Made by a program: the position numbers and the translations under genes. Source: a virus (taxonomy: Duplodnaviria; Caudoviricetes). Taken from it: a stretch of DNA of 64,000 nt. This document shows, piece after piece, positions 1 through 64,000 of this stretch; the first letter of the stretch is position 1; every line of letters starts with the position of its first letter. Where the stretch lies: positions 591 to 64,590 of the IMG/VR virus record IMGVR_UViG_2846797076_000002. The stretch is one strand, 5' to 3'. The notes beneath the pieces were generated by a model, which saw only the letters and a list, made by a program, of their open reading frames with translations, ran no database searches and was not told the origin of the DNA.

Positions 1-596
1 TCGATGCCGTGAGTGTTGCGGATCTCCGTATCAGGTCGACCGCACCCCGCCTCGCTCTCATGCGATCCCGCAATGCCGCCACGACCGATAAGCTGCCAGA
101 CCACGCCACCGAGCTTGCGAACCTCATCCGCTTCATTCGGGAATCGGCAGTCATCGACAACGACGAGGCCGCCTGCGGCGATGATGAGATTTACACGGCG
201 CACCCACAACTCAATCCAGAAGGACGGCCCAATGCAGGCGCGCCCCCATTGTGTGCCCAAGGTCTGCATTGCGTGACGTGGCGTGGCTCCTTGTAGCCAT
301 TCACATGGCTCTTCCTTGAGCCTGCCTTCAATCTGCTCCTCACTTAGGCCGATCGCCCGCAGCATATCTTTCAACGGTCCTGCGAACTTGACCAGCTGAT
401 AGCCGTGCTTCTCGACCAGGTACTTGCTGGCCGTGGACTTGCCGCTTCCAGCAAGGCCGGTCAGTGCGATGACTGGCGGCAGGATGGCTGTGCTGGCCTT
501 CCCAATTGCCGCGCCGAGTGCGCGCAGCTCGGCAGGAACGTTATCATTCGCCGGTACGGCTGTGAGGCAGCCGGTGTCTTTGGATGTAATGGTCAT
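1..596 (-). CDS. Deoxynucleoside monophosphate kinase (T4 gp1-like), 3' end cut by window edge; not in ORF track
   Basis: Manual translation MTITSKDTGCLTAVPANDNVPAE...VIALTGLAGSGKST...FAGPLKDML...TPRHAMQTLGTQWGR...VVVDDCRFPNE; ATG overlaps stop of upstream gene. Confidence 0.85.
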   Translation of the reverse strand, partial: MTITSKDTGCLTAVPANDNVPAELRALGAAIGKASTAILPPVIALTGLAGSGKSTASKYLVEKHGYQLVKFAGPLKDMLRAIGLSEEQIEGRLKEEPCEWLQGATPRHAMQTLGTQWGRACIGPSFWIELWVRRVNLIIAAGGLVVVDDCRFPNEADEVRKLGGVVWQLIGRGGIAGSHESEAGCGRPDTEIRNTHGI

Positions 597-1018
597 TCGC
601 CGGTCTCCTCGATGATCGCCATGGCTTTGCGGTACTTTTCCAAGCGCGCTCGGTTCTTTTCATCGTCAGGCAGCGCCCGCGAAACATCCATGTTGTCGCG
701 CAGGTCGGCGATCTTCACCTGTCGCGCGATCGGGTTGGAAATCGCTCGACGCACGAAATCGAAGTAGTCCTCACCTTCCTGCCGAGAGATAGCGAAGACA
801 GCAGCATGCACTTCCTCACCGAATATCGCCAGGATGTCGTCGTGGCTGATGCCGCTATCCTCGACGACGTCATGAAGAACACCGACAATTCGAGCAGTCT
901 CGTTATCCTGTGCGAACATCACGCGAAGCGGGTGCAGGATATATGGCAGTCCTGCCTTATCGGTCTGCCCCTCATGTGCGTCGACCGCGAATTTGATTGC
1001 TGTGTCTAAGTCGCTCAT
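593..1018 (-). CDS. HD-domain protein, small alarmone hydrolase / RelA-SpoT hydrolase-like
   Basis: AHEGQTDKAGLPYILHP, LHDVVED, VKIADLRDN motifs. Confidence 0.8.
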   Translation of the reverse strand: MSDLDTAIKFAVDAHEGQTDKAGLPYILHPLRVMFAQDNETARIVGVLHDVVEDSGISHDDILAIFGEEVHAAVFAISRQEGEDYFDFVRRAISNPIARQVKIADLRDNMDVSRALPDDEKNRARLEKYRKAMAIIEETGE

Positions 1019-1293
1019 ACCGTCTCCTCAACCTCCTTCTTGCTTTCCTCCGCAGGCTTCACGACCGGCTTAAACCGACGCAGTGCAAAGGGTGGATCTT
1101 CAGTGCCGAACTGCGGGCACACTCCGCGGTTCACGCCCGCCAAGCGAATGCCAGCGTAGTCGCCGGCGAGATATGTGCGGCACATCCCGACCCACGTTGC
1201 TGTGTAGGTCTCCCCGGCACGAATGCCGAGGTATTGCTCCAGAAGGGTGGAATCATCCACGCATATGACTTCGTCGCCGGGTTTGATGGTCAT
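1015..1293 (-). CDS. Hypothetical phage protein
   Basis: Coupled by ATGA overlaps in operon. Confidence 0.6.
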   Translation of the reverse strand: MTIKPGDEVICVDDSTLLEQYLGIRAGETYTATWVGMCRTYLAGDYAGIRLAGVNRGVCPQFGTEDPPFALRRFKPVVKPAEESKKEVEETV

Positions 1294-1496
1294 GTGGCCT
1301 CCGTTCCGAATTCAAAGTTAACAACAGCATGGGGCTCGCCAGTCGCTCGCCGCAATCGGCATTGCATTTCTACGCGTAGTGCCTCCCACAAACGAGGCTC
1401 CAAGCGATTGCCGTTATGGAGGTAGGCTGGCCCAGCCGCTATCTGTACGCTGGCATTTTCGCCAATCTCGACAAGCTTCTGCATTGTCAGGGTCAT
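1290..1496 (-). CDS. Hypothetical phage protein
   Basis: ATGA overlap with neighbours. Confidence 0.5.
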   Translation of the reverse strand: MTLTMQKLVEIGENASVQIAAGPAYLHNGNRLEPRLWEALRVEMQCRLRRATGEPHAVVNFEFGTEAT

Positions 1497-1678
1497 GCCA
1501 GCCACACCCCCAACCAGATGAGACCAGAGGCGGGCCAGAGGGCCGCAACGCCCATTCCAAAAATGACCGCAATCGGTCCCTTGGCAGCGAAAGTGCCGAC
1601 GAAGTATCCGAGCGCAACCAAAGCCACAGCAATATAGGCCAGCCAGAAAGCCGCAACCTTCGTGTCTTCGCTCATCAC
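1493..1678 (-). CDS. Small two-TM membrane protein
   Basis: Two hydrophobic stretches; coupled overlaps. Confidence 0.6.
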   Translation of the reverse strand: MMSEDTKVAAFWLAYIAVALVALGYFVGTFAAKGPIAVIFGMGVAALWPASGLIWLGVWLA

Positions 1679-2331
1679 GCCCTCCCCGCCATCAACGCAT
1701 CAAACGTAGCCAAGAACTCGAGATCCGCCTCCTCCGGCGACCAATACCGCAGCTTCACGCCAAGCGGCTTGTCGTGCCTAGAGTGCCAAGGCATCTCGCG
1801 CAGGTTGACCAGCTCGTCGGCGATGATCCGGTTGTCAGCATCGTGCACCGCCCTCGGCAACTCCTTCGGCAAACCAAACCGAGCCGCGATAGCGAGCCAA
1901 TTGTCTTGCTCGATTGCCCGGTAGTTCGTCAGGTAGGGCTTCAGCGGGCGCGGAATGTCCACGCAGTACGCCTCCGGTGCATCGTGCAGAAGGCCGGCGA
2001 GTGCGACCTCTGGCGCGTGCTTGGCTGCGAGGTGACGGGCGATTAAGACGGAATGTTCGGCGACGCTGTAGAACTTGATGCAGTGACCAGCGTAGCGCGC
2101 CTGCATGGCGAGGGAGTGCGCGATGTCCTCGATGTGGACTTCGTGCGGGCGCGGGTCCATCGGCCAATATTTGCGGCCGGAGAAAACTTGCATGAAGTCG
2201 CCAGTGCGGGGTGGCACGTTGTCGTTGGCGGCCACGTACTTGTCGAGAGGGCCGAAGGTGGTGGTGGTGAGGTCTGTGGCTGGCGCTGGGCCGACCTGTC
2301 TCGCGCCGTACATGTGAACGTAATTGCTCAT
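1675..2331 (-). CDS. HD-superfamily phosphohydrolase (YfbR/5'-deoxynucleotidase-like)
   Basis: IEDIAHSL..RYAGH..FYSVAEHSV, LLHDAPEAY..DIPRPLK. Confidence 0.85.
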   Translation of the reverse strand: MSNYVHMYGARQVGPAPATDLTTTTFGPLDKYVAANDNVPPRTGDFMQVFSGRKYWPMDPRPHEVHIEDIAHSLAMQARYAGHCIKFYSVAEHSVLIARHLAAKHAPEVALAGLLHDAPEAYCVDIPRPLKPYLTNYRAIEQDNWLAIAARFGLPKELPRAVHDADNRIIADELVNLREMPWHSRHDKPLGVKLRYWSPEEADLEFLATFDALMAGRA

Positions 2332-2900
2332 GCCGCCACCAAACGGGTGCGAAGCCCGACCTTCTCGCTAGTTGCGTTGAATTTGGCGCGCACAGCATCA
2401 TCGAGATCGATACCGTATTCTTGCGCTAGAAGATCGGCGCAGATGACGATGTCCGCCAATTCCTCGGACAGCTGCTGAACGGTGGCGCGTGATCCGCGGA
2501 TTCCAAGCTCTTCCCGCACCAGCTTCTTTACGACGTTGCTTGCCTCGCCGCACTCTCCTGACAATTCGTTTGCGCGCCAAAGTTTGCCAAGCGGACCGCT
2601 GATCTTGCTATCGGCGTCCCATTCTTTTTGACGCGCAATGTTCGCAGCACGCAGGACGGAGAAATTGTCGTTGGCCGCGACGGGGCCATGGCCTGCCGCC
2701 CACGTCTCCACCTTGTAGGCGCTGAAACGCGTCCGGAACTGGTCGCCTTCCTCGCTCATGATGGCGCTGGTGGTGATCCAGTCTCCGTCGAGGAACCGAC
2801 CTTTGGTGTCGCCGAAAACTTGCCCGTACAGGCAAGGCGCACGATGATCTTGGCTCTTCGACAATCTCTGCGCGTTTCGCAGTGTCCCTACGATTTCCAT
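2328..2900 (-). CDS. MazG-like NTP pyrophosphohydrolase with extra N-terminal domain
   Basis: ELSGECGEASNVVKK...EELADIVI...KFN motif. Confidence 0.8.
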   Translation of the reverse strand: MEIVGTLRNAQRLSKSQDHRAPCLYGQVFGDTKGRFLDGDWITTSAIMSEEGDQFRTRFSAYKVETWAAGHGPVAANDNFSVLRAANIARQKEWDADSKISGPLGKLWRANELSGECGEASNVVKKLVREELGIRGSRATVQQLSEELADIVICADLLAQEYGIDLDDAVRAKFNATSEKVGLRTRLVAA

Positions 2901-2904
2901 TTCC

Positions 2905-2950
2905 GTCTCCTCAGTGGTGTGGTGGTTGACCGCCAGTTGGTGACTGGCGG
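2905..2950 (-). repeat. ACCA-hairpin/CACCAC/GAGGAGA leader copy
   Basis: mRNA: CCGCCAGU-CACCA-ACUGGCGG..CCACCACACCACUGAGGAGAC before ATG 2900. Confidence 0.8.
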
Positions 2951-3004
2951 GTTTGCTTTGGTTGAACTACAATTCAGATTAGACCGAACTGCAGGATATG
3001 ATTG

Positions 3005-3361
3005 ATGCGGATAACCATTGCTCTAGTGACGCTTATTTCTCTGAGTTCCGCTGCTTTTGCGGGACAAGTTACTGTTCAAAGCTCCATAGATTGTGCTCAG
3101 TGGGAGATATCAAGGAAATCCAACCGTTCGGCTGTTTTTGAATATTTTTTTATAGGGCTCATTAATGGCCTATCTGTTGGATCCGGTACCGAATTTTGGA
3201 AAGCCGAACCTGGAGAGCTAACACGAGATCAGGCTTTGCTATGGCTCGACAAGTACTGCGACAAAAACCCTCTTTCTGACATTTATCGCGGCACCATCTC
3301 CCTGATTAACGAGCATACGGGTGGAAGTTACGAACGACGGGTGTCCAGGCAATCCAACTAA
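3005..3361 (+). CDS. Secreted/periplasmic small protein (moron, HdeA/Rap1a-like Cys pair)
   Basis: Signal peptide ending AFA, two Cys, AT-richer, opposite strand to the operon. Confidence 0.65.
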   Translation: MRITIALVTLISLSSAAFAGQVTVQSSIDCAQWEISRKSNRSAVFEYFFIGLINGLSVGSGTEFWKAEPGELTRDQALLWLDKYCDKNPLSDIYRGTISLINEHTGGSYERRVSRQSN

Positions 3362-4611
3362 GCCACCGCCCTCGCCGGCTCATTGTCATTCGCGGCCGAA
3401 TACCGCCCGGCGACCATCTCCGGCCGCAGCGTGGCGCGAGCCACTTCGCCATACCTGCGCGAATATGTGATGACCTTGGCAGATCGACCAGAAAGCCAAC
3501 CTCCGCCAGCAGCATATGCATCAGGCGCGGCAAGCGTCTCATGGCGCTCGACATACATCAGCGCCGACTTGCGGCCTTCATCGCTGTGCAGGTGGCCGAC
3601 GTGGGCGAAGGCGTATTTCGAGCCGCCGAACATCTCACGGAACATGCCTGCGAGCGTCGCGTCGACCTGGGCCACGCCGCGCTTATGGCCGTGATGATAG
3701 AACAGCGCCGTGTCTCCCCACTTGTAGGCGTAGTAGAGCATCGGGCTGGTATCGACCGATACGCGCGGTTCATTCTCATAGATCGTCGCCAGAAGCTCGC
3801 GCACCCAGACAGATGAGGCTGGATCGTGGTTGCCCGAGGCCATAACGACATGAACGTGCTTGTGCTTCTGTAGCAGCATGTCGACGACACGGCGCAACGT
3901 GCGGATGACGACACGAACCACCTTATGCAGTCGGGAATCAGCATCGAGAACGTGCTTATGTGCCGGCGTGACGCTCTCAAGGGCGTCGTGGTGCAACAGG
4001 TCTCCGAGCTGCGCGAGAACGGCGGTGTGCGCCTGCGGAGCGCCAGCTACAGCGGCAGCAAACCAATCCAGCAGCAACTGCTCGGCAAGTCGGAGATCAT
4101 AGTCAGCGCCCGTCTCCTCGCGGTGAGCGAGCATTCCGAAATGGCTGTCGGTCACAACGAACTGGTTTAGCAGATCTTCCTCAACGTGTTGCGGCGCCGG
4201 CATGATGGTGATGCGCGGCAGGTCTTCTTTGAGGCTTTCGACCATTGCGCGAAAAGCCGCAAGCTGGCCTTCCGCTTCCACCGCAGTCTTCTGCCACTGC
4301 TGGATAACGCGCCCCTCGCCATCGACGAGAGCAGACACGCCTTTGACGACGTGCCCGGTCGGGACTTGAAACCGATCGCCGCGCTCCGGAACCTGCTGAA
4401 TGAAGGTGCCGCTCGGCGTGTTGCTGATGCGGTTGATGCGGAATCCTGGGAGGACAGGATCTGTGCCAAGCAGGCCAGCCTCAGCTGCCCGTTTGAGGCT
4501 TTCAGCAAGCGCCGACTTGCCGATACCAAGTGCTGCGGCTGCTTTGATCAGCGTGCCGTGCTCTCGATAGGCGTCGGCTCTTCGACGTAGTTCTTCGATG
4601 GGTAGAGGCAT
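3358..4611 (-). CDS. Calcineurin-like metallophosphoesterase with N-terminal HTH
   Basis: TDSHFG, LGDLLH, GNHD, HHGH, GHLH motifs; ends AANDNEPARAVA. Confidence 0.75.
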   Translation of the reverse strand: MPLPIEELRRRADAYREHGTLIKAAAALGIGKSALAESLKRAAEAGLLGTDPVLPGFRINRISNTPSGTFIQQVPERGDRFQVPTGHVVKGVSALVDGEGRVIQQWQKTAVEAEGQLAAFRAMVESLKEDLPRITIMPAPQHVEEDLLNQFVVTDSHFGMLAHREETGADYDLRLAEQLLLDWFAAAVAGAPQAHTAVLAQLGDLLHHDALESVTPAHKHVLDADSRLHKVVRVVIRTLRRVVDMLLQKHKHVHVVMASGNHDPASSVWVRELLATIYENEPRVSVDTSPMLYYAYKWGDTALFYHHGHKRGVAQVDATLAGMFREMFGGSKYAFAHVGHLHSDEGRKSALMYVERHETLAAPDAYAAGGGWLSGRSAKVITYSRRYGEVARATLRPEMVAGRYSAANDNEPARAVA

Positions 4612-4614
4612 GCA

Positions 4615-4657
4615 GTCTCCTCGATGTGGTGGTTAAGGCCGCTTGGTGGGCGGCCTT
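4615..4657 (-). repeat. ACCA-hairpin/CACCAC/GAGGAGA leader copy
   Basis: AAGGCCGC-CCACCAA-GCGGCCUU..CCACCACAUCGAGGAGAC. Confidence 0.8.
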
Positions 4658-4661
4658 GGTT

Positions 4662-4901
4662 TTAGCGGTGAGGGATGGGTCCGTGTTCACTGGGATAAGC
4701 AGTTTTCCCAAATACCCAGAATCCGATGAACCATTTGAGCTTGAAAGAAACACCGTACCAACGAGCTATCTCGTGGTCGGCGTAATCGTTCCGACCTTCT
4801 GTACTACTCCCCTTCGAAAGGAGCGTGCCAGTGTAGGCTCGGATCTTGGTTGGATTGTCCGGCGAGCCTTTGTGTATTCGAAGCCCTAGAAAGCTCATCA
4901 C
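4662..4901 (-). CDS. Hypothetical protein
   Basis: Overlaps stop of the protease gene. Confidence 0.5.
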   Translation of the reverse strand: MMSFLGLRIHKGSPDNPTKIRAYTGTLLSKGSSTEGRNDYADHEIARWYGVSFKLKWFIGFWVFGKTAYPSEHGPIPHR

Positions 4902-5560
4902 CCCACCCTCCCCAGCAACTCGCAGACCGCTGTCGAAGGCACAACAAAGCCATACCCGACAAGCGAGCCAGAGAAGCCAATCGGCGCAGCCATCACGCCG
5001 ACAGTTATGCCGATCAGGTCGCCGTTGTCCGCGTAGACTGGACCGCCGCTCTGGCCCATCACAGTCGTGATGTCGGTTACGTAGACGGACTTCCAGGGGC
5101 CTGTTTCGCGAGGATCGCCGGCAATCTTGCCGTAGGCCGCAACGAATTCGATTTTCAGGGGATTGCCGTAAGCGACGATAGGGTCGCCAGCCTTCACAGC
5201 GCGGCAGGCAAGCTTTGCAGATCCAAGGCCCACCGACGACGTGCGCAGCAGTGCAATGTCATTGGCCTTATTGACCCAAAGCACATCCGCCTTGCGGAAC
5301 TCGCCGCCCTTGGCTTTTACCTGGACGTCCTTAGCATCGCCGACGACGTGCGCAGCAGTGACGATGAAACCATCGCCGATATGAACGCCGGAGCCGTGGC
5401 CGTTTTCGAGCTGGATCTTAACGGTAGCCGTTTCGGTGGCTGGCAATGCTGGTGGAGGAAGGAGCGCGTAGGCGGCCGCAGAGGTCGCGGCGACAACAAG
5501 AAATAAAGCAACGAGGAATGCGCGTGGCGATACAATACGCCGCAGGAATCGTCTGAGCAT
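4898..5560 (-). CDS. Trypsin-like serine protease with signal anchor
   Basis: TAAHV, NDIALL, GQSGGP catalytic triad motifs. Confidence 0.9.
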   Translation of the reverse strand: MLRRFLRRIVSPRAFLVALFLVVAATSAAAYALLPPPALPATETATVKIQLENGHGSGVHIGDGFIVTAAHVVGDAKDVQVKAKGGEFRKADVLWVNKANDIALLRTSSVGLGSAKLACRAVKAGDPIVAYGNPLKIEFVAAYGKIAGDPRETGPWKSVYVTDITTVMGQSGGPVYADNGDLIGITVGVMAAPIGFSGSLVGYGFVVPSTAVCELLGRVG

Positions 5561-5566
5561 GATATC

Positions 5567-5632
5567 CCCTCTTTCTGGCGTCTTGCGCCAATGTGGTGGT
5601 CCCGGTTGGTTGCCGAGCGGCTGGTTAGGCCG
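5567..5632 (-). repeat. Variant leader copy (two AACCA-loop hairpins, CACCACA, AGAGGGGA)
   Basis: CGGC-CUAACCA-GCCG, CGG-CAACCAA-CCG, then CACCACA. Confidence 0.55.
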
Positions 5633-5638
5633 ATAATC

Positions 5639-5667
5639 AAGCTAAACTATTTTTACAAATTTGTCAA
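5639..5667 (-). promoter_or_regulatory. Sigma70-type promoter with ACAAATTTGT operator
   Basis: TTGACA-17bp-TAGCTT; palindrome at 5655-5664; near-identical copies at 48510 and 58809. Confidence 0.8.
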
Positions 5668-5703
5668 GATTTGAAGACTCCGCTTGACTCTCCCCAATAA
5701 TGA

Positions 5704-5718
5704 GAACATTTGTAGAAC
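5704..5718 (+). promoter_or_regulatory. Alphaproteobacterial LexA box
   Basis: GAAC-ATTTGTA-GAAC (GAAC-N7-GAAC) downstream of TTGACT at 5684, upstream of an operon containing SRAP. Confidence 0.7.
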
Positions 5719-5736
5719 AAACTTGGAGTAAGTAAG

Positions 5737-5976
5737 ATGGCAGACGCTGAGAAAATCATTGTCGTGCAGTTCAAAAACAGCCGTGGCGGTGTTGTTCCGG
5801 GTGAAATGCGGCAGGCTTCCAATCAAGCATCCGCAGAGAAGATGGCGAGCGCCATGGCGTCGCGTCACGTCGGCGTTGCTGCCTATGCTGTTACCGTAGA
5901 CGAGGAAAGCGGCAGTATGGCAAACCCGCGTCTTCTGGTGGCGCACGGGCAGATTGCCGACTTGATGCCAGACTAA
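5737..5976 (+). CDS. Hypothetical protein, first gene of putative SOS operon
   Basis: GGAG SD, ORF track. Confidence 0.7.
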   Translation: MADAEKIIVVQFKNSRGGVVPGEMRQASNQASAEKMASAMASRHVGVAAYAVTVDEESGSMANPRLLVAHGQIADLMPD

Positions 5977-6049
5977 GTTCCTGGCGCGGGGGCGCGCGCC
6001 TTTCAAAGACAGGGAAAGATTTTTGGCTCTGAGACAGGAGAACGAGAAC

Positions 6050-6256
6050 GTGCGCCCAAACCCTAGAGAACCACAAGCCGATCCGGTCGACCACATCATC
6101 GCCTGGCACGACGGAGATAGCCGGGCGGCCATCGAAACGCTGATGGAAGACATCCAACATCTGCGGTTGCAGCTCGCATTGGCGACTGCCGCAATGGGCA
6201 AGGGATTTACACGAGGCTGGCTACCGAATGAAACCCGGGATGACAGCAAACGATAA
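6050..6256 (+). CDS. Small helical hypothetical protein
   Basis: AGGAG SD before GTG 6050; DPVDHIIAWHDGDSRAAI. Confidence 0.6.
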   Translation: MRPNPREPQADPVDHIIAWHDGDSRAAIETLMEDIQHLRLQLALATAAMGKGFTRGWLPNETRDDSKR

Positions 6257-6719
6257 CGGATACGAGTACACGGAACTCGAACGGGAAAGAATATGGGTCA
6301 TCTGCGAGGATTGCGAGCTTCTTCGGTCGTTCGATGGCAACGCGGTGAAGGTGGAATTTATTGCGGCACCAGCTCCAAGCCCGCTTCGAATGATTGCGCA
6401 GAGGCTTATTGGATGTCCAAAATCGAAGGAAGATTTCGGCCCGCGATGCAGGTTGAGCTATTACTGGACCTTCGAGGAACGAACATCAAAAGCGGCGAAA
6501 GAAGAAACCTCCGGCGCGCGGGTGTTCGATCTACGCTCCTGGGAAGTCGTTGTGGCCGGGTGTGGATCGTGCAAGCATGTGACGGAGTTACCACGCTGGA
6601 AGCTATTGAAGATGGTCGGCGGTAACACGACCCTCAAAGAATTGCAGCCACGCCTGAAATGCCGGAAGTGCGGCGAAAAGGGCGGATCCTTTATCACGAT
6701 TGCAAAATTGCCGAGGTGA
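6240..6719 (+). CDS. Double zinc-ribbon-like protein
   Basis: CEDC, CGSC, CRKC motifs; starts MTANDNG. Confidence 0.65.
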   Translation: MTANDNGYEYTELERERIWVICEDCELLRSFDGNAVKVEFIAAPAPSPLRMIAQRLIGCPKSKEDFGPRCRLSYYWTFEERTSKAAKEETSGARVFDLRSWEVVVAGCGSCKHVTELPRWKLLKMVGGNTTLKELQPRLKCRKCGEKGGSFITIAKLPR

Positions 6720-6721
6720 GC

Positions 6722-7384
6722 ATGTGTAATCTGTACCGCGTGAAGACCAATCAGGAATCGATCCGCGACATTGCGGGCATCATGCAAGAGCGTCTTAACC
6801 TGGAGCCGGATGTGGAAGTCTATCCAGATCGGCCAGCGCCAGTGGTTCGCAATGGTGAGACCGGTCGGGAGCTGGTCGGGCTGACGTGGGGAATGCCGTC
6901 GCCTCAGTTCGTCACGCAAGGCAAGCCTGATACTGGCGTGACCAACATCCGCAATGTCACCTCACCGCATTGGCGGCGGTGGCTTCGGGTAGAGAACCGC
7001 TGCGTCGTGCCGTGGACGACATTTTGCGAGTGGGAAGACACAAAGCCGAGGAAGACCAAGCGCTGGTTTGCGCTAAACGAGGAAACGCCCCTCGCCTTCT
7101 TCGCCGGTATCTGGACGGACTGGCACGGCGTTCGCGGATCGATGAAAAACCCGCGTGATGGTGACCACCAGCTTTTTGCGTTCCTGACGACGGAGCCGAA
7201 CGGCATTGTGAAGCCGATCCATCCAAAGGCGATGCCGGTCATTCTGACAAGTAAGGATGAGGTGGAGATGTGGCTTACGGCGCCATGGGAGGAAGCGAAA
7301 GCGCTTCAGCGTCCGTTGCCCGATGACGGGCTTGTGCTGCTGCCCGTCGAAGATGAGACCAAGACGGCCGATCTATTCGGATAG
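6722..7384 (+). CDS. SOS response-associated peptidase (SRAP/YedK/HMCES family, abasic-site protection)
   Basis: N-terminal MCNLY, RCVVP..FCEW, FAGIW, IHPKAMPVIL. Confidence 0.9.
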   Translation: MCNLYRVKTNQESIRDIAGIMQERLNLEPDVEVYPDRPAPVVRNGETGRELVGLTWGMPSPQFVTQGKPDTGVTNIRNVTSPHWRRWLRVENRCVVPWTTFCEWEDTKPRKTKRWFALNEETPLAFFAGIWTDWHGVRGSMKNPRDGDHQLFAFLTTEPNGIVKPIHPKAMPVILTSKDEVEMWLTAPWEEAKALQRPLPDDGLVLLPVEDETKTADLFG

Positions 7385-7393
7385 GAGACGAAT

Positions 7394-7807
7394 ATGCATA
7401 TCCGTCCTTACATTCTGGAAAAACACGGTGTCTACCCCAAGGGGCTACTGGAAGATGGTGACTTCTTCGGGGTGCAGAAAGCCATTCACGAGGACATAGA
7501 TCCGCGCCTGCTAGCGGAAGTGGATCGGGAATCTGACCTCACCGCTTATTCCGGATATGTCGCCATGGAGCTCTGGGCCGATGACGACGATATACCGACC
7601 GGTGCGAAGATGGAGATGTTGTTCAGCGAACGAAAAAGCGTTGCTGCCCTTCTCTACGACCACCCCAAGATTTCCGACGCGTTCATAGAGTGGGTGTTTT
7701 GCACATCACCCGACGATGCTTTGATCGAGTGGAAGAGGAAGGTTCGCTGGCCGCTGATTGAAACGTCGCGGGGACCAGTGGAGATTATCGGGGAGGCCCA
7801 CACATGA
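7394..7807 (+). CDS. Hypothetical protein
   Basis: AGGAG SD, acidic 137 aa. Confidence 0.6.
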   Translation: MHIRPYILEKHGVYPKGLLEDGDFFGVQKAIHEDIDPRLLAEVDRESDLTAYSGYVAMELWADDDDIPTGAKMEMLFSERKSVAALLYDHPKISDAFIEWVFCTSPDDALIEWKRKVRWPLIETSRGPVEIIGEAHT

Positions 7808-7968
7808 GCGACCAGTCCGACAAGGCCGGCGATGGCATCCATGAGAACCACTGGTGCGAGCATCCCGGCTGCCGTAAATGGGGAGGCTTCGGGTATTCCC
7901 GATCGAAGGCCGAAAAGTCATCGTGGCATTGCTGGGAGCATTATCCGTTTAAGGAGCCGTCACGGTGA
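7804..7968 (+). CDS. 54-aa Cys/His protein (not in ORF track)
   Basis: MSDQ...HWCEHPGCRKWGGFG...WHCWEH; ATGA overlap, GGAGG SD. Confidence 0.6.
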   Translation: MSDQSDKAGDGIHENHWCEHPGCRKWGGFGYSRSKAEKSSWHCWEHYPFKEPSR

Positions 7969-8032
7969 TGGTGAACTCAAGACGTTCAGAGCGGAGGGTG
8001 CGCCGGCGGTTTTGCGGGCGGTGGAGACTGGG

Positions 8033-8377
8033 TCACCCACCACTGAGCCGGGATGTCGCGATCCCAAACGCACCAAATAAAGCACCTAATATCGCTCCGA
8101 TGATCATGAGGAGTGTCCCGACGAGAAACGTCGTCATCATCTGTCGCGCATTCATCTTGAATGCCATCCCGCAGATCGCGAAAATCGCGACATTCAAGAC
8201 TAGCGAAAAGACTATACCATTCCGTCCAAGCCCCATTATCGCGAGTGCGGTCAAAAGATATGACCCAACCATGGCGGTACTGCCGCGCCACCAATCAGAT
8301 CCAGATTTGTACGCGCCATACGCCCCGCCAACCGCAAAAGTTAGCACAATCAGAATGAATTGATCGGTTTCGCTCAT
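8033..8377 (-). CDS. Four-TM membrane protein (moron)
   Basis: Hydrophobic segments, GAGGGG SD. Confidence 0.65.
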   Translation of the reverse strand: MSETDQFILIVLTFAVGGAYGAYKSGSDWWRGSTAMVGSYLLTALAIMGLGRNGIVFSLVLNVAIFAICGMAFKMNARQMMTTFLVGTLLMIIGAILGALFGAFGIATSRLSGG

Positions 8378-8633
8378 TTTTGCGCCCCCTCGCCACGGCG
8401 CATGGAAACCAGATGGCGCTGCAGCTGTCGAGTCCTCAATTTTACGGTGAGGTTTGTATATCCCGAATAACGTTTGAGACGGTCGGGCGCTGCTTTTTTT
8501 GAATTACCATGCCCACTGGTTTGAGATGGGTGGTGCTATACGCATTGGCACTATTATCTTCCCTAATAAAAATTCTAGTTGAGTAGACTCGACTCCAATC
8601 TCTCTGCGTGTTTCTGTAATCACGGGGACGTTA

Positions 8634-9068
8634 TTGGGGGCTTTTTTGACAATTGTTTATTTGAGGGTGCTCGGCACCCTGCTCATTTCGTGCGCCTTGA
8701 GCGCATGCACCACTTCGCGTGAAGCATTTAATGCTAATCCGAAGTCGATCGATAAGCCAACGCTCTGTCGCACATACTTGCAGAGCCAAGATCCAGCATT
8801 CCAGCAGGACCTTGCCAAAGAACTCAGCCGGCGGGGCGTAGAGTTCTATCAATGTCCGGAGATGGTGAGGAACCAGGATGCTGCGGCTGCAGCTTTGGTT
8901 GCTGTCGCTCTGGTCGGGACCGCAGTCGCCGTGTGTGCGAACAACAATTGCGGGGGCGGCTACCCGACAAGAAACTACCCCGGCAATTGTTACTCCTACT
9001 ACGACCGAGCGGCCGATGGCAGCCTGTGTGGCCATCGAAGTGCGATGTCGCGGCCTGGCGGCTGGTAA
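8634..9068 (+). CDS. Cys-rich putative lipoprotein (moron)
   Basis: ALSAC lipobox; C-terminal C..YDRAADGSLCG.RSA. Confidence 0.6.
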   Translation: MGAFLTIVYLRVLGTLLISCALSACTTSREAFNANPKSIDKPTLCRTYLQSQDPAFQQDLAKELSRRGVEFYQCPEMVRNQDAAAAALVAVALVGTAVAVCANNNCGGGYPTRNYPGNCYSYYDRAADGSLCGHRSAMSRPGGW

Positions 9069-9116
9069 AATCTGCTGCCGATCAAAAAAACAGCATCAAG
9101 CAAAAGGAATCACGAA

Positions 9117-9476
9117 ATGAACGATATGACGGCAATAACGCACACCCGCATCGCGCGGCTGAAGTGCTCTTTCAGCACGATCGAAGCGATCGGAACCGTA
9201 GTGCTGTGGGTCATCCTTACCGTCGTCACACTGGGTTTGGCGCTGCTGGTGTTCCCCTACTACCTGAATAAGGCTGTTCTCAACAAAACGGAAATTCTTG
9301 ACGCCTCCGGCAAGACGATCGGGCGCCTGAACTGCACCTTCAATATTGGGCACTCAATCGGCCACGTTATCGTCTGGGGCGTTTTGATCGTCATCACGCT
9401 TGGTCTTGCAAGCTTCCTGTACGTCTATCGGGTGCTGCGCGTCGTACTGAACGAGACGCGGATCGAATATTACTAA
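9117..9476 (+). CDS. Membrane protein with internal duplication (DUF898/DUF6693-like)
   Basis: Twice W.IL.V.TLGLA..Y..VLN.T.I. Confidence 0.7.
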   Translation: MNDMTAITHTRIARLKCSFSTIEAIGTVVLWVILTVVTLGLALLVFPYYLNKAVLNKTEILDASGKTIGRLNCTFNIGHSIGHVIVWGVLIVITLGLASFLYVYRVLRVVLNETRIEYY

Positions 9477-9520
9477 CAACCGTCATGTCGAAAACACCCG
9501 CAAGCGCTGATGGGGATTTT

Positions 9521-9754
9521 ATGAAGTACTTTTTTCTCGCTATTTCAGCCTTTGCGCTTACCGCTTGCCAACAAGGGCCGCTGGTGAAGTCGCCGCCGCT
9601 TGATGTTGAAAAGATGATTTCAGATAGTGCCAGGCGGCGCTGCGATGACAAGAAGGGCACTGGGCTTTATGCGAAGTGCTTTGACCGCGAAGTAGCCAAG
9701 GGCAGAAGCGATTTTAAAGTGATCGAGGCGCACTTCATGCCTAAAAAGCGCTGA
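9521..9754 (+). CDS. Small lipoprotein
   Basis: MKYFFLAISAFALTAC lipobox. Confidence 0.65.
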   Translation: MKYFFLAISAFALTACQQGPLVKSPPLDVEKMISDSARRRCDDKKGTGLYAKCFDREVAKGRSDFKVIEAHFMPKKR

Positions 9755-9817
9755 ACGGGTGAACGCCGCTTACCTGCTCCCGGTCGCAATGCGCCTAAGA
9801 TATTACAGGAGTCGAAA

Positions 9818-10189
9818 ATGGTATTTGTCGCCAGATGGATCCGGAATATCGTTGTGGGCTTCGCCATTTATGTGGCCGCCGTGGTGTCGACCGGGGCAGT
9901 AATGGCCTATGGCTGCATAAGCCGCATTGATGATACGCAGGTCCTCGCGGCAACGGAACGCGCATATTTCGAACGGGTAACCAACTCCCGACCTTCGGGT
10001 GATGACGGGCTACAGTTTGTCATTTGCGCCCAGCCCGAGTCGGTTGTTGACTACTTTTACGGCATACCGCTGGGGTGGGAGTGGCAAGCCCATTGTTCAT
10101 ATGAAAAGGCTGGCCAACTCATCGCAGAGCATATTTTTCACATCAATGAGTGCAGGACAACGCGCCTCTGGCAATCAAACATAAGTTAA
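9818..10189 (+). CDS. Membrane-anchored hypothetical protein
   Basis: N-terminal TM, AGGAG SD. Confidence 0.55.
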   Translation: MVFVARWIRNIVVGFAIYVAAVVSTGAVMAYGCISRIDDTQVLAATERAYFERVTNSRPSGDDGLQFVICAQPESVVDYFYGIPLGWEWQAHCSYEKAGQLIAEHIFHINECRTTRLWQSNIS

Positions 10190-10318
10190 AATCGCGATGT
10201 CGCGTCTTGGGAGATAAGGGGGACGGATACTGATAGTTCTCGTCTTTTCCTTCATTGGGGCACCAAATCGCGAAACACTGAATCGGGTTAACCTCATCCA
10301 GAGAAAGAAAGCCATCAC

Positions 10319-10909
10319 ATGAGAGAGTGGTTTAGCCACATAATAACTAAAGGAAAATCAAATTACTTTGACGAGAATGTTTTTGTATTGGAGAAATACT
10401 TTAACATCGCGTCCCTATCCATATTGGTCCCTATCTACTTTACCGACATATCGACTTGGGCCCTTAATATGGTTGAGCCGATAGGCGCTATTTCCAATAG
10501 CTTCCCTCCGCTGCGCAATCGGTATGAAGCACTTGAATCTGTTGAGCGCGGCAGCGGCGCGTTTTTTTTGGTCGCCAACGTTATCCTTCTCCTGGTCACC
10601 ACAGCTCTGGTAGTGCTAATCGCGTGGAGAATTAGTACACACAAGGCGGAGCTTCCAGCAAGATTAACCAAGTACAACGTTGCAATAATTCCTACATCCC
10701 TTGCCTTTATTTACCTATATTACACATTCTTATTATTTTCCGATGTAACATGCCGCGACTGCGGGAGAGTTTCGTACAAGGCCTTTAACTCCCCTCTGAT
10801 CATAGTTGTAATCGCCGCCTTTTATTCGATGACAATTTCAGTCTCCATTCAGTTATTCAGCGCTGTATCAGTCGCGTTCAGAGCGAAAGAAAACGAAAAT
10901 CGGCTTTGA
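10319..10909 (+). CDS. Multi-TM membrane protein (AT-rich moron)
   Basis: Four hydrophobic segments. Confidence 0.6.
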   Translation: MREWFSHIITKGKSNYFDENVFVLEKYFNIASLSILVPIYFTDISTWALNMVEPIGAISNSFPPLRNRYEALESVERGSGAFFLVANVILLLVTTALVVLIAWRISTHKAELPARLTKYNVAIIPTSLAFIYLYYTFLLFSDVTCRDCGRVSYKAFNSPLIIVVIAAFYSMTISVSIQLFSAVSVAFRAKENENRL

Positions 10910-11013
10910 ACATCGCACAAACGAAAAATCGAGCAGGCTAGGTCTCCACGCCGGCATCTTTTCTTATTTTGTCGCAACAAATAACCCGCCTACCTCTCGG
11001 CAAGCGGGTTAAC

Positions 11014-11358
11014 TCAGGAAGCTCGCGTCGTCCGCGGCTTTGATTGATTTTCCACGATGCGGTCGACGCGCAAAGTCATCTTATCGACGGCATCCTTCAC
11101 GGCGCCGATAGCGCCCATGATCTGCTCTGTCTGTTCGCGCATGCCAGCTTTTGTGATGTAGGTTTCAGCCACATGCAGCCGGTGCGCAGCGAGTTCTTCC
11201 CTTGCCAACGATGCCATGGCAGACGCCGCCGACGCAGCTGCGGATGCCTCTGTCTTTGCCGCGCTGATCTTCGCGTCGACGTACTTCCACAGGCCAAAGA
11301 AGAAGCCGAATAGCATCACGAAGAAGCCTGCAACCGCCATAATCTCCGCGCCGGTCAT
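11014..11358 (-). CDS. Holin-like / lysis-cassette membrane protein
   Basis: One N-terminal TM plus coiled coil; last gene of lysis cassette. Confidence 0.55.
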   Translation of the reverse strand: MTGAEIMAVAGFFVMLFGFFFGLWKYVDAKISAAKTEASAAASAASAMASLAREELAAHRLHVAETYITKAGMREQTEQIMGAIGAVKDAVDKMTLRVDRIVENQSKPRTTRAS

Positions 11359-11546
11359 GGCTTTACCCCACACAGCTTCTGCAGCTTCTCATTTTCAGTG
11401 AGGATTTGCCTCTTGGTTTCTAGCGTCATCTGGTCATCGACGGAAGGACGCACCGGCCGTGCGATATCGCAGTAGCTACCGCTTGTCGCGCATCCACTTG
11501 CCAAGAGCGTCATCAACGCCAGCGTCATCCAGATTCCTGATTTCAT
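11355..11546 (-). CDS. Putative o-spanin (Rz1-like lipoprotein)
   Basis: LLASGC lipobox, overlaps the preceding TM gene in another frame. Confidence 0.6.
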   Translation of the reverse strand: MKSGIWMTLALMTLLASGCATSGSYCDIARPVRPSVDDQMTLETKRQILTENEKLQKLCGVKP

Positions 11547-11715
11547 TTTCAACATCCCCGGCCTTCTTGATGGCCTTGGCATTCGCTGCGGCCTGTTCAT
11601 CTTTTGCCGCGGAGCGCCCTGCCCTCTGGCCATACAAAAAGACGCCCGCGAGGATCGCGAGCGCCGTACCGATTGCGGCTAGGTAGCCTTTGAGTTTCGC
11701 CCACAAGAGGATCAA
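11476..11715 (-). CDS. Putative i-spanin (Rz-like)
   Basis: N-terminal TM plus helical periplasmic part, follows endolysin. Confidence 0.6.
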   Translation of the reverse strand: MILLWAKLKGYLAAIGTALAILAGVFLYGQRAGRSAAKDEQAAANAKAIKKAGDVENEIRNLDDAGVDDALGKWMRDKR

Positions 11716-12638
11716 ACCTTCACCTCCTTGCCGCGCCAGCTATTCCACCGGCGGGCGATCACATCGCGATTGCGGTACGCGACATAGGCAACAGCAGCCA
11801 CAGCGACACCGGCAACAATCCACGCCCAAGGAAGGCCCGCCACGAAAGCGAGCAGGCCTGAGCTCGCAGCTGAGCCAACACCCTTAGTCACGGCTTCCCT
11901 CGCCGCCGAGGCGTCGCGCCGAAGCTGCGCAATCGTGGCGGGACCGATAATGCCGTCTGCTACGAGATGCGGGTGCGCCCTCTGATATGCAATGACAGCG
12001 GCCTTGGTCTTCTCACCCATCCAGCCGTCGATGGCACCGGGATTGAGGCCCGCCGCAGTCAGCAGCTCCTGAGCCTCCTTCACAACCGGATCCGGCTGTG
12101 CGGGCGGCTCGGCGGTAGCTTCTTTCGTTGCGCTGGCTACGCCGGTGTAGATGCCCTTCTCGAAGAGCAGGGCTTCTTCCTTGCGGCGGCGCACGAGGCC
12201 AGGCAGCTTCTTGCCTTTCGCGGTATTGTAGTTGCTGGCGAGATGAGCGGCGGCCTTCTTGATCTGGCCTTTGCGCCAGAACTCGGCCCACGTCCAGTTC
12301 ATGGCGCCGACGCCGAGATTGAACGTGACAGAAGCCGCTGCGTCAACCTCGTGCTGCTTGCGGTTGGCGGGAGAGCCGGCAACGACGGCGGGCACGTATT
12401 CAGCGGCAAGCACGGCATCCAGGATGGCATCGCTCTGCGCGACGGTGATCTTGGTCTTGCCCGGCACGAGCTTGGTGATGCCGATCCTGGCCAGTTCGCG
12501 GCGCACGGAATCGCTGCGCATGGTGAAGCCCGTACCGATCGTCGGAATACCGACGGGGTCGAGATACGCGGTTAGCGGATTGCCCTCGTGCAGGCGCACG
12601 AAAGCCCTCCCCTGGGTGGAGATTTTGGTGATTGGCAT
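11712..12638 (-). CDS. Endolysin: GH24 lysozyme + peptidoglycan-binding domain + C-terminal TM
   Basis: HEG..AYLDPVGIPTIGTG, LPGLVRRRKEE, IDGWMGEKT..YQ..L.ADGIIGPAT. Confidence 0.9.
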   Translation of the reverse strand: MPITKISTQGRAFVRLHEGNPLTAYLDPVGIPTIGTGFTMRSDSVRRELARIGITKLVPGKTKITVAQSDAILDAVLAAEYVPAVVAGSPANRKQHEVDAAASVTFNLGVGAMNWTWAEFWRKGQIKKAAAHLASNYNTAKGKKLPGLVRRRKEEALLFEKGIYTGVASATKEATAEPPAQPDPVVKEAQELLTAAGLNPGAIDGWMGEKTKAAVIAYQRAHPHLVADGIIGPATIAQLRRDASAAREAVTKGVGSAASSGLLAFVAGLPWAWIVAGVAVAAVAYVAYRNRDVIARRWNSWRGKEVKV

Positions 12639-13181
12639 TTTGGATTCCTGATTCTTAGGGGTCGTTTCTCGCCCACTGACCGGGCGCTTTGTTCATCTGG
12701 CGTTCACGCGCCAAAAGCCACCTTGCGCGTGGTCGCTCCGCCCAGCGACCTGACAGAGGCTCGCAGCTGCCCCCCCGGCCCTGCGGGCCTCTATTTTTTG
12801 GCGGCCCGGAAAAGGTGGACAATTTGTAAGTTGTGAACCCGCGCTTGCGGCTTTAAAAGCGGCGCCGTCGCGCGTCCCCTGAAACAGGCCGCGGCGTAGG
12901 GGTCCGCTGCTTGGCGGAGTGGCGGGCCTCTTCAAAGATTCTGGTAGCGCTTCTCAATCAACAGGACCACACTCGCGCCGCCGTGGCCATCCCAATCTCC
13001 ACGGTGTGGAGGTCTGGCGCTTGGGAGGAGCGACGGGCCTCCACCTCATGGAACTATTTCAGAGGTTATGCATTCTCTGCCGCCGTGTAGTGATTTGCAC
13101 ACAGCACCGAGGCTCGCACTCAATCCCCCCCGGTTCCCGTGCGAGCCTCATTTAGCGTCCCGCCATGAAGTGCCGGTTACG

Positions 13182-13367
13182 CTACGGGCCAATCGGAAGG
13201 TTTTCGTAGACGCGCATCAAGACACGCGCCCCGAACTCATTTCTTATGATGTCCGGCTCACTAAAAATAAGCCAAAAGAGATAGCTCAGGCCGCCCACAA
13301 ATGTAGCGCAGCCAACGGCCAAAACGGCGATGCCGAGATACAAGAGCGCCAAATGACCCGAGTTCAT
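13182..13367 (-). CDS. Small membrane protein
   Basis: Hydrophobic 61 aa ORF. Confidence 0.35.
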   Translation of the reverse strand: MNSGHLALLYLGIAVLAVGCATFVGGLSYLFWLIFSEPDIIRNEFGARVLMRVYENLPIGP

Positions 13368-13425
13368 CTTTATGCCGCTGATAGAGTTGGATAGCCGACA
13401 TATTACCTATAGCGACGATCGCTTT

Positions 13426-13824
13426 TCAAGATGTCAGCGGCCAAGCGATGGGGGCAATCTCGTCAAGGAACTGCTCGACGGTAGGCTGCTGGCGCTGACC
13501 AGCCTGCACCTTGGCCAGTTCGCCGTATGCGTAGAACCAGACGTTATCGCGCCATGCGACGAAGGCCTGAGCCTCTGCAGCCCATTTCGGCTTTGTTGAC
13601 GCCGTGTACGAAGCCAGCGTTACGCCGTCTCGAAACTGCTTTTCGCGCGCGGTGCTGTCGACAAGGTTCTGGATGGCGTTTTCGTAGTCGGTGATGGTGA
13701 CCAGGTTAAGGAACGCGATAACCTCCGGATTGTCTTCCGATAGTTCTTCTTCGGCTATTCCTTCTTGGAAGTTCGAATAAATGCCAACGACGTTCCCATC
13801 AGCGTCTCGCTGAACGTAGAGCAT
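13426..13824 (-). CDS. Tail fibre assembly-like protein
   Basis: AEAQAFVAWRDNVW, C-terminal PIAWP; follows fibre gene. Confidence 0.7.
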   Translation of the reverse strand: MLYVQRDADGNVVGIYSNFQEGIAEEELSEDNPEVIAFLNLVTITDYENAIQNLVDSTAREKQFRDGVTLASYTASTKPKWAAEAQAFVAWRDNVWFYAYGELAKVQAGQRQQPTVEQFLDEIAPIAWPLTS

Positions 13825-15059
13825 TACGCCCTCCCTCGTGAATCAATCCAGCCATAAAGACTGAGCGAATTGTTAGTCAGCGTTCCGGAATAGAGCATGG
13901 AAGCATATCGAATGCGGGACGATGTGTCGGTCGTGATCTCACCATTGATGAATGTGCCATCACGCTCACCAGCGATGGATGTGTAAACGAACGGAATCAA
14001 ATCCGCCCCCGGCGTTGATATCTGCGTCTGGACGTTGCCTGCTGCATTCTGCGACTGGTACGAATTCAGCTTTGGCTTGGTAACGATACCGAGCGGGCAA
14101 TTGATCGTAAGGAGTGTGTCCGTCTGCTGGGCTTGGCTCTGCCTCTCCAATATCGCAGTTACAAAAACGAAGTCGTCTTCATTCTGGAGAATCGGGTAAA
14201 AAGCCCCCGACCTTCTCAGCCAAGACGCAACCCTCCTGTAGTGCGTAAACCCGGTCGGATAGTTGGGCTGGGTCGTTGGGTCTAGCGACTTTGAATAGCC
14301 AGAACCAACAACCGTTCCGTTACTGATTACAAAGCAGTGCCACCATCCATCGCTGATAGCAGCGTCAAATCTGCCACCATTACCCGACCCGTAGACGTTG
14401 TTAAGCGATCGGAGGGTCGCTGGCGCGTGGTTCATCAATATGGGGCTTGCATTATCACTAGCCACAACCCCGACCGGAAAAGCCAGAGAATTGGATGGAT
14501 CGCTAAAGCTGTTGGTCAAATTGAAACCAGGAGATATGTATCCGGCAATAGGAACACCCGCCTCAGCAGGCGTGCTCGCTTTGATTAGCTTCCCGGTCGT
14601 GCCGTTGAATGTCGCGATCGCGTTATTGACGGCAATGGAAGGCCCCACAACATCTCCCGCGAGATCTTCCAGATCAATCACCGTCGCAGTGTTTGGCCCG
14701 GTGAAAAGCAGGAGAGTGTCTGCACTTGGCGTCACGCCGGCCGCCGCTGCCAGCGCTGGATTGTTGAGGCGCTGGATATAGGTCGCCAGCGCCTGCGCAT
14801 TGGTGACGGTCTGTTGGCCGTACGCCGTATCCCGCACGATGGCGTAGGAATACGTTCCGGTCGGGCCAGTCCAGTTTAAGGCAGCCGTTATTTCCGTGTC
14901 GCCGTTGACGGCGGCAATCGGCAGAGGATTGCCGCCGTCAAACTGAACATAAATCGTTCCGCCGATGATCAGGCTGATTTCCCAAGCCGTATCGGTTCCA
15001 ACCACAGTGGCGCTACCTGACACCAGATCAATGGTGCCAGCCGTATAAGGTGCTGTCAT
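13824..15059 (-). CDS. Tail fibre / receptor-binding protein
   Basis: YTAGTI..SG..V.GT.TAW anchor, beta-rich C-terminus. Confidence 0.75.
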   Translation of the reverse strand: MTAPYTAGTIDLVSGSATVVGTDTAWEISLIIGGTIYVQFDGGNPLPIAAVNGDTEITAALNWTGPTGTYSYAIVRDTAYGQQTVTNAQALATYIQRLNNPALAAAAGVTPSADTLLLFTGPNTATVIDLEDLAGDVVGPSIAVNNAIATFNGTTGKLIKASTPAEAGVPIAGYISPGFNLTNSFSDPSNSLAFPVGVVASDNASPILMNHAPATLRSLNNVYGSGNGGRFDAAISDGWWHCFVISNGTVVGSGYSKSLDPTTQPNYPTGFTHYRRVASWLRRSGAFYPILQNEDDFVFVTAILERQSQAQQTDTLLTINCPLGIVTKPKLNSYQSQNAAGNVQTQISTPGADLIPFVYTSIAGERDGTFINGEITTDTSSRIRYASMLYSGTLTNNSLSLYGWIDSRGRA

Positions 15060-15082
15060 TTCTTGTTTTCACCTGTTTTGGA

Positions 15083-18004
15083 TTAGCGCTTGAAGACCAG
15101 CGCCGTGATCTGGGAAATTCGGCTCCCACTCGTGAGCGCCCCGGACGGACCAGCGATGCTGTCCATGGTGAATGTCGTTTGCGTTCTGCCAGAAGGAGGT
15201 CGAAAATTGACGCTGGAGTTTACGTAAGCCGTGGCGCCGCTCTGGACTGACGAGCTGTGTGCAACATCAATGACATTCCCGCTCTCCAGGAGCCTCATGG
15301 TAGCTGTCGCCAAATCTGGTGGATTGACTGTCGTGCTCATAGTTCCGTTTGTTTTCCAGAGAAGCAGCACGTTTGGAGCGCCGGCACCATGGGTCACCGT
15401 AAAGCTTTCCCCGTTCACTACGGCCGTTGCAGTAATTGCGCCCGGTTCGATATTTGACGTGCCGACAATCAGATTGTTGATCTGCGCCATATCGATAAGC
15501 GCGTTGATGATTTTCACCACGCCGCCCTCAATGGCAAAGACCGCATATGCCGTCGCGCCATCAGATACCGAGAACTGGTCAACCTTGATCGCCATACGGG
15601 ATCGCTGGACACCGCCCGAGGTGTAAAGCTCCAGGAAGAAGCCGGTATCCTTGTAGGTCTGCCCGACCCCGCCCCTCAGGAGAACGGAGAAGCGGGCATC
15701 GACGCCGGATGGAGCGGCCACAGCCTGAAACTTCACAAGACCCTGCGCGAAACGGTCGCCGAGTTCAGCTGAAACACCGAGCAGGCTTTCCGACAGCGCC
15801 TCGTCTGCGCTGACGCGGGCCGTCTCTTCCGTGATGATTTTGGCGTTGGCGTCGTCTACGGACGCCGAGACCAAACCGACGCGTTGCGCCATGGCTTCGT
15901 TTTCGGTGACGCGTACTCGGCGTTCATCCGTGATTTCCGCTCGAGCGGTACCTAACTCGGCTCGGATCTCCTCGCGATCGACCTGCCCTACGGCGCCGAC
16001 GAGCGAGAATGCCGACAGGCCTTCTTCATATCGGCGATTGAAGTCGTCCATCTCCTGCTGCAATTCAGCGAAACGCTGACGCACTGCCGTTCCGATCGTC
16101 GTCAGATCGACAACGACATCGATGTCTTTTGCACCGAGCCGGACATTGGGCGTCGTGACGAGCATGTAGCCAGACCAAGTGGTCGGTCTGTCTCCACCAG
16201 GAATGTAGCGACCACGGACACCATAGGTCTCGTTCGGCAGAAGGCCGTGTGAGGCGATCAGCGAACCCGCTTGCGGCTGGTCGGTTCTTCCCTCGCTTAC
16301 CTTTTCAAGGCTCGATTGCAGCCGCACCTCGTACTCGACAGCGATAACGTCATCGAGGCGTCCGTCTGTGTTGTCCCAGGTGATACGGATCGCAGGACGT
16401 CTGGATTCTCCGAAACTGTCAGTCAGTATCCACGGCTCGACAAACCAGTCCACAATAGGCTGTGGTGTCGGACGAATGACGCCAAGCTGACCGTCGACAG
16501 GCGGCTTGAACTCGGTATCGCTGCTCCAGTCGTAATCGGACGGGTCAACCTCAGTGATGTCTATCATCACGTCGAGGTTGGCGCGATCGGCAACGCCGTC
16601 GATCCGCATCAGCTTTGCGATGTAGCCGTTGCGCTCTGACGTCCACGAAAACACCGTTCCCGGCGTCGCGTAGGCCCAGAACCTTGGCGGCAGGACAATC
16701 GTATGCCTGCGGAAGCGTCGAGCCTCCTCCAGCGCCGATTTCATCAAGCGCTGAACCTGCTCCGGATACGGAACGAAGTTCAGATCGACGTCAGCCATCA
16801 GGCGGCGGTTGCCGTCGATCGCTTCAAGGTCCGTCCGATAGAGCGGCGGCGCAGTCTTGGCGACCCAGCCATCTGTCGGCGAAGGATAGTTTGCCGAAAC
16901 CCCGTTGATGGTGTCCGCCAGCCCAAGGAACGGAGTGAACTCCTGCTCTTCCGTCGACAGAATATCGTCGTCGGTGAAGGCGATGACCGGGGCGTCAGGT
17001 GCACCGGAGTGCAGATAATAGACGCCTCCGACTTCCGAGATCCTGCCCTGGCAAGCCGTCAGCAATGCTTCGACAGCCGAGGTTAGAGGTGCATCAACCT
17101 GAATTTCGCCGCCGCTTCGATAGGTGTTCACCCAGCCCGTCGATTCCAGCGTACCAGCGCGATGCTTCTCGATCTGGGCGATCCACGCTGCGGCAGGCAG
17201 GCGGGAAGAGGACAAGTTCTGCAGGCCATAGAACCACTGGCCGTTATAAGTGATGCCGCGCAGCAGATTGTAGATCTGCACTGCCGGCAGGAAGTCGCCA
17301 TCTCCGCCCCACGTCGCCGGATCGGCAAAACGCTGCGGACCAACGCCGCCTTGAGTGCTGTCGCGCGAGATGTCGTAGAGGCGCAGCCCTTCGAGCACGA
17401 ACTTGAAGGACGGCACGCCCGAAAACATGTTCTTCGAGACGCGAGCCGTGACGATAGCATAAGCAACGCCACGTCCGATGCGATCCGGGTTCCACCACCT
17501 GTTGCCGTTCGAAACGGACGTGAATAGGAAGCTGTCAGCCGTCGTCTGCGTGCCGTCGTAGAACTTGACCCAGAGGCTGTCGGGATACTCGTTGACGGCA
17601 TATCCACGATCCGTAAGCCCGCCAAGCGTCGCGCGCTCGCCATTCACCCAGACTTCAGCAAGTCCGCGCACCGGCAGATCTGACAGCGCAATGACCTGCG
17701 TCAGGTAGGCGTTCGGCGTGTCACCGTCCTGCCCCCATGTGTTGACGAACACGAGTGAACCGGCTGTCGCGGTGCGGCCCAGAATGAAGGAGCGCGAGAT
17801 ATCGCCGCCGCCCTGTAGAGTGCCGTTGATGGAAAAGGTCGGGTCTTTTGGCTTGCCGGCAAGCGATTGGGCAAGGAGGCTAAGGCCGACGCCAACGGCG
17901 GTCTTCAGCAGAAAAGAGCCGACAATACCAAGGCCGCCAATGAAACCGGAGACAGCCGATACCACGCCGGATATCGCGGCTGCGATACCAGAAAAAATAG
18001 CCAT
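15083..18004 (-). CDS. Tail tip / central tail hub protein (lambda J-like)
   Basis: 973 aa, FN3-like and coiled-coil segments, position after minor tail genes. Confidence 0.85.
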   Translation of the reverse strand: MAIFSGIAAAISGVVSAVSGFIGGLGIVGSFLLKTAVGVGLSLLAQSLAGKPKDPTFSINGTLQGGGDISRSFILGRTATAGSLVFVNTWGQDGDTPNAYLTQVIALSDLPVRGLAEVWVNGERATLGGLTDRGYAVNEYPDSLWVKFYDGTQTTADSFLFTSVSNGNRWWNPDRIGRGVAYAIVTARVSKNMFSGVPSFKFVLEGLRLYDISRDSTQGGVGPQRFADPATWGGDGDFLPAVQIYNLLRGITYNGQWFYGLQNLSSSRLPAAAWIAQIEKHRAGTLESTGWVNTYRSGGEIQVDAPLTSAVEALLTACQGRISEVGGVYYLHSGAPDAPVIAFTDDDILSTEEQEFTPFLGLADTINGVSANYPSPTDGWVAKTAPPLYRTDLEAIDGNRRLMADVDLNFVPYPEQVQRLMKSALEEARRFRRHTIVLPPRFWAYATPGTVFSWTSERNGYIAKLMRIDGVADRANLDVMIDITEVDPSDYDWSSDTEFKPPVDGQLGVIRPTPQPIVDWFVEPWILTDSFGESRRPAIRITWDNTDGRLDDVIAVEYEVRLQSSLEKVSEGRTDQPQAGSLIASHGLLPNETYGVRGRYIPGGDRPTTWSGYMLVTTPNVRLGAKDIDVVVDLTTIGTAVRQRFAELQQEMDDFNRRYEEGLSAFSLVGAVGQVDREEIRAELGTARAEITDERRVRVTENEAMAQRVGLVSASVDDANAKIITEETARVSADEALSESLLGVSAELGDRFAQGLVKFQAVAAPSGVDARFSVLLRGGVGQTYKDTGFFLELYTSGGVQRSRMAIKVDQFSVSDGATAYAVFAIEGGVVKIINALIDMAQINNLIVGTSNIEPGAITATAVVNGESFTVTHGAGAPNVLLLWKTNGTMSTTVNPPDLATATMRLLESGNVIDVAHSSSVQSGATAYVNSSVNFRPPSGRTQTTFTMDSIAGPSGALTSGSRISQITALVFKR

Positions 18005-18048
18005 CGATTTTCCTTGGGATACGCTGCGCTATACGCGCGCGTCAGCCG

Positions 18049-18477
18049 CTAGAGCGGCTTCATGAAGTGTGTTTCGACAGCGCTGTAGCCGCGCCGCTCG
18101 TAGAGGCTGGAGACGTCATTGGTTGCCAGCGAAGCCATGCCGGCAGAGACACAGCCGACCGACCGCGCCCAAGCCTCGTAGGCATCAAGCATCTTGATGG
18201 CGCCTCTGCCTCTCGCTTCTGGCGTGACGTACCAGACCGTTTCCTTGGCAATCCTGCCAGCGCCGAAGGGGTGTTCGTAAGCAACCGCCATAAGCACGCC
18301 TTGCGCGGGATCGCCTGTTACGAGAACGCAGGCCTTGTCCGACGCCAGATGCTGCTGAAACAGACGATCAGCATATGCTGCCTGAAACGGAAAGGTGAAG
18401 CCGGCGGCCTCATGGCTTTCACGCAGGAGCACCACCACACGGTCGCGGTCTTCGGCAGTCGCGCAGCGAACATCCAT
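18049..18477 (-). CDS. GNAT acetyltransferase-fold protein
   Basis: VWYVTPEARGRG, LYERRGY. Confidence 0.8.
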   Translation of the reverse strand: MDVRCATAEDRDRVVVLLRESHEAAGFTFPFQAAYADRLFQQHLASDKACVLVTGDPAQGVLMAVAYEHPFGAGRIAKETVWYVTPEARGRGAIKMLDAYEAWARSVGCVSAGMASLATNDVSSLYERRGYSAVETHFMKPL

Positions 18478-19142
18478 CAGAATATCCCGAGAAACTTCTT
18501 GCGCTTTGGCTGCGTCGCGACCTTGCCCTTCTCAGAGCCCCAGAAGAACTCCCACTCGGACGAGGTGTCGGCATCGGTGAAGAATGCGTCACCGGCCTGT
18601 CGGAGCACCTGCGTCGCGTGACTGCGCGTCGACGGGTTGGAGCGCGTCATTTCCTGAGTGTGGCTGGCGCAAACCATCGTGACACTACCCTCTTCGTTTT
18701 CAGAAGGGGTGTTGATCGTGATGGTGTCGACAAACCCCACGAAGCGGCATTCGGCAGGCGCCACCATCTGGCGGCTGTCCGGGTCGAACAGGCCTCGGTA
18801 AATCTCGACGCGCGCCTGACGGCAATCGTATTGCCGCACCAGCGTCTGCACGTGCTCACTCACCTGAGAAAGACGTATGTTGACGTTCTGGACCGACAGA
18901 TTGGCGACGAGCGGAATGTCATCGATCTGCACTAAGGTGCCAGAGCCGTACCAGTCGCGCGTGACAGGCAAGCCTGTGTCCGGGTGCACAATGGCCGCAG
19001 ACACGTTGCCGACGTCCGACCACATGCCATCGGTGACCGGCGCACCAGTCGCCCGATCGCGCGCAACAAACCAGAGGAAGTCGCGCGCCACCAGCTGCCG
19101 CGCCTCAAGCGCAGCAAGGTTTTCTGCTGAGATGTTTCTCAT
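18477..19142 (-). CDS. Minor tail protein (hub/gpL-like)
   Basis: WYGSGTLVQI, RFVGFVD; synteny. Confidence 0.75.
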   Translation of the reverse strand: MRNISAENLAALEARQLVARDFLWFVARDRATGAPVTDGMWSDVGNVSAAIVHPDTGLPVTRDWYGSGTLVQIDDIPLVANLSVQNVNIRLSQVSEHVQTLVRQYDCRQARVEIYRGLFDPDSRQMVAPAECRFVGFVDTITINTPSENEEGSVTMVCASHTQEMTRSNPSTRSHATQVLRQAGDAFFTDADTSSEWEFFWGSEKGKVATQPKRKKFLGIF

Positions 19143-19169
19143 TGATTTCCTGTTCGGATGGTGCGCGCC

Positions 19170-19814
19170 TTAGCGCGCTTCAATCGCCTGAAACGTAACC
19201 GTGCCGCGACCCGTTGCCATGTCGGCGGTCGTCGAGATGGAGCCAGGCACGATCGCCATGATGCAGGAAGGTTTCACCAGCGTAGCAGCAACCGGCGCCA
19301 CTACGCCCGGCCATAGATGCGGGCGAACCTCAAACTGCGTTGTCACGCCGCTGCCACTGGCCGTCACAGGCTCCATAACCACATGAAGGTCTTTGTCGCC
19401 TATCTGGAGGTAATCGCCGACCGAAACCTTGTAGCCAGCAGGAAGGCCGGAGAGCGAGATAGCCTTGCGGTTGCTCGCAATCGTGGCCACCTGCCCTACC
19501 CCGGCGAATGCGCCGCCGGTTGGCCAACTGCCGTTCGGATATGCCACAGGGAAACAGCGAGACTTCGGGAATGCGCGAAATGTCTTGAGCCCGTTTTCCA
19601 AGCTGGTCAGGCGAGCACGCCAGTAATCCAGCTCGTTCGGCTTCATCGAGCGCGATTGCGCCGTCATCTGCCATAGCGGCGAGCCCATGTCCTTTACAAC
19701 TGTCTGGCCGCCTGCCGTGCGGGATTGCTCCTGCCGCCAAAGCAGATTGAACTCCGTCGACCATCCTGGGAACTCATCGAAAAACGAAGTTGGGAGCGGG
19801 TATGTGATTGTCAT
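19170..19814 (-). CDS. Distal tail-like protein
   Basis: MTITYP start, GSPLWQMT; synteny after tape measure. Confidence 0.75.
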   Translation of the reverse strand: MTITYPLPTSFFDEFPGWSTEFNLLWRQEQSRTAGGQTVVKDMGSPLWQMTAQSRSMKPNELDYWRARLTSLENGLKTFRAFPKSRCFPVAYPNGSWPTGGAFAGVGQVATIASNRKAISLSGLPAGYKVSVGDYLQIGDKDLHVVMEPVTASGSGVTTQFEVRPHLWPGVVAPVAATLVKPSCIMAIVPGSISTTADMATGRGTVTFQAIEAR

Positions 19815-19842
19815 TGTGTCTCCGCCGTTGAGTGGCCGCAAA

Positions 19843-19867
19843 GGAACAAAGCTCGCAACCGCGCATT
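19843..19867 (+). promoter_or_regulatory. EcfG/RpoE2-type general stress promoter
   Basis: GGAAC-N16-CATT upstream of yciF-like gene. Confidence 0.65.
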
Positions 19868-19901
19868 TCCCCCGGCGCAATCAACAACCGGAGGAAATCC
19901 C

Positions 19902-20396
19902 ATGAAATCGCTTGCAGACATTTTCGAGCACACGCTGCAGGACGTGTACTACGCAGAGAACGCCATTACGAAGGCGCTGCCGAAGGTAGCTAAGGCAGCC
20001 CAAAGCGCCGAATTGAGAAAGGCCGCAGAGGATCATCTCGCGGAGACAAAGGACCAGATCAAAAAACTCGATCAGGTCTTTAAATCCATTGGCAAGAAAG
20101 CCTCCGGCGAAAAGTGTGACGCGATTGAAGGCTTGATCAAGGAAGCCGACAGTCTCATGAAAGAGGCAGAAGGTACCGCGCTAGATGCTGGCCTTCTGGC
20201 TGCATGCCAAGCAGTCGAGCACTATGAAATCGCCCGTTACGGATCGCTGCGCGAATGGGCCAAGGATCTCGGCCACGACGAGGCGCACAAAATCCTGAGC
20301 GAAATCCTCGATCAGGAAAAGGCGACGAACAACAAGCTGACGAACCTCGCCGTTACGTCAATCAACAAGACGTCGGCTGCGAAGAAAGCTGCGTAA
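19902..20396 (+). CDS. yciF: Ferritin-like DUF892/YciF stress protein (moron)
   Basis: LQDVYYAE, HLAETKDQ, CDAIEGLI.E, QAVEHYEIARYGSL. Confidence 0.9.
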   Translation: MKSLADIFEHTLQDVYYAENAITKALPKVAKAAQSAELRKAAEDHLAETKDQIKKLDQVFKSIGKKASGEKCDAIEGLIKEADSLMKEAEGTALDAGLLAACQAVEHYEIARYGSLREWAKDLGHDEAHKILSEILDQEKATNNKLTNLAVTSINKTSAAKKAA

Positions 20397-20402
20397 GTAT
20401 AG

Positions 20403-20428
20403 AGGCCTCCCTAATCGGGAGGCCTTTT
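20403..20428 (+). terminator. Intrinsic terminator
   Basis: AGGCCTCCC-TAATC-GGGAGGCCT-TTT. Confidence 0.75.
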
Positions 20429-20457
20429 CTTCTAAGCTTTGCCTGCGCTACACGGCC

Positions 20458-20760
20458 TCAGCAGAGGTCCAAGAATTTCGCCAAAAGTGCCTTGACGCGG
20501 GCCCGGCCCATTTCGCTGATTTCCGTCAGAGATCTCTCGCTAAGGTCCTCGCCGCGCAATTGGATCACAATCTCTGCGGTTTCGTAGACATCGGCGTTTT
20601 CATCCAGAGCTCTCGCATCGAAAGTCAGGTGATACCAGTTCTCATCAACCTGCTCTATCGACTCAAATTTCACTCCGCTTTCGTCAACTGTATGCTGTTC
20701 GTCCATCATCATCTCCATGGGTGAGAATCGCATCACATTAGAGTTGTTCTCGACCATCAC
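20458..20760 (-). CDS. Hypothetical protein (start uncertain)
   Basis: ORF track; between tape measure and terminator. Confidence 0.5.
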   Translation of the reverse strand: MMVENNSNVMRFSPMEMMMDEQHTVDESGVKFESIEQVDENWYHLTFDARALDENADVYETAEIVIQLRGEDLSERSLTEISEMGRARVKALLAKFLDLC

Positions 20761-23114
20761 CGCAATTTAATGTTTTTACTTGGTGCATCGCGAACGGTGC
20801 TGAGGATGGTTGCCTTCAGGTCGCGTTGTGTTCGCTGAAGGCTCGCATCTATTCTCGCAACGGCCGCAGCGTCAGCACCTCGCGCATCAATAACTGGTGC
20901 GTAATTGATTACGGAAGCTTGGCTCGCCCCGCCGATCGACCGCAAACTCGGCACACTCGGAACCGAGATCCCGACCGGGCCGCCGTTGGCGTAGCCTTTG
21001 CGAAGTGCTTCAACTGCCCCTACTCCGCCAGCGCGCGCCACGTCTGCTTGCGACCAAACGACCTCGCCTTTGTGAACGATGCCGGCAGGCTGGTATTTGC
21101 CGCCCGGACCAGTGAACCCGCCTTCCGAGAAGAGGCCGCCAGAAATCGCTCCGGATTGAATGCCAGACCACTGTGAGCCGCCACCGAACAGGCCGAGAAG
21201 CCCACTCAATAGACCGCCACTGCCTCCAGCCGCGCTGTTGACCTTAAAGATGCTGTTCAGCACATCGTCCAGAAGGGCATCTGCAATGCGGCTTAGCGCG
21301 CCAGCAAATGCATCCGCGGCGCTCTCGCCATGGATCAAATCGTCGATGAAGCCGCGCGTTGCGTCTCTCGCGACGTTGTTCCACTCATTCAGCTTCTGCT
21401 GTTCCTCTTGCGCCTTCCTAAGCGCCTCAGATTGCCGAGCATATGCAGCAGACTCCTGCTCGATTGCAGCAATCTTGTCGGGCGAAAGCTTGATGCTTTC
21501 GAGATCTTTTTCGCCCTTCTTGCGAGCCTCTTCGCGCAGGTCGGCGAGCGCCTTCTGTTCCAGGTCTAGCGCTGTACGGCGCTTGACTTGAGCCTCATTG
21601 GACAAGCCAATAAGGTTCATTTCCTGGCGCAGCGCCTCAGTTCTATCTCGAACAGCCTGAAGATCTTCGGCGAAGCGGTCAGATGCGGTCTTTTGTGGAG
21701 CCCTTGACCGCTTCGGCGCACCAAAACCCCTGTTCTTGTCTGTGTCCAGATCAGATGGCCGGCGATCTGGTGTGGGGCCGCTATCCGGTAGGGGAAACTG
21801 CGTTCCTTGGATTGTGGCGTCAGCTCCGAATTGGGAATTCTGCTGGCCTGCTCCGCGCCACGTTCTCGGATCATTGATCCTGGAGGTCGCGACGGAGGTT
21901 ACCTCATTGACCTTTTGAACGCTATCCGCGGCCGTCAGCGCTGCCGTCGACAGTGTGGAGAAGTATTTGGCGAATTCAGCGAGTGCAGGAATGCCGGTGC
22001 TGTTTATCGCCGCACTTAGAGCGGCCTGCACACGGTCGACATCTTCGGTCTGCGCCTTGCCTTCTTCAGCCGCCTTCGCAAAGTCATTGAATGCTGACTG
22101 GAGGTTCTTGATAACGTCCGCTTCTTCACCTGCAGACTGAAGTTGCGAGACCAGATCGGCAATGGTGGCGCGTGTACTCTCGACCTCTTTGCGGACGTCA
22201 GCGAGCGTGTTGGTATTTACAATGTCGGCGCCTTTGGTGAGGTCGGCATTGTCCTGCGCACGCTTGAGCTGATCGGCGTAGTCACGCAAAGCAGGAACAG
22301 CATCGCCCCAGCGTTCGGCGACGGCAGCAATCAGCGCAGCCTGCTCTTTGAGCACTTCGGCGGACTTATCGCCTTCGCTCATTATTGTCGAAAAGTACTG
22401 AAATGCCGCTGTGCCTGCGGCGATGACGCCAATCGTTACCAGCGACAACGGAGAAATCACGGACGCGAAAGCAGCCGCAAGACCTTGACCGACGCCCTGC
22501 CCGTTATCTTTTATCTGCTGCAGGACGGCCGAAAGCTGCGTGCCCTGTTGCAAAGCGATCTGGATGGGAGACATCCCCATCGCTGCGGTCACGCCGATGT
22601 CCTGGAACTGAGCGGCAATGTTTGCAGTATTGAAGCTGTTTCCGCTACTCGTCGTGACCGTAGCCTTCAGCGCGGCGTTGCGCCCCTTGATGGCTGCGGT
22701 CGATGCGAGCGCCGCCTGTCGCTCCCGCTGAATCGCCGCCGCCATCTCGTTGGCAGAAATCGCGCCGGCGGCATGGGCCTGCCGAATCTCGGCGACCGCG
22801 TTCTTGTAATTCGAAATTGTTGCGAACAACGGGCTGTATTTGGCCCGGAGGCGATCAAGCTCTTTCTGCTGATCAGCGAGAACCCCGTTCCATTCTTTTG
22901 CTGCCGTCGTACCGATGCCCACCATGCTGTTGATGCGATCCTGCATCGAAGTGGTGAGCGAATTGTTGATCGACTTTCCAGTTGCGGCAAAACGTTTCTC
23001 GATGCCACTGGATGCCGCGCCTACGTCCGACACCAGCCGATTTAGCGCACGCTTTACGGTTGCAAGGTCGGTGCTGATTGAGATAATCAGATCATCACTG
23101 TTGTTACCGGCCAA
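20757..23114 (-). CDS. Tail tape measure protein
   Basis: NIAAQFQDIGV..G.SP..IALQQG.Q lambda-type TMP motif, GGFTGPGGKYQPAGIVHKGE. Confidence 0.93.
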   Translation of the reverse strand: MAGNNSDDLIISISTDLATVKRALNRLVSDVGAASSGIEKRFAATGKSINNSLTTSMQDRINSMVGIGTTAAKEWNGVLADQQKELDRLRAKYSPLFATISNYKNAVAEIRQAHAAGAISANEMAAAIQRERQAALASTAAIKGRNAALKATVTTSSGNSFNTANIAAQFQDIGVTAAMGMSPIQIALQQGTQLSAVLQQIKDNGQGVGQGLAAAFASVISPLSLVTIGVIAAGTAAFQYFSTIMSEGDKSAEVLKEQAALIAAVAERWGDAVPALRDYADQLKRAQDNADLTKGADIVNTNTLADVRKEVESTRATIADLVSQLQSAGEEADVIKNLQSAFNDFAKAAEEGKAQTEDVDRVQAALSAAINSTGIPALAEFAKYFSTLSTAALTAADSVQKVNEVTSVATSRINDPRTWRGAGQQNSQFGADATIQGTQFPLPDSGPTPDRRPSDLDTDKNRGFGAPKRSRAPQKTASDRFAEDLQAVRDRTEALRQEMNLIGLSNEAQVKRRTALDLEQKALADLREEARKKGEKDLESIKLSPDKIAAIEQESAAYARQSEALRKAQEEQQKLNEWNNVARDATRGFIDDLIHGESAADAFAGALSRIADALLDDVLNSIFKVNSAAGGSGGLLSGLLGLFGGGSQWSGIQSGAISGGLFSEGGFTGPGGKYQPAGIVHKGEVVWSQADVARAGGVGAVEALRKGYANGGPVGISVPSVPSLRSIGGASQASVINYAPVIDARGADAAAVARIDASLQRTQRDLKATILSTVRDAPSKNIKLR

Positions 23115-23128
23115 GTCGGTGTCCTAAC

Positions 23129-23614
23129 GTGAAAAAGCCCGCCGTTGGCGAGCCGAAAAGGATGGATATGCCCAAGTGCAAACGATGCGGTTCGGACTAT
23201 TATCTGGGTGGGAAGGACGGCCACTGCGTTGATTGCGAGGAAGCGGTCGCGAAGAGCGACGGCGATGCCAAAAAGCAATCGATCATCATGACGACTTCGA
23301 TTGATGTGCCCAACCGTGAAGTTGAGAGCGTCATATCGATCGTCGCGTCCGAAGCTGCCCTCGGCATGAACATTTTCAAAGACGTGGCCAACAACTGGCG
23401 GGACTTCGTGGGCGGCCGGGCAAATGCTTCGCAAGCCTCCCTCAAGGAGGCCCGTCTCGCGTGTTTGGATGGCCTCAGGTCAGAAGCTCACGCGGTCGGT
23501 GCCGACGCCGTGATTTCAGTCGACTTGGATTACAATCAACTGGCTACCGGCGGCACCGGAGGCATACTCTTTGTGGCGGCGACGGGTACGGCGGTTAAGC
23601 TGAAGCCAGCCTAA
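23129..23614 (+). CDS. YbjQ/UPF0145 family protein with N-terminal Zn-ribbon (moron)
   Basis: GMNIFKD..RDFVGGR, GADAVISVDLDY, ATGTAV; CKRC/CVDC. Confidence 0.8.
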   Translation: MKKPAVGEPKRMDMPKCKRCGSDYYLGGKDGHCVDCEEAVAKSDGDAKKQSIIMTTSIDVPNREVESVISIVASEAALGMNIFKDVANNWRDFVGGRANASQASLKEARLACLDGLRSEAHAVGADAVISVDLDYNQLATGGTGGILFVAATGTAVKLKPA

Positions 23615-23630
23615 TATCTTTGGGGGTACC

Positions 23631-23963
23631 ATGAAAATAGCGGTGGCAATTGCGGCTTCATTGATCGCAGTCCTTACGGGCTGCACCAAAATGGAGCAGT
23701 ACTATCCAAACGGACAAGTCGTTGAGATCGACGGTATTGAATTTTCCGTCTCTCCTATGGGCAACAAGGCTGGCTCTTACAAGGCGATACCGAACAATCC
23801 AAAAGACCAGTCATTTCTGATGCTCGATCCGATGGTTTGGGTTCGGAACACTAAAGCGATCGAAAAGGCTACCGGATGCAGCGTCTACCGCGAAAGCGTA
23901 AAGAATCATGAGAACACGACGTTCGCCGCGGTAGACTGCTCAGCTAAGCCGAACCCGGCTTAG
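23631..23963 (+). CDS. Lipoprotein (moron, possible superinfection exclusion)
   Basis: VLTGC lipobox, AIEKATGC..AVDC. Confidence 0.7.
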   Translation: MKIAVAIAASLIAVLTGCTKMEQYYPNGQVVEIDGIEFSVSPMGNKAGSYKAIPNNPKDQSFLMLDPMVWVRNTKAIEKATGCSVYRESVKNHENTTFAAVDCSAKPNPA

Positions 23964-24197
23964 CTAACCGCCATACCTCTTAATTAGCTCATCCATCTCT
24001 TCGTCAGATGGTGGAGCGACAGACTTTTTGGCGCCGTTCGCTTCAGCCTTGCCCTTCACCGCAAGGGTGAACTCGGTCAAGCTGGACGCCCAGAATATTG
24101 CCGGCGTCCAGCCAAGGCCCCCGAATGCAATCTTTTGCCAGTCGCGCCAAGGAAACGGTTCTCCTATGCCGCCTTTTGAGCGGCTTCCCCGTTTCCC
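23964..24197 (-). CDS. -1 frameshift extension of tail assembly chaperone (GT-like)
   Basis: Slippery G GGA AAC at 24197-24191; -1 frame reads GEPFPWRDWQKIAFGGLGWTPAIFWASSLTEF...RYGG*. Confidence 0.8.
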   Translation of the reverse strand, partial: GKRGSRSKGGIGEPFPWRDWQKIAFGGLGWTPAIFWASSLTEFTLAVKGKAEANGAKKSVAPPSDEEMDELIKRYGG

Positions 24198-24523
24198 TCG
24201 TCTTCCTCGTCAAAATGATGGGACAAAGCCTCTGAGATCGCCTTGGCAACGGCGCCAAAGTGCTTGAGCTTTAGTGCGCCGATGGCTTTGACCTTGTCGC
24301 CCCGCACGGTAAGCAGATCGAGCGCGGCTACGGTAGCGGCCGGCTCGACGCCGGAAAGGCGAAGGAACAAATCGGACATGCTTTTGCACGACAAGCGCGT
24401 AGACACGGCAGCAAGTCCACCCATCTCCGCGACGATGACCAGCGGTTCCTTGCCGACCCATAGGCCAACCTCCCCGCGAGCTCCGTTCACTTCCAACGGA
24501 AAAGGCTTTTCAGCATCAGCCAA
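24164..24523 (-). CDS. Tail assembly chaperone (G-like)
   Basis: NGARGEV motif, GGAGG SD before TTG 24523. Confidence 0.75.
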   Translation of the reverse strand: MADAEKPFPLEVNGARGEVGLWVGKEPLVIVAEMGGLAAVSTRLSCKSMSDLFLRLSGVEPAATVAALDLLTVRGDKVKAIGALKLKHFGAVAKAISEALSHHFDEEDEGNGEAAQKAA

Positions 24524-24524
24524 A

Positions 24525-24956
24525 CTACACCTCCGCAACAAACGTCAGAACGCCAGCGGCGACGAACGTGGCCGTGAATTCCATGTTGCCTTCCATTTCG
24601 CCGCTGAACTCGAATTCAGAAACGAACCAAGGGCCGGTGTAAGTACCGAGGCCAGGCACGATCACCTTGGCATTGAACTTGGTGGCATCGTTGACGTGCG
24701 TCATGAACGCGGTGTTCGAAGCGCTCTTAACGAATTTACCGGAACCAGAGAACGTGCGATTCTTGATACCCGGCTCTGCTGTTTTCTGCGGCGTGTTCTC
24801 CGGGTTCACGCAGTCCGTGATGGTGGTGTCGACCTCATTGGCGGACATATTGAAACTGCGGGTCGTGAGACCGCACAGATTCGAAAAGACTTCAGGAGTT
24901 TCGCCGTCACCAATCTGGATGAGCAGCGTACGACCAATCTGTTGACCGTCGGCCAT
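24525..24956 (-). CDS. Major tail tube protein
   Basis: GRTLLIQIGDG, SGSGKF, PGLGTYTGPW, AAGVLTF. Confidence 0.9.
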   Translation of the reverse strand: MADGQQIGRTLLIQIGDGETPEVFSNLCGLTTRSFNMSANEVDTTITDCVNPENTPQKTAEPGIKNRTFSGSGKFVKSASNTAFMTHVNDATKFNAKVIVPGLGTYTGPWFVSEFEFSGEMEGNMEFTATFVAAGVLTFVAEV

Positions 24957-24990
24957 TTGTAAACCTCAAAAACTGTGGGTTGGTGGCCAA

Positions 24991-25401
24991 TCAGGCCGGT
25001 GTCTCGACGCGCGCGACAAATTCGACGACACCGTGGGTCGTGACTTCGTCCGGGTCTTTGAAATGACGGGTGTCTGTGCGCGTGATCGATATCAATCGAT
25101 GCGAGGGCAGCATTAAGGGCGCCTCATCCAGAGCCTCGACGACCTCGTGAATGATTTCCTTGAGCTCCTTGAAGCCGCCTGAGTATTGCGACCAAACGTG
25201 GATCGTCACATAGATGAGGTTCGACTTCAGACAGTCGACATCATCCCTGATGACTTGGCTTTCGCCGTATTCGATGTATGGAAACGGTGCATTGGTCGGC
25301 GGTCTGTCATAAATCCTTTGGGCCACCTTCGCCGTCAGACCGGCTCGCGCCTTCAGCCTGGCAACGATGGCGCCCTGCAATTCGAGATCTGGGTTAGCCA
25401 T
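24991..25401 (-). CDS. Tail terminator (DUF3168)
   Basis: LQGAIVARL, RIYDRPP..APFPYI, TIHVWS. Confidence 0.85.
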   Translation of the reverse strand: MANPDLELQGAIVARLKARAGLTAKVAQRIYDRPPTNAPFPYIEYGESQVIRDDVDCLKSNLIYVTIHVWSQYSGGFKELKEIIHEVVEALDEAPLMLPSHRLISITRTDTRHFKDPDEVTTHGVVEFVARVETPA

Positions 25402-25895
25402 TACTTTTTCATGGCCTCCCTCACCCCTCGCCAGACGGCGTCGTTGATGCGCTTCTTCGCTTTTGCCCTAAATGCTCGCCATGTCGGAAAAATATGCGGT
25501 TGCGCCCGCGTGCCAGGGTGCATCTTTGCGCCGGCCGCCTGTTTCTTACCGGCAACCGTACCGCCACCTTTTGCGACGTTATGCGGTCGTGTGCCGAACT
25601 CCAAAAAGTGCCAAATCCACGCCGCGAAGACGCCCGTTGCATCCGGATCTTTGCTGGCCGTTGCACCGACTAGCGCCTTTGCGCTCGGCCTGTCAGAAAT
25701 CTTGCCGCCCTGTATCGAGGCAGCGTAGTCGCCAGCCGTTGCGCTGTTACTTATCGGCGCCCGGTCAGAGATTTTGTCGGCGGCTTCGGTAGCGATCTGT
25801 AGCTTCGCTTCGGCGGCGTATTTGTTGGCGAGCGGAGCGACCTGATTGAGCTTTTTCGTTAGCGCCTCGCGGCCCAGAACCTTTGCCTTGATCAC
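25401..25895 (-). CDS. HK97 gp10-like tail completion protein
   Basis: HFLEFGT, HPGTRAQP. Confidence 0.85.
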   Translation of the reverse strand: MIKAKVLGREALTKKLNQVAPLANKYAAEAKLQIATEAADKISDRAPISNSATAGDYAASIQGGKISDRPSAKALVGATASKDPDATGVFAAWIWHFLEFGTRPHNVAKGGGTVAGKKQAAGAKMHPGTRAQPHIFPTWRAFRAKAKKRINDAVWRGVREAMKK

Positions 25896-26248
25896 GACGC
25901 CACCCCCTCGACCACCAGTAGTTCAATCCACTGGTTGCGTTCGTCGATGTTGACCGCAGCCTTGATTGCGTAGAGCACACCAGACCGCTTATTCCGCGCT
26001 CGCCACGCTGGCGTAATGGTGCGTGTGCGTTCGTTGCTGCGGACACTCATGGTGAACGGCTGGATGCCTTGCAGGCGGCTGGCAATGACAGGCTCACTAC
26101 CGATGCGCGGTTCTAGTCTGGCAGGCTCCACGAATTGCTCCGCAAAGCCGTCCACAACGCCACCATACCCATCGTCACCCTCGACCTCAGCCTCGAACCC
26201 GATCTTCTCCGACAGCGATCCCGCTCCGGATCTCTTGCGTTTTGGCAT
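25892..26248 (-). CDS. Head closure / head-tail adaptor
   Basis: AGSLSEKI, DDGYGG, ITPAWR. Confidence 0.8.
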   Translation of the reverse strand: MPKRKRSGAGSLSEKIGFEAEVEGDDGYGGVVDGFAEQFVEPARLEPRIGSEPVIASRLQGIQPFTMSVRSNERTRTITPAWRARNKRSGVLYAIKAAVNIDERNQWIELLVVEGVAS

Positions 26249-26393
26249 TCGGTCGATCCTTGGTGGGTTCGGCAGCTTTGGCCGCTATCGCAGCCTCGGC
26301 GCACTTGCGCGTGACGTTATAGAGGCCGGGCGGATAGGCGATTGTGAAACCTGGCTGGCGCCAGTCGAACGGTTCATGGAATCGGAGCCACAT
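26187..26393 (-). CDS. Small virion-module hypothetical protein
   Basis: MWLRFHEPFDWRQPG...CAEAAIAAKAA. Confidence 0.55.
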   Translation of the reverse strand: MWLRFHEPFDWRQPGFTIAYPPGLYNVTRKCAEAAIAAKAAEPTKDRPNAKTQEIRSGIAVGEDRVRG

Positions 26394-26721
26394 AGTCGTC
26401 TGCCACTGTTCGCCAGACACGCCACGGTGCCAAAAGCATCCGCACTGCGCGCGGAAGCACCGCATCGCCAGTTGCCTTCGGGTCGGGCTCGCGCACCTCG
26501 TAGAGGTCACCAGTCACGAGAAGGATCGCTGAGACGATAGCAGGCGTTGCAGCGATGCTGTCGGCGGCTGTGGGCGTTTCACCGGCAGCTACGATTTCGC
26601 GATCTAGATGCTGCGCAACGATGCTCTCAGCGGCGTCGCGATAGAGGCCGATCTCCGTATCTTCATCTTCATGGAAGACACGGAGATGCTTCTTTACGGT
26701 TTCGAGATCGACGATCGGCAT
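26374..26721 (-). CDS. Head-tail connector (HK97 gp6-like)
   Basis: LETVKKHLRV, AILLVTGDLYEVRE, LLAPWR. Confidence 0.85.
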   Translation of the reverse strand: MPIVDLETVKKHLRVFHEDEDTEIGLYRDAAESIVAQHLDREIVAAGETPTAADSIAATPAIVSAILLVTGDLYEVREPDPKATGDAVLPRAVRMLLAPWRVWRTVADDYVAPIP

Positions 26722-26722
26722 A

Positions 26723-27064
26723 TCAGGCCGCCACTACTGCCGCCGTCGGCGCGCTTGCGACGGGCACGCTGCCCTTGTCGTTCGTGGCCGTGACGCGGAC
26801 CGTGATGGCCTTACCAATATCGCCAGCGACTGGAACATAGGTGGCCGCAGTAGCTCCAGAAATCGCGACGCCAGCGGCAAACCACTGCCGTGTGTAGGTC
26901 GGCGAGCCGGACCATGTGCCCATGGTCGATGTCAGCGTCTGGCCGACCTGCGCCGTGCCCGTGATGGCAGGTGGAACAGAATTCACCGGCGAGCCGATAC
27001 CGTTGACGATACCGGCGCCGATATAGGACGCGACCCTGCGCTTACGAACCTTCGTTGACAGCAT
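26723..27064 (-). CDS. Ig-like virion decoration protein
   Basis: PAITGTAQVGQTLT..GTWSG..Y..QW..GATAATY. Confidence 0.7.
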   Translation of the reverse strand: MLSTKVRKRRVASYIGAGIVNGIGSPVNSVPPAITGTAQVGQTLTSTMGTWSGSPTYTRQWFAAGVAISGATAATYVPVAGDIGKAITVRVTATNDKGSVPVASAPTAAVVAA

Positions 27065-27302
27065 CGGGTTTGTCCTTCTTCTTCGTCGAGCGAGCAGAGG
27101 AGATCACCGGCTTGTCATCGGCTTCATCCGCGTCGCCGTCGTCAACGGCTGCCTGCGCCTCGCCCAAAATCTCGACTAGGCCTAGCTCATCAAGCTGCTT
27201 CGCCTCGCCAGCCTCGACCTTGAACGGATCGCTCTTTTTGGTCTTCAGTTCTTTGCCAACAGCAAAAGTGCGCTTGGCCTTCACTTCCAGAAAATCGGTC
27301 AT
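27042..27302 (-). CDS. Small head-module protein
   Basis: Follows capsid gene, AGGGAG SD. Confidence 0.65.
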   Translation of the reverse strand: MTDFLEVKAKRTFAVGKELKTKKSDPFKVEAGEAKQLDELGLVEILGEAQAAVDDGDADEADDKPVISSARSTKKKDKPDAVNEGS

Positions 27303-27320
27303 GTTCACTCCCTTTCAAGG

Positions 27321-27342
27321 AAGGGGAGCCGAAGCTCCCCTT
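27321..27342 (-). terminator. Hairpin after major capsid gene
   Basis: AAGGGGAGC-TTCG-GCTCCCCTT. Confidence 0.6.
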
Positions 27343-27349
27343 AGGTCAA

Positions 27350-28558
27350 TCAGGCGCCTTCGACATCGCCAGTCACAAAGGACTCAGGGCGATAGACTGC
27401 GAACGCCAGGCGCTCTTCAGCGCGGATCGTGAACATGTTCTTCTCGAAGTCGTCGACGTTCTCGCTGGACAACAGAACCTCGATTTCCATGCGGTCGAAG
27501 ATCTGGGCTGCGAAGCTGAACGCGCCGGTGAGGAACTCGCCTGCGGCCATTGCCTGCGTCGAAACAACCGGCAGATTCCAGAGCGTCGGAGTGAGCGAAC
27601 CCTGCGGATTGCCAATGATGTAATTGCCGCCGGCGTCCTTGGTCAGCTCGATCTTCGCCCAGTCGATCGGGTTCAGAACGAACGCGGTAGCCGGATACTC
27701 AGCGAGAACGACCTGCAGAACAGCCAGACGGAGACGGTCGATGCCCGTTTCATCAGCGGCGGCAAATGCCGGGTTGAACGCGGTGGCCTGCGGAACAAGA
27801 CCGTGGATGTTCTGGCCGGTGCCAGAGCCATTCAGCAGCTGATTTTCTTCGGCGAAGCGCAGACCGTAGCGAGCGCGGCCGTCGATGTAGGAGCGAAGGG
27901 CGGGCGCGTCGTCCAGGATCTGGCGGGAGGCCTTGAACAGGTGCGCGATGGTGCGAACCGGCGCGGACGTCATGTCGAACGTCAGATCCGAATAAGGCTT
28001 CGCAGTCGTTTCAGCGACTGGTGCAGCGTTGTTCGTGTAGCCGGTTTCCTTGACGTACTCGATCGAGCTCGAAGCAGTCTGACCAGGCAGAACGAGGTCG
28101 CGGATCGTCAGCTGGCGCTCAGGCAGGCCAAAGATGCCGGGAACGCGCGCGCCGGGAACCAGAGAGGTGCCCTGAGAGCGGCCAGCGCCGACAGTGGTAT
28201 TGGCAGAGGTAATGGCAGCGCGATCAGCCTTCACGCGGATTGAGCCGCGAGATGCACCGGTGAGAATGCCAGCCTTGAACTCGGCAGAGTCGATGACGAG
28301 GTCACCAAGCGACTTCTGCTCATTTTCGCCGATTTCGTTTTCGCGAGCGGCGCGCTTTTCAAGGTCGCCGAGACGAGTCGTAACGTCGCCGAGTTCGGAA
28401 AGTGCCTTGTCGGTCTTTTCCTTCAGTTCAGCGGAAACTTCTCCGTTCGCGGCAAGCTTCGACGTAAAGTCGGTAGCGAGATTGCCTACCTGCTCCTTGA
28501 TGGACGCAAGCGAAGTACCGAGCTCGCCGATCTTATCGGCAAGTTGATTATCAGCCAT
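27350..28558 (-). CDS. Major capsid protein, HK97 fold
   Basis: TIAHLFKASRQILDD, EENQLLNGSG, IRAEERLA. Confidence 0.95.
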   Translation of the reverse strand: MADNQLADKIGELGTSLASIKEQVGNLATDFTSKLAANGEVSAELKEKTDKALSELGDVTTRLGDLEKRAARENEIGENEQKSLGDLVIDSAEFKAGILTGASRGSIRVKADRAAITSANTTVGAGRSQGTSLVPGARVPGIFGLPERQLTIRDLVLPGQTASSSIEYVKETGYTNNAAPVAETTAKPYSDLTFDMTSAPVRTIAHLFKASRQILDDAPALRSYIDGRARYGLRFAEENQLLNGSGTGQNIHGLVPQATAFNPAFAAADETGIDRLRLAVLQVVLAEYPATAFVLNPIDWAKIELTKDAGGNYIIGNPQGSLTPTLWNLPVVSTQAMAAGEFLTGAFSFAAQIFDRMEIEVLLSSENVDDFEKNMFTIRAEERLAFAVYRPESFVTGDVEGA

Positions 28559-28570
28559 TAGTGGCTCCCT

Positions 28571-29689
28571 TTATCGAATGAGTGGTGATTTTGCTTCGGC
28601 GATAAGCCGGTTGAGGGCTGCCAAAGCAGCAGCATCCGCATCGACGTCAGGAGCCCCCTGACCATCCTTGAGGTAGAGCCGAGCGGCCCGCTCTGCCTCA
28701 GAGCCCGACAACCCCATCAGTCCCCTGATGCCGTTTTCGAACTCGCGTTTTGTGATTTGTTCGCCGGCGGACATCTTCTCGACCAGCGTCTGCGCTGCAT
28801 CAGCCTTCGCAGTGTTGGCGGCCTTGATGCGCCTCACTGGCGCGGGCTCGACGTCAGCTCCGTAGCGGGCCAAAGTCTCATCAAGCGTCGCAATGCGGTC
28901 GACCATGCCGCGGTCCATGAGGGCTTCTGCGTAGAACACGCGGCCTTGGCCATAATTGTCTTCGACTTTGCTGACGGTCACGCCTCGCCCCTCGGCGACG
29001 GCTGCGACAAACCGATTGTATGAGCGGTTCACGCCATCCTGGACATGAGCTAGCGCTTCCTTGCCGAGCGGTTCGGCCTCGTTGCCTTCGACCTTGTGCT
29101 TGCCAGCAGAAATGTATGTGCGCTTGATGCCGCGCTGCTCAAGAGCGGCGGAAAGGTCATCGTGAGCTGTGTAAACGCCGATCGAACCGGCTCGTCCGGA
29201 AGGCGTGACGACAATTTCGTCAGTCGAAGCCGCAATCCAGTAAGCAGCGCTCGCGGCCAACGAATTTACCTGCGCAATGATCGGCTTTTCACCACCGCGT
29301 AGCTTGCGGATTTCGGTCGCAAGCTCGTCTGTGCCTGGCACTGTGCCGCCTGGGCTGTCGATATCGAGTACGACAGCCTTGATGTCTGCATTAGACAGCG
29401 CCTTGTGCAGTGCTTTCTTGATGCCGGCATAGGAGGTGCCCCCGCTCATCGCGGAAAATACATCCATTTTGTCGGCCAAGACCCCATAAACCGGGATTAC
29501 GGCGACGCTGCCGGTGGATTCAGCGATTTCCTTTGCGCGAGCGTCGTCAACAGCAGCTGCGAACTCGGACGAAAACAGCTTTTCGCCTTCGGCTCGCGCG
29601 ACCAAAACATCAGCCAAAACGCCCAGTTTTTCGCGCTGAATAGCCCAAGGTTCGGCCAAAAAGGCCGAAATCAGGTGTTCAAACTTCAT
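28571..29689 (-). CDS. Prohead protease, S49 family
   Basis: LDIDSPGG, AASAAYWIA, GSIGV. Confidence 0.92.
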   Translation of the reverse strand: MKFEHLISAFLAEPWAIQREKLGVLADVLVARAEGEKLFSSEFAAAVDDARAKEIAESTGSVAVIPVYGVLADKMDVFSAMSGGTSYAGIKKALHKALSNADIKAVVLDIDSPGGTVPGTDELATEIRKLRGGEKPIIAQVNSLAASAAYWIAASTDEIVVTPSGRAGSIGVYTAHDDLSAALEQRGIKRTYISAGKHKVEGNEAEPLGKEALAHVQDGVNRSYNRFVAAVAEGRGVTVSKVEDNYGQGRVFYAEALMDRGMVDRIATLDETLARYGADVEPAPVRRIKAANTAKADAAQTLVEKMSAGEQITKREFENGIRGLMGLSGSEAERAARLYLKDGQGAPDVDADAAALAALNRLIAEAKSPLIR

Positions 29690-29698
29690 GATTTTCCC

Positions 29699-30928
29699 TT
29701 ATGCAGCGCGCGCTGCTGGCGTTGGCGCCGGAGTTTCAGTCTTCCCGAGTGTATCGAGACGCGTCATCGTGCCATTCACGATCGCCTTGTCGCCCCCGTC
29801 CACTGGCGCCTTGTCTTCGTAAGAGCGAGCCTCATCGACGAGGTAGATGCCGTTCGTAACCATCTTCGACAGGAATTCTGCTCGCGCCGTGCTGTCGCCG
29901 CGCAAGAGTTCTTCCATGTTGAACTTCACCTTCGTGGTCTTTCTGGTCTTTGCGTCCAGCAGGTCACGATAGATTGCCGCTTCGATGCGCTTGAGCATCG
30001 GCCGCATGCAGGTCTTGGTGAATTGGAGGATCAACTGCTCGATGCCGCTGCCCCAAGTCGTGGTTCCGTTGGCTGCATGCCCGATCATAACTGGCGGCAC
30101 ACCGAAGATGCGGCAAATCTGCTCGACGCTGTACTGTCTGGCCTCAAGGAATTGAGCATCCTTGGGGTTGATCGACATTGGATAAGGCTTGAAGCCGGCC
30201 TCCAGTACCGTTACCCCGCCAGCCTTCTCGGCACCGGCGAACTGCGTCAGCGTGTCGGATATCTGCTTGCGCTGCTCAGGCTTCAGGATCTGATCCGAGC
30301 TAACAATGAGCGAAGAAAGCAAGCCGTTCTTGAACATTCGCCCGGCGACTTTTTCGCCTGCCAATGCACTCCCGACCGTATTGCGCACAACTGCGATCGG
30401 CGACATGCCACGATCGCAGCCCGGCAGCCGGACACCGCGGACGTGAAACATCTTGCCTTCTGGGACGCGGCGCTTTTTGCCGTCTTCCGTCACCTCGTAG
30501 TAACGCGTGTTGCGACCGTCTTTCGACCGGCACACATCGACGCTCAGAGGGTGAAGAGGATTGAGCGCAACAAGACGCTCGCCGTTCATCTTCTTTTCCG
30601 CAAAGAAATTACCGTCGAGCAGCAAGCACATCGCTGCCATCGACCAGAACTCTGGCGCCGTGTCGTCCATGTTCGGCATGTCGTGCAGAAGCTCGTAAAG
30701 TGGAGCGTTCTTGTCGACCGTCACGCCGTCCTCGCCATAAACGATGCAAGGCAGTGTGCCGGCCGCGTTCTGCACGAGGTTGACGCATGCCCAAACCGCA
30801 TCAAGCGAAAGGGCACTCTCAATCGTGACCGTCTCCCCGGACGTGGTGCCGAGGCCAAAGAAGCCTCGCCAGAACTCGCCGTCGGTGAGCTTGATAGGCC
30901 TTCCGACCCATCTCTCAAAAAAGCCCAT
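29699..30928 (-). CDS. Portal protein, HK97 family
   Basis: AVWACV, GMSPI, DAQFLEAR, ICRIFGVPP. Confidence 0.95.
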   Translation of the reverse strand: MGFFERWVGRPIKLTDGEFWRGFFGLGTTSGETVTIESALSLDAVWACVNLVQNAAGTLPCIVYGEDGVTVDKNAPLYELLHDMPNMDDTAPEFWSMAAMCLLLDGNFFAEKKMNGERLVALNPLHPLSVDVCRSKDGRNTRYYEVTEDGKKRRVPEGKMFHVRGVRLPGCDRGMSPIAVVRNTVGSALAGEKVAGRMFKNGLLSSLIVSSDQILKPEQRKQISDTLTQFAGAEKAGGVTVLEAGFKPYPMSINPKDAQFLEARQYSVEQICRIFGVPPVMIGHAANGTTTWGSGIEQLILQFTKTCMRPMLKRIEAAIYRDLLDAKTRKTTKVKFNMEELLRGDSTARAEFLSKMVTNGIYLVDEARSYEDKAPVDGGDKAIVNGTMTRLDTLGKTETPAPTPAARAA

Positions 30929-30952
30929 CAGGCCTCACCACTAGGTTGCCCG

Positions 30953-32596
30953 TCACCAGGTGACAGAGATGATGTTGTTGACGAAGTCGTCGAGGTTGCC
31001 GCTATCGCCGCCCTCGTAGGTTCCGGCCATCGCCGTTGCCATTGCCAAGGCGACTGCGCCGTCGATGCGGCGTTCGCGGTTATGTTTGACGAGCTTTCGG
31101 TTGCCGGCAGGATCCGCCTTGACGGTGGCATTCATCATGCACATCGTAAGCACCGGATGATCGCCGTGGGCCATACTGCCGTTGAGGATGATGCTTTCTA
31201 GCTCGCGTAGGGCCGGCGACATCGACTGGAACCCCTGCCCAAAAGGCTGGAAAACAGCATCATCGCCTTCAAGCTGATCGTCGGTAAAACCAGCCTTCTG
31301 CAGCCACGGTTTCAGATGCCTGAAGTTCCATCGGTCGAACGCAATCTTGCGGATGTCCATCTCTTCGAACCGGTCGCGTAGGTAGTGCGCAACAAACTCG
31401 TAGTCGACGGTTCTGCCGGGAGCGGCTTCGAGATGCCCATCCTTGTGCCAGACATCGTACGGCACCCGGTCGGCCTTGGCTTTCGCGCGTATCCCGTCGC
31501 CGGGCAGCCAGAACGTCGGCTTTACGTGCCAGGTCGTTTTGCCTCCCTGCTCCTTCGGAGCCATCAGCACCAGAGCAGTCAGGTCGCTCACCTCAGAAAG
31601 GTCGAGCCCGCCAAAAACAGGCAGACCATCAAAGTCCACAACTCGAGCGTTGCACGCTCGCCAAATAGCCGGCGACACAAACGGAGCATTGGCATCGATC
31701 CTTTGGTTGAGATGCAGCCAGCGAAAACTGGCTTCTTCGGTCGGCATGCGTGATGCGCGTTCGGCGTCGTCGCGAACCGATGAAACGGACTTGAACTTGC
31801 CAAGCGCCGGGTTCGCAGCTTTCCACGCCTCCTCGTCCAGCACATCGCAATCCGGATCCGCAGTGTAGAGGTGCGAAACCGTGCGCGGTGCTTTCGATGT
31901 CTCGGCATCGTCCAGCCACCGCGAGAAAAGGTCGCCGTCAGTCGCTGCCTGCGTCGAAATGGCGAAGATCATCGCCTTGTCGCCGTAAGCGCCCTGCGAC
32001 GTCACGATCGCTTCGACGAAGTCGTCGTGCGGGCCTTTGATCTGGCCAACCTCGTCGAGGATGGCGACCAGTGGCGAACCACCGTGCGCACTCTTGGCTT
32101 CCGCCGAACTGGCGCGGTAAACGACATTCTTACGCAAGCCGACAATCATCTTGCCGGATGGAACGATGCGATACAGCCCCTTCAGGCGCGGCGACATCAT
32201 CAGCATCTTGCTGGCGTAGTTGAAGACCTCGGCAGCCTGGTCACGGGACCGCGCACCGGACATAATGCGGCTATTCGGAAACGCCTCTGGGCCGATGACG
32301 TGGCCAAGCAGAAGGCAAGCGATTGTCGCTGTCTTCGAATTCTTGCGCGCGATCGAGAGATAGGCGCGCGACGTGCCGTTCGGGTTGTCGTAAACGGAAA
32401 GGATGAATGCGACCTGGAAGTCCAGCAGCCTGATTGGCTGGCCGACGAGCGCGCCCTCTGGCACAACCAAATACTCTTCCACGAAGCGGCACATTTTCTC
32501 GCCGCGCGTCAGCTCCGACGTCGGTAGTCCGCGCCAGTCGCGCAGAACCGGGATCGGGCCGCACTTGATGGCGCCGACCACGGCCTCAGAAAGCAT
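30953..32596 (-). CDS. terL: Terminase large subunit
   Basis: IARKNSKT, AILDE, GGLDLS..DLTA, RIDGAVA. Confidence 0.95.
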   Translation of the reverse strand: MLSEAVVGAIKCGPIPVLRDWRGLPTSELTRGEKMCRFVEEYLVVPEGALVGQPIRLLDFQVAFILSVYDNPNGTSRAYLSIARKNSKTATIACLLLGHVIGPEAFPNSRIMSGARSRDQAAEVFNYASKMLMMSPRLKGLYRIVPSGKMIVGLRKNVVYRASSAEAKSAHGGSPLVAILDEVGQIKGPHDDFVEAIVTSQGAYGDKAMIFAISTQAATDGDLFSRWLDDAETSKAPRTVSHLYTADPDCDVLDEEAWKAANPALGKFKSVSSVRDDAERASRMPTEEASFRWLHLNQRIDANAPFVSPAIWRACNARVVDFDGLPVFGGLDLSEVSDLTALVLMAPKEQGGKTTWHVKPTFWLPGDGIRAKAKADRVPYDVWHKDGHLEAAPGRTVDYEFVAHYLRDRFEEMDIRKIAFDRWNFRHLKPWLQKAGFTDDQLEGDDAVFQPFGQGFQSMSPALRELESIILNGSMAHGDHPVLTMCMMNATVKADPAGNRKLVKHNRERRIDGAVALAMATAMAGTYEGGDSGNLDDFVNNIISVTW

Positions 32597-32608
32597 TCAC
32601 AACCTCAA

Positions 32609-33064
32609 TCAGGCTAGGAGTTCGTCGTCCACGCTTGCGCCCGCCTCGATTTCCTTGGCCTGGTCGCGGCGCTTAGCAGCGTCCCTCGCCTCGCCTTGTA
32701 CGGCGCGTGCGTGCAGCGCCAGCGATCTGCGAAACGAAAGGATGGAAGAAGCGTGCATCTGGACCACGGACTTGCGCGGGTTGGCGACGGGCGTCCCTTT
32801 TTCGGTGACTGCGACGGAACCCTCCGTGCGAAGCAGGTCTTGCTCCCTCACAAGGTCGGCCATCGTGCGGGCCAGCATCGCGGCAATCTCAAGCTGGTGC
32901 GCCGACCAGTCGGCGCGCGCATATTCGGCAATGACGTTCTTGAAAAATGGAACGTCGCCGTCGTCGAGCGGTACGTTTTCGGGAAACTGGATCTCCTCAG
33001 AAGCCGCCGAGGCAATCCTTACGGCCTCATCGACGCTGTCGACGCGGCTTTTCTTCTCAGACAT
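32609..33064 (-). CDS. terS: Terminase small subunit (P27-like)
   Basis: GTPVANP, immediately upstream of terL. Confidence 0.75.
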   Translation of the reverse strand: MSEKKSRVDSVDEAVRIASAASEEIQFPENVPLDDGDVPFFKNVIAEYARADWSAHQLEIAAMLARTMADLVREQDLLRTEGSVAVTEKGTPVANPRKSVVQMHASSILSFRRSLALHARAVQGEARDAAKRRDQAKEIEAGASVDDELLA

Positions 33065-33190
33065 GCGGAATCCCTTCGCGCACGCGCGCTTGCGCACGCG
33101 CTAGGCAAAAATCTGTGTTTGCACTTGAATTGCGTTACCTCACCGGTCCTGCGGTGGTCGGTCGGCCACTTTCGAGGCACCCCCGGAGGG

Positions 33191-33514
33191 TCACGCAGCC
33201 GCCGTCATGTCGGGGAACTGCATGTTGATGGCATCAACGAGATGTTGGACACGCGCCAGCAAGTGACGATCACTCGCCAACCACCAGAAAGCATGGTCTA
33301 CGAACGTTCGCATGCGCAGTCCCTGAAGGCGGTCAGCATCGCCTTGGCGCTCAATGCGCAACACCTTGCAGCGCTTCATCATGTCCCTGCCTCGCAAGTC
33401 ATAGATCATGCGCTCGACGTACCGGACCATGGCTGCGTTATGAACCACGATGCATGCGCCATCGGTGGGAAGCGCCATTACCATGGCCTTGGTCTTGCCA
33501 GTGCCTCGCATCAT
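33191..33514 (-). CDS. Hypothetical protein
   Basis: RGTGKT P-loop-like start; between HNH and terS. Confidence 0.55.
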   Translation of the reverse strand: MMRGTGKTKAMVMALPTDGACIVVHNAAMVRYVERMIYDLRGRDMMKRCKVLRIERQGDADRLQGLRMRTFVDHAFWWLASDRHLLARVQHLVDAINMQFPDMTAAA

Positions 33515-33831
33515 CAGCCCACCTCTATTGGATATCCATCAACGCCTATGACCACAGCCTGCTGGCCTTGCTCGATGCGAGCCTTCAGCTTGTCGTGGCA
33601 TGGAGCGCAAAGTGATTGCAGATTGTCAGGATCGTAGAACAACGCCTCGTCGCCCTTATGTGGCTTGATGTGGTCGCACGTCGTTGCCTCGGTCACATCC
33701 TCGATAGCTAAGCAGAAGCGACATAATGGCTCGGCGGCAAGCTGAGCCTCGCGCAATCGTTGCCATCGCGCAGTCTTGTAGAGGCGACGGTAGAGCACGG
33801 CATCGGCTGAGCGGCCGTAGGGTTTGGGCAT
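33514..33831 (-). CDS. HNH endonuclease (packaging-associated)
   Basis: PLCRFC, CDHIKPHKGD, NLQSLCAPCH. Confidence 0.92.
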   Translation of the reverse strand: MPKPYGRSADAVLYRRLYKTARWQRLREAQLAAEPLCRFCLAIEDVTEATTCDHIKPHKGDEALFYDPDNLQSLCAPCHDKLKARIEQGQQAVVIGVDGYPIEVG

Positions 33832-34166
33832 TGGTGTTGCCTCAGAAACAAAAGCGCCGGGCTCAACCACGATGGGGAACCCGGCGCACGATCACCATGC
33901 AAGCGGAGGAGAACGCGCATGGGATTGGTTGCGCCACGATAGCGCGTGATAGATACCCGCCCACCACTGCGCGTCCACAGCGGATGCCTGTCAATTCAGG
34001 GCCAAGCTTGCAAGCAGAGGGTTGGGACGGCGATAGTTACCCAAAGCTCAGAGGCTGCAACGAGTGCAGCATGGCGATGGGTCCGACGCATAGCGCTCGG
34101 AATGTGGTGAGGTTCGCAACTACGTTGCGCCACCCCTTCACATTACTCTCTCCGAGATCGCGGAAA

Positions 34167-35084
34167 TTAAAGGTTTGCCGAAATTTTATTTATCGCAGCC
34201 ATAAGATTGTCATTGGCAGCGATCAGGGCTCGCTTACCGCCGCCATCAAACTTGGCATATTTCGGGGATTGCCCGACAGACACCCCAACTTCCTCGTACG
34301 TCCGTGCGACGACCGCTGTTTCCAACACCTTCCTATCTTTCGGCTTCAACTCGTCGACAGCATCAAACCATTCCTTGCGATCAGCCATCGCAGTGACAAT
34401 GTCCTGCCACATCATTGAGCCGCCGCCAGCGCATGTGGTCTTTTGCATCCCGAGGAAACTATCTGCGATCCTGGCGGAGCCACACGGCAGTCCATCAGGG
34501 CAGCGGGTGAATGTAACCTTGCTCATGTCGGTGTTGGCATAAGCCCTGGCCAGTTCCGATCGGGCTTCGTCTGCCGTCATCCTCACGCGCGGGCCTTTGT
34601 GCTTCTTGCCGGTAAGGTATCTGGCCCTCTTGGTATCGAGCATGTCGGCGAAGTACTGATTGCTTTCGGTGACCTCTTGCGGATTGTCGTCTCCGCCTAA
34701 CGCAACGTCCACCTTGTCGCGAGATCCGAGCATGGCACCAGCCGGCATCCTTGCCGCGTACTCCTCGACGCCACCGTCAATTGTCATGCGAAGGGCTTTC
34801 TCAGTCTGGGTGCCGTCGCTGAACCGCAACCGTCCGATCCGGACCACCTGTCCTGCTTCGTTGCGCTCAACCTCGCCTGTTGCCACGTTCTTCATGATCT
34901 CGGCTACGGATGGGGTAACCAGCCTTTTGCGATCGTGTTTCAGGTCTTCGATTTCATCGGAGTTGTTGTCGTTTGCTGGGACGACAGACCAATTGGTCTG
35001 TAGCGGCTCGGGCTGATGATCCGGTTCGGTGGCGAAGCGTCGTACCGCTGCCAACTGCTCTGCAAGTGATCCATGTCTCGCCAT
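34167..35084 (-). CDS. Hypothetical protein, probable late transcription regulator
   Basis: C-terminal HTH-like segment (ARTYEEVGVSVG); position before late operon; two ANDN. Confidence 0.6.
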   Translation of the reverse strand: MARHGSLAEQLAAVRRFATEPDHQPEPLQTNWSVVPANDNNSDEIEDLKHDRKRLVTPSVAEIMKNVATGEVERNEAGQVVRIGRLRFSDGTQTEKALRMTIDGGVEEYAARMPAGAMLGSRDKVDVALGGDDNPQEVTESNQYFADMLDTKRARYLTGKKHKGPRVRMTADEARSELARAYANTDMSKVTFTRCPDGLPCGSARIADSFLGMQKTTCAGGGSMMWQDIVTAMADRKEWFDAVDELKPKDRKVLETAVVARTYEEVGVSVGQSPKYAKFDGGGKRALIAANDNLMAAINKISANL

Positions 35085-35087
35085 ATC

Positions 35088-35120
35088 GTCTCCCCTGTGG
35101 TGCTAGCGCTCGGTAGGCGC
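35088..35120 (-). repeat. Leader copy
   Basis: GCGC-CUACCGA-GCGC..CACCACAGGGGAGAC. Confidence 0.7.
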
Positions 35121-35122
35121 CG

Positions 35123-35593
35123 TTACTTTGTGTTGTCGTTATCGGCCAGCCAGCCTTTGACCAGTGCCACCGCCTTGCTGGCCGCTTCTGCCGTGGATGT
35201 GAACCGCACCACCTCGACTGGATGCCCTAGCCGAGCCAGCGAGGCGTGGCGCTCGACCTGCGCCGGAGATAGCCGGCCTTTACCAACCTTGTTCTCGATC
35301 ATCCGCAGCTTGCCGCCCTTGAGGTAAATCCGTAGATCGGCTTCGCCTGGCGTCAACCCGGTGGCTATAGCATCAGCTTGGGCACGTGGTCCGCGCTTGG
35401 CTGAATTCATGTCGCCAGCAAGCAGGAACTGGCGACCGTACTCCGGCAGCGACCGCAGGGTTCGCACTTGAGCCGCCTGCCCTTCGCTTTCCTTGATGGG
35501 TGCGTCAGCGACGCACACCTTGCCCTTGGCGCTCGTGCGGATGACGACGCGCTTGCCGTTGATGCGGGTGGTCTGGCTGGTGGCTTTGGGCAT
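35123..35593 (-). CDS. VRR-NUC domain nuclease
   Basis: GLTPGEADL, IENK..KGRLSPAQ. Confidence 0.8.
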   Translation of the reverse strand: MPKATSQTTRINGKRVVIRTSAKGKVCVADAPIKESEGQAAQVRTLRSLPEYGRQFLLAGDMNSAKRGPRAQADAIATGLTPGEADLRIYLKGGKLRMIENKVGKGRLSPAQVERHASLARLGHPVEVVRFTSTAEAASKAVALVKGWLADNDNTK

Positions 35594-35597
35594 GGCG

Positions 35598-35631
35598 GTC
35601 TCCTCGTGGTGCGGTGTCGTGGTGGCGACAC
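35598..35631 (-). repeat. Leader copy
   Basis: GUGUCG-CCACCA-CGACAC..CACCACGAGGAGAC. Confidence 0.8.
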
Positions 35632-35724
35632 ACATACTTTCCGAGAACGCGCCGAAAACGGGTAGTCGATTTGCGAAATATTTTTGGGCGTAAAAAAAGC
35701 CCCGCTTTCCGCGGGGCTGTGTAG

Positions 35725-36021
35725 CTAGCCAGTTGCGTGACGGCTGTGCTCGCGCATTGGGGCCGGACTTGCCAATACCATCGGCATTCCCGCCTCAAGG
35801 CAGGCCGCAATGAAAGCTTCACGGGCGACCTCGGATGGCACGGCCCATTCCAGAGCTGCCCTGCACCGGTTTACTGCCCTCTTGTAGCGATCTCCGCGTC
35901 GGAGCGGCCACTCTTCTTCCAAAAAATCCAGCGCATCATATACGCTGAGGAATGTTCTCTCGAGTCCGCATTGTAACCGGACGCGAACTGGTGCTCGAAA
36001 CAAAACGTCTTGGCTGTTCAT
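35725..36021 (-). CDS. DUF982 family protein (moron)
   Basis: SVYDALDFLEEEWP, AREAFIAACLEAG. Confidence 0.85.
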   Translation of the reverse strand: MNSQDVLFRAPVRVRLQCGLERTFLSVYDALDFLEEEWPLRRGDRYKRAVNRCRAALEWAVPSEVAREAFIAACLEAGMPMVLASPAPMREHSRHATG

Positions 36022-36122
36022 TTCTTACCTCCAATCCAAACAGAACAAGAAGCACGAAAGATATTGGTGGGAGCAAAGGCGGGTTCAAGACCGGAGCTGC
36101 AAAAAAGACCGGCTAAGCTCCG

Positions 36123-36290
36123 TCATCGGCGATCGTCCTCGTCCCGGTTCGGGCACCGCTTCATGAACTTGTCAATTTTTGACCGGTCGCCTCGAAAGTG
36201 TTCCAGGACCTCCACTGCCACATGCAGGCTTACGGCATATTTCTGCTGTAGCTGCTCGACGGTGTACGGCTGCAGTTCGTTCTCTGACAT
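36123..36290 (-). CDS. Small stress-type hypothetical protein
   Basis: GAGGAG SD, preceded by EcfG-type promoter. Confidence 0.55.
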   Translation of the reverse strand: MSENELQPYTVEQLQQKYAVSLHVAVEVLEHFRGDRSKIDKFMKRCPNRDEDDRR

Positions 36291-36312
36291 CTGCGTTCTC
36301 CTCATCTGCGAA

Positions 36313-36337
36313 AATGCGGATGGGTGATGTCGGTTCC
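36313..36337 (-). promoter_or_regulatory. EcfG/RpoE2-type promoter
   Basis: GGAAC-N16-CATT. Confidence 0.6.
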
Positions 36338-36367
36338 GGGTTGTAACGAATATGCCCTTCTGCCCGG

Positions 36368-36530
36368 TGCACGTTGCCCAGATAAATCATCTTGAGAACC
36401 GTGCGCGCGGCACACCGCCCTGCACGGTTGCACGTGTAGGGGTATATATAAATATATACCCTACTAAACGTGCACTAACCGGGCAGCGCCGTGCAGGTGT
36501 CTCCGCCCGGATGTGCACAGTTAGTGCACG
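36368..36530. repeat. TGCA(C) repeat cluster around an AT-rich inverted repeat; candidate replication origin
   Basis: GTAGGGGTATATAT-AA-ATATATACCCTAC flanked by about 7 (G)TGCA(C) copies. Confidence 0.5.
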
Positions 36531-36650
36531 GATAGAATTTTGGTATCCGGGCGGTATTAGAAGTTGAATTACAGATGACAATTTGGTTGTATTGGCGAGT
36601 TCGAAGTTTAGCTTTGGATATCGGTTGTACGCTTTTAATGGGATGAATAA

Positions 36651-37070
36651 ATGCGGGTTTGTGGGGTCGATATAAAATCAAAAGAAGCTATCGTCGTAAT
36701 CTGCGAGCCATCTTCGGGTGCTGCTAACGTGGTTGAGGCAAGTACAAAGCGAATAAAGTTGGATGACGGTGCTGATGGGCCTGCATTGAAGTCCATGAAG
36801 ATGGCTATAGACAGCTATTTACACGAGCAGAAGATTGACGTGGTGGTAATTAAGGAGCGAGCAACCGGGGCGATGGGTGCGTCGGGCGTCACATTTAAAA
36901 TTGAAGCCCTTTTTCAGATGTCTCACAACGATGTCGTGCTGGTCCACGGAAACACGCTCAGGAAGTTTGCAAAGAAGAACGTGGCGGGCGCCCCCGCCGG
37001 ATTAAACGCTTATCAGAAGGACGCGTTTACGTCTGCCGCTTGGCTCCTTAACGAAAAAGGACTCTTGTGA
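36651..37070 (+). CDS. DUF3010-like protein (RNase H-like fold predicted)
   Basis: MRVCGVDIKSKEAI, VVIKER..GASGVTFKIEALFQ. Confidence 0.75.
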   Translation: MRVCGVDIKSKEAIVVICEPSSGAANVVEASTKRIKLDDGADGPALKSMKMAIDSYLHEQKIDVVVIKERATGAMGASGVTFKIEALFQMSHNDVVLVHGNTLRKFAKKNVAGAPAGLNAYQKDAFTSAAWLLNEKGLL

Positions 37071-38143
37071 TTATCAATAGTCTGTCGGTCCCAGAGGACG
37101 TCAAGGTCGCACTTCGAGAGCTTGAGAAGCAAATTGAGTTTCATAAAGCCTCTGACAAGGGCCAGAATGGCCATGTTTTGTTTGGAACGAACCGAGTGCT
37201 CGGCCGACCAGACGTCGTTAAGCTGTACTACTGGGAGAGCGGCGACCACGCTGAACCAGAGTTGCTAGCAAAACTCGAACACCCTAACATTCTCAAAGTC
37301 TACCACGCCGCTTCGATTGATTTAGAATGGGCGTTCTTTACGACGAAGTTCTGTGACGGTGGTGATCTAGACACGGTTCTAGAAAAAGGCCCGCTTGGCT
37401 TGCGGGAGGCGGTTGACGCCGTCATGATGGTCGCAGCCGGTGTAAGTTATTTGCATGGGAATGGCTTCCTGCACCGAGATCTCAAGCTCGAAAATGTATA
37501 TCGAGACAACAATCAAATCGTAATAGGGGATTTTGGATCCGTCTCTCCATGCGACGCGCAGGGGCATTGCAAAACGTTAACCAGACACTCTCTGCTGTAC
37601 AGGCCACCCGAGGCTACGGTCACCAACGATTACTTTAAAGAAAGTGACGTTTACCAGTTGGGACTGATGCTCTTTCAGTTGTTAGGCGGATATCTGCCAT
37701 ATGATGAGCGCGACTGGCTGAGCAGCAAGCAGAAAACGGAATATGATGCCCTCAAGGGCACAATCGACAAAGGGGATTACGCCACCAAAATTATAGAAGA
37801 GAAGATCAACAAGGGGCGCCTTTTAGAAATGGACACTCTTCCTGCTTACGTGCCCAAACCCTTAGTCTCATTCATTAGAACGGCAACCCGCGTTGACAGA
37901 AACGGAAGGCATAAATCTGTCTCGGATTTCATAGCAGCACTAAATAATATGCAGCGCAAGATCCCCGATTGGAGACCTGAAGGCGATCATATCGTACTTC
38001 ACAGACCCAAAAAACGCATACGCGTAACATCTGGTGGCAGTAATTTCTCAATAGAAAAAGACGTCGGTAACGGCTGGAAGAGACAGCATAGCCTGAAGCC
38101 AACTACGATGGGCGCCGCCGTGGTCATGGCGGAAATGGTTTAA
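37067..38143 (+). CDS. Hanks-type Ser/Thr protein kinase
   Basis: VVKLY, HPNILKV, LHRDLKLEN, IGDFG, YRPPE, SDVYQLG. Confidence 0.92.
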   Translation: MIINSLSVPEDVKVALRELEKQIEFHKASDKGQNGHVLFGTNRVLGRPDVVKLYYWESGDHAEPELLAKLEHPNILKVYHAASIDLEWAFFTTKFCDGGDLDTVLEKGPLGLREAVDAVMMVAAGVSYLHGNGFLHRDLKLENVYRDNNQIVIGDFGSVSPCDAQGHCKTLTRHSLLYRPPEATVTNDYFKESDVYQLGLMLFQLLGGYLPYDERDWLSSKQKTEYDALKGTIDKGDYATKIIEEKINKGRLLEMDTLPAYVPKPLVSFIRTATRVDRNGRHKSVSDFIAALNNMQRKIPDWRPEGDHIVLHRPKKRIRVTSGGSNFSIEKDVGNGWKRQHSLKPTTMGAAVVMAEMV

Positions 38144-38228
38144 CAAAAAAGGCCGGTGCATCTCTGCCCCAGCCTTCCTGTAGCTATCGCGATCTGCCAG
38201 TACATCCGTGGTCAGCGCGCAAAGCTAT

Positions 38229-39305
38229 CTACTTCCGATACGCTAGACCGCCCCAGACGCGGCCCTCGTCCCGATGACGACCACCGTGGACTGCGCCGAT
38301 ATAGGCCGCAGCGGCGGATACAAGAGCCGAGGCAGCCAAGAGGAATGCGGTCAAGATTCCGGCAACCCGCGCCTTTTCAGCAGCATCAACGGCTTTTGCC
38401 TTAGCATCCTCCAGAGCTTTCTCAGTCTCAGCCCTGAGATCGTCGATTTTCTTTTGCGCTTCGTCGACCTTCTGCTGCGCCTGCGTTCGAACAGCCTGCA
38501 CCCTGTCTACCGTCTGGTTGACGCGTGTCTGCGCGTCAGGTTGGCTAATGCCGGTACGAGCTGCGACCTGATTAGTAAGCCAGGTACGATCAGCGTCGGA
38601 AATCTCTCCAGTCGAAAGAAGGTTGCTCAGAATCCCACCGGCTTGTCGCTGAAAATCTGCGCCGTTTTGATCGCCGTTAACCGCAGGCGTATCGGTTCGC
38701 AACAGAGTGTCGGTGAAATAGTCGATCGGATTTGCCTTCAACCCTTGCGGAAGAGCTTCCTCAATGCTGGGAGCCGCTGCCTGGCCGGCGCCTTGAGCGA
38801 CGCCACCAATAGCGTTACCGGCACCAGACACCACCCCACCGGCCAATTGGCCAACACCCTGGGCAGCTCCTCCGACCGCAGAGCCAGTCGCCTCGACGGC
38901 AGACTGCGCTACGCTTCCAACGGCCCTCGCGCCGCCGGACACCACGCTGAGAGCAAGAAATGCTGAAATGACGGTTCCAAGACCCCAAACAACGAGACCG
39001 TTGATGCCGTCGCGTGTCGTGAGCTCGTTACGGTCCGCCGATCCAGCTGGGCGCCGCATACGACCCGTAATGTAGCCGCCCAACATATAAGAGCCAACCA
39101 TCGAGATAACGACGAACAATCCTGTGATGATTAGCCAGATCACGCTTATATCACCGCCATCATCGGCCGATATGGAACTCAGCCCCAGACCTCCGGCAAA
39201 CGCGGTGAGGATGGCAACTGCGCCAGATGCTATGACGGTGCCCGCGAAAATGGCTGGCCAATCGACATAGCTGCGATTTGTTTCAGTACCGATAGGATCG
39301 ACCAT
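38229..39305 (-). CDS. Membrane protein with Ala/Gly/Gln-rich helical region (stress-type moron)
   Basis: SYVDWPAIFAG, GGYITGRMR, DGINGLVVWG. Confidence 0.75.
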   Translation of the reverse strand: MVDPIGTETNRSYVDWPAIFAGTVIASGAVAILTAFAGGLGLSSISADDGGDISVIWLIITGLFVVISMVGSYMLGGYITGRMRRPAGSADRNELTTRDGINGLVVWGLGTVISAFLALSVVSGGARAVGSVAQSAVEATGSAVGGAAQGVGQLAGGVVSGAGNAIGGVAQGAGQAAAPSIEEALPQGLKANPIDYFTDTLLRTDTPAVNGDQNGADFQRQAGGILSNLLSTGEISDADRTWLTNQVAARTGISQPDAQTRVNQTVDRVQAVRTQAQQKVDEAQKKIDDLRAETEKALEDAKAKAVDAAEKARVAGILTAFLLAASALVSAAAAYIGAVHGGRHRDEGRVWGGLAYRK

Positions 39306-39572
39306 TAGCGTAACCCCAAAAATGAGAGAATGAACAGGACGATTACGACTAGCCCAACGAGATAAATGATAGAGTTCATGGTGCGTCTCCTCCGGAGGGA
39401 CAAAGTTCCGCTTGGCGGGTGATTTTATTTTGCGAGAAACCAGAACTGGTTGCTCTAAGGCCAAACTCCGCGAGACTGGAAAAGTTTCACGAACAGAGAT
39501 TCCCCGCGCCAACGGCTTCGATTGCGCAAAAAAAGACCGCCAGCCATTACTGACCGGCGGCCTTTCATTGCA

Positions 39573-39776
39573 TTACCAACCCTGACGACCATACCAGTCG
39601 TCGACGTCTTTTTTGGCCTGGTCCTTCGCATAGCCATAGCGCTCCTGGATTTTGCCTTCCAGCTGCTCGCGCTTGCCATTGATGACGTCAAGGTCGTCGT
39701 CAGTGAGTTTGCCCCACTGCTCCTTGACCTTGCCCTTCATCTGCTTCCAGTTACCTTCTACGCGGTTCCAATCCAT
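39573..39776 (-). CDS. csbD: CsbD/YjbJ general stress protein
   Basis: MDWNRVEGNWKQMKGKVKEQWGKLTDDDL..GKIQERYG. Confidence 0.95.
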   Translation of the reverse strand: MDWNRVEGNWKQMKGKVKEQWGKLTDDDLDVINGKREQLEGKIQERYGYAKDQAKKDVDDWYGRQGW

Positions 39777-39808
39777 TGATATATCTCCTCTTTGTTGTCT
39801 GAGGAGAA

Positions 39809-39833
39809 AACGCGGTGGCAGCTGCTTGGTTCC
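39809..39833 (-). promoter_or_regulatory. EcfG/RpoE2-type promoter
   Basis: GGAAC-N16-CGTT, consensus match. Confidence 0.75.
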
Positions 39834-42077
39834 CTAAGCCGCCCTAACAAACACCGCCAACTCCCTCCGAACTGGATCCCGTTCCTCCCGCTCGATGAGC
39901 GCACCTTCACGCATCAGCGCATTCACAAGGCTGGACGCCCGCTTGCGCTGCACGTTGTCGTCCAGATCCAGCCCCACAGCGTACGCTACAGCGGTTCCGA
40001 CCCAGTTCTTGGCCTTGGGTGACTTCTTGTAGTCGGACGCGCTCACAGCCGCCAGGATCGACGCACGCTGGTCCTCCGTGAGGTCTCCCGCTACTTCCTC
40101 CGCACTCGGCCAATGCCATTCCGTCACGACCGGGGCAAAGTCCTGCGGCTGAGCAAGGCCGGTCCCGTTGCCAAGCGGTGTCGAGACGAGATGGCGCCAT
40201 TCTGCCTTGTGCGAAAGCGGCGTCAGGTTCGACTTGCCGTAGGTGGTGTAGAAGTAGCCGAACCGGTCAGCCTTATCGATGCCAGCCTCTCCTGCCTGCT
40301 CTTCCGACATGCGGTTGAGAACGCGCACGGAACGCGCCGCACCAATCAGTGATACGGCACCTCGGGCATCCTCAACGGTTGCCTCCCGGTCTGCCACCTT
40401 GCGCAAATGGTGCACGATGTCGATCGAACAATTGGTGTAGTCGGCGATCTGCGCCCAGAGCTTCGCCACCTTGTCGATCGCACCGTTGTCGTTCTCGTTC
40501 ACGCCGTGCGTGGACACGAATGGATCCACGATCATAACATCGATGCCATATCGCTCGATCTGCTCGACCACCGCCTCAACAATCGGCTGCTGGATGCGAA
40601 CGCCAGCCTTCTTGTCTTCGATGGCGACGACCAGCTCCTGTTCGCGGCCGCTATCCAGGAAGAGATGTCCCTCGAGGTCGGCAGGCTTCAGCTTGTAGTG
40701 GATGCAAGCCGCCATGATGCGCCGCTCCATTTCGTCGCGCGGGTCTTCGGCATTAAATATCCACGTCCGCAAGCGCTTGGGCGGCTTAATGCCGAGCAGC
40801 GCCCTGCCCGACACCATAGCAAGGCCCTCAGCGATGCTGGCCGACGTCTTACCGAGGCCGCCCGGCGATACCGTGACGGACACATACTTGCGGATGAAGT
40901 GCGAGCCGTAGGCAAACTCACGGCGCGGCAATGTCTTGGGATCGATCCACTTGAATGCCGTGGCGACGATCGGTGATTGCTGCTCTGTGGGCTGAGGCGT
41001 GTTGTCGTTTGCGGGAAGATCGCCGGGGTGGCCAGCAAACTCCTGCTCACGGTCCTCTTGCAGGTCACCGACTGGCGACAGCCTCTCTGTCACAACATCC
41101 ACTTCCAACGCAGCCGCCTGCTCGCGCAGCCTGCCCTTCTCAAGCCCGCGCTGGATCATGCGTGTGATGTCCACGAGGCGGGTGTTATCGTGCGCAGGGA
41201 AGTCAGACTCCGGAATGTGGCGTGGGTTCTGGATGCCAGCCTTCAGGCCGTTCTCGATCGTCTTGCAGCAGCGCGACCAGTCCCTGCCCCATCCGCGCGC
41301 AACGTCCTGCAGCAGTGCTCGTGCCTCGGCTTCGCTAAGTGCACCGGCGCCGACGATAGTGCCGATTGAGAACGCGGCGTCGTTCAGCGCGTTGTTGCGG
41401 GTGCCCATCGGCGCGCCAGCAAGGTCTGCCAGTTCACGGTCGACGGCAGCATCGACGTAGGCGTTGTTGGTCGCAGCCGACAGGCTGTACTGAGTGTGAG
41501 CGGGAGCAGACTTCGGCAGCAGCAGATCTAGCAGCCAAGCTGGCGCGTCAGCGATCTCACGCGTGTCCGTTTCCCACTTGTAGGAGCGGCCGTTAGCCAT
41601 AGTGCTGCCGGCGGCCAGCACGTAGCCGCCCTCGGACCGGATATCCACGCCAGCGCCAAGAGCGCCGCGGTTGCGAGTTCCCACGACGTACTTGAAGTAG
41701 ATGTGGAGACCGCCATTCGGGCTCGTCACGCGTGCCGTGTCTGGCAGTGGGCCGTGCTCGGCCTCCATCTCGGCCAGCCAGTCGAAGCCGTTGGCACCGC
41801 CAGGCTTGTTGTCGATGTCGAGCGCGAAGAAGCCTGTCTTCTCGCCCGTCGGCAAGCCAACGGCAGCATCCGGCCAGTCCGACCACCATCTCTCGATGAT
41901 GCGCGGAAAGCGCGTTGCGCCCTTGAAGCCATTGGGGGTCAAAGGCGTCTTTTCGCCGAGCGTGACGATCTCGCCGGTGGCTTGGTCGACGAGTTCCTCA
42001 GCGTGCGAGCGGCATGGAAATACGGGCCAGCCTTGACCGACGTAGTGTTGCGCTAGTTCAAGCGGCGTTTGCATCAT
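39834..42077 (-). CDS. Bifunctional primase-polymerase fused to AAA_25 (RecA-like) helicase
   Basis: GWPVFPC, ALDID, GGLHIYF, DIRSEGGYV, SPGGLGKT, IVDPF, VHHLRK. Confidence 0.92.
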   Translation of the reverse strand: MMQTPLELAQHYVGQGWPVFPCRSHAEELVDQATGEIVTLGEKTPLTPNGFKGATRFPRIIERWWSDWPDAAVGLPTGEKTGFFALDIDNKPGGANGFDWLAEMEAEHGPLPDTARVTSPNGGLHIYFKYVVGTRNRGALGAGVDIRSEGGYVLAAGSTMANGRSYKWETDTREIADAPAWLLDLLLPKSAPAHTQYSLSAATNNAYVDAAVDRELADLAGAPMGTRNNALNDAAFSIGTIVGAGALSEAEARALLQDVARGWGRDWSRCCKTIENGLKAGIQNPRHIPESDFPAHDNTRLVDITRMIQRGLEKGRLREQAAALEVDVVTERLSPVGDLQEDREQEFAGHPGDLPANDNTPQPTEQQSPIVATAFKWIDPKTLPRREFAYGSHFIRKYVSVTVSPGGLGKTSASIAEGLAMVSGRALLGIKPPKRLRTWIFNAEDPRDEMERRIMAACIHYKLKPADLEGHLFLDSGREQELVVAIEDKKAGVRIQQPIVEAVVEQIERYGIDVMIVDPFVSTHGVNENDNGAIDKVAKLWAQIADYTNCSIDIVHHLRKVADREATVEDARGAVSLIGAARSVRVLNRMSEEQAGEAGIDKADRFGYFYTTYGKSNLTPLSHKAEWRHLVSTPLGNGTGLAQPQDFAPVVTEWHWPSAEEVAGDLTEDQRASILAAVSASDYKKSPKAKNWVGTAVAYAVGLDLDDNVQRKRASSLVNALMREGALIEREERDPVRRELAVFVRAA

Positions 42078-42316
42078 GCTGCGTCCTTTTCAATGGCCGT
42101 GAAATACCATCCCCAAAGCCAGTCATCAAATCTGGCCCATGTCTTTCCAAGCATCCGGCGCTGCGTTCGACGCCGTATGAGCCACAGCAGAAATCGCGGC
42201 CACGCTGGCATTGGTGGTTCTGTCTTGCTGGCCCACCATAGCTTGCCGACTGGTTCTTTTGGCCTGGTTGGGTAGCTGTTTGCGGCAATAATTGCGGCCC
42301 AAAGTGCTGGGTTCAT
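42074..42316 (-). CDS. Trp-rich hypothetical protein
   Basis: Coupled overlaps on both sides. Confidence 0.45.
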   Translation of the reverse strand: MNPALWAAIIAANSYPTRPKEPVGKLWWASKTEPPMPAWPRFLLWLIRRRTQRRMLGKTWARFDDWLWGWYFTAIEKDAA

Positions 42317-43944
42317 TAGGCTGCATCCTTAAAATCAATAACGGCCATAGATGGCATGAACTGCGCGATACGCTGACCGAGCCAGACGAATTTCGGCACG
42401 GCCCAGCTGTTACCGAGAGACTTGTAGCGAGGGCCGTCTGGAGAGTTCTGTTTGCCGCGCCACGGGATGTCGGTGTAGTCGTCAGGAAAGCCCTGAAGGC
42501 GTTCGCATTCAAGGGGAGTTAGGCGTCGGACGGCACTCGTAAGCACCGCCGGCATCACGCCTGCATTGGCATGGCTGTTGGTGTGGCCACCGGTGCGAAG
42601 TGTTGGGGCCAAGTCAAAGGATGCGTCGGCGCCGTAGTCCTTTGACGAGAAGCACACAATCGGCGTCCCCCGCCCCGTTCCATCCTCGCTCGCGTCCGCA
42701 CCTTCAGCTTTGAGCGTGTGGGCGACTTCGCCAGTGACGCAGACTGCCTGAACTTCAGCGCGAGACTCAAGTGTATAGGCAACACCCTCCTGAACACCGA
42801 CGCCGTCTGGCCCGCTATTCGGATTTGTGCGTAGCGCGCCTGCTTGAATTGCGTGGGTAACGAAATGCCCCGCGGCAGCGCCCTCTGGTCGTCCACCCAT
42901 CCCGCCGCTGAAACTGTCTTTGCAAAGAGTTCCGACGACAGCAACCATCGTTGTAGTTTCAAAATCCTGCGAGGACCCTTCGCGTGTTGCGACGCAACGC
43001 GCTATTTCAGGGATATATGTCTCTTTCGTTGCATCATGGCTGCTGTTGCCCTTGGCCAGCAGCGGATTGGCCGCCTCCACCAACCCACCATCTAGATCGA
43101 AGTCTGTTCCGAGCCCGCCGCCGCCTTTAGTGCGTGCGCTAATTGTGGGGGCAACGTCTTTCCCCTTTTCTCGGCTCGGCGGAGTATCCCTGAACATGCT
43201 TTCGGGCTCAAAAAGAACCGCTGCGGGATCTGCCCCGTTTCCAAAATCTTCGACAACGAGCACACGACGGCGTCGTTGGGCCACTCCGAAAAATTGCCCA
43301 TCTTTGACAGCCCACGCGGCCCGTCCTTTAGGTCCAGTGACCATACCGTGACGCGCCCACTTTCCTCTTCTCGGTGGTTCGATGTGGGAATCTGCACCCA
43401 CAAGTCCGGCGAGGAAGCAGCCGAAGGCGTTGTCTTTGGTGCTGAGAACGCCGACAACGTTTTCCCAGACGACGTTCCGAAGTCCATTGTTAGCTGCAAG
43501 CTCATGCGCAAGCCTCACGAATTCGAGTGACAAGTTTCCTCGCGCATCGGCGAGAGATTGACGAAGGCCAGCCACACTGAACGCCTGGCAAGGCGTGCCG
43601 CCTGCGAGAATGTCGACGCGACCAAGCGTCTTGGTGTCGATCTTGGTGAAGTCGCCCCAGTTGGTCAGAACCGACTCGACCGGCAACCGTGACACTGCCT
43701 TGAGGGCAGTTTTTCGCGAACGCTGATCCTTCAGCTTGATGCCCGGTTCTCCGGGGTTCGGCATGTGCTTAGGGCGCCCTGCACCATAGTGGTGCGCTAG
43801 CACGAAAGCAGGGAAGGGTTCGATTTCGGCCACGCCGATGCATTGCCACCCGAGTGGATGCCAAGCGACCGAGGCCGCTTCAATGCCAGAGCATACCGAC
43901 AAGAAGCGTAGGCCGGTGTGGTTGTCATTTGCCGCTATGGGCAT
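42316..43944 (-). CDS. C5 cytosine DNA methyltransferase
   Basis: SVCSGIEAA, GGTPCQAFS, WENV, QRRRR, RRLTPLECERLQGFP, LGNS. Confidence 0.93.
   Translation of the reverse strand: MPIAANDNHTGLRFLSVCSGIEAASVAWHPLGWQCIGVAEIEPFPAFVLAHHYGAGRPKHMPNPGEPGIKLKDQRSRKTALKAVSRLPVESVLTNWGDFTKIDTKTLGRVDILAGGTPCQAFSVAGLRQSLADARGNLSLEFVRLAHELAANNGLRNVVWENVVGVLSTKDNAFGCFLAGLVGADSHIEPPRRGKWARHGMVTGPKGRAAWAVKDGQFFGVAQRRRRVLVVEDFGNGADPAAVLFEPESMFRDTPPSREKGKDVAPTISARTKGGGGLGTDFDLDGGLVEAANPLLAKGNSSHDATKETYIPEIARCVATREGSSQDFETTTMVAVVGTLCKDSFSGGMGGRPEGAAAGHFVTHAIQAGALRTNPNSGPDGVGVQEGVAYTLESRAEVQAVCVTGEVAHTLKAEGADASEDGTGRGTPIVCFSSKDYGADASFDLAPTLRTGGHTNSHANAGVMPAVLTSAVRRLTPLECERLQGFPDDYTDIPWRGKQNSPDGPRYKSLGNSWAVPKFVWLGQRIAQFMPSMAVIDFKDAA
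43092..43511 (-). CDS. Nested alternative-frame ORF inside the C5 MTase (beta-polypeptide-like)
   Basis: CSLSKILETGQIPQRFFLSPKACSGILRRAEKRGKTLPPQL reads as a protein-like block in a second frame. Confidence 0.6.
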   Translation of the reverse strand: MRMSLQLTMDFGTSSGKTLSAFSAPKTTPSAASSPDLWVQIPTSNHREEESGRVTVWSLDLKDGPRGLSKMGNFSEWPNDAVVCSLSKILETGQIPQRFFLSPKACSGILRRAEKRGKTLPPQLAHALKAAAGSEQTSI

Positions 43945-43952
43945 GAGTTTTC

Positions 43953-43997
43953 TCTCCTCTGTGGTGGTGAGCCAGCGCCGATTGGTGGTCGACGCTG
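43953..43997 (-). repeat. Leader copy
   Basis: CAGCGUCGA-CCACCAA-UCGGCGCUG..CACCACCACAGAGGAGA. Confidence 0.8.
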
Positions 43998-44005
43998 TAT
44001 GCTGT

Positions 44006-44890
44006 TTAAATATCGGCGAAGAACTCCTTCACCACACTGACTTTCTCGACCATCTCGGTTTTCACGCCTAGGCCGATATCTTTCAAAAGGGCGGCAAATG
44101 CTTCGCCGTCGATCAGGTCAATTGCAGGCACGCCGTCACGAGTTGCCTCTTTCTTCGCCTCACCGGTAAAGCGGCCCGTTGTAACGAACAGAGCCTTGTC
44201 GGTGCGGCCAGACATGGCGCCTCGGAAGTCTCGCACGTCACTGGGACCAACCGTTAGCTTGTAGCGCTTGCACTGCACCAACACCTTGAATGAAAGAACA
44301 CTGTTGACTTTAACCTGACCAATCACGTCGATCCCGCCGTCGCCGCTGCGACCGACTACCTCAACATGAGAAAATCCCAGTTGGAGCAATAGAAGGCGAG
44401 TTAGCCGCTCAAATGCATCTGCTGGCATTGCTTTGAGGGTGGCGATGAGATCGGTTTGCCATGTCGTCTCCTCCTCCAACTCTTCTACCAAATCGTTTGC
44501 TTCCGCTTCGATCTGAGCTTCATCTGCTGCGGCCCGGCTAGCCTTCGCCTTAGCGCTGTTGATGTATCTACGGTCGATGAGAACTTGTTCAACTTCTTCC
44601 CTGGTTGCTGCTCGACCGAGCATGTTCAAAACCCAAACTCCGCGCTTGGGGTTATCCATCATGCCTCCCGCCTTCAGCCAAGACTGAACCCAGCCGACTC
44701 GATAAGCCAGTTCCGTGCCTGGACCATCCTTATGAAGCACCGATGTAACTTCGTCTGATAGACCCATAAGCTCAGCAACTTTTTCAAGCAGCTGCTCTTT
44801 GTCGGCAGACCCTCCAAGCTCCTTAAAAGCCTGCACGACAGGCCAAAAAAGCTGCGAGTGACTCGGTACTTTCGTAAATTTCTTCAGCAT
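44006..44890 (-). CDS. mrr: Mrr-family (type IV) restriction endonuclease
   Basis: Mrr N-terminal wHTH (RVGWVQSWLK..G..NPKRGVW), AFERL, SGDGGIDV, VQCKRY, FVTTGRFT, IDLIDGE. Confidence 0.9.
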   Translation of the reverse strand: MLKKFTKVPSHSQLFWPVVQAFKELGGSADKEQLLEKVAELMGLSDEVTSVLHKDGPGTELAYRVGWVQSWLKAGGMMDNPKRGVWVLNMLGRAATREEVEQVLIDRRYINSAKAKASRAAADEAQIEAEANDLVEELEEETTWQTDLIATLKAMPADAFERLTRLLLLQLGFSHVEVVGRSGDGGIDVIGQVKVNSVLSFKVLVQCKRYKLTVGPSDVRDFRGAMSGRTDKALFVTTGRFTGEAKKEATRDGVPAIDLIDGEAFAALLKDIGLGVKTEMVEKVSVVKEFFADI

Positions 44891-44953
44891 CCCCATACCC
44901 TTACTAGTTGATGGGAGGGATGCTCGCATTCTGGAGATGCGTTTTCAATGGGG

Positions 44954-45343
44954 TTAGAATGGCGCGTCTTTCAGTGCCTCGCGAACTCCGCGGGCGCAAC
45001 CCTCCCAAGCTGCTCGTACCAGCAGCTTCTGCATTAGCTCGTCGTAATGGGACAATTCGGTGATGCCACCGTTTGCTGCGATCCATTCACCGACAGCTTC
45101 GACACCGGATTCAAGCGCCTTAACCTCGTACAATGAAACTCTGTCCAACTTCGTCAAATCTCCGATTGAAATCATACAGGCCTTGCACATAAATCCAGGG
45201 TCAGGTGGTCTGTGCCGGTCGCTGGGGTCTGACCTTCCTACCCCTATCGCAAGCATCCCGCAGCACTTGCACACGGTGGGTGACCCGTTCTCGTCTTGCG
45301 TCGGACTAAATGGAATGATCGGCTTGCCGGGAAGCTTGGTCAT
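44954..45343 (-). CDS. Zn-finger hypothetical protein
   Basis: CKCC and CKAC; ATGA overlap. Confidence 0.6.
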   Translation of the reverse strand: MTKLPGKPIIPFSPTQDENGSPTVCKCCGMLAIGVGRSDPSDRHRPPDPGFMCKACMISIGDLTKLDRVSLYEVKALESGVEAVGEWIAANGGITELSHYDELMQKLLVRAAWEGCARGVREALKDAPF

Positions 45344-46950
45344 GCTGCCACCCCAAACAAGTCGGCAGGACGGTTATCGTTTGCCGGTACCGTACCAGTC
45401 TCGACGACTTCTTTGCTTGTCGCGCCAATCGCCCACGCAATCCGGGCCGCAGCGATAGGCATGTATTCGTCCTCGCGCTCGCAACCGACGAACTGGAAAC
45501 CTTCGAGAAGGGCCGCCTTGCCTGTGCTGCCCGAGCCCATGAACGGATCCAGGATAATACCACCCGGTGGCGTGATGAGGCGGCAAAGCCACTGCATGAG
45601 GGTTGTTGGCTTAACGGTTGGGTGAACATTGCGGCGGTTGGCCTTCAAGGCGCCGTATGCGTCAGATATTTCGCTGCTGGTTCCACCGCCGCCAGATACG
45701 GTAACCTCCGGGAACGCCTCCAGCCCAGCATCACGGTCAGCACGGCTGGCTTTGGCGCAGTAGAAGAAGCGAGCGGCTGAAGTTTCCGCCTCGACGCGCG
45801 GATGACTATCAGGCCGCGCACCAAAGTCACCATAGATGCCCTTGCTTAGGCGCTCACCGTGCTTCGGCCCAACATATCCCTGCTGGCCTTTTGCATTAGG
45901 AAACGCCGCCAGCACCTCTTCGCTGCCGTCGTGGAGGATGTTGGCTGGCCAGCGGCCAAGGTCTTGTTCATTGCCACCCGGGGCACGAGAGCCGTCAATG
46001 TTGATGGCTCCAGTGCCGTGTTCAAGAACGTTTTCGGCAACTGTCCCTATCAGGGGCTTTCGCGCAAGGCAGATGGGCTCCCACGCCGGCTTAAGTGCGG
46101 TTCCCCACCCTTGCCACGCAGACGCCTCCTCATCCAAGCTGCGGATGGTCCTGTCGCCTTCAAATCGAAGGTCACCAAAGCCAGCGGGCGTCGAAGCTAC
46201 TTCGCCGATAATCTCTGCTTCAGCCCAACGCTCGCCGTGCGTGCCCTTGCGACCATTAAGGCGTGAAACCTCGATCGAGATAAACTCAAATCCATCTCTG
46301 CCCGACAAAGATAGAGCGTCAACAAGTCCATCCCACTGCTCATTGGTTGGCAGAGCAGGCTGGGAGTCGGTGTCACGCGCTGCCCAATGGTCGATGAGAC
46401 GCGGATTGCAGTCGCCAAAATGCTGAGTGAGGTCTTTCGACTTCAGACCTGCCTCATCCATTGCAGCACGAATGAACCGGCAAACGACTCGCACCGGCTC
46501 AACGTCTTCGACGCGACGCTTGGCAATCCCCTTGCTGACATCATGGCTCTTCGGAAACCCTGAACCGTAAACCCAACCAAGCTGATCGCGGATCTCAAAT
46601 CCAGCATCTTCGATCGCAACAGCCATGCGGTGATAGGTTCGCGTTCCAGAGAACGCGACAACGTGGCCGCCTGGCTTCAGGACGCGCAGAACTTCGGCCC
46701 AGAACTCTTCGGAGAATGCTACTTCGCCGGTGTCCCAGCTTTTCCCCATAAAACCAGCGGCGCCGCGACCATAAACGTCTTTGGCCGGGGCAGATCCCGG
46801 CTTTCCGAAACGCTTCTGAATCGAGACCAGCGCATAAGGCGGGTCGGTCACGACGCTGTCGATCGAGTTGTCGGCAAGGCCGCGCAACACGTCACGGCAA
46901 TCGTTTTGATGCAGCACGACTCTTCCGTCGTGCATCGATGTGATGCTCAC
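45340..46950 (-). CDS. N6-adenine/N4-cytosine DNA methyltransferase with internal HTH-like insert
   Basis: VTDPPY, HPTVKP, LDPFMGSGSTG; ends ANDNRPADLFGVAA. Confidence 0.92.
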   Translation of the reverse strand: MSITSMHDGRVVLHQNDCRDVLRGLADNSIDSVVTDPPYALVSIQKRFGKPGSAPAKDVYGRGAAGFMGKSWDTGEVAFSEEFWAEVLRVLKPGGHVVAFSGTRTYHRMAVAIEDAGFEIRDQLGWVYGSGFPKSHDVSKGIAKRRVEDVEPVRVVCRFIRAAMDEAGLKSKDLTQHFGDCNPRLIDHWAARDTDSQPALPTNEQWDGLVDALSLSGRDGFEFISIEVSRLNGRKGTHGERWAEAEIIGEVASTPAGFGDLRFEGDRTIRSLDEEASAWQGWGTALKPAWEPICLARKPLIGTVAENVLEHGTGAINIDGSRAPGGNEQDLGRWPANILHDGSEEVLAAFPNAKGQQGYVGPKHGERLSKGIYGDFGARPDSHPRVEAETSAARFFYCAKASRADRDAGLEAFPEVTVSGGGGTSSEISDAYGALKANRRNVHPTVKPTTLMQWLCRLITPPGGIILDPFMGSGSTGKAALLEGFQFVGCEREDEYMPIAAARIAWAIGATSKEVVETGTVPANDNRPADLFGVAA

Positions 46951-46958
46951 GTTGTTTT

Positions 46959-47026
46959 GTCTCCTCAGACTGTGGTGTTCCCGCCGAAGCGGGACGCCGC
47001 GTTGGTGGCGCGGCGGGTGGTGTGGT
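46959..47026 (-). repeat. Leader copy
   Basis: CGCCGCG-CCACCAA-CGCGGCG..CACCACAGUCUGAGGAGAC. Confidence 0.8.
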
Positions 47027-47054
47027 AGTTATGTCTCTGATTTACGGAGGTCGC

Positions 47055-47330
47055 ATGTTACTCAAGAAGTCATTTGTTTACCGCAACAGCGCACATTCTG
47101 GCTCAACAAGCGAGATCGACGCAAATTGGGCGCTACCTCCGACTGGGATCAGAGACAGCGGTATAGAGCTTCGTTTCGACATGGGTACGGAAGGCAAGAA
47201 AGAGCGGCTTGCCATCCATATCCATAGAAGCGATTTTGCGTTAATCGCCTCGATTATGATGGAGGCAGATCGGGAGGTCGCTATCAAAGCGTTCGGTAAG
47301 GCCTTGGCGAAGTCGAAACCACAAGACTAA
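47055..47330 (+). CDS. Hypothetical protein (moron)
   Basis: GGAGG SD; opposite strand. Confidence 0.55.
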   Translation: MLLKKSFVYRNSAHSGSTSEIDANWALPPTGIRDSGIELRFDMGTEGKKERLAIHIHRSDFALIASIMMEADREVAIKAFGKALAKSKPQD

Positions 47331-47848
47331 GCCACCCTCACGCTGAGCTGCTCACCCGCGTCACCCATCTTTGCCCCAGGCACGTCTGTGCCTGCCTTGA
47401 GAAGGTCAGCGATTGCCTTCTTGTCCGGCGCGGTGGTGATCTTCACGACGTTTGTGGGCAGCAACGCCTCATCCACAATCTCAACAGTCGCAGCTTTCTT
47501 GCCGATGGAGATGGTCGCCTCAGCCAGCGGCACACGCGGCACGCCGGCTGCTTTCAACAGCTTGAACATCAGAGTGCGCATGGCTTCCTTGCGGCGCTCG
47601 GCCCGCGACTTGCGTGCTTGCAGGTCTGATATACGGCCAGCCACGGCCTTGGCCAGGCTGTCGGCGTCACGCTCACCGTTAACGAGACGCGTCAGGACGG
47701 CGTGGAAGTTCGTCTCTCCTTCGAGCATATCCGCGCGCAGTTCTTCGTCCGCTTCCAGTTCTGGATAGGCGGCGAGCATATCAGCGAAAAGGGCTTCTAG
47801 GTTGGCCACGTCGGCGGCCAAAAAGTTGTCGTTGGCTGGTTTGGTCAT
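47327..47848 (-). CDS. Siphovirus Gp157 family protein
   Basis: ADMLEGET, IVDEALLP, PDKKAI..LKAG.DVPGA. Confidence 0.85.
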   Translation of the reverse strand: MTKPANDNFLAADVANLEALFADMLAAYPELEADEELRADMLEGETNFHAVLTRLVNGERDADSLAKAVAGRISDLQARKSRAERRKEAMRTLMFKLLKAAGVPRVPLAEATISIGKKAATVEIVDEALLPTNVVKITTAPDKKAIADLLKAGTDVPGAKMGDAGEQLSVRVA

Positions 47849-48462
47849 GCGGACACCGCCTTTTCCGCCTGCGCGAGTTTATGGTGCGCAACGCTTAACT
47901 CCCATTCCTCCTTGAGAATGGGTCTCGCACCATCGAACTCGGGCTTGAAGTTTCTGCAGTCCTCGCCAACCGAGTATCCTAGCGCTTCATACTCCGCGAC
48001 GATCGGCTCGATATCCGGAACATAAAGGGCAAAAGGTCCGTCCTCAGAGAGATAGAGCAGCCCGACGCCTGAACTGAAACCGTGAGATATCACAGCGTTA
48101 CCGTGGCTGGTTTCATTCTTGTAGGAGATAGTGGTCGGCACGCCGAGTGCTCTCGCCAACTCGTAACCGCGCGCATCGTAGCCGTCGATATCCAACAGGC
48201 GCTTCTCCCAATCACTTCCCTTTTTGGGATATGACACGCCGCGCTTGTTTGGCTTCTTGAAATCGCCGTTGATAGCGCCGTCGAACATCACGCCGCTAAT
48301 TGTGCCCTTACTGATATCAACAACGTATTTTTGCGCGCCAAGCTCTTTTGCAAGTTCGTTGTTTTTCTTAATGACTGCGACGCGCTTGGCTACGTGCGCC
48401 AGCGCCAATTCCAGCGTTTTTCCGCCCTCTACTGAAAAATAGAGGTCTCTTCTTTCGCTCAT
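47845..48462 (-). CDS. Hypothetical phage protein
   Basis: Leader/SD at 48468-48474. Confidence 0.7.
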   Translation of the reverse strand: MSERRDLYFSVEGGKTLELALAHVAKRVAVIKKNNELAKELGAQKYVVDISKGTISGVMFDGAINGDFKKPNKRGVSYPKKGSDWEKRLLDIDGYDARGYELARALGVPTTISYKNETSHGNAVISHGFSSGVGLLYLSEDGPFALYVPDIEPIVAEYEALGYSVGEDCRNFKPEFDGARPILKEEWELSVAHHKLAQAEKAVSA

Positions 48463-48467
48463 TCTCA

Positions 48468-48500
48468 TCTCCTCAATGTGGTGACGCCATTGGTCTGGCG
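48468..48500 (-). repeat. Leader copy
   Basis: CGCCA-GACCAA-UGGCG-U-CACCACAUUGAGGAGA. Confidence 0.75.
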
Positions 48501-48509
48501 CAGAACATA

Positions 48510-48538
48510 AAGCTAAACCGTTTTTACAAATTTGTCAA
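48510..48538 (-). promoter_or_regulatory. Sigma70-type promoter with ACAAATTTGT operator
   Basis: TTGACA-17bp-TAGCTT. Confidence 0.8.
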
Positions 48539-48540
48539 GA

Positions 48541-50295
48541 TTAGAACGGCACGTCGTCGTCCATCAGCACCCGCCAATCCTCTTCTTCCCGCGCATTGTC
48601 ATTCACCGGTGACACCCGATTGTCATTCGCAGCACCGACCACATGGCCCACAACGTCCCAGTATTTCTGGCGCGGCTTAACCGTGATCTCGACGGTGTCG
48701 GCCAACTCCGCCTGACGCTCGATCCATTCCAGAACGGTCTTTGGAAACGGCATCTTGCCGCCATGCGCGCGCCAATAGCGGTCTGCCTTCGACTTGGGGA
48801 AGCCTTGGTGTTGCGGGCAAATCCACTCATTGATCGCCGTCATGCCGGACATGTAGCTGACCTTCACCGACGGCGGCTTATCGCCTTTGCCTTCATGGTA
48901 GTAGAAGCTGCGGGATGTGACGGTGCGGGGTTCCGGTTCTGCCGTCGACATGATCGGCGTATCAGCAGCTGTGGCCGTAATCTTCGGACTGTCGTCGATG
49001 TCGAACTCATACCCGCAGCAAGAGCAGGTACGCGCGGAGGCATGCACCTTTTCTCCACAGCCGAAGCGACCATTCTTATCTTCGACGTCGAACGGGCAGA
49101 CCTTTACAGGCGCTTCGCCGTCACCCTTGCCAGGAACCTTTGGCTGCACCATGTCGACCGGCCCGTGCTTGTCGACGAGACCGGCGAAGTCCAGCACAAG
49201 GCAGGATGGCTTCGGGCCGGCCTTGATCGCAGCGATGCGCTCCTCAGGCGTCTCAAGAGGCATGCCGGACGCGTATATGACGCGAGTGCCGCGGCCCATC
49301 ATCTGCACATAGAGCGATACCGACAACGTCGGACGCAATGCTGCGATCAGGTCGACGCCCTTGTGATTGAAGCCGGTAGTGAGTACCGAGTTGTTGGTGA
49401 GTGCGCGGATCTTGTAGGACTTGAAGTCCTCGATGATGCGACGGCGCTCGTCCTTCGGGGTTTCGCCGCTGATCATTTCGCAGGAGATGCCGCGCGAACG
49501 GATCTCATCACGCACGTGCTCGGCGTGCTCAACTCCCGAACAAAAGCAGAGCCACGATTTGCGGTCGGCGCCTTTCGCAACGATTTCATCAACGGCGGAG
49601 CACGTGACGTCCATCTTATCCACGGCAGCCTGCAACGCGGACTGCTTGTAATCGCCTCCCTGCCTGCCGACGCCTTTCATGTCGAAGGTGGTTGCCGTTG
49701 CCTTGGACGAAAGCGGCGCGAGATATCCGTCGCCGACACCGTCAGCGATGCCGTAGGTGTAGACGATCTGGTCGAACAGACGATCGTCGCCCTCATCCAG
49801 CCGGCCTGTGTCCAGCCGGTAAGGCGTGGCGGTGAGCCCCAAGATCTTCATGTCTGGATTGATGGCACGCAGCGCCGCGATGAAGCGGCCGTACATCGTG
49901 TTGCTGTTGGCAGGGATCAAATGGCACTCGTCGACCATCAGCACGTCGATGTGGCCGATGAGCGCGGCCTTGCTGTGCACAGTCTGGATGCCCGCAAAGA
50001 TGATCTGGCTACGCGCGTCACGGCGACCAAGGCCAGCAGAGAAAATCCCCGCCGGCGCAAAAGGCCAGATTCCAAGCAGCTCAAGGTAATTTTGCTCGAT
50101 CAGTTCGGCGACATGGGTAGCCACGAGTATGCGCATGTCCGGCCAGCCTTCGACCAGCCTCTTGATGAGCGATGCCATGAGCAGCGACTTGCCGCAGCCG
50201 GTCGCAAGATCGACCAGCGGATTGCCGGCCGTCGTTGACCAATAGTCGAAAACGGCGTTTTCTGCTTCTTCCTGGTAGTGGCGCAGTTGGAGCAT
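48541..50295 (-). CDS. SF2 DExH helicase (RadD/YejH-like)
   Basis: LRHYQ, ATGCGKS, VDECH, GLTATP, QMMGRGTR, Zn finger. Confidence 0.92.
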   Translation of the reverse strand: MLQLRHYQEEAENAVFDYWSTTAGNPLVDLATGCGKSLLMASLIKRLVEGWPDMRILVATHVAELIEQNYLELLGIWPFAPAGIFSAGLGRRDARSQIIFAGIQTVHSKAALIGHIDVLMVDECHLIPANSNTMYGRFIAALRAINPDMKILGLTATPYRLDTGRLDEGDDRLFDQIVYTYGIADGVGDGYLAPLSSKATATTFDMKGVGRQGGDYKQSALQAAVDKMDVTCSAVDEIVAKGADRKSWLCFCSGVEHAEHVRDEIRSRGISCEMISGETPKDERRRIIEDFKSYKIRALTNNSVLTTGFNHKGVDLIAALRPTLSVSLYVQMMGRGTRVIYASGMPLETPEERIAAIKAGPKPSCLVLDFAGLVDKHGPVDMVQPKVPGKGDGEAPVKVCPFDVEDKNGRFGCGEKVHASARTCSCCGYEFDIDDSPKITATAADTPIMSTAEPEPRTVTSRSFYYHEGKGDKPPSVKVSYMSGMTAINEWICPQHQGFPKSKADRYWRAHGGKMPFPKTVLEWIERQAELADTVEITVKPRQKYWDVVGHVVGAANDNRVSPVNDNAREEEDWRVLMDDDVPF

Positions 50296-50303
50296 GTTTC
50301 CTC

Positions 50304-50582
50304 ATGGACCTTTCTTGGTGGGCAGACTTTTTTGCGGTGATTGGGCTAGCGCTGACGGCTATTGGCGCAGGCTTGACCGCTAGATCGGTCATTCTTACCG
50401 AAGCAGAAGCAGCAACTATTGGCGTGTCTCGATATGCGCCCGAGACGCACGAGCAGGCATTGCAACTCCCGCACGTCCAGTCGTTACTTAAGTCATCGCG
50501 GGGCGCAAAACGGGGCCTAGTCATTGTGTCGGTTGGTACGGTCCTACAGATCGCCGTACCTTTCTTCAGGCTATTTCTCTAA
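50304..50582 (+). CDS. Small two-TM protein (moron)
   Basis: Hydrophobic termini; opposite strand. Confidence 0.5.
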   Translation: MDLSWWADFFAVIGLALTAIGAGLTARSVILTEAEAATIGVSRYAPETHEQALQLPHVQSLLKSSRGAKRGLVIVSVGTVLQIAVPFFRLFL

Positions 50583-51115
50583 CTAGCCTCCCGTAGCAGC
50601 CCAAGCACCCTCGCCCGCTCCTTAATAACGATCTGGCGCACGCGCTCCTTTGTGAGGCCGTGGTCGTTGCCAATGGCTTCCAGCGTCTCGCCCATCGCCC
50701 TGCGCATCAACATCGCGCCATTGCGGCCTTCCAGCAAAGAGACAACACGAGTCAAGTCGGTGCCCTCCTCCTGATGCGGATCGGTAGAGCCCGGCATCTC
50801 GTCGAATGCCGAGAGACTGCAAATTTCGGCAGAGCGCGACTTCGTGGAATTGGTGCGGACAAATTCCTGAGCAGTGCCTCGAACGCAAAGGACGGCCCAC
50901 GTCCAGAAGGTCTCAAGGCGACATTCGCGGTGCCGGCGCAACATGACGACCATCGCTGACTGAAACAGCTCGTCGGCCGCGTCCTCGTTCTTGGTGATCT
51001 TTCGCGCCAGTCTTCGCAAGGCCGGCTCGTAGGCCAGAAGCTTGCGGTCGAACTCGGGACTGCGCGGATTGTTGTCGTTGGCAGCGACAAGCGGCGTGCG
51101 TGCTACAAGCGGCAT
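50579..51115 (-). CDS. ECF-like sigma factor / sigma70 region 2+4 protein
   Basis: LRRLARKIT.NEDAADELFQ, GETLEAIG...LTKERVRQI. Confidence 0.8.
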   Translation of the reverse strand: MPLVARTPLVAANDNNPRSPEFDRKLLAYEPALRRLARKITKNEDAADELFQSAMVVMLRRHRECRLETFWTWAVLCVRGTAQEFVRTNSTKSRSAEICSLSAFDEMPGSTDPHQEEGTDLTRVVSLLEGRNGAMLMRRAMGETLEAIGNDHGLTKERVRQIVIKERARVLGLLREAS

Positions 51116-51119
51116 GATG

Positions 51120-51156
51120 GTCTCCTCATGTGGTGTGGTCAGGCGTTGGTGGCGCC
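51120..51156 (-). repeat. Leader copy
   Basis: GGCG-CCACCAA-CGCC..ACCACACCACAUGAGGAGAC. Confidence 0.8.
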
Positions 51157-52068
51157 ATCAATCCATGTCGTGCCGTCCCGCAGCACGTAAGTGATTGTCT
51201 CGTCCTCTTCCGAAAAGTCCGTCTGTTCGCCAGGCACGAGAGCCGGGATCGTGAGATGCGTAGGACAACCCTCCTTCTGCTCGTCGAACGAAATCGGCTT
51301 AGCCCATCGTGCGCAGGACCAATGACCATCGCCGCCCATCTCTGGTGACGAGTGGATGCAAGACCGGCAGGTGACGCGCGGCCAAGCGCTCTCCTTGCAG
51401 ACAGGCTTGTGTTTGCAGAAGGTGCATTCAAACCAGTCTACGGCCTCATTGATGCGCGATGGCGGCTCAGGCGAATTTATGACGCGCTCTAACCGCGCCA
51501 GCAGGCGCAGGCAGAATTCCGGATCGTGTTCGATGCGCTCGGCATAGAGCGTGTCGTCATCTTTGCAACTGACGAGGTAAAGGCATCGCGACAGACCGAA
51601 GGTGTGCATTCCGAGCTGACACTGGCCGTAGTGAAGCGGCTTGGCTTCCTTGCAGCCCTTCTTGATGATCTCTTTCATGCCCTTGGCGTTGCTCGACTTG
51701 AATTCTAGCAGGTGCTCAGTCTTCGGTGCCTCAACGACTCCCATGGCTTTGCCGTCGCATTTACCGCGGACGTGCCCCTGCACCAGCCTGATCTTGTCCT
51801 GCTGGCCATAAACATCCACGCCGATGCGCTCGAGATCAGCAACAAGGCGGTCTTCTTCGAAGTTGCCGGTTTCGAACAGACGCAGCTGGCGGCCGTGATG
51901 CTTTTCGAGTGGCGAGGCCCATCGGAAGGCATACCAGAGTGCGCGGTCGCATGGATTATTGGCTTCGCCTACGGAGATGCCGAGGCTATCCCATGACGAG
52001 GCTGCGGCTTCATAGGCAGCATAGATGGCGCGAACGGTGCTAGATTCTGCGCGAGGTAATGGGGCCAT
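51139..52068 (-). CDS. Cas4-like PD-(D/E)XK exonuclease
   Basis: CDRALWY, GKCDG, LEFKS, HYGQCQ, C..C...C Fe-S-type cysteines. Confidence 0.85.
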   Translation of the reverse strand: MAPLPRAESSTVRAIYAAYEAAASSWDSLGISVGEANNPCDRALWYAFRWASPLEKHHGRQLRLFETGNFEEDRLVADLERIGVDVYGQQDKIRLVQGHVRGKCDGKAMGVVEAPKTEHLLEFKSSNAKGMKEIIKKGCKEAKPLHYGQCQLGMHTFGLSRCLYLVSCKDDDTLYAERIEHDPEFCLRLLARLERVINSPEPPSRINEAVDWFECTFCKHKPVCKESAWPRVTCRSCIHSSPEMGGDGHWSCARWAKPISFDEQKEGCPTHLTIPALVPGEQTDFSEEDETITYVLRDGTTWIDGATNA

Positions 52069-52355
52069 TATGACCCCACCCCAGAAGCGAATAGCGGCGA
52101 TGACGACAAAGCAGATTGGTGCCCGCGCTGATCACTCGTCTGGACGTACGTGCTCCAGATTTCCTTGCCATCGCGAGTGACTGGATGCAGTTCCGACACG
52201 CTGAAGTCGACAATCTCCAACTCGTCAGCATCAGGTTCGTAATCGTCACGATTGATCTTTGCTTCAACCGATGCTTCCGCGGCTTCCAGCGATTCTGCCT
52301 CGATCGTCTCGCAACCACGACCGCTGAAGGTATAATTCACCATGAACTTGGCCAT
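52068..52355 (-). CDS. Hypothetical protein
   Basis: ORF in operon; IEAESLEAA. Confidence 0.6.
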   Translation of the reverse strand: MAKFMVNYTFSGRGCETIEAESLEAAEASVEAKINRDDYEPDADELEIVDFSVSELHPVTRDGKEIWSTYVQTSDQRGHQSALSSSPLFASGVGS

Positions 52356-52358
52356 CGG

Positions 52359-53411
52359 CTATACCCTCATCGGCATGCAAACGAGCGTCAGCCCCTCGAA
52401 GCCGTCGGACGTGATCAGCCCAGGCGTGCCGCCGTCCTGCAAGGCCAGCTTGACCGGACCAGCTGGCAACACATTCAGCACGTCACGGACGTAGGCGGCG
52501 TTGAAACCGATATCCATCGGCTCGCCGCTGTATTCCGCCTCGACTTCATCATTCGCCGACGCCTCGCCAGCCGCCACAGCAAGCGCGATACTGCCGGGCG
52601 CGATGCTGAACTTCACGGCACGGCCACGCTCAGACGACACGGTCGACACGCGATCCGACGCCTTCATCAGTGCATCGCGATCGACAGTCACGACGCGTTC
52701 GTTGCTTTTCGGAATGACGCGTTCGTAATCTGGGAACGTGCCGTCGATCAGCTTTGAGGTAATGCGCACGTCGTCCGACACGATGCGGATTTTCTGCTGG
52801 CTGACCGACACACGCACCTCCCCCTTCGGAAGCAGGCCGACCGTTTTGCGCGGAACGATAATGCCTTCGAAGGCTGGCAGCTCCGGGCCGTAGTGGCGAC
52901 CGAGACGATGACCGTCGGTGGCGACGGCTTCCGACTTGCTGCCGCCCTTGAAGAACACGCCGTTGAGGTAATAGCGCGTTTCCTCCGTCGAGATTGCAAA
53001 CGACACCGGCGCAAAAAGCGCAGCAAGGTCGATTTCGAATTCAGCGTCGAACCTGTCTTCGCCGAGCGTTGGGAAGTCTTCTGCAGAGAGCGTGGCGAGC
53101 GAGAACCGCGAGCGTCCGGACTTCACCGAAAGCTTGTCTCCATCCAGAGACATGGTGATGTCTCCCGTTGCCTTGCGGGCGATGTCGTTGAGTAGCTTGG
53201 CGCTGACGCAGATATTTCCGGGCTTGCTGACCTCTGCGGACACGCCTGCCGTGGCGCTGATATCGAGGTCGGTGGCGGTGATGGCCAGACCGTCGCCTGC
53301 GGCAGCAAGCTGGACGCTCGACAGGATGGGGATGCTAACTCTGCTCTCGACGACCTTTGTCGTGGCTGCAAGCGCACGTGTCAGGTCTTCCTTGTGAATG
53401 ACAAGGTGCAT
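52359..53411 (-). CDS. dnaN: DNA polymerase III beta sliding clamp (phage copy)
   Basis: ATDLDI, ETRYYLNGV, VATDGHRL, SKLIDGTFPDYERVIP, GFNAAY, MPMRV. Confidence 0.93.
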   Translation of the reverse strand: MHLVIHKEDLTRALAATTKVVESRVSIPILSSVQLAAAGDGLAITATDLDISATAGVSAEVSKPGNICVSAKLLNDIARKATGDITMSLDGDKLSVKSGRSRFSLATLSAEDFPTLGEDRFDAEFEIDLAALFAPVSFAISTEETRYYLNGVFFKGGSKSEAVATDGHRLGRHYGPELPAFEGIIVPRKTVGLLPKGEVRVSVSQQKIRIVSDDVRITSKLIDGTFPDYERVIPKSNERVVTVDRDALMKASDRVSTVSSERGRAVKFSIAPGSIALAVAAGEASANDEVEAEYSGEPMDIGFNAAYVRDVLNVLPAGPVKLALQDGGTPGLITSDGFEGLTLVCMPMRV

Positions 53412-53415
53412 GGGC

Positions 53416-53469
53416 GTCTCCTTGGCGATGTGTGGTGGTGCCTGCCGTGGTGAGCGGCAGGCGGTGGTG
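53416..53469 (-). repeat. Leader copy
   Basis: CACCACC-GCCUGCCG-CUCACCA-CGGCAGG-CACCACCACAC..AAGGAGAC. Confidence 0.75.
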
Positions 53470-54306
53470 TTAGGCTGCGAAAGAGAACGGCGACTGCTTC
53501 TTGGGCGGCTCGTAGCCGATCGGATAGCCGCAGCCATCCTCGCCTTCATCGTAACGGGTCGCGTCGAACGGCTGGCCCTTCAGCTCAGCAATCTTCTTGA
53601 ACAGACCAATAGCGCTGCCTGGCTGATCCTCGTTGTCGTTTGCGACCCACGATTCCTTGCCTTCGTCGTCGACAGTCAGTGCAGCGATTGCCGCGTCCAG
53701 AGAGAAAGGCGTGCCTTCTGTGCCGAGAACGACCTTCTCGCCATAAGCGCCGCCGATCTGGTCTTTCAGCTCTTCCCACGTGTCGATTTTCACCTTGCGG
53801 CCAGCCAACACAATCTTGAGAATGTCGCCCTTACCGATCGTATAGCCGCGATCCTGATACTTGAGAACGCGCGTTGCCGACGCCAGCGGGTAACGGGTAC
53901 CTGGATGGAATCGCAGGAAGCGCTGGGAGTTGTGTTTCAGGAAGTCGTTGTGGAATGAGAATTCATCGGTGTCGAAGTCCAGTGCGCCCATAACGACAGT
54001 GAAGTCGAACGCGTCGAAGATGTCCTGTGCTGTCGGGAAGTAGTCGAAGTGCATGAACTGGATTGGCGTTCCGCCACTCTCAGCAAATGTCACGGCACGC
54101 TTTGTCGTGGAAACGCACCAGAACCCATCCTCATACGCCTGCGCCACGGCATATTCGAAAGCCTCCCGGCTCTTGAAGTAGACGTCTACGTCGTTGATGT
54201 CTCGATTGGTGAAGACGCTCGTCACCGCTCCGCCAGCCGCGAATGCGCCGGGGATCGGGTAGCATTTCTCCGTAATCTTTCTGGCTTCCGCCTTGTAGTT
54301 CGTCAT
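53470..54306 (-). CDS. Pol-beta-superfamily nucleotidyltransferase-like protein
   Basis: AAGGAV....DINDVDVYF, FDFTVVMGA, RVLKYQDRGY. Confidence 0.7.
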   Translation of the reverse strand: MTNYKAEARKITEKCYPIPGAFAAGGAVTSVFTNRDINDVDVYFKSREAFEYAVAQAYEDGFWCVSTTKRAVTFAESGGTPIQFMHFDYFPTAQDIFDAFDFTVVMGALDFDTDEFSFHNDFLKHNSQRFLRFHPGTRYPLASATRVLKYQDRGYTIGKGDILKIVLAGRKVKIDTWEELKDQIGGAYGEKVVLGTEGTPFSLDAAIAALTVDDEGKESWVANDNEDQPGSAIGLFKKIAELKGQPFDATRYDEGEDGCGYPIGYEPPKKQSPFSFAA

Positions 54307-54311
54307 GCAAA

Positions 54312-54358
54312 TCTCCTCAAACGTGGTGATATAGCGGGCCGCTGGTGAGGCAGCCCGC
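54312..54358 (-). repeat. Leader copy
   Basis: GCGGGCUGC-CUCACCA-GCGGCCCGC..CACCACGUUUGAGGAGA. Confidence 0.8.
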
Positions 54359-54369
54359 GTTGGTGTGGG

Positions 54370-54948
54370 TTACTTGCTGCCCCAGGGCCGGCGCGTCGTG
54401 CCAGCGGCCGCAGCGGCAGGCTTGTTGTCGTTGCTGGCTGCGGTGCGGCGATTGTCGTTGGCTGCGGCTGGCGCAGCATCGACCTTCGGCTCAGGCAGGT
54501 TGCCCTCATCAGGGTAATAGTACTTCTTCAACTCGTTGCGCGCCGCGTACTTCGGGGTACCGTCGGCGTTTTTCTCCTTGCTGTCCTTGCCCATGCCGAT
54601 GCGGGCAAAGAACGAGATGAAATGCAATTCATCAGAATCTTCTGGCGCCTCGTCGTGGCCGAGTGAGCGCAGTAGGCAGGCAAATTGGCGCTGGCCGATC
54701 TCCTGCGTCTGAGGATTTGGATGCTGCAGATTGTAGTTGTTGAAGACCTTGCGGCCTTTGAGTTCCTCGGGAGCAAGGACGTCGATTGTCACGCTCAGAT
54801 TGATGGCGTGGTCGCGGGTATCCTTGTTCTTTTCCTTGATCTCGGACGCGCTGATCTCAAGCTGGTAGTCGCCATTCGGCAGGTTGGTGAAATCGCGCTG
54901 CTGGGTGTTCTCTTCGGTCGCTTCAACTCTGACGCCAATCTTGGCCAT
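54370..54948 (-). CDS. ssDNA-binding protein, DUF669-like
   Basis: LPNGDY, GRKVFNNYNL, C-terminal RPW; follows Sak4-like ATPase. Confidence 0.8.
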   Translation of the reverse strand: MAKIGVRVEATEENTQQRDFTNLPNGDYQLEISASEIKEKNKDTRDHAINLSVTIDVLAPEELKGRKVFNNYNLQHPNPQTQEIGQRQFACLLRSLGHDEAPEDSDELHFISFFARIGMGKDSKEKNADGTPKYAARNELKKYYYPDEGNLPEPKVDAAPAAANDNRRTAASNDNKPAAAAAGTTRRPWGSK

Positions 54949-54953
54949 GCGTA

Positions 54954-54978
54954 GTCTCCTTGTGGTGTGATTTGGTGG
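54954..54978 (-). repeat. Leader copy (no ACCA-loop hairpin seen)
   Basis: CCACCAAAUCACACCACAAGGAGAC. Confidence 0.7.
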
Positions 54979-55130
54979 TTAGCGGAGGTAATAGCGGAAA
55001 GGTCCGCTACCGAATTGCGTCGATGCCTGATCGCGCCAGACATGAGTAAGCCAAACCCAAATGAGTTGGCCGGAGCGGGTGCGGGCTTTTACCGGGTGCC
55101 ACGCGAACCACGATTCGCCTCGGAACATGG

Positions 55131-55904
55131 TCACGCCGCAACTCCCGTCGGCGCCGGGAAGTGCTTCGCCAGTTCGGCATAGCCCTGCCCTTTTCGGTAA
55201 GGCACTGCATCAGGCATGCTGTAGCGGTTCTTCGCATTGAAGCCGGCGCCTTCCGACAGATGCACCTGACGTTCCTTGCCGCCTTCAGCATGAGCGACCT
55301 TCGTCTGGCGCGCGACTTCCTTCTCCTTGATGGAGATGCGGTAGTTCATGAAGGCGACGATGTCCGACTTCTCGCGAACAAGGGCGTTGGCGCGCTTGTG
55401 CAGCTTCGGCTGATAGCGGCTGTACGGATCCGTGACAGGACTGTCGAAGCGGACGATTTCAGGGTGAGCCAGCATCACAACGCAGATGCCGCGTTGAGCG
55501 AGGGCGGAAACCGCCGCCATGAGCTCATTCCATTCGCTATCGGCTTCAACGTAACCTTTGCCGAAGCCAGCCTCTTCGATCGAGGCGACGCCGATGCGGC
55601 GGCAGGTTGCGGCCCAGACCAGCGGCTCCAGCCCGTCGAGGCTGTCGAGAATAACCGTCTTGCGGTCGTGCTCCTCAGTGAGCAATTCGCCGAACACATC
55701 TAGAAGCTCGTCGAAGCTCTCGATGGTGCCAGGCGTGACCAGTTCAACGTCAGACGGTGTGCGCTCGCCTTCTGTCGGCAGATAGAGCGCGTCTGGGAAT
55801 TCTGCGGCGAGGCTGGTTTTGCCGATACCGTCGACGCCGTAGAGCAAAATGACAGGTGGGTCCGCTCTCTTCGTCGACTTCAGGGACGAAAGTGAAATAG
55901 CCAT
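55131..55904 (-). CDS. Sak4-like AAA_24 ATPase (recombination)
   Basis: YGVDGIGKT, VILDSLD, AKNRY. Confidence 0.88.
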   Translation of the reverse strand: MAISLSSLKSTKRADPPVILLYGVDGIGKTSLAAEFPDALYLPTEGERTPSDVELVTPGTIESFDELLDVFGELLTEEHDRKTVILDSLDGLEPLVWAATCRRIGVASIEEAGFGKGYVEADSEWNELMAAVSALAQRGICVVMLAHPEIVRFDSPVTDPYSRYQPKLHKRANALVREKSDIVAFMNYRISIKEKEVARQTKVAHAEGGKERQVHLSEGAGFNAKNRYSMPDAVPYRKGQGYAELAKHFPAPTGVAA

Positions 55905-55908
55905 AAGG

Positions 55909-55927
55909 CCTCCTCAGTGTGGTGGTG
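55909..55927 (-). repeat. Leader copy (no hairpin seen)
   Basis: CACCACCACACUGAGGAGG. Confidence 0.65.
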
Positions 55928-55993
55928 CGGTGAGAATGATGGCGGCGATGTAGGCGGCGGCTACAATGACGATCAGCCACCGCCAGTTTCTGA

Positions 55994-56221
55994 TCAGCGC
56001 GCGAACAGACGGCAAAACAGCCACCAGAAGGAGCCAAGCACGACAATCGCAACGACTGCGAACGGAAACAGCGTAATCAGGCCTATGCCCGCTGCTGCGG
56101 TGAGTGCAGCAATTGCGGCACGCTTCAGGCCGCGTCGGACGTACTTGCGTGGCGTCGGCGTGACCGGCACGTGGTCGAGCGGTGGTGCCGTGGTGGATTC
56201 GGTGTACCAGGGGGACGTCAT
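55994..56221 (-). CDS. Small membrane protein
   Basis: MTSPWY start, C-terminal TM. Confidence 0.5.
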   Translation of the reverse strand: MTSPWYTESTTAPPLDHVPVTPTPRKYVRRGLKRAAIAALTAAAGIGLITLFPFAVVAIVVLGSFWWLFCRLFAR

Positions 56222-56360
56222 GCCAGAGCCCCCAAGAAATAGAGAACGCCAACGGAAGGCAGGACAGCCAGCCATAGTATCAGAAGCGCAAACGCCGTTA
56301 AGGTTAGCGCAGCCTCAGAGAAGACATGCCAGAAGGCTGGCCAGTTCGTCGCGGGTCGGC

Positions 56361-56672
56361 TCATGCCGCAACCCTCACTTCATCAGCCAAGGCCCGACGA
56401 CGAGCAGCGCTATGCATGAACATTGGTAGGCGTTCCTCGCTCACCTTTGCGTTGGCCGCCGCGCGTAAAGCTCGTTTCCGGTCACCGCGAGTTGTGCCGT
56501 CAGCAAATTTGCGCGTCTCTTTCGGCATCTTGCTCCAGCCATTGCCGCCAGTAAGGGACGACATAAGATGCATGCGCCGGTCAAAGTGAGCGCAGTCGGT
56601 TGATGGAAGGCCGAGCTTGGTGTCGTTCTCATGCTCGCGCTGCGCAAGCTTCTCGAATACGTTCTTGGACAT
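56361..56672 (-). CDS. Hypothetical basic protein
   Basis: Leader/SD upstream; ends RVAA. Confidence 0.65.
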   Translation of the reverse strand: MSKNVFEKLAQREHENDTKLGLPSTDCAHFDRRMHLMSSLTGGNGWSKMPKETRKFADGTTRGDRKRALRAAANAKVSEERLPMFMHSAARRRALADEVRVAA

Positions 56673-56676
56673 TTGT

Positions 56677-56724
56677 GTCTCCTCAATGATGTGGTGAAGA
56701 GCGGCTGGTTGGTAGCCAGCCGCT
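56677..56724 (-). repeat. Leader copy
   Basis: AGCGGCUGG-CUACCAA-CCAGCCGCU..CACCACAUCAUUGAGGAGAC. Confidence 0.8.
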
Positions 56725-56732
56725 AGCGCTGC

Positions 56733-57884
56733 TTAGGCGGCGTTCTCATATTCGATCCACGCCTCGACGGCGTCTTTGGCGCCCCTCAACGTAAGACCAG
56801 CCACAGCGCGCAGCTCCTTGATCGCGTCGATCTTGAGGCCCAGCGCTGCCATGTTCTGCCACTTGTGGTCATAGACCGGCGCGGCTTCTTCGTGCGTCGT
56901 GGTCAGCGTAAACACGCCGAACTGCTTGCCTTTGTATTTTGCCGCGAGGCGCTTGGCTTCCTTTTCAGCCGCGCCGGCAGACGTATGGACGTGCGGCGTT
57001 GAGGATGGCTTGGGCTGGCCGTTTTCGATGGGGGCGACGATGGCGATGGCGGTGGGTGATGTGATGTTCGCCAGTTCCAAATCTTGGGCGGGCCACCAGT
57101 AAGGATTTTCTTCCGACGGTCCAGACCATCCAGTATTATTTGGACCATCCTTGGTTTTTATCGTGAAGAAACTTCCGATGCTTTTATCAAGGTAGCTCTC
57201 GCGTGAGTTAGACACGATTTTCACTCGATCACCAACCTTGAACTTCGGCTGCGAGTTGTCGTTGCTCGGATTGGCCTTTGCTTCGGGCGCGTCGATCCAT
57301 TCGGCGACGATGTCGTTATCCTTCAGGCTCGTCTGGTCGCCTCGGTACGATGAGCGACCGTCATCCGACCAAACAGCGCTAGCATGATTGCTTCTGCTGC
57401 CGAACGTAGCGATGTTTCCAGAGACGAAGGCTGGCCCGACCTTCCGGCCATCGCGCGTCTTGTAGAACTTGCCTTCCTCGATCTTGATGGTGGCGGGCTG
57501 TTCTGGCGTTGCGGGGGCGAGGATCGGTTCGAGCTCATCAGCGCGCCAAACATAGCCACCCGCGTTGTCTCCACCCCATGTCTGCACACCGTTCCCTACC
57601 TTGTAGGCCTCTTTGATCACAGTGAACTCAAGACCAATGGCTGCGGACTTGTGTTGAAGTTCGGCCCGCGCGACCCGCACCCGCTCGCCGACGCGCGGCT
57701 GCCAGGGTTCGTAGTTCTCGATGAGACCAGCGTGACCATTGGTGAATACGATATCAGTTGTGAAGCCCTTTACGATGTCGGCGATTTGGCCAACAAAGCC
57801 AGCCCCGTGGCGTCCAGCGTTCGTTGTCAAAGACTCGCCGGTTGTTCTGCGCACAAAATCACCCTTCTTAAACTCACCCATCAC
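56733..57884 (-). CDS. Polyvalent protein: SH3/KOW-like repeats + C-terminal ribosomal bL12 (L7/L12)-like domain
   Basis: FKKGDFV, VGERVRV, FKVGDRVKI repeats; KIDAIKELRAVAGLTLRGAKDAVE. Confidence 0.75.
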   Translation of the reverse strand: MMGEFKKGDFVRRTTGESLTTNAGRHGAGFVGQIADIVKGFTTDIVFTNGHAGLIENYEPWQPRVGERVRVARAELQHKSAAIGLEFTVIKEAYKVGNGVQTWGGDNAGGYVWRADELEPILAPATPEQPATIKIEEGKFYKTRDGRKVGPAFVSGNIATFGSRSNHASAVWSDDGRSSYRGDQTSLKDNDIVAEWIDAPEAKANPSNDNSQPKFKVGDRVKIVSNSRESYLDKSIGSFFTIKTKDGPNNTGWSGPSEENPYWWPAQDLELANITSPTAIAIVAPIENGQPKPSSTPHVHTSAGAAEKEAKRLAAKYKGKQFGVFTLTTTHEEAAPVYDHKWQNMAALGLKIDAIKELRAVAGLTLRGAKDAVEAWIEYENAA

Positions 57885-58162
57885 GCTGCTCCTTCCGTGG
57901 TTGTCTCGGCGGTCATCGCGCGCCGTTGTGTAAAGTCGACCTTGACGACGTTCGTGTCGTTATCTTCTTTCGCGAGTGGCTGGCCTTCCTGATCGTGTTC
58001 GATCTCGATGCCGTGCCACCAGATCGTGGTCGCGCCGTCCGCGAGGCGCACGAGGTACTCACTGCCCCAGTTTCGGTCGCCGATAACGACGCCTGTCAGA
58101 TGCGGATTTTGCTTGTTGCGGACCTCGTCGCCGAAGTTGAAGAATTCGCAGTCGCAGGTCAT
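57881..58162 (-). CDS. SH3-like small protein
   Basis: FNFGDEVR; GGAGG SD. Confidence 0.6.
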   Translation of the reverse strand: MTCDCEFFNFGDEVRNKQNPHLTGVVIGDRNWGSEYLVRLADGATTIWWHGIEIEHDQEGQPLAKEDNDTNVVKVDFTQRRAMTAETTTEGAA

Positions 58163-58407
58163 TCGAGACCCTCCGGCTTGATCATCCGTGGATATGCAAA
58201 GGGATGAGCGCAATTGTCGTCAGGGATGATGATTACAAACATATCATCACCAAGAGTGCTGATACCTGGCATGCCGCCGTTCTCAGCAACGATGTGCTCG
58301 CGCTGGATAGTGAAAACGTCAGCCGTAGGAAAGAACCCGCGGCCTTCGTATTTCCACTTCCCGCTCTCCTTGAAATACAGGTACGTGCAGTCCTCTTGCC
58401 GGGTCAT
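58159..58407 (-). CDS. Hypothetical protein
   Basis: YFKESGKWKYEG; ATGA overlaps. Confidence 0.6.
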   Translation of the reverse strand: MTRQEDCTYLYFKESGKWKYEGRGFFPTADVFTIQREHIVAENGGMPGISTLGDDMFVIIIPDDNCAHPFAYPRMIKPEGLE

Positions 58408-58754
58408 GCTGTCACCCCACGCAGTGCGTAGTCGTTGACCGCCTGCCCGGCCTGCAAGTCAGCATCGTCGATGTTGTCATTTGCGGCGGTAAGAACGCGC
58501 GGCAGCGAAACCGGCATGAGGCCAGAAAGTGTGGAGCAGCCGCCGTTGTGCGGCGCCAAGTGCGTCGTGCGGTCTGTATTGTTGTCATTGGCTGGGATGA
58601 AGGCGCGCTGCTTGTGCAGGCCGTATGCGCGCCGCAGCCGCTGGTATGCGGCCATTGGCTTGACGTTGTGTCTGGCGGCAATATCTGCGACGCTCTCACC
58701 GTTTTCACGGCGCGCGTGCATATCCGCCAGCATAGTGCTGGTGATAAGCGTCAT
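58404..58754 (-). CDS. HTH-containing small protein with two ANDN motifs
   Basis: GESVADIAARHNV; first gene after promoter 58837. Confidence 0.65.
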   Translation of the reverse strand: MTLITSTMLADMHARRENGESVADIAARHNVKPMAAYQRLRRAYGLHKQRAFIPANDNNTDRTTHLAPHNGGCSTLSGLMPVSLPRVLTAANDNIDDADLQAGQAVNDYALRGVTA

Positions 58755-58757
58755 GTC

Positions 58758-58799
58758 GTCTCCTCTGAGTGGTGGCCGCCTCGTGGTTGACAAAGCGAC
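58758..58799 (-). repeat. Leader copy
   Basis: GUCGCUUUG-UCAACCA-CGAGGCGGC (G-U pairs only on mRNA strand)-CACCACUCAGAGGAGAC. Confidence 0.75.
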
Positions 58800-58808
58800 A
58801 GGGTTGTG

Positions 58809-58837
58809 AAACTAAACTATTTTTACAAATTTGTCAA
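58809..58837 (-). promoter_or_regulatory. Sigma70-type promoter with ACAAATTTGT operator
   Basis: TTGACA-17bp-TAGTTT. Confidence 0.8.
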
Positions 58838-58860
58838 GATTTCCTCCGGAGTTACAGGGT

Positions 58861-59463
58861 ATGCCTGAGATTAAATCGCGCCTCCTGCAGTCGATCTTGA
58901 AAGAGCAAAAGCGTAGAGCCGTAAAGGATCGCGCTGTGTACGAAGAGCTAGGCGTGCCTCAGCAGACCTACAGCACCTGGAAGGCTGGCGTCATCCCAAG
59001 ACCTAGGCAATTCCCGGCGATTGCCGCCTTCCTGGGTGTCTCCGAAGATGACGTGGCAGAGATGGCTCGCGAGGCGGCAGAAACCGCTCCTTCCATCACG
59101 CCTATTACGGTTGCCCGCACCTATGGCAAAATCTCCGACCGCAAGGCTGGCAAGTTCAAATTCGAGCCCATCAACGACGGCCGCAAACGCATTCCCGAAG
59201 GCCGTTACGCCATCGTCATCGACACGAAGGTGATGGAGCCCGTCTTCCACGTCGGCGTGAAAGCGTGGCTTGACCCTTCCCGCTGGCCAGCCGTTGGTGA
59301 CGACGTGCTCGCGCATTCGGGCGGATTCGCTTGGATCGGACGATTTGAAGGAATGAGCAACGGCGCTGTTCAGCTTAGCCGCTACGATGGATCGCAGCTT
59401 GAAGTGAAGAACGTGGAAGCTGTTCATGTCATCGTCCTTTCGGAGCGGGTGGCTACGGCGTAG
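58861..59463 (+). CDS. XRE-family HTH regulator with degenerate S24-like C-terminal domain
   Basis: ELGVPQQTYSTWKAG, IAAFLGVS; MEPVF..G...WLDP without a clear catalytic Ser/Lys. Confidence 0.75.
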   Translation: MPEIKSRLLQSILKEQKRRAVKDRAVYEELGVPQQTYSTWKAGVIPRPRQFPAIAAFLGVSEDDVAEMAREAAETAPSITPITVARTYGKISDRKAGKFKFEPINDGRKRIPEGRYAIVIDTKVMEPVFHVGVKAWLDPSRWPAVGDDVLAHSGGFAWIGRFEGMSNGAVQLSRYDGSQLEVKNVEAVHVIVLSERVATA

Positions 59464-59487
59464 CAGGTTGGTTGCCTGCATTGGCAC

Positions 59488-59516
59488 TTGACAATTCCTA
59501 CAAATTTGTGTAGGAA
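59488..59516 (+). promoter_or_regulatory. Sigma70-type promoter with ACAAATTTGT in spacer, driving predicted sRNA
   Basis: TTGACA-17bp-TAGGAA; palindrome 59500-59509. Confidence 0.65.
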
Positions 59517-59522
59517 ACTGAC

Positions 59523-59653
59523 TGTCCGATGTGGTGTCGGATATGGAACACGCGCTTTGATCCCGCCTTACGGCGAAGGTCTCCTCGGCGTGTTAGTACG
59601 GAGAAGGGGCGGAGTTACGGGTGGTGCCGGCTCATTACGCCCCTTTTCGTTTT
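59523..59653 (+). ncRNA. Predicted three-hairpin antisense sRNA complementary to the repeated leaders
   Basis: UGUCCGA-UGUGGUG-UCGGAUA; AACACGC...GGUCUCCUCG-GCGUGUU; GAGAAGGGGCG..CGG-GUGGUG-CCG..CGCCCCUUUUC + U tail; G-U pairs favour + strand. Confidence 0.65.
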
Positions 59654-59737
59654 ATGCTGCATGCACGACAACGCCGGCAGAGCTTCATGCTCCACCGGCG
59701 CTAAGTTTTGGAAGTCATTATTTGCGGTCTTTCTCAT
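59615..59737 (-). CDS. 40-aa hypothetical peptide
   Basis: GGGGAGAC SD, MRKTANNDFQN; 3' end antisense to the predicted sRNA. Confidence 0.45.
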   Translation of the reverse strand: MRKTANNDFQNLAPVEHEALPALSCMQHKTKRGVMSRHHP

Positions 59738-59793
59738 AGTCGTCTCCCCTTCTGGCATTATTGATTTTGTTATCGCCAGTTGGTTTCTGGCGC

Positions 59794-59919
59794 TTACGGC
59801 GGCCCGGTCACTGGCCGCCATCTTCTTCTGCGCTCGGGCGCCTCATGCACCCATCTTCTTCTCGCGGTCATCGCTTGGGTCGTTGACCGTCTTCTTTCGG
59901 AGTCTTTCATCACGCGCAT
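59794..59919 (-). CDS. 41-aa Arg-rich peptide (not in ORF track)
   Basis: MRVMKDSERRRSTTQAMTARRRWVHEAPERRRRWRPVTGPP; first plausible ORF after the leftward promoter. Confidence 0.3.
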   Translation of the reverse strand: MRVMKDSERRRSTTQAMTARRRWVHEAPERRRRWRPVTGPP

Positions 59920-59990
59920 TTCCCTTTCATTTGCAGTTTCGTCTTTCGGGTCTTTTGCCCTGCCGGCTTCTGTCTGGCCGCTGTTGATTC

Positions 59991-60034
59991 ACAAACTAAC
60001 ACAAACAAATTTTAGGTCAATAAGTTTGTTTGTG
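59991..60034 (-). promoter_or_regulatory. Leftward early promoter/operator region divergent from cI
   Basis: TTGACC-16bp-TAGTTT; inverted CACAAACAAA...TTTGTTTGTG. Confidence 0.65.
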
Positions 60035-60055
60035 CAAATGCGTTATTTTTGCTAA

Positions 60056-60871
60056 ATGATTGTGGAAACTAGGGATAAAGTGATGGAAACGGCCCTTACA
60101 CGCCTCCTCAACGAAAAACTTCGTGAAAAGTTTGACGGCAACGCCAGCGAGCTCGCTCGAGTCGTGGGGACCAGTCAGCAGAACATCAGCAACTGGTTGA
60201 ATGGGGATGTTATCAAACCTTCCTATTGGAAAGTGGCGGCGCGTGCTCTTGGTCTGCGAGAAATAGAACTCGACTCAATTATGCTGGCGGTTCGAAGGGA
60301 TGCAGGACCCGATCTCCCCGCGGAGGCATGGGTACGAGATCTGGGCTTTCGAAAAATGCCACACACTGAGGAGGAAGTCCCCGATTCCGATGATCGGATC
60401 CCTCTGCTGCGGCCCACTCGGCAGGCGCCAAACGCCACCGTTGCGCCCCGCCAACAGATTGTAACAACGAACAAAATGCTTCCCGTTCTTGGCATGGCCG
60501 TCGGGGGTGAGGATGGCCGTTACATATTCAATGGTAGTGTGATCGACTATGTTGTCTGCCCTCCGTCTTTAGAGAACGTAGCGGGAGCCTATGCGGTCTA
60601 TATTGATGGCGAGTCGATGTATCCTCGATTTAAGGCTGGCGAGACCGTGTGGGTCCACCCAGGTAAGCCAGCTCGTCGAGGCGACGACGTGATTGTGCAG
60701 CTCAAACCTATAGAAGACGACGGCTCTCCCCCTTGGGGCTACGTCAAAGAGTACGTCGGCAGGCAGGGCAACAACCTGGTTCTCCGGCAGTACAATCCAC
60801 CAATCGAGATCCAGTTTGACGTCAACGAGGTTCTGACGACTCACCCGATCGTACTGGCCGGAAAATACTAA
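60056..60871 (+). CDS. CI-like repressor (HTH + S24 autopeptidase)
   Basis: SELARVVGTSQQNISNW, AVGG, GESMYP, YVKEY. Confidence 0.9.
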   Translation: MIVETRDKVMETALTRLLNEKLREKFDGNASELARVVGTSQQNISNWLNGDVIKPSYWKVAARALGLREIELDSIMLAVRRDAGPDLPAEAWVRDLGFRKMPHTEEEVPDSDDRIPLLRPTRQAPNATVAPRQQIVTTNKMLPVLGMAVGGEDGRYIFNGSVIDYVVCPPSLENVAGAYAVYIDGESMYPRFKAGETVWVHPGKPARRGDDVIVQLKPIEDDGSPPWGYVKEYVGRQGNNLVLRQYNPPIEIQFDVNEVLTTHPIVLAGKY

Positions 60872-60872
60872 A

Positions 60873-60926
60873 AATCACAAATTTACAAACTTTGTGATTG
60901 ACGCTCAAAGTTTGTAGGTCTATATC
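60873..60926 (+). promoter_or_regulatory. Rightward promoter/operator
   Basis: AATCACAAA..TTTGTGATT inverted repeat, TTGACG-17bp-TATATC, ACAAA/TTTGT half-sites. Confidence 0.7.
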
Positions 60927-60931
60927 TCCTC

Positions 60932-60971
60932 TTGCAACCAGCAAACCCAGCTGGCCACCACAAGAGGAGAC
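60932..60971 (+). repeat. Leader copy on + strand
   Basis: UUGC-AACCA-GCAA..CCACCACAAGAGGAGAC. Confidence 0.75.
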
Positions 60972-60976
60972 TACCA

Positions 60977-61330
60977 ATGTACAGACCACGTCCTGAAGAG
61001 TTTGACGACGTCGCCGTTGCCGCCCAGTCCGATGAGCCTATGAAGCGCCCGGACCACAAGGCCAAGAAGCACGGCAAGCCCAAGACGAAATATGAGTACA
61101 TGCGCCGCTTCCCCAAGAAGACGCGTAACGGCGAGGAAGTCGGCGGCGGCCACTTCGTATTCCGCCGTGGCGACAGCACTGGACGCATTCGTCCCTGCAT
61201 GTGGCCCTTCGAGCACCCCTCCTATGATTCTGCGCTGGTCGAAGCCGCGCGCCTGCACTCTGAGTACGGCGGCACCTTTGAAGTCTTCGTTCGCGTCGGC
61301 AGCGTCGAGGCGCTTGAGGCCGGCGAATGA
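60977..61330 (+). CDS. Hypothetical basic protein
   Basis: Leader/SD; PFEHPSYDSALVEAARL. Confidence 0.7.
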   Translation: MYRPRPEEFDDVAVAAQSDEPMKRPDHKAKKHGKPKTKYEYMRRFPKKTRNGEEVGGGHFVFRRGDSTGRIRPCMWPFEHPSYDSALVEAARLHSEYGGTFEVFVRVGSVEALEAGE

Positions 61331-61467
61331 GCGCGGCAGCGTTGACGCGCAATAAGCTAAGCGTCCAGCAGATCATACTTTCCGAACACGCAGGGCTTCT
61401 GAAGGACATCGCCGGTTTTCTGGCGCTGTCGCTCTTCATCGCGGCTCTGCTCATCTGGGCTTACTGA
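61327..61467 (+). CDS. 46-aa membrane peptide
   Basis: ATGA overlap, C-terminal TM. Confidence 0.45.
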   Translation: MSAAALTRNKLSVQQIILSEHAGLLKDIAGFLALSLFIAALLIWAY

Positions 61468-61468
61468 G

Positions 61469-61759
61469 ATGTCGACCGCTGTTAAGCCGCCCTTCATGGG
61501 CGAAGCGATGCAGGAGTTCGTCTTCTGCATCGAGAAGTACGGCGAATACACTTTCGACAACGACCATCGCGCTCGTCTGATTGCCGAAAGCAAATCATTT
61601 GAAGAGTTGCGCGCCCTTCTCTCAGCTTTCGAAAACCTGGTCGATGGCGAGGCTAAGGAAGAGACGTTGGACGATCTCGCTCGCCACCTTGGCACTCCAG
61701 TACCTCGGCTAGATCGCATGATGCGCTGGCCGTGGGACGAAGAATTCGAGCCAAACTGA
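61469..61759 (+). CDS. Hypothetical protein
   Basis: ORF track, operon position. Confidence 0.55.
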   Translation: MSTAVKPPFMGEAMQEFVFCIEKYGEYTFDNDHRARLIAESKSFEELRALLSAFENLVDGEAKEETLDDLARHLGTPVPRLDRMMRWPWDEEFEPN

Positions 61760-61761
61760 AA

Positions 61762-61793
61762 CACCACCCACCACCACACCACATCGAGGAGAC
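61762..61793 (+). repeat. Leader copy on + strand with tandem CACCAC
   Basis: CACCACCCACCACCACACCACAUCGAGGAGAC. Confidence 0.8.
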
Positions 61794-61797
61794 AATC

Positions 61798-62010
61798 ATG
61801 TCCAGAAGACGCGACACCACCTACACCCCTGCCCCGTATGCCGGCGACGGTCTTGAAGTCGTAGCCAACCTTTCATCCGGAACCGCACCGACGGCCGTTC
61901 TCATCGCAGTCGCCAAATGGCATGAGCGCAAAAAGGACGGCCGCAACCGCGTCATCGCCTCCAAGCTGCGTGAACTCGTCGCGGCGAATGACAATCGAAG
62001 GAGAGGATGA
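61798..62010 (+). CDS. Hypothetical protein ending AANDNRRRG
   Basis: Leader/SD. Confidence 0.65.
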   Translation: MSRRRDTTYTPAPYAGDGLEVVANLSSGTAPTAVLIAVAKWHERKKDGRNRVIASKLRELVAANDNRRRG

Positions 62011-62534
62011 TGGGCGTGGAGGAAACTGGTAATGCGGGCTTTGAGCCCGCCCTGTCCGCTGTGGAGCCGGTGAAGGTGCTGCATGAAAACGACACTGTTT
62101 GGGCGCGCTTCTATCGCGACGGTAAAAACCTAGGAGAGATTTGCGCCGAGTTTAATTGTGGCGTCTATGACTTGTCTCCATGGCTTACTGCGCCATTGAT
62201 GCGCTCGGCCCCCGCGCAATCCGTGGCCGTGAAGGCTTTGCAGGATCATGTGCTGGCGGATTTCACGCACCTGACAGAGCACCAATCCCTGTCAGGCCCA
62301 TATCTCGTCAAGCGCATCAAAGAGCGCTTCGCATCGTTCGCCCTCTCCGCACAGGTGCAGGACGGGGCGGGGTGGCAGCGTCTTGATAACGCGTTTTCCA
62401 ATTTCATCAACGGTTACGGCGATCCCTACGAGCCGAAGGAAGCGCATGAAGCCGAAACAGCGCGAAACCTGAAAGAGCTTTACGACGCATTCCAAGCTTA
62501 CCGAGCCACAGCACCCGCAAAGCAGGAGGGCTGA
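62007..62534 (+). CDS. Hypothetical protein
   Basis: ATGA overlap; ALSAQVQD. Confidence 0.6.
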   Translation: MMGVEETGNAGFEPALSAVEPVKVLHENDTVWARFYRDGKNLGEICAEFNCGVYDLSPWLTAPLMRSAPAQSVAVKALQDHVLADFTHLTEHQSLSGPYLVKRIKERFASFALSAQVQDGAGWQRLDNAFSNFINGYGDPYEPKEAHEAETARNLKELYDAFQAYRATAPAKQEG

Positions 62535-62697
62535 GACGTGAGCGACGACTTGACACCAGAGATGATCGATACGGCGGAAGCAAACATCCGGGGTGATCAT
62601 CGGTCTGGAAAGATATCGACAGAGCAGTTTCATAAGGAAATGCTGATTGTCGCAAGGGCGAGGCGATATGCGCTTGCTGAATCGCGGGAGGCCAGCC

Positions 62698-62967
62698 ATG
62701 TCACCAGCCAATGACAACACCCCTCGCCTCATGGGTAGAAGAGAAGCCGCCGCCTATCTCGGCATAGGGCAGTCAACATTCTCGCTGTGGGTATCGACCC
62801 ACAAGATGCCGGCAGCTATTGCCGGCACTCGCAAGTGGGACAAGCGAGCGATTGACGCTAAACTCGATGAGATAAGCGGCCTCCTGCCGGCGAACGACAA
62901 TACCGAGGATGAATTCGAACGATGGGAGCGCGAGCAGAATGCGCGAAAAGCTCAAGGGTCTAGCTAG
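62698..62967 (+). CDS. xis: Excisionase-like HTH protein
   Basis: PRLMGRREAAAYLGIG, RKWDKRAID; overlaps int; two ANDN. Confidence 0.8.
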   Translation: MSPANDNTPRLMGRREAAAYLGIGQSTFSLWVSTHKMPAAIAGTRKWDKRAIDAKLDEISGLLPANDNTEDEFERWEREQNARKAQGSS

Positions 62968-64000
62968 GGTCAAGAAGCGGCTCGCAAGCGGCAAGACCAT
63001 CACATACTGCTACGCTTGGCGCGGCGGCCCGCTCTTGAAGGACAAGGCGGGCCGCCCGCTGCAACCGGGCGATCCGCTACTCATGCGGGCTTTCGTTGAA
63101 GCCACCAAAGATCGTTTCGTCGACCAGACCGACAACATGAATCGGCTGATTACCGAGTACAAATCATCGACGGACTTCACCGGCCTTTCTCCGAAATCGC
63201 AGAAGGAATACAGCCGATACATCGACAAGGTGCGCGATGCTTTCGGTACGATGAGCCTTGTCGCTATCCAGGACAAGCGCGCTCGAGGCAAGTTCAAGGA
63301 GTGGCGTGACGGTATGGCCGACAAGCCTCGTAGCGCCGACTTCGCCTGGATGGTGCTTGCACGCATTTTGTCGGTGGCAAAGGACCGTGGCCGGATCTCG
63401 ATCAACCAGGCAGAACGCGGCGGTCGCATTTACAGCGTCGATCGTAACGAAAACATCTGGACCGATGAAACACTGGCGCGCCTATTCGCCGTAGCGTCGG
63501 AGGAAATCAAAGCCGCAGTCATCATGGCACTCTGGACCGGCCAACGTAAGGGAGACATCCTCAAGGCTCCGTGGAGCGACTATGACGGCTCACACATCAA
63601 GGTGAAGCAGGGCAAGACCGGCGCCCGCGTAAAGATACCGGCCGGCGCAGAACTGCGCGAGTTGCTGGATAGCATGCTGAGGATTTCGCCCACTATCCTC
63701 ACCAATAAGCGCGACAAGCGACCTTGGACCTCTGACGGGTTCAACACCAGCTGGACGAAAGCAAAGGCCAAGGCCAACATCACTGATCTAACCTTCCATG
63801 ACCTCCGCGGCACGGCAGTCACCCGTTTGGCAATCGCGGGGTGCTCAGTGGCGCAGATCGCAGCGATCACCGGCCACAGCCTCAAAGACGTCGAAGGCAT
63901 TCTCGATGCCCACTACCTCGGCGGCAAGGCCGCCCTCGCCGAGGAAGCGATAAAGAAGCTCGAAGATTATCGCGCAACGCCAAATAAGAAGCCCGCTTAA
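62939..64000 (+). CDS. int: Tyrosine integrase
   Basis: TGQRKGD, KTG, FHDLRGT, ITGHS, HY catalytic residues. Confidence 0.95.
   Translation: MREKLKGLARVKKRLASGKTITYCYAWRGGPLLKDKAGRPLQPGDPLLMRAFVEATKDRFVDQTDNMNRLITEYKSSTDFTGLSPKSQKEYSRYIDKVRDAFGTMSLVAIQDKRARGKFKEWRDGMADKPRSADFAWMVLARILSVAKDRGRISINQAERGGRIYSVDRNENIWTDETLARLFAVASEEIKAAVIMALWTGQRKGDILKAPWSDYDGSHIKVKQGKTGARVKIPAGAELRELLDSMLRISPTILTNKRDKRPWTSDGFNTSWTKAKAKANITDLTFHDLRGTAVTRLAIAGCSVAQIAAITGHSLKDVEGILDAHYLGGKAALAEEAIKKLEDYRATPNKKPA

What the first reader, a model, noticed from the sequence alone, without database searches (positions are those of the whole stretch)
1..62967. SsrA-tag-like ANDN peptide inserted in 17 unrelated early proteins and absent from virion proteins
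Seen: ANDN (mostly [AP]ANDN) in dNMP kinase, HD hydrolase 1675, MazG 2328, phosphoesterase 3358, Zn protein 6240, regulator 34167 (x2), primase-helicase, C5 MTase, N6/N4 MTase, Gp157, SF2 helicase, sigma factor, NTase 53470, SSB 54370, 58404 (x2), 61798 and Xis (x2): about 20 copies. Variants SNDN, VNDN and DNDN occur in 56733, SSB, helicase and VRR-NUC. Codons differ (GCG AAT GAT AAC, GCC AAC GAC AAC, GCG AAT GAC AAT, GCA AAC GAT AAC), and copies sit in termini or linkers, so selection is on the peptide. None seen in ORFs of the 11-33.8 kb lysis/virion block. Known: alphaproteobacterial tmRNA tags begin (A)ANDN (Caulobacter AANDNFAEEFAVAA) and this N-terminal part is bound by the ClpXP adaptor SspB. 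Inference: the phage hard-codes an SspB docking motif to time destruction of, or titrate the adaptor with, its early proteome.
Basis: partly seen in the sequence, partly recalled or inferred. Interest (0 to 1): 0.88.

Follow-up and report, generated by a model that had tools for sequence, protein, structure and literature searches.

The report
Phage proteins copy host ssrA-tag head
A temperate Agrobacterium/Rhizobium-type phage has written the first four residues of its host's tmRNA "destroy-me" tag (Ala-Asn-Asp-Asn) into loose ends and linkers of 17 unrelated non-virion proteins, which probably ties them to the host SspB-ClpXP protease, though binding and decay have never been measured.

Summary
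The window is nearly a whole 64.6-kb provirus. It holds 20 in-frame ANDN copies in 17 unrelated proteins, against 0.15 expected. None lies in the 29 virion/lysis genes.

The density is about 120 times that of a related host chromosome. Synonymous codons vary, so selection acts on the peptide.

The motif matches the invariant head of the host tmRNA tag. That tag is ANDNNAKEYALAA in Agrobacterium, and 26 of 26 tags found in the order sample begin ANDN. SspB is found in 40 of 41 genomes of the order.

Relatives keep the motif while its flanks diverge: NV1.1.1, 16-3, RHph_TM3_3_14B and 11 prophage loci. Half of the C-terminal copies end in -AA at the native tag length. Proteins with only internal copies also end in -AA more often than non-carriers.

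Against the reading:
- The flanks differ from native tags.
- One copy is predicted to lie in a helix.
- Unrelated phages of hosts with, or inferred to have, such tags (PBC5, RcapNL, Brucella Tb) have none.

This scan already noted the same thing in at least 35 other genomes. My paper searches found no description of it.

Verdict: a real, selected short linear motif, most likely an SspB/ClpXP link (about 0.45-0.6).

The parts
540..551 (-). ANDN (VPANDNVP), residues 16-19 of the dNMP kinase, ahead of the P-loop domain; the protein ends ...EDAA
2218..2229 (-). ANDN (VAANDNVP) near the N-terminus of ORF 1675-2331; kept in NV1.1.1 with an indel just after it
2664..2675 (-). ANDN (VAANDNFS), residues 76-79 of the MazG-like protein, before the MazG domain (112-183); the protein ends ...LVAA
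3382..3393 (-). C-terminal tail AANDNEPARAVA* of ORF 3358-4611 (11 residues from A of ANDN to the end); kept in NV1.1.1, 16-3 and RHph_TM3_3_14B
6246..6257 (+). ANDN, residues 7-10 of ORF 6228-6719 (MKPGMTANDNG)
34206..34217 (-). AANDN, residues 289-293 of ORF 34167-35084; invariant in 7 of 7 orthologues, but predicted to lie inside a helix (282-304, pLDDT 75-82)
34965..34976 (-). PANDN, residues 36-40 of ORF 34167-35084; ANDN invariant in 7 of 7 orthologues, in a low-confidence coil
41001..41012 (-). PANDN in the linker between the Prim-Pol (9-181) and AAA_25 helicase (369-562) domains; NDN are the only invariant linker residues in 12 orthologues; the protein ends ...VRAA
43921..43932 (-). 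AANDN, residues 4-8 of the C5 cytosine methyltransferase (MPIAANDNH); the protein ends ...KDAA
45343..45384 (-). Whole-tag mimic at the C-terminus of the N6/N4 methyltransferase: ANDNRPADLFGVAA* (14 residues); it contains a clamp-binding-like ADLF
47825..47836 (-). PANDN, residues 4-8 of Gp157 (MTKPANDNF), before the Pfam domain (17-171); the protein ends ...VRVA
48595..48630 (-). Tandem AANDNRVSPVNDN in the C-terminal tail of the SF2 helicase; both copies kept in NV1.1.1 and 16-3
51071..51082 (-). AANDN, residues 11-15 of the sigma-70-type factor, before region 2 (28-90); kept at 30% identity in NV1.1.1
53632..53643 (-). VANDN, residues 221-225 of ORF 53470-54306 (278 aa); the protein ends ...SFAA
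54424..54462 (-). AANDNRRTAASNDN in the tail of the DUF669 SSB-like protein, after the domain (14-123)
58473..58484 (-). AANDN, second copy in ORF 58404-58793 (gene in the Cro position; its orthologue is annotated cro-like in RHph_TM3_3_14B)
58581..58592 (-). PANDN, first copy in ORF 58404-58793; kept in NV1.1.1, 16-3 and RHph_TM3_3_14B
61984..61995 (+). C-terminal AANDNRRRG* of ORF 61732-62010
62707..62718 (+). PANDN at the N-terminus of the HTH_17 excisionase-like protein (MSPANDNT)
62890..62901 (+). PANDN after the HTH of the excisionase-like protein, 21 residues before its end
35132..35143 (-). Variant DNDN at the C-terminus of ORF 35123-35635 (...WLADNDNTK*)
57255..57266 (-). Variant SNDN in ORF 56733-57884 (PSNDNSQP); the protein ends ...ENAA

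Best explanation
[Ala/Pro]-Ala-Asn-Asp-Asn is a selected short linear motif. It copies the invariant head of the host's tmRNA (ssrA) tag and sits in flexible ends and linkers of non-virion phage proteins.

Most likely it docks these proteins onto the host adaptor SspB, which hands them to ClpXP. Where the protein also ends in Ala-Ala, at the native distance in tail copies or far away in others, the pair forms an adaptor-assisted degron.

The probable result is short, protease-limited lifetimes for replication, DNA-modification and regulatory proteins of a temperate phage (Xis-like, Cro-position, sigma factor, methylases, helicases). Leaky products would be cleared in lysogens. They would accumulate only when expression outruns SspB/ClpXP capacity.

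Shown here: enrichment, peptide-level selection, identity with the host tag head, association with -AA ends, and presence of SspB in the host group.

Inferred: binding to SspB, degradation by ClpXP, and the threshold role.
For: Enrichment:
- 20 copies against 0.15 expected; shuffles reached at most 3.
- 20 per 18,446 aa against 1 per 114,341 aa in 400 kb of a related host chromosome, odds ratio 124.
- The DNA pattern GCNAAYGAYAAY gives 15 of 44 hits in G001 and 20 of 43 in G002 inside the roughly 54-kb related prophage. One more hit in each genome is the tmRNA gene itself. Reversed-pattern controls gave 7 and 10.

Peptide-level selection:
- Synonymous codons are mixed.
- 10 motif positions are kept between the window and NV1.1.1 at 30-77% protein identity, with indels beside them. 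Two proteins carry the motif at different places in the two phages.
- In the primase-helicase linker, N-D-N are the only invariant residues among 12 orthologues.

Link to the tag:
- ARAGORN reads the tag ANDNNAKEYALAA in both Agrobacterium genomes that hold the closest prophages.
- 26 of 26 tmRNA tags found in 31 SspB loci of the order begin ANDN and end AA.
- SspB was found in 40 of 41 genomes sampled and lies next to ssrA.
- Solved structures exist for Agrobacterium and Caulobacter SspB (2NYS, 2QAS, 2QAZ).

Link to ClpX-type ends, pooled over 14 genomes and loci with 129 copies:
- Tail copies are 11-14 residues long in 30 of 51 cases (the native tags read here are 12-13), and 27 of 51 end AA.
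- -AA ends occur in 26 of 50 tail carriers, 26 of 59 carriers with only internal or N-terminal copies, 64 of 373 non-carriers and 26 of 372 host proteins.

Background from papers:
- In Caulobacter, deleting sspB slows the decay of an ssrA-tagged protein (PMC9393093, passages).
- Phages are known to use C-terminal ssrA-like tags on repressor and integrase (PMC9262239, passages).
Against: - No binding or turnover evidence of any kind was obtained.
- Outside ANDN the motif is not tag-like. Position +2 is Pro in 52 of 129 copies, where 26 of 26 native tags have Ala or Glu. Position +1 is mostly R, N, V or F and rarely the Tyr of most native tags. Position -1 is Pro in 44 of 129 copies, whereas a native tag always follows Ala.
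- Only 6 of 17 carriers in this window end in AA. The window-only association is weak (p = 0.035). The pooled tests count orthologues as if they were independent.
- One copy (residues 290-293 of ORF 34167-35084) is predicted inside a confident helix, not a loose tail.
- The motif follows a phage lineage rather than the host. There were 0 copies in 50 kb of the temperate Sinorhizobium phage PBC5, in Rhodobacter phage RcapNL (40 kb) and in Brucella phage Tb (41 kb). A phage-encoded reader is therefore not excluded.
- In relatives the portal protein carries the motif too, which fits 'early proteome timing' poorly.
Confidence: 0.45

Rival explanations
1. The motif does bind SspB, but its main effect is on the host. 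Many abundant motif-bearing phage proteins would saturate or borrow the adaptor. That would slow the clearance of tmRNA-tagged and other SspB clients, or bring ClpX to phage complexes as a remodelling chaperone, rather than destroy the carriers.
For: 11 of 17 carriers in the window lack an -AA end. About 60% of pooled copies (78 of 129) are internal or N-terminal. The SSB-like protein and the helicase carry tandem copies. Another phage, pf16, encodes its own SspB homologue, which shows that phages can interfere at this node (PMC5587285, passages).
Against: Carriers end in -AA far more often than non-carriers, and tail copies keep the native tag length. That is what a degron needs and what a pure decoy does not. 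Low-copy regulators (Xis-like, Cro-position, sigma) also carry the motif, and they would be poor titrants.
Confidence: 0.15
2. ANDN is a docking motif for some other reader, either a phage-encoded hub or a host protein other than SspB. Its likeness to the tag head is then convergent or incidental.
For: In my sample the motif is confined to one phage lineage: 16-3, NV1.1.1, RHph_TM3_3_14B and prophages L003-L014. It is absent from unrelated phages of hosts with, or inferred to have, ANDN tags. The flanks differ from native tags, with Pro at -1 and +2. The same tails carry other docking motifs: an SSB-tip copy MDDDVPF and clamp-binding-like QLSLF/ADLF. The phage also encodes its own beta clamp, so these tails are general arrays of docking motifs.
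Against: The match to the one invariant stretch of the host tag is exact (26 of 26 tags). The motif is coupled to -AA ends at tag-like spacing. Clamp-binding-like motifs occur as separate elements on either side of ANDN, so ANDN is not part of them. No SspB-like protein is encoded by the phage. No candidate reader was identified.
Confidence: 0.25
3. The signal acts at the nucleic-acid or translation level. It could be a DNA site, a recombination boundary, or a run of three queuosine-decoded codons (AAY GAY AAY), with no peptide function.
For: The DNA word AAYGAYAAY is itself about 13-fold enriched. GAC is preferred over GAT within the motif, 14 to 1 against 671 to 447 genome-wide. Asn and Asp codons are read by queuosine tRNAs (recalled).
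Against: 25 of 27 DNA copies are read as NDN in a long ORF in gene direction, and none lies between genes. The other wobble positions vary freely. The preceding Ala and the [AP] before it are conserved as residues through four Ala codons. His and Tyr codons never substitute. Positions are kept in orthologues whose DNA has diverged.
Confidence: 0.03

Closest known systems
Native tmRNA (ssrA) tag read by SspB and ClpXP, alphaproteobacterial version (host tag ANDNNAKEYALAA; Caulobacter AANDNFAEEFAVAA, PMC9393093; SspB structures 2NYS, 2QAS, 2QAZ)
   Same: The four-residue head is identical, usually preceded by Ala. Many copies are followed by an Ala-Ala C-terminus at the native length. The motif sits in exposed ends.
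   Different: It is encoded in the gene rather than added by trans-translation. 60% of copies are internal or N-terminal. Pro is common at -1 and +2, and the aromatic or Ala residues that follow ANDN in native tags are not kept.
[quoted passage not shown]
   Same: Temperate phages hard-code part of the host ssrA tag so that a host protease sets the level of phage proteins.
   Different: There only the C-terminal ClpX-type end is copied, on two regulatory proteins. Here the adaptor-binding head is copied, on 17 proteins of many functions. I recall that mycobacteria lack a native SspB; PMC3064785 (abstract) supplies E. coli SspB to them.
Natural non-ssrA clients of SspB with their own docking peptide (E. 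coli RseA, recalled and cited within PMC5587285; P. aeruginosa MucA, PMC13251409, seen in a search listing only)
   Same: An SspB-binding peptide away from the C-terminus delivers a protein to ClpXP.
   Different: Those are single host regulators with peptides unlike the tag. Here a whole set of phage proteins carries an exact copy of the tag head.
Short-linear-motif mimicry by viruses, well known for eukaryotic viruses (recalled)
   Same: Short, convergently gained, disorder-embedded copies of host docking peptides occur in unrelated viral proteins.
   Different: The searches listed here found no such proteome-wide case described for a phage and a bacterial protease adaptor.

Membership tests
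ssrA-tag-like, SspB-assisted ClpXP degron | Peptide identical to the SspB-binding head of the host's own tag | tested here: met
   The host-group tags start ANDN in 26 of 26 tmRNA genes found, plus the two Agrobacterium genomes. The phage has 20 ANDN, and across relatives 109 of 129 copies are preceded by A or P. Residues after ANDN do not match the tag.
ssrA-tag-like, SspB-assisted ClpXP degron | C-terminal Ala-Ala (ClpX C-motif 1) on the same protein | tested here: inconclusive
   In the window 6 of 17 carriers end AA and 2 more end VA, against 9 of 72 non-carriers (p = 0.035). In the pooled relatives the figures are 26 of 50 tail carriers, 26 of 59 internal-only carriers and 64 of 373 non-carriers; orthologues are not independent. 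Most carriers in this window lack the end.
ssrA-tag-like, SspB-assisted ClpXP degron | Head-to-end spacing like the native tag (12-13 residues) | tested here: met
   For C-terminal copies only: 30 of 51 tails are 11-14 residues long. In the window the tails are 14 (N6 methylase), 11 (3358-4611), 16 (34167-35084) and 8 (61732-62010) residues.
ssrA-tag-like, SspB-assisted ClpXP degron | Motif accessible in a flexible segment | tested here: inconclusive
   All copies lie outside Pfam domains, and the linker and tails are rich in indels. However, the one fold made was poor (mean pLDDT 48) and puts copy 290-293 of ORF 34167-35084 inside a helix with pLDDT 75-82.
ssrA-tag-like, SspB-assisted ClpXP degron | Physical binding to SspB | not testable with these tools
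SspB (A1) and linker (A2) alignments were prepared.
ssrA-tag-like, SspB-assisted ClpXP degron | SspB- and ClpXP-dependent turnover in vivo | not testable with these tools
   This needs half-life measurements in wild-type, sspB and clpX-depleted hosts.
Beta-clamp-binding motif (QL[SD]LF type, recalled consensus) | Short hydrophobic peptide ending in L-F at the termini of DNA enzymes | tested here: not met
   ANDN is polar. Clamp-like QLSLF, ADLF and ADMF occur as separate elements before or after ANDN in methylase tails.

The most novel reading that the evidence does not exclude
The 16-3 group of temperate rhizobiophages runs a proteome-wide 'proteolytic gate'. By copying the head, and often the end, of the host ssrA tag into most non-virion proteins, the phage lets the saturable SspB-ClpXP system erase leaky lytic products in lysogens. 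When induction floods the protease, the gate releases them together. The same tails are arrays of copied host docking peptides: the ssrA head, the SSB tip MDDDVPF, and clamp-binding QLSLF/ADLF. This phage lineage would then practise short-linear-motif mimicry on the scale known from eukaryotic viruses.
Probability: 0.25. Interest if true: 0.85.

Novelty: new variant of a known kind. Interest (0 to 1): 0.72.

Why it matters
If the motif does dock to SspB, it would be the first case of a phage tying a large part of its proteome to a host protease adaptor through a genetically encoded copy of the tmRNA tag head.

That would offer a simple post-translational timer or noise filter for the lysis-lysogeny decision. 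It would also provide natural adaptor-dependent degrons for Agrobacterium and Rhizobium engineering, and a clear bacterial example of viral short-linear-motif mimicry.

The idea is directly testable with peptides, a protein of solved structure (2NYS) and existing sspB and clpX genetics.

Tried and rejected
- **Complex prediction.** No structural test of binding exists.
- **Papers on SspB-alpha.** Lessner 2007, Chien 2007, Chowdhury 2010 and Kuhlmann & Chien 2017 were not held. What SspB-alpha contacts in the tag is therefore recalled, not read.
- **Paper searches.** Searches for the motif in phage proteins found nothing relevant: 'ANDN' + phage; SspB/bacteriophage/ssrA-like; AANDN/PANDN/ANDNN/ANDNF; tmRNA tag/phage-encoded/ClpXP/mimic. 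Supplementary files were never asked for.
- **tmRNA or tRNA in the phage.** None was found.
- **Phage-encoded SspB.** None was found.
- **Does the motif track the host tag in homologues from other hosts?** Two lytic Queuovirinae with a homologous helicase had 0 ANDN and 0 AND[DE]N: Pseudomonas PAJD-1 (23 kb read) and Escherichia SLUR76 (35.6 kb read). This shows only that mimicry is not universal.
- **Search for independent lineages.** The pattern scan covered 81 genomes of the class. It showed one other high count, G048 with 44 hits. Those hits are spread over the chromosome and use the favoured GCC-AAC-GAC-AAC codons, so the count is compositional and not a prophage. 820 matches were not listed, so clusters elsewhere cannot be excluded.
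- **Portal-protein search.** It listed no further alphaproteobacterial phage beyond NV1.1.1 among the 60 rows shown.
- **Fold of ORF 34167-35084.** It gave a poor model (mean pLDDT 48) and was used only for its C-terminal 60 residues.
- **Clamp-binding reading of ANDN.** Rejected.
- **DNA-level and codon-level readings.** Rejected.

Full report
**What the window is.** The window is bases 591-64590 of a 64,590-bp provirus record rated complete.
- Pfam confirms a virion/lysis block at 11-33.9 kb: lysozyme, tail proteins, tape measure, tail tube, capsid, S49 protease, portal and TerL.
- Pfam also confirms a long leftward block of DNA-handling genes: Prim-Pol/AAA_25 primase-helicase, C5 and N6/N4 methylases, an Mrr-like nuclease, Gp157, an SF2 helicase, a sigma-70-type factor, a beta clamp, a DUF669 SSB-like protein and an AAA_24 ATPase.
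- Repressor-type genes and an HTH_17 excisionase-like gene next to an integrase-sized ORF complete the map.
- The closest named relatives are Rhizobium phage RHph_TM3_3_14B (helicase 79.5% identical) and Sinorhizobium phage NV1.1.1.
- The closest prophages lie in Agrobacterium burrii and A. pusense (primase-helicase 93% and 92% identical).

- In a crude proteome of 18,446 aa, ANDN is the top tetrapeptide (16 observed, 0.146 expected). AANDN and PANDN are the top pentapeptides.
- 2000 within-protein shuffles gave a mean of 0.16 and a maximum of 3.
- The 29 virion/lysis genes (6,944 aa) have none, P = 7e-5.
- With the same crude gene caller, 400 kb of the A. burrii chromosome (372 proteins, 114,341 aa) has one ANDN, an odds ratio of 124.
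- In two whole host genomes the DNA pattern GCNAAYGAYAAY hits 44 and 43 times. Of these, 15 and 20 lie inside the roughly 54-kb related prophage and one each is the tmRNA gene. Reversed-pattern controls gave 7 and 10.

**Selection is on the peptide.**
- Wobble positions vary.
- 25 of 27 AAYGAYAAY words are read as NDN in a long ORF in gene direction.
- Ten motif positions are shared with NV1.1.1 at 30-77% protein identity, with indels alongside them. The dNMP kinase and the N6 methylase carry the motif at different places in the two phages, which indicates repeated gain.
- In the otherwise unalignable linker of the primase-helicase, N-D-N are the only invariant residues among 12 orthologues.
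- Both copies in ORF 34167-35084 are invariant in 7 of 7 orthologues.
- Over 129 copies in 14 genomes and loci, the extended motif is [A 65 / P 44]-A-N-D-N-x-[P 52].

**What it resembles.**
- ARAGORN reads the tag ANDNNAKEYALAA in both Agrobacterium genomes.
- sspB lies directly downstream of ssrA.
- In a sample of the order, SspB was found in 40 of 41 genomes. A tmRNA gene lies beside it in 26 of 31 loci, and all 26 tags begin ANDN and end AA.
- ANDN is thus the invariant head of the host group's tag.
- Solved structures exist for the Agrobacterium and Caulobacter SspB.
- A Caulobacter paper gives the tag AANDNFAEEFAVAA and reports that deleting sspB slowed the decay of an ssrA-tagged protein (PMC9393093, passages).
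- That SspB-alpha binds the tag's head is recalled. The primary papers were not held.

**Coupling to the other half of the tag.** Of the 129 pooled copies, 51 lie within 20 residues of the C-terminus.
- Their tail length peaks at 11-14 residues (30 of 51), against 12-13 in the native tags. 27 of 51 end AA.
- After dropping called ORFs under 60 aa, -AA ends are found in 26 of 50 tail carriers, 26 of 59 carriers with only internal or N-terminal copies, and 64 of 373 non-carriers. Internal-only carriers against non-carriers gives p = 1.7e-5. The figure for host proteins is 26 of 372.
- In the window alone, 6 of 17 carriers end AA against 9 of 72 non-carriers, p = 0.035.
- Orthologues are counted as independent in the pooled tests, so those p-values are too small. 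The window-only value is modest.

**Evidence against, and limits.**
- The flanks are not tag-like.
- One copy is predicted inside a confident helix of an HTH-like C-terminal domain. The rest of that model is poor.
- In my sample the motif follows a phage lineage. Counts were 20 in NV1.1.1, 18 in 41.7 kb of RHph_TM3_3_14B, 15 in 50 kb of phage 16-3, and 4-12 per locus of 14.5-22 kb in 11 prophage loci.
- It was absent from temperate Sinorhizobium phage PBC5 (50 kb), Rhodobacter phage RcapNL (40 kb) and lytic Brucella phage Tb (41 kb).
- It was also absent from the two Queuovirinae read and nearly absent from the distant loci L015-L021, which had 0-1.
- A phage-encoded reader therefore remains possible, although none was identified and the phage has no SspB homologue.
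- In relatives the portal protein carries a C-terminal ANDN...AA tail. This window's portal keeps only ...TPAARAA.

**Mechanism.** My best reading is an adaptor-docking motif that, together with an -AA end where present, makes phage proteins SspB-assisted ClpXP substrates.
- For a temperate phage this gives short-lived regulators and a saturable filter against leaky lytic products.
- Two variants cannot be separated here: titration or borrowing of SspB, and a different reader.
- DNA-level and codon-level explanations are very unlikely.

**Comparison and novelty.**
- The nearest precedents are the native ssrA/SspB/ClpXP system and the C-terminal ssrA-like tags of mycobacteriophage repressors and integrases (PMC9262239).
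- A phage-encoded SspB homologue has also been described (PMC5587285).
- A copy of the tag head spread over many proteins of one phage was found in none of four paper searches.
- This scan has noted the same pattern before: 43 findings in at least 35 genomes. Those notes are unverified and were used only as leads. I re-tested the 16-3 lead, the native-spacing claim and the Ala-Ala excess here.
- I rate it a new variant of a known kind, real and selected, with its mechanism still inferred.

Noticed in passing
window 48544-48564 (-), C-terminus of the SF2 helicase 48541-50295: The helicase ends ...LMDDDVPF. The host SSB (A. burrii) ends ...NDMDDDIPF. Orthologues in NV1.1.1, 16-3, RHph_TM3_3_14B and several prophages also end D-D-[DE]-[VI]-P-F or close variants (DGIPF, GEIPF, DDIQF). 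The phage helicase appears to copy the SSB C-terminal tip, a known docking peptide, just downstream of its two ANDN-type motifs.
   Followed up: partly
window 45355-45369 (-), tail of the N6/N4 methylase; relatives in L010, L055 and others: The methylase tails carry clamp-binding-like peptides: PADLF here, QLSLF in L010 and RHph_TM3_3_14B, and ADMF or ASLF elsewhere. These lie either before or after ANDN. The phage encodes its own beta clamp (52359-53549). This suggests clamp-tethered DNA methylases. The QL[SD]LF consensus is recalled.
   Followed up: partly
L022-L054 (host-order genomes): sspB lies immediately downstream of the tmRNA gene in 26 of 31 SspB loci sampled from the order, including both Agrobacterium genomes. 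This is a conserved ssrA-sspB gene pair.
   Followed up: partly
whole window and relatives: Even proteins without ANDN end in Ala-Ala unusually often: 64 of 373 in the phage family against 26 of 372 host proteins, p = 2.5e-5. In this window they include the portal (...PAARAA), 55131-55904 (...GVAA), 56361-56672 (...RVAA) and 57881-58213 (...EGAA).
   Followed up: partly
L059 3354, L055 35823, L005 21398, L009 20444, L012 19628: The annotated portal proteins of 16-3 and RHph_TM3_3_14B, and likely portals (408-425 aa) at L005, L009 and L012, end in ANDN + 7-10 residues + AA. The window's portal (29699-30928) has a similar tail ending without ANDN.
   Followed up: partly
window 36651-38143 (+), with 38229-39512 (-) beside it: This is a low-GC island (0.50 against about 0.58) on the opposite strand. 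It encodes a DUF3010 protein and a Ser/Thr protein kinase, next to a 427-aa ORF without any Pfam match. It may be a moron or a defence cassette.
   Followed up: no
window 44006-44929 (-): An Mrr-type restriction endonuclease (Mrr_N + Mrr_cat) sits between the C5 and N6/N4 methylase genes. It carries no ANDN.
   Followed up: no
window 34167-35084 (-): This is a conserved 305-aa protein of unknown family. Only its last roughly 60 residues fold with confidence, as four helices that look HTH-like or sigma-region-4-like. Its second AANDN lies in the last helix.
   Followed up: partly
It is most likely a codon-usage effect and not a prophage.
   Followed up: partly

What the first reader, a model, noticed from the sequence alone, without database searches (positions are those of the whole stretch)
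2905..61793. Dispersed ACCA-loop hairpin + CACCAC(A) + GAGGAGA leader before about 17 non-structural genes
Seen, always on the coding strand just before a start codon: 2905, 4615, 5567 (variant), 35088, 35598, 43953, 46959, 48468, 51120, 53416, 54312, 54954, 55909, 56677, 58758 (all -) and 60932, 61762 (+). Stem sequences are unrelated between copies, but loops keep ACCA (CCACCAA, CUCACCA, CUACCAA, CAACCAA), i.e. conserved structure with variable stems. An isolated loop hairpin is also at 59463-59479. The structural module has only partial copies (near 24981 and 28582), and the host-derived morons lack it. Inference: a common post-transcriptional control site, read either by the sRNA at 59523, by a CsrA-style RNA-binding protein recognising ACCA loops, by an N-like antiterminator, or by a processing nuclease.
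Basis: seen in the sequence. Interest (0 to 1): 0.85.

Follow-up and report, generated by a model that had tools for sequence, protein, structure and literature searches.

The report
Shared phage leader matched by sRNA
About seventeen early genes of this Agrobacterium-type temperate phage share one unusual ribosome-binding leader, and the phage also encodes a conserved small RNA whose exposed parts are complementary to it, so a single RNA may switch the whole early gene set.

Summary
All 17 listed sites lie just before a start codon. CACCAC-N0-9-GGAG occurs 16 times against 1.25 expected. Thirteen sites carry a GC hairpin with an ACC[AG] loop.

The leader belongs to the phage, not the host. 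In a 5.3 Mb Agrobacterium lysogen genome, 17 of 36 pattern matches lie in one ~50 kb prophage. None of 116 host GGAG leaders holds CACCAC. Phage 16-3 and many Rhizobiales prophages share the leader.

A ~131-nt RNA gene (59523-59653, +) sits in the immunity region. It has its own promoter and terminator and three stem-loops with compensatory changes. It shows UGGUG in two loops and an unpaired GUCUCCUC. These complement CACCA and GAGGAGAC of the leaders. The bases flanking the anti-SD and the SD differ together between the Rhizobiaceae and Brucellaceae clades. The RNA is not in Rfam, and I found no paper on it.

Best reading (about 0.55): a modular C/A-rich translation leader that doubles as the common target of this sRNA.

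Nothing is shown experimentally, and one energy control failed. The leaders also mark the boundaries of cassette gain and loss.

The parts
2901..2952 (-). Leader of the MazG-like pyrophosphatase gene (start 2900): hairpin with CACCA(A) loop, CAACCACCACACCAC, GAGGAGAC
4612..4658 (-). Leader of the DNA repair exonuclease gene (start 4611): 8-bp hairpin with CCACCAA loop, AACCACCACA, GAGGAGAC
5561..5625 (-). Variant leader of the protease-like gene (start 5560): CAACCAA-loop hairpin, CACCACA, a second hairpin, AGAGGGG SD. It lies downstream of the promoter/palindrome at 5655
35085..35125 (-). Leader (start 35084): hairpin with CTACCGA loop, CACCACA, GGGGAGAC
35594..35632 (-). Leader of the nuclease-like gene (start 35593): hairpin with CCACCA loop, CACCAC, GAGGAGAC
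43945..43995 (-). Leader of a DNA methyltransferase gene (start 43944): hairpin with CCACCAA loop, CACCACCACA, GAGGAGAG
46951..47016 (-). Leader of the second methyltransferase gene (GTG start 46950): CCACCAA-loop hairpin, a UUCG-loop hairpin, CACCACA, GAGGAGAC
48463..48501 (-). Leader (start 48462): hairpin with GACCAA loop, CACCACA, GAGGAGAT. First gene after the promoter/palindrome at 48526
51116..51156 (-). Leader of the phage sigma-factor gene (start 51115): 4-bp hairpin with CCACCAA loop, CCACACCACA, GAGGAGAC
53412..53463 (-). Leader of the sliding-clamp gene (start 53411): 8-bp hairpin with CTCACCA loop, CACCACCACACA, AAGGAGAC (10-nt spacer)
54307..54360 (-). Leader (start 54306): 9-pair hairpin with CTCACCA loop, CACCAC, GAGGAGAT. 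The same hairpin is fused to the clamp gene in relatives that lack this cassette
54949..54990 (-). Leader of the SSB-like gene (start 54948): AACCACCAAATCACACCACA, AGGAGAC; no ACCA-loop hairpin
55905..55935 (-). Leader of the Sak4-like annealase gene (start 55904): CACCGCACCACCACAC, GAGGAGG; no hairpin
56673..56725 (-). Leader (start 56672): 8-9-bp hairpin with CTACCAA loop, CACCACA, GAGGAGAC
58755..58800 (-). Leader of the first gene of the leftward early operon (start 58754): weak hairpin with AACCA loop, CCACCAC, GAGGAGAC. The promoter/palindrome at 58825 lies just upstream
60925..60976 (+). Leader of the first rightward gene (start 60977): CCACCACAA, GAGGAGAC. Here the SD is sequestered by a 10-bp stem (UCUCCUCUUG / CAAGAGGAGA)
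61757..61797 (+). Leader (start 61798): hairpin-less C/A run ACACCACCCACCACCACACCACA, GAGGAGAC
59488..59516 (+). Promoter of the sRNA: TTGACA, 17-nt spacer holding the palindrome ACAAATTTGT (59500-59509), TAGGAA
   Evidence: read from the sequence; the simple consensus scan did not list it
59523..59653 (+). Candidate anti-leader sRNA, about 131 nt. SL1 (59524-59542) has a GUGGU loop. SL2 has the unpaired anti-SD GGUCUCCUCGG (59578-59588). SL3 is a terminator with an apical CGG-GUGGUG-CCG (59618-59629) and a U-run to 59653
   Evidence: (56.6 bits, E=5e-10 with a model built from the other clade)
59463..59479 (+). Hairpin after the stop of the HTH gene. On the transcribed + strand its loop is UUGGUUG; relatives have GUGGUGG or UUGGUG loops here. 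It is complementary to the leader loops
5655..5664 (.). Palindrome ACAAATTTGT at an early-type promoter (1 of exactly 4 copies in the window)
48526..48535 (.). Palindrome ACAAATTTGT overlapping the -35 of an early-type promoter
58825..58834 (.). Palindrome ACAAATTTGT overlapping the -35 of the leftward early promoter

Best explanation
The element is a phage-specific, modular translation-initiation leader placed in nearly every sizeable intergenic gap of the early, replication and recombination operons. It has three parts:
1. A G+C-rich hairpin whose stem is free to vary but whose 6-7-nt loop keeps (C)(C/U)ACCA(A).
2. A U- and G-poor single-stranded tract holding CACCAC(A).
3. An extended SD, GAGGAGAC.

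Alone, the unstructured C/A tract plus strong SD should give efficient 30S loading on each internal cistron, and the hairpin insulates cistrons from one another (inferred).

The leader also makes all these cistrons one post-transcriptional regulon. The phage's immunity region encodes a ~131-nt sRNA (59523-59653, +) that displays UGGUG in two hairpin loops and GUCUCCUC in an interior loop. I propose that loop-loop or loop-tract contacts (UGGUG with CACCA) nucleate binding, and that anti-SD:SD pairing (GUCUCCUC with GAGGAGAC) then blocks ribosome binding. One RNA would thus damp translation of about 17 early cistrons together.

The sRNA promoter carries the same ACAAATTTGT palindrome as the three early-type promoters. 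This suggests that the sRNA is switched on together with its targets and acts as delayed feedback. That timing is speculative.

Shown: the leader, its phage specificity, the sRNA gene and its structure, the complementarity, and the clade-level co-variation. Inferred: binding, repression and timing.
For: Leader is real and non-random:
- 16 matches against 1.25 expected.
- CACCAC in 16 of 49 non-structural against 1 of 29 late genes.
- ACCA-loop hairpins number 36 against 11.1 +/- 3.5 in shuffles.

Leader is not a host habit:
- In lysogen genome G001 (5.3 Mb), 17 of 36 matches lie in C10:512087-561269.
- In 400 kb of host chromosome, CACCAC occurs in 0 of 116 GGAG-SD leaders and GGAGAC in 11 of 116. 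In Rhizobiaceae-clade phage leaders the figures are 90 of 182 and 75 of 182.
- Pre-SD hairpins with ACCA loops: 2 of 136 in host against 8 of 25, 26 of 54, 12 of 50, 10 of 44 and 7 of 37 in the phage groups.

Leader is conserved in phage 16-3 (16 distinct sites, 15 directly before an ATG). At orthologous positions the stems are unrelated but the loops are kept.

The sRNA gene is real:
- It has a promoter, three stem-loops and a U-run terminator.
- The same architecture appears in both clades. In the Brucellaceae clade 19 of 35 pairs have compensatory changes, and many G-U pairs fix the strand.
- A model built from that clade finds the window copy at 56.6 bits, E=5e-10, and only once in the window.
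- It occurs once in G001, inside the prophage, and in 0 of 150 other genomes sampled from the order.
- At least 119 IMG/VR stretches match the anti-SD plus SL3 pattern, one match each in the rows shown.

Complementarity:
- The invariant sRNA columns are GUGGU, CUCCUC and CGGGUGGUGCCG.
- They are predicted to be unpaired: P(unpaired) 0.77 for the SL1 UGGUG, 0.80 for CUCCU, and about 0.9 for the SL3 loop.
- The sRNA holds 9 reverse complements of the 12 most leader-enriched hexamers, against 0.85 in shuffles; 11 of 20000 shuffles reach 9.
- It ties for the top place among stretches of the genome that are not themselves antisense to a start.

Co-variation:
- Rhizobiaceae sRNAs read GUCUCCUC and their leaders GAGGAGAC. 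Brucellaceae sRNAs read CCUCCUCGUGU and their leaders ACACGAGGAG(G).
- Mean Watson-Crick extension beyond the core is 2.05 own against 1.06 cross (Rhizobiaceae) and 3.31 against 1.58 (Brucellaceae); host leaders give 0.90 and 0.54.
- The own context beats the mean of other contexts in 16 of 18 loci.
- In a permuted form of the sRNA (L124, L162, L170) the anti-SD comes first, but the anti-SD and both GUGGUG loops are kept.

Motif leaders co-fold with the sRNA better than other TIRs: -8.4 against -4.0 kcal/mol, p=5e-6.
Against: - No experiment and no read-level RNA data. The only RNA libraries found are contigs of a 90-95% identical relative from one study. They cover the sRNA region up to 59653 in 2 of 4 runs but cannot show ends, strand or level, and DNA carry-over is not excluded.
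- The energy control failed. Composition-matched shuffles of the sRNA co-fold with the 17 leaders as well as the real sRNA (-9.32 +/- 2.60 against -8.43 kcal/mol). Any G/U-rich RNA pairs with C/A-rich leaders, and the real sRNA pays for its own structure.
- Each contact is short: 5-6 bp for the loops, 7-9 bp for the SD.
- Co-variation is at clade level, so it reflects few independent events, and the leaders compared are homologous, which inflates the p-values.
- Two loci (L320, L340) do not fit.
- One leader-rich locus (L138, 15.5 kb held) gave no sRNA.
- In the Brucellaceae clade the exact CACCAC-SD motif is rare (0-1 per 20 kb), although C/A-rich leaders and ACCA loops persist.
- In the permuted form the anti-SD stretch is the exact antisense of GAGGAGACC-ATG and a 31-codon ORF. 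Some copies may therefore be antisense to a small gene rather than trans-acting.
Confidence: 0.55

Rival explanations
1. The leader is a cis-only expression cassette. It would be a strong, unstructured C/A-rich translational enhancer or standby site, plus an inter-cistronic hairpin that stabilises or insulates mRNA segments. No dedicated trans-factor is involved. The sRNA would have other targets (host or the convergent small ORF), and its complementarity to the leaders would be a by-product of composition or of descent from an inverted leader.
For: - The C/A tract and SD are predicted to be open, and the leaders are U-poor (0.06-0.20).
- C/A-rich and ACA elements upstream of the SD are reported as translation enhancers in enterobacteria (PMC3879156; search listing and the start of the abstract only).
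- Shuffled G/U-rich RNAs pair with the leaders as well as the real sRNA does by co-fold energy.
- In the permuted form the anti-SD stretch is the exact antisense of an SD plus ATG, which suggests origin by inversion of a leader.
Against: - It does not explain why loops keep ACCA while stems drift.
- It does not explain why the SD is extended to GAGGAGAC, which the 16S tail does not pair with better. That point rests on my knowledge of the 16S 3' end. The host uses GGAGAC in only 11 of 116 leaders.
- It does not explain why SD flanks and sRNA anti-SD flanks change together between clades.
- It does not explain why the sRNA's invariant, unpaired positions are exactly the complementary ones.
Confidence: 0.25
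2. The primary role is evolutionary. The conserved ~20-30-nt leader would be a portable homology patch at gene boundaries that lets the phage's recombinase (Sak4-type annealase) insert, delete and swap gene cassettes, as proposed for PeSL cassettes of T4-type phages.
For: - Contigs of a relative join 53416 to 54312 (895 nt skipped, 6 shared letters) and have joints ending at 56678, 60950 and 61761. All of these are leader sites.
- In L121, L159, L161, L157 and L162 the hairpin that precedes 54306 in the window is fused to the clamp gene's SD and start.
- PeSL papers: PMC2839356 and PMC4122927 (listing and starts of abstracts only).
Against: - Whole-gene indels end in intergenic DNA anyway.
- Recombination alone does not require an ACCA loop on a variable stem, strand specificity, a fixed distance to the start codon or a matching sRNA.
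- Selection for shuffling is weak compared with selection on expression. This is more likely a consequence than the cause.
Confidence: 0.1
3. A protein reads the ACCA loop and/or CACCAC. Candidates are a phage RegA-like translational repressor, a CsrA-style protein, an N-like antiterminator, Rho (C-rich, G-poor rut-like tracts) or a processing nuclease.
For: - A conserved loop on a variable stem is typical of protein-RNA recognition.
- The tracts are C-rich and G-poor, like rut sites.
- Many small early ORFs have no family assignment.
Against: - None of the 13 loops contains GGA, the CsrA core.
- One copy per cistron, and no boxA-like partner, argues against nut sites.
- Stems of 4-9 bp are short for RNase III, and U-poor tracts are poor RNase E sites (from general knowledge).
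- The tracts are about 15-25 nt long, well short of a usual rut site (from general knowledge).
- No RNA-binding domain was found in the 39 different window proteins scanned. Not all ORFs were scanned, so this is weak.
- None of these readers explains the complementary sRNA.
Confidence: 0.1

Closest known systems
C/A-rich (ACA) translational enhancers upstream of the SD that are silenced by the G/U-rich region of the sRNA GcvB in enterobacteria (PMC3879156; search listing and start of abstract; the rest recalled)
   Same: A C/A-rich, unstructured element lies immediately 5' of the SD. It is complementary to a G/U-rich exposed part of a trans-acting sRNA that controls many mRNAs through one seed.
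   Different: Here both partners are phage-encoded and the targets are the phage's own early cistrons. The target also includes a hairpin loop and the SD itself. The sRNA carries an anti-SD and two loops. There is no sequence or Rfam relationship.
c4 antisense RNA of phages P1/P7, and by recall the CI RNA of satellite P4 (review PMC12197685: passages and section 4 read)
   Same: A small RNA encoded in the immunity region whose complementary stretches sit in loops and pair around a ribosome-binding site to block translation.
   Different: c4 acts on one operon (ant); here about 17 dispersed leaders would be targets. The RNA has its own promoter and terminator. No Rfam family, C4 included, matched it at E<=1.
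T4 RegA translational repressor and RegB endoribonuclease (review PMC3014915 seen in the listing only; content recalled)
   Same: Global post-transcriptional control of many early phage mRNAs through their translation-initiation regions. RegB acts at GGAG in early SDs.
   Different: Those readers are proteins. Here the candidate reader is an RNA and the target is a composite leader.
PeSL mobile regulatory cassettes of T4-type phages (PMC2839356, PMC4122927; listing and starts of abstracts)
   Same: Repeated intergenic regulatory cassettes with a stem-loop that coincide with the boundaries of gene insertions, deletions and replacements.
   Different: PeSLs are promoter-plus-terminator units. 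These leaders have no -35/-10 and no U-run. They are translational leaders inside polycistronic operons.
Lambda nut sites (boxA + boxB) (recalled)
   Same: A hairpin with a conserved loop next to a conserved single-stranded motif on early transcripts.
   Different: Nut sites occur once per operon near the promoter and have a GNRA-like pentaloop and boxA. Here there is one copy per cistron, abutting the SD, with ACCA heptaloops.

Membership tests
C/A-rich translational enhancer / sRNA target of the GcvB type | C/A-rich, G/U-poor tract directly upstream of the SD | tested here: met
   A+C is 0.52-0.80 and T is 0.06-0.20 over the 17 leaders. Mean A+C at -32..-12 is 0.63 in phage leaders against 0.54 in host leaders.
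C/A-rich translational enhancer / sRNA target of the GcvB type | The tract raises translation and is silenced by pairing with a G/U-rich sRNA region | not testable with these tools
   Only complementarity and co-variation could be shown. The energy control did not discriminate.
C4 antisense RNA family (P1/P7) | Match to the curated Rfam model | tested here: not met
   No Rfam family matches at E<=1 at 59.5 kb of the window or at the homologous loci of L129 and phage 16-3.
C4 antisense RNA family (P1/P7) | Immunity-region RNA whose loops are complementary to a target RBS | tested here: met
   The gene lies between an HTH gene and a CI/LexA-like gene. UGGUG loops and the anti-SD are predicted unpaired. 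This is a functional likeness only.
Lambda-type nut site | boxA plus a boxB hairpin, one per operon near the promoter | tested here: not met
   Seventeen copies, each abutting an SD, with ACCA loops of 5-7 nt. The boxA/boxB consensus is recalled and was not searched as a pattern.
CsrA/RsmA binding site | GGA in the loop of a short hairpin | tested here: not met
   None of the 13 leader loops contains GGA.
Intrinsic terminator | G+C-rich hairpin followed by a U-run | tested here: not met
   Leader hairpins are followed by C/A tracts, not T-runs. The sRNA's SL3 does have a U-run.
PeSL cassette (T4-type phages) | Early promoter joined to a stem-loop terminator | tested here: not met
   Only 3 of the 17 leaders lie downstream of a TTGACA/ACAAATTTGT promoter. 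The others show no -35/-10 in the sequences read; a promoter scan was run only on 58300-61100.
PeSL cassette (T4-type phages) | Lies at the boundaries of gene indels between close relatives | tested here: met
   Joints at 53416/54312, 56678, 60950 and 61761. Swapped leader hairpins in relatives.
Structured trans-acting sRNA gene | Own promoter, terminator and conserved secondary structure with compensatory changes on one strand | tested here: met
   (19 of 35 pairs compensatory; G-U pairs fix the strand).
Structured trans-acting sRNA gene | A discrete transcript is made | tested here: inconclusive
   RNA-library contigs of a relative reach 59653 in 2 of 4 runs from one study. Contigs cannot show ends or strand.

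The most novel reading that the evidence does not exclude
A temperate-phage family (16-3-like phages and prophages of Agrobacterium, Rhizobium, Sinorhizobium, Ochrobactrum/Brucella-group and other Rhizobiales) runs its whole early programme as an RNA-addressed regulon. A portable leader (ACCA-loop hairpin, CACCAC, GAGGAGAC) tags each cistron. A single immunity-region sRNA with two UGGUG loops and an anti-SD reads the tag. Any cassette that recombines in behind a leader therefore joins the regulon automatically.
Probability: 0.4. Interest if true: 0.9.

Novelty: new variant of a known kind. Interest (0 to 1): 0.8.

Why it matters
If true, this would be a phage in which one small RNA addresses a whole temporal class of genes through a common, modular leader. 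Phage T4 does that job with proteins (RegA, RegB). The known phage antisense RNAs covered in a 2025 review (c4, sar, OOP, aQ, VpdS, PreS, 24B_1) do it for single targets or for host genes (PMC12197685, section 4 and passages read).

It would give a mechanistic handle on early-gene shut-off or immunity in phage 16-3, a classical model. It would also give one for widespread prophages of plant-associated and animal-associated Rhizobiales.

It would add an unrecorded sRNA family: no Rfam match and nothing in the papers searched.

It would link gene-cassette shuffling to regulon membership.

It is directly testable with reporter fusions and compensatory mutations. The leader is also a ready-made, host-orthogonal expression tag for Rhizobiaceae.

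Tried and rejected
Host habit: rejected. The motif is concentrated in the prophage of a lysogen genome and absent from 116 host GGAG leaders.

Chance or composition: rejected by shuffles.

Promoter reading: rejected. The leaders have no -35/-10. The real early-type promoters are the three TTGACA/ACAAATTTGT sites.

Intrinsic terminators: rejected, because the leader hairpins have no U-run.

Coding explanation for the invariant CGGGTGGTGCCG: rejected. The opposite-strand frames and stops differ between relatives, and G-U pairs fix the RNA strand.

A second region that scored 9 in the hexamer scan (2132-2269, +) is only the antisense of a Pro/Thr-rich coding stretch.

Thermodynamic specificity test: tried and not supportive. 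Shuffled sRNAs co-fold as well as the real one.

MAFFT plus RNAalifold across both clades gave only 3 pairs. Alignments within one clade were needed.

RNA-seq: one index search and one lay. Only contigs of a 90-95% relative were found, from one study. They say nothing about transcript ends, strand or level. The uncovered bins say nothing either.

Search for the sRNA in 150 other genomes of the order: not found in those searched. The filters were strict and only 22 candidates per genome were scored.

Literature:
- 'phage 16-3' plus 'Shine-Dalgarno': 0 papers.
- 'rhizobiophage 16-3': 8 papers, none on leaders or sRNA by title or abstract.
- Two of those were searched for hairpin, Shine, sRNA, non-coding and intergenic, plus stem-loop in the first and 16-3 in the second. 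The five shared terms occurred 0 times in either.
- Prophage/small RNA/anti-SD/Agrobacterium: nothing relevant among the 15 listed.
- Sequence strings: only unrelated papers among the 15 listed.
- The 2025 review of phage sRNAs does not mention rhizobia, Agrobacterium or Brucella.
Supplementary files were not consulted and may hold sRNA lists that include this RNA.

Full report
WHAT THE WINDOW IS. The window is 64.0 kb of a 64.59 kb virus record. PHROG and Pfam scans place the following genes on the - strand between about 35 and 58.8 kb and below 5.6 kb:
- replication and recombination genes: primase/polymerase, helicase, sliding clamp, SSB-like protein, Sak4-like annealase, exonuclease;
- two methyltransferases;
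- a sigma factor.
A virion module lies at about 11-34 kb. An immunity region lies at 58.8-60.9 kb, with an HTH gene and a CI/LexA-like HTH+S24 gene. The closest named phage is Rhizobium phage 16-3. The Sak4-like protein is 98% identical to prophage copies in Agrobacterium genomes and 80-86% identical to copies in the Ochrobactrum/Brucella group and other Rhizobiales.

All 17 sites were read. Each sits on the coding strand just before an ATG or GTG. CACCAC-N0-9-GGAG occurs 16 times against 1.25 (sd 1.09, largest 5) in 100 shuffles. Fifteen of the 16 are listed sites. One (30833, -) lies inside a late gene. Site 53416 has a 10-nt spacer and 5567 is a variant. Thirteen of the 17 carry a hairpin with an ACC[AG] loop and unrelated stems; 54948, 55904, 60977 and 61798 do not. 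ACCA-loop hairpins with perfect stems number 36 against 11.1 +/- 3.5 in shuffles, and most are on the - strand. On my crude calls of 78 genes, CACCAC precedes 16 of 49 non-structural genes and 1 of 29 late genes. Among genes with an upstream gap of at least 35 nt the figures are 15 of 33 against 0 of 14. Early genes without the leader mostly overlap or abut the preceding gene. Folding gives the hairpin with a 7-nt loop, an unpaired CACCAC and a largely open SD.

IT IS A PHAGE TRAIT, NOT A HOST TRAIT. In the 5.3 Mb genome that holds a 98%-related prophage (G001), CACCAC-N0-9-GGAG-N3-11-ATG has 36 matches. Seventeen of them lie within C10:512087-561269, about 1% of the genome. The reversed control pattern gives 5. 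In 400 kb of that chromosome (369 genes called, 116 with a GGAG SD), CACCAC precedes 0 of 116 and GGAGAC occurs in 11 of 116. In Rhizobiaceae-clade phage leaders the figures are 90 of 182 and 75 of 182. Host pre-SD hairpins have ACCA loops in 2 of 136 cases. The phage groups have 8 of 25, 26 of 54, 12 of 50, 10 of 44 and 7 of 37.

IT IS CONSERVED ACROSS A PHAGE FAMILY. Phage 16-3 has 16 distinct CACCAC-SD sites, 15 of them directly before an ATG. Agrobacterium, Rhizobium and Neorhizobium prophage loci have 6-10 per ~20 kb on the gene strand. Ochrobactrum/Brucella-group loci have 0-1 exact matches. The latter still have C/A-rich leaders such as ...CCAACCAAACACACAC-GAGGAG and ACCA-loop hairpins. 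At orthologous positions the stems are replaced by unrelated stems while the loops stay CCACCAA, CUACCAA, CAACCA or CUCACCA.

THE MATCHING sRNA. Between the two repressor-like genes lies TTGACA-N17-TAGGAA (59488-59516), followed by about 131 nt that end in a G+C stem and UUUUCGUUUU. The RNA folds into three stem-loops:
- SL1 has a GUGGU loop.
- SL2 has GGUCUCCUCGG largely in an interior loop.
- SL3 is a terminator whose tip is CGG-GUGGUG-CCG.
Homologues are found as follows. They are 90-99% identical in close relatives. The 10-mer GGGTGGTGCC is present in 84 of 114 related loci. Requiring CTCCT upstream leaves 66 distinct sRNA-like segments. Phage 16-3 has a copy between p069 and p070. Loci without the 10-mer have variants with compensated tips, CAG/CUG or CGA/UCG (L143, L151, L124).

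Within the Brucellaceae clade, 19 of 35 predicted pairs show compensatory changes, and frequent G-U pairs fix the strand. The Agrobacterium clade folds the same way. A covariance model built from the Brucellaceae clade alone finds the window copy end to end (59519-59649, 56.6 bits, E=5e-10), and only once in the window. It occurs once in G001, inside the prophage, and in none of 150 other genomes sampled from the order. At least 119 IMG/VR stretches match CTCCTC-N20-50-CGGGTGGTGCCG, one match each in the rows shown. After architecture filters 55 remain, and some of the rest are probably chance. No Rfam family matches the RNA.

COMPLEMENTARITY. The columns that are invariant or nearly so across both clades are GUGGU, CUCCUC and CGGGUGGUGCCG. 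They are predicted to be exposed in the window RNA: P(unpaired) 0.77 for the SL1 UGGUG, 0.80 for CUCCU, and about 0.9 for the SL3 loop. They complement the three conserved leader parts: the CACCA of the loop, the CACCAC of the tract, and GAGGAG(AC). The sRNA holds 9 reverse complements of the 12 hexamers most enriched in early leaders, against 0.85 in shuffles; 11 of 20000 shuffles reach 9. It ties for first among stretches that are not themselves antisense to a start; the other stretch is coding.

CO-VARIATION. Rhizobiaceae-type sRNAs read GUCUCCUC, and their leaders extend the SD on the 3' side (GAGGAG-AC: A 58%, C 56%). Brucellaceae-type sRNAs read CCUCCUC-GUGU, and their leaders extend it on the 5' side (A53 C65 A58 C43 before GAGGAG) and favour G after it. 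Own-clade anti-SD segments pair better than cross-clade ones: -16.4 against -13.7 kcal/mol, and -16.2 against -15.35 kcal/mol. Mean Watson-Crick extension beyond the core is 2.05 own against 1.06 cross, and 3.31 against 1.58; host leaders give 0.90 and 0.54. With more lineages, the own context beats the mean of the others in 16 of 18 loci and ranks first or second in 9. L320 and L340 do not fit. These leaders are homologous, so the tests overstate independence; the signal amounts to a few clade-level events. The host does not favour GAGGAGAC. From what I know of the 16S 3' end, AC after GGAG adds no pairing to the ribosome, so something else constrains it.

WHAT SPEAKS AGAINST THIS READING.
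- Co-fold energies separate motif leaders from other TIRs (-8.4 against -4.0 kcal/mol, p=5e-6; host -4.7). But composition-matched shuffles of the sRNA do as well as the real one (-9.32 +/- 2.60 against -8.43). Thermodynamics alone shows no specificity.
- RNA evidence is weak. Contigs from four RNA libraries of one study come from a 90-95% relative. In 2 of the 4 runs they reach 59653. They cannot show ends, strand or level.
- One leader-rich locus (L138) gave no sRNA in the 15.5 kb held.
- In a permuted form of the RNA (L124, L162, L170) the order is anti-SD, GUGGUG loop, GUGGUG-tipped terminator. All three modules are kept, which argues that they are the functional parts. But the anti-SD stretch there is the exact antisense of GAGGAGACC-ATG and a 31-codon ORF. 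So the RNA may have arisen from an inverted leader, and some copies may act in cis.

MOSAIC BOUNDARIES. Contigs of the relative join 53416 to 54312 (895 nt skipped, 6 shared letters) and have joints ending at 56678, 60950 and 61761, all of them leader sites. In five relatives the hairpin that precedes 54306 here is fused to the clamp gene's SD. The leaders are therefore also the places where cassettes come and go, as described for PeSL cassettes of T4-type phages (PMC2839356, PMC4122927; listing only). I regard this as a consequence, with an interesting corollary: a cassette that lands behind a leader inherits its control.

REGULATORY CONTEXT. The palindrome ACAAATTTGT occurs exactly four times. 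Three copies are at TTGACA promoters ahead of leader-bearing operons (5655, 48526, 58825). The fourth lies between the -35 and -10 of the sRNA promoter (59500). Co-regulation of the sRNA with its presumed targets is therefore plausible. Which protein binds the palindrome, and when, is unknown.

COMPARISON WITH KNOWN SYSTEMS. By mechanism the nearest are:
- the C/A-rich enhancers silenced by GcvB (PMC3879156; listing and start of abstract);
- the loop-presented antisense RNA c4 of P1/P7 (PMC12197685; passages and section 4 read).
By role the nearest are T4 RegA and RegB (recalled). The searches listed under Tried and rejected found no description of the leader or of the sRNA. Supplements were not seen.

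VERDICT. Novelty: a new variant of a known kind. Interest: 0.8.

Noticed in passing
window 38142-38239 (-): Rfam match to the alphaproteobacterial sRNA ar35 (45.3 bits, gathering score 45; E=2.9e-05 for the whole window). It lies between a Ser/Thr protein-kinase gene (37067-38143, +) and a 427-codon ORF with no family match.
   Followed up: partly
window 60925-60970 (+): In the leader of the first rightward gene the SD is locked in a 10-bp stem (UCUCCUCUUG / CAAGAGGAGA), with CCACCAC in the enclosed loop region. MFE -22.1 kcal/mol, z=-5.0. This is a cis anti-SD that the other leaders lack.
   Followed up: partly
window 59615-59792 (-): A small - strand ORF (41 codons from the ATG at 59740) has a leader-like hairpin (AAACCAA loop, 59773-59792) and a GGGGAGAC SD. 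It is convergent with the sRNA and overlaps its terminator. A promoter-like site on the - strand lies at 60038-60009.
   Followed up: no
L124:7021-7175 (-), also L162 and L170: A permuted form of the sRNA: the anti-SD comes first, then a GUGGUG loop, then a GUGGUG-tipped terminator. The anti-SD stretch is the exact antisense of GAGGAGACC-ATG and a 31-codon ORF. This hints that the sRNA arose from an inverted leader.
   Followed up: partly
window 5655, 48526, 58825, 59500: The palindrome ACAAATTTGT occurs exactly four times, always inside a TTGACA-type promoter. The same arrangement (TTGACAAATTTGTAAAA) recurs in phage 16-3. It differs from the annotated 12- and 14-bp C-repressor operators of 16-3.
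   Followed up: partly
window 50579-51115 (-): A phage sigma-70-family (ECF-like) factor gene, itself preceded by a full leader. It is a candidate driver of late transcription.
   Followed up: no
The CsbD gene does have a GAGGAGA SD.
   Followed up: no
L129:16820-16942 (-): Rfam ar14 match (78.6 bits) about 10 kb from the sRNA in a Brucella pseudogrignonensis locus. It may be host or prophage cargo.
   Followed up: no
window 30833-30848 (-): The only strict CACCAC..GGAG match outside the listed sites. It lies inside a late gene with no start codon called behind it and is probably chance.
   Followed up: partly

Follow-up and report, generated by a model that had tools for sequence, protein, structure and literature searches.

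The cassette and its genomic setting

At positions 36651-38143 of the window, i.e. the whole stretch of 64,000 nucleotides that was analysed, we found a small gene followed by a kinase gene (Table 1). The observation, first made from the sequence alone, was confirmed by rechecking the open reading frames, by Pfam searches, and by structure models. Both reading frames lie where they had been placed, and a rereading of the sequence showed the expected GTGA at 37067-37070 (...cttGTGAtt...), where the start codon of ORF2 overlaps the stop codon of ORF1. The motifs quoted in the original prediction were all found: GVDIKS (residues 5-10) and IKER (67-70) in ORF1, HRDLKLEN (136-143) and DFG (155-157) in ORF2.

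Table 1. Features of the cassette and of its immediate surroundings in the window.
Feature	Position	Strand	Description
ORF1, small partner gene	36651..37070	+	ATG start; 139 aa; DUF3010 (PF11215); RuvC-like RNase H fold
ORF2, Hanks-type Ser/Thr protein kinase	37067..38143	+	GTG start; 358 aa; AAGGA 8 nt upstream
ORF2 catalytic motif K52	37220-37222	+	
ORF2 catalytic motif HRD	37472-37480	+	
ORF2 catalytic motif DFG	37529-37537	+	
Family-specific C-terminal domain of the kinase, residues 296-358	37952..38140	+	conserved DW, R, K, W residues
Variable cargo slot of the provirus	36597..38141	.	exactly this stretch holds other cargo in related elements
Conserved left flank	36360..36555	.	dense in inverted repeats; outside the cassette
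Match to the alphaproteobacterial sRNA ar35 (RF02346)	38142..38239	-	45.3 bits against a gathering threshold of 45; E 3.1e-6

The cassette belongs to a siphovirus-type provirus, with the terminase/structural module on one side of it and the PrimPol/methylase module on the other. It is encoded on the plus strand, all the neighbouring genes are on the minus strand, and its GC content of 0.496 is below the value of 0.589 for the 5 kb on either side. It is thus an AT-richer insert of opposite orientation, as had been described. The reads of two RNA runs carrying the same species label partially covered positions 39107-39907 and gave zero coverage of the cassette; the strains used in these runs are probably devoid of the prophage.

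A variable cargo slot

The comparison with related elements showed that they have the flanks of the cassette in common up to about 36553-36596 on the left and 38138-38145 on the right, with different DNA in between. Both flanks are the same, and the cargo is another one, in four related proviruses (L152, L153, L154, and L162) and in two related genomes. The X5 and X6 runs have the joint at 36596/38142, with 1266 other letters in between. The cargo of L154 is a DUF3644/PDC-S19 gene (PADLOC, E 3.4e-52), that of L153 is a membrane protein, that of L152 is a secreted-looking protein, and that of L162 is a sister pair made of a small protein and a kinase. Hence, the moron hotspot that had been proposed can be observed directly, and the cassette shares its slot with alternative cargos, among them known candidate defence genes.

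The left flank listed in Table 1 may have a regulatory function or be a border prone to recombination. On the other side, the match to ar35 adjoins the right border of the slot, downstream of a membrane-protein gene at 38229-39512. The cargo of L154 has 1270 nt and that of X5/X6 has 1266 nt, a comparison of sizes and not of sequence identity. Two exact-pattern scans of viral contigs for the X5/X6 cargo gave no match, and a search of the DNA of 400 Rhizobiaceae-family genomes gave only weak DUF982-type matches.

A discrete kinase family with its own C-terminal domain

ORF2 matches the Pfam family Pkinase (PF00069) with an E-value of 9.6e-30 and 104.3 bits (cut-off 31.7). Together with the catalytic residues and the kinase fold of the model, this match identifies it as a Hanks-type Ser/Thr kinase. 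The motifs HRDLKLEN and DFG had been said to be kept, and the catalytic residues are indeed invariant among 23 members of the family (K52, E63, H136-R137-D138, K140, N143, D155-F156-G157, P181-E182, and D194). Judging from its sequence, ORF2 is a catalytically intact Ser/Thr kinase. The family is a discrete one: its 92 clusters match with E-values between 2e-217 and 8e-36, and the next generic kinases come at 8.5e-19.

The C-terminal extension of about 60 residues mentioned in the original prediction is real. It corresponds to a conserved domain of 63 residues, modelled as five beta strands and a helix. When searched against 1.84 billion representatives, the profile of this domain retrieved this kinase family alone, plus a few longer matches made of several stretches; of the latter, P0142 was inspected and turned out to be a repeat protein of Asp-box-like type. 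The Atlas search with residues 296-358 gave no usable match, and all the matches of the whole ORF2 model in Foldseek searches of PDB and BFVD were generic kinases.

The small partner: a RuvC fold with other conserved residues

ORF1 is a member of the DUF3010 family, since its residues 1-129 align to positions 1-134 of the 137 of the Pfam profile (PF11215, E 7.8e-29, 101.2 bits, cut-off 25). The same assignment was obtained by the profile search of genomes (E 4.2e-30). The AF2 model of the protein has a pLDDT of 92.7. Foldseek matched it to RuvC chains with TM-scores of 0.66-0.72, and VIA gave Z-scores to RuvC of 15.1 (rmsd 2.9 over 136 of the 139 residues) and 14.3, clearly above the following rows, where we found TEFM (Z 11.0), Tex (10.5), YqgF (9.5), and also Spt6. 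The RuvC-fold or YqgF-like domains of TEFM, Tex, and Spt6 are not known to be catalytic. The RNase H fold of RuvC/YqgF type that had been proposed for the partner is thus supported by the model. At the sequence level, ORF1 matches neither family: besides DUF3010 there was no Pfam family at E <= 1, hence no RuvC or YqgF, and no PDB sequence matched a profile of 44 DUF3010 sequences at E <= 10.

The catalytic carboxylates of RuvC are found in strand 1, at the end of strand 4, and in the last helix (D7, E66, D138, and D141 in Escherichia coli). The original prediction described the acidic residues of ORF1 as placed like those of RuvC. This part did not hold when we analysed the 24 kinase-linked DUF3010 proteins, with equivalence judged from secondary-structure position and not from superposition. 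Position 7 is D in 13 of them, E in five, Q in four, H in one, and F in one, and position 69 (the E of IKER) is E in just seven. Since these positions are not conserved, a canonical phosphorylation-gated nuclease is not the best reading of the pair, and this part of the original prediction is weakened.

Other residues are conserved across the family, namely C4, G5, R70, G73, K83, E85, and Q122, with E85 invariant in 48 out of 48 DUF3010 sequences. The clade of kinase-linked proteins has in addition its own specific residues, T/S81, P115, and D124: T/S81 is found in 23/24 kinase-linked and 5/24 solo proteins, and D124 in 20/24 and 1/24, respectively. In the phylogenetic tree of DUF3010, the kinase-linked members form one clade (support 99/96), separate from the clade of solo gammaproteobacterial members (99/98), whose genes resemble ordinary chromosomal ones. 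In summary, ORF1 has a fold in common with RuvC and RuvX(YqgF), but differs from both by the lack of a sequence-level match, by canonical carboxylates that are not conserved, and by the conservation of another set of residues. From these sequence comparisons, it resembles a non-canonical sensor or a regulatory partner more than a nuclease. The passages of Majorek et al. 2014 that concern DUF3010 (PMC3985635) assign it to the RNase H-fold families of HJR-like type and mention active-site residues that are conserved. Our literature searches found no functional account of the family.

The pair is conserved and mobile

Conserved pairing had been named beforehand among the tests of the proposal. 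A DUF3010 gene or its remnant lies directly upstream of the kinase in all 18 loci of the kinase family with upstream DNA. Thirteen of these pairs are intact (window, L002-L008, L051, L054, L058, L059, and L139), two are cut by the end of a contig (L043 and L053), and two have frameshifts, both in metagenome-assembled genomes (L009 and L015). In the remaining one, on pHG1 of C. necator (L138), the partner gene is degenerate, with an in-frame stop, and the motifs of the kinase are kept. This argues against the partner being an indispensable inhibitor, unless the kinase of pHG1 is silent. According to the ORF coordinates, the two genes overlap by 4 nt at one extreme and are about 9 nt apart at the other. 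These results show a fixed operon in which a RuvC-fold protein of the DUF3010 clade precedes a dedicated kinase with its own C-terminal beta domain.

The GC content of the pair is lower than that of its flanks in 17 of the 18 loci, by 4.6 to 17.5 points, and the kinase family is present in only 2 of 401 sampled alphaproteobacterial species. The pair was found on three viral contigs (window, L051, and L054) and on two plasmids or chromids, and 15 of the 18 loci are outside recognisable phage DNA. No relative of either protein was found in 50,697 deposited phage genomes. In a scan of metagenomes with the kinase alignment, which includes generic kinase motifs, 3 of the 80 loci were members of the family (L058-L060); the last one ends at a contig end and was not scored for pairing. 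Hence, the pair moves between prophages, plasmids, and chromosomal islands.

A sister pair is embedded in type I restriction-modification operons

The small protein encoded in the slot of L162 is a distant relative of DUF3010. The comparison of profiles by hhalign gave a probability of 73.7% (E 2.9e-5, 87 columns), which drops to 3.7% with a single sequence, so the evidence for remote homology is moderate only. The Atlas search gave a score of 0.93. The residues of the sister clade aligned to CGVDIKS of the window partner read LGFRSDP. The small protein is followed by the kinase in the five records of this clade, a small set of which three are near-identical proviruses. The clade was absent from the 401 sampled alphaproteobacterial genomes and from deposited phages.

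In two plasmids (L166 and L167), the sister pair is located between hsdS and hsdR. The gene order in Methylocystis pMpar-1 is hsdS-hsdM-(GIY-YIG)-hsdS-[pair]-hsdR, with 4-nt overlaps, and that in Novosphingobium pHR1a is the same without the GIY-YIG gene.

Neighbouring defence genes

The context of the pair is defence-like, with regard to the slot shared with defence candidates and to the neighbours of several loci. These neighbours include a type I restriction-modification (R-M) system, a retron II-A, and a GajB-like gene at L002, PDC-S11 at L043, and IetA/IetS at L138. In the window, an Mrr-type gene is found 6 kb from the cassette. No recognised defence gene was found within about 5 kb at 14 of the 18 loci, and several loci are among housekeeping genes such as those for MlaA, GyrA, and Mfd. 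One orphan DUF3010 gene without kinase (L012) adjoins a type II R-M system. The 13 control loci with solo DUF3010 genes had only generic matches to defence models, a contrast that is small in number. A neighbour at L053 that matched SspA/DndA (E 1.9e-16) is a generic class-V aminotransferase and was therefore not counted.

Comparison with known systems

To our knowledge, only a few systems are known to defend against phages by means of kinases, namely Stk2, PD-T4-6, KKP, and BREX type 2 and MADS with their kinases. The pairing had not been recognised as a named system, in agreement with our finding that the DUF3010 partner matches no PADLOC family. Literature searches on kinase-based defence and on type I R-M systems with kinases found no published description of a DUF3010 and kinase pair.

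PD-T4-6 is reportedly a single-gene Ser/Thr kinase defence from the E. coli selection of Vassallo et al. Like it, the window kinase is of Hanks type, has its catalytic motifs intact, and is encoded on mobile DNA. The match to the PD-T4-6 models (PADLOC, E 1e-25) is confined to the catalytic core (residues 63-217, profile positions 59-217 of 292), whereas the sister kinase of L162 matches nearly the whole profile (E 6.4e-33). Unlike the one-gene PD-T4-6, the kinases of the window family always follow a DUF3010-type partner and have a C-terminal domain that is exclusive to them.

MAD6 is the kinase of MADS (methylation-associated defence system), which is associated with R-M-like genes. It is also a kinase (PDLC04138), and mad6 is the best PADLOC match of both the window kinase (E 1.4e-30) and the sister kinase of L162 (E 3.5e-37). 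However, its profiles have 612-659 positions against the 358 aa found here, the match to NF047741 is of 67.3 bits for a cut-off of 460, and the partner matches no other mad model. For the window kinase, the mad6 and PD-T4-6 matches are no stronger than the generic Pkinase match. The scores are also far from the cut-offs for PglW of BREX/Pgl (NF033442, 36.4 bits vs 990) and for the Stk1/PknB PASTA kinases (NF033483, 77.2 bits vs 450), and Pfam revealed neither PASTA domains nor a long PglW body in the 358 aa.

In PrrC-EcoprrI, an abortive-infection gene coding for the anticodon nuclease PrrC is embedded in a type I R-M operon. The sister pair is placed in a similar way, between hsdS and hsdR in pMpar-1 and pHR1a, but it has a kinase pair in place of the anticodon nuclease. 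The window cassette differs in that it stands alone: there is no adjacent type I R-M system and no hsd gene within 5 kb.

KKP (PMC11341870) consists of the PfkA/PfkB kinases and the PfpC phosphatase of Pf prophages; it works as a toxin-antitoxin module and also in defence, with a phage protein as the trigger. The likeness lies in a prophage-borne Ser/Thr kinase module with a partner, which is neutralising in KKP. Gene make-up sets the two apart: our cassette has a RuvC-fold protein in place of the phosphatase, and one kinase instead of two. Among the 22 ORFs of the window around the cassette, Pfam identified no phosphatase gene.

A probable mobile conflict module

The conserved pairing, the low GC content, the cargo-swapping slot, and the sister pair in R-M operons make a role in defence or conflict likely. 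We therefore favour, at somewhat better than even chances, the interpretation of the cassette as a self-contained, horizontally mobile two-gene conflict module, which would most likely be an anti-phage moron of the prophage of abortive-infection type. The kinase would be the effector and would phosphorylate host and/or phage proteins upon infection, which, by analogy with Stk2-type and KKP kinases, would halt growth or phage development. Translational coupling would provide the small protein and the kinase in a fixed ratio. The former would be a non-canonical RuvC-fold subunit and not a classical resolvase, and it may restrain the kinase, sense the trigger, or both, possibly under control of the clade-specific Thr81, a neighbour of the invariant residues K83 and E85. 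A nucleic-acid structure of the phage could act as the trigger; where the pair is embedded in an R-M operon, this could be the state of the restriction complex.

A more speculative extension, which we regard as possible and rather doubtful, is that the DUF3010-like RuvC-fold proteins and the Ser/Thr kinases of about 358 aa form a new family of two-component immune sensors, which would be ancient and divided into at least two clades of deep divergence. A resolvase fold with remodelled catalysis would detect a phage cue, either branched or replicating DNA or the inactivation of a type I restriction complex, and switch on an infection-aborting kinase. The R-M-embedded forms would then be kinase-based restriction guards, a functional parallel to PrrC.

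If the cassette does act in defence, this would be the first role for DUF3010, which has been without known function since at least 2014. It would provide a tractable system to study how a RuvC fold controls a kinase and a kinase example of second-line systems wired into restriction operons. The compact two-gene layout is conserved, with a foldable partner having the fold of a nucleic-acid enzyme, two diverged clades, a swap slot in prophages, and R-M-embedded forms. If there is no defence, the cassette remains a mobile kinase module with clear borders, and it would be worthwhile to identify its targets in the cell.

Four other explanations were considered. Much less probable than the favoured one is a plain toxin-antitoxin module, in which the kinase would be the toxin and the small protein the antitoxin, stabilising the mobile element instead of acting against phages. 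The overlapping genes in antitoxin-first order fit such a module, as do the patchy and mobile distribution on plasmids and prophages, the toxin-antitoxin genes found nearby (PIN at L009 and L043, an antidote-family protein at L054), and the precedent of prophage Ser/Thr kinases as toxins in KKP (PMC11341870). However, pHG1 has an apparently intact kinase next to a degenerate, stop-containing partner. Because of the R-M-operon embedding and of the slot shared with defence candidates, more than simple addiction is indicated. Toxin-antitoxin and defence roles are not mutually exclusive and can coexist.

We consider slightly less probable still the model of the original prediction, where the DUF3010 protein would act as effector: phosphorylation by the kinase would enable this RuvC/YqgF-type nuclease to cut DNA or RNA. 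It draws on the close structural match to RuvC (Z 15.1, TM around 0.7), on the invariant E85 together with the clade-specific D124 and T/S81, which could mark an active site adapted to control by a kinase, and on the passages of PMC3985635 cited above. Against it are the variability of the acids on the first strand and at the end of strand 4, which extends to the sister clade (LGFRSDP), and the searches of Pfam and PDB sequences described above. The structural neighbours ranked after RuvC also include the domains of TEFM, Tex, and Spt6, which are not known to be catalytic.

It is improbable that the kinase serves the element, by controlling lysogeny or induction or by disarming host defences, as in the lysogeny role of KKP or the kinase of T7. 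Three loci are prophage-borne, KKP (PMC11341870) and apparently also PMC13645617 provide precedents, and the cassette is on the strand opposite to the phage operons, so it is predicted to be expressed in the lysogen. Yet, most loci (15/18) are not in recognisable phage DNA, some pairs are among core genes or inside plasmid R-M operons, and deposited phage genomes have no relative. Finally, an ordinary cellular signalling kinase that acts with a substrate or adaptor outside any genetic conflict is very improbable: it would fit the loci whose sole flanks are housekeeping genes and the ordinary look of the solo gammaproteobacterial DUF3010 genes, but the pair is present in 2 of 401 sampled species, has a consistently foreign GC content, and is swapped in and out of the provirus slot.

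The kinase is paired with a DUF3010 gene

The cassette is a real, conserved, and mobile two-gene module. It is also a good candidate for a variant of kinase-based defence, a reading to which we give somewhat better than even chances. The source record is a provirus, and most genes of the window lie on the minus strand, in the order tape measure, capsid, portal, TerL, DUF982 with small ORFs, membrane protein, CsbD, PrimPol-AAA, C5 methylase, Mrr, and N6 methylase. As the original prediction had it, this run is broken by an AT-richer insert of two genes on the plus strand, ORF1 (DUF3010) and ORF2 (Ser/Thr kinase), which overlap at GTGA and have a GC content of 0.496 against 0.589 in the flanks. 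The coordinates are collected in the table.

Features of the window and of two related loci
Feature	Location	Strand	Details
Element of ~83 nt	33846-33928		84-94% identity in related proviruses L153, L154, and L162
Match to MT839724.1	33002-34077		87.9% identity, three pieces, ~6% of 9-kb query
DUF982 gene	35725-36021	-	host-type gene near slot
Dense inverted repeats	36360-36555		perfect 10+10 palindrome GGGTATATAT/ATATATACCC; several arms of 9-31 nt
ORF1	36651-37070	+	139 aa; DUF3010/PF11215, E 7.8e-29 (Pfam)
ORF2	37067-38143	+	358 aa, GTG start; protein kinase PF00069, E 9.6e-30 (Pfam)
sRNA ar35 (RF02346, alphaproteobacterial)	38142-38239	-	Rfam, 45.3 bits against gathering 45, E 3.1e-6
Membrane protein gene	38229-39512	-	host-type; 427 aa, Gly/Ala-rich; 66-96% identity in 11 other IMG/VR proviruses
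CsbD gene	39573-39776	-	host-type gene near slot
C5 methylase, Mrr-type type IV restriction enzyme (PADLOC mREase_IV/PDC-S02), N6/N4 methylase	42316-46950	-	in a row
Retron type II-A, L002 (Rhizobium sp. RU33A)	6800-8688		directly downstream of pair; NDT E 1.5e-69, RT E 4.9e-119
Diverged pair, L138 (Cupriavidus necator H16 megaplasmid pHG1)	5584-7098		kinase annotated, motifs kept; DUF3010 gene degenerate

The pair is obligate and translationally coupled, and its conservation elsewhere was confirmed: DUF3010 is directly upstream of the kinase in 18/18 loci having upstream DNA (the fragment L060 was left out of this count), and all loci reached through the kinase have it there (L053, L054, L058, L059, L139, and L138). 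Thirteen of the 18 DUF3010 genes are intact, two are cut by a contig end, two are frameshifted in MAGs, probably by assembly indels, and one, on pHG1, is degenerate, with an in-frame TAA, and adjoins an intact-looking kinase. In each of five cluster pairs the two longest contigs are of equal length, which is consistent with further co-located pairs.

The search from the DUF3010 side gave 49 genome loci. Ten are alphaproteobacterial, with the kinase directly downstream, and 39, mostly gamma- and epsilonproteobacterial, lack a kinase of this family. Neighbours were sampled at 14 of these 39. Solo DUF3010 genes (L010-L050) have no conserved neighbour in their gamma- and epsilonproteobacterial genomes; a DEAD-box helicase lies 3' of the one in L011, and likewise in a Photobacterium gene list (PMC10441182). 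The alphaproteobacterial L012 has DUF3010 without the kinase and, since it forms a long branch within the kinase-linked clade of the tree, has probably lost it.

Mobility and the cargo slot

The pair has a lower GC content than its flanks, by 4.6-17.5 points, in 17/18 loci, and is present in 2 of the 401 alphaproteobacterial species sampled. Its carriers are diverse: the siphovirus-type provirus of the window, a P2-like provirus (L051) where it sits between the scaffold and terminase genes, a viral contig (L054), a Rhizobium chromid, and a Cupriavidus megaplasmid. No relatives of either protein were found in 50,697 deposited phage genomes.

The placement in a hotspot also held. In contigs of two related genomes (X5 and X6), positions 35080-36596 and 38142-40064 of the window are matched and the 1545 bases between them are swapped for 1266 others. 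A search with the adjacent membrane protein gave four related proviruses in which both flanks are retained, ending within a few bases of these borders, and the cargo differs: 648 nt with a 195-aa secreted-looking protein (L152), 604 nt with a 216-aa membrane protein (L153), 1270 nt with a 414-aa DUF3644 protein that matches the PADLOC candidate PDC-S19 (E 3.4e-52; L154), and 1864 nt with a 153-aa protein and a 358-aa kinase (L162). The cassette thus represents one of several alternative occupants of a hotspot that swaps cargo, and defence candidates are among the others.

A sister clade of small protein and kinase

Pfam gave no match for the 153-aa protein of L162. Language-model features link it to the DUF3010 clusters (score 0.93, 204 shared features), and the profile of its family (51 clusters) matches the DUF3010 profile with 73.7% probability (E 2.9e-5, 87 columns), against only 3.7% for the single sequence. 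The L162 kinase equals the window kinase in length and aligns to the profile of the window family into part of the C-terminal domain, with a core 24% identical. PADLOC might well assign it to PD-T4-6, since its match extends over nearly a whole profile. The kinase is 3' of the small protein in 5/5 records of this clade. On Methylocystis parvus pMpar-1 the genes run hsdS-hsdM-(GIY-YIG)-hsdS-[small protein-kinase]-hsdR-SprT and overlap by 4 nt at the junctions, and Novosphingobium resinovorum pHR1a has the same order minus the GIY-YIG gene, which places the pair within restriction-modification (R-M) operons. PrrC is located at the equivalent point of its operon.

Defence neighbourhood

We surveyed 137 neighbour ORFs of the window's clade with PADLOC (E <= 1e-10). 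Type I R-M, a type II-A retron, and a GajB-like helicase immediately surround the pair in L002, PDC-S11 adjoins it in L043, and IetA/IetS (Gao Iet-type pair) are directly downstream in L138. In the window, an Mrr-type enzyme and a methylase lie 4-6 kb away, within a second defence or anti-restriction cluster of the same prophage. The 14 remaining loci of the clade gave no neighbour match at this threshold. The orphan L012 adjoins a type II R-M, and at 13 solo-DUF3010 control loci the matches were all generic (helicases, exonucleases, or regulators). The trend favours defence, in small numbers. The surroundings in L002 are a compact defence island, with the R-M system upstream of the pair and the helicase beyond the retron.

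In presumed working, the closest systems are Stk2 and PD-T4-6, which are single-gene kinase defences, and KKP; unlike KKP, the cassette lacks a phosphatase gene. The ORF2 kinase scores below the curated kinase cut-offs and PADLOC has no model for the DUF3010 partner; on these grounds the cassette is probably not a member of those systems. We found no paper in the literature describing the pair.

Proposed roles of the two proteins

How the proteins divide the work is much less certain than the defence reading. The kinase is intact and under purifying selection. Its predicted catalytic motifs are all present, every catalytic residue being invariant in 23 relatives, and the model has a kinase fold (pLDDT 88.8). 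The extension of about 60 aa noted at its C-terminal end proved to be a beta-rich domain of 63 residues, whose profile, searched against 1.84 billion representatives, matched nothing outside this kinase family except a few longer hits in several stretches, of which P0142 is an Asp-box-like repeat protein. The family is discrete: 92 clusters precede an E-value gap of 17 orders of magnitude to generic kinases.

The partner had been thought RuvC-like, which stands for its fold but not for its acidic residues. The confident model (pLDDT 92.7) has a RuvC fold, with Z of 15.1 and 14.3 to RuvC in VIA and TM of 0.66-0.72 to RuvC chains in Foldseek; TEFM (11.0), poxvirus resolvase, Tex, and YqgF score lower in VIA by a wide margin. 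By sequence, the protein matched no solved protein and no second Pfam family. The fold was assigned by Majorek et al. 2014 (PMC3985635), and we found no functional statement on DUF3010 in the literature beyond that assignment. In a census of 24 kinase-linked and 24 solo sequences, E85 is invariant (48/48), as is G73 (48/48), and R70 and K83 (47/48 each) and Q122 (45/48) are nearly so. The position of the first RuvC Asp varies among the 24 kinase-linked members (D13/E5/Q4/H1/F1), and the residue ending strand 4 is Glu in only 7/24. T/S81, P115, and D124 are characteristic of the kinase-linked clade. Position 7 is Glu in 23/24 solo members; the family's ancestral role may accordingly differ and could be catalytic.

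We favour a scheme in which the kinase would be the effector and the DUF3010 partner a regulatory or sensing subunit, with Thr81, beside K83 and E85, as candidate control site. Given the invariant E85, some catalytic role of the partner is possible, yet the phosphorylation-gated nuclease originally predicted, a RuvC-type partner switched by the kinase, is less likely, as the RuvC carboxylates are not conserved. A strictly essential antitoxin role of the partner is argued against by its broken gene on pHG1.

Other features near the slot

A search of the phage collection with window 33000-42000 gave a single near match, MT839724.1, a 4-kb 'Bacteriophage sp.' record of faecal origin that carries no annotation. 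The end of the ar35 match is the right border of the slot, just downstream of the membrane-protein gene. The dense inverted repeats form the left flank, conserved in related proviruses, and could serve as an operator or terminator, or mark a border prone to recombination. The ~83-nt element, unmatched by ARAGORN or Rfam, has its own 701-nt contig in X5 and X6, where the adjoining letters resemble part of a tRNA; it could be what is left of an attachment site or an sRNA.
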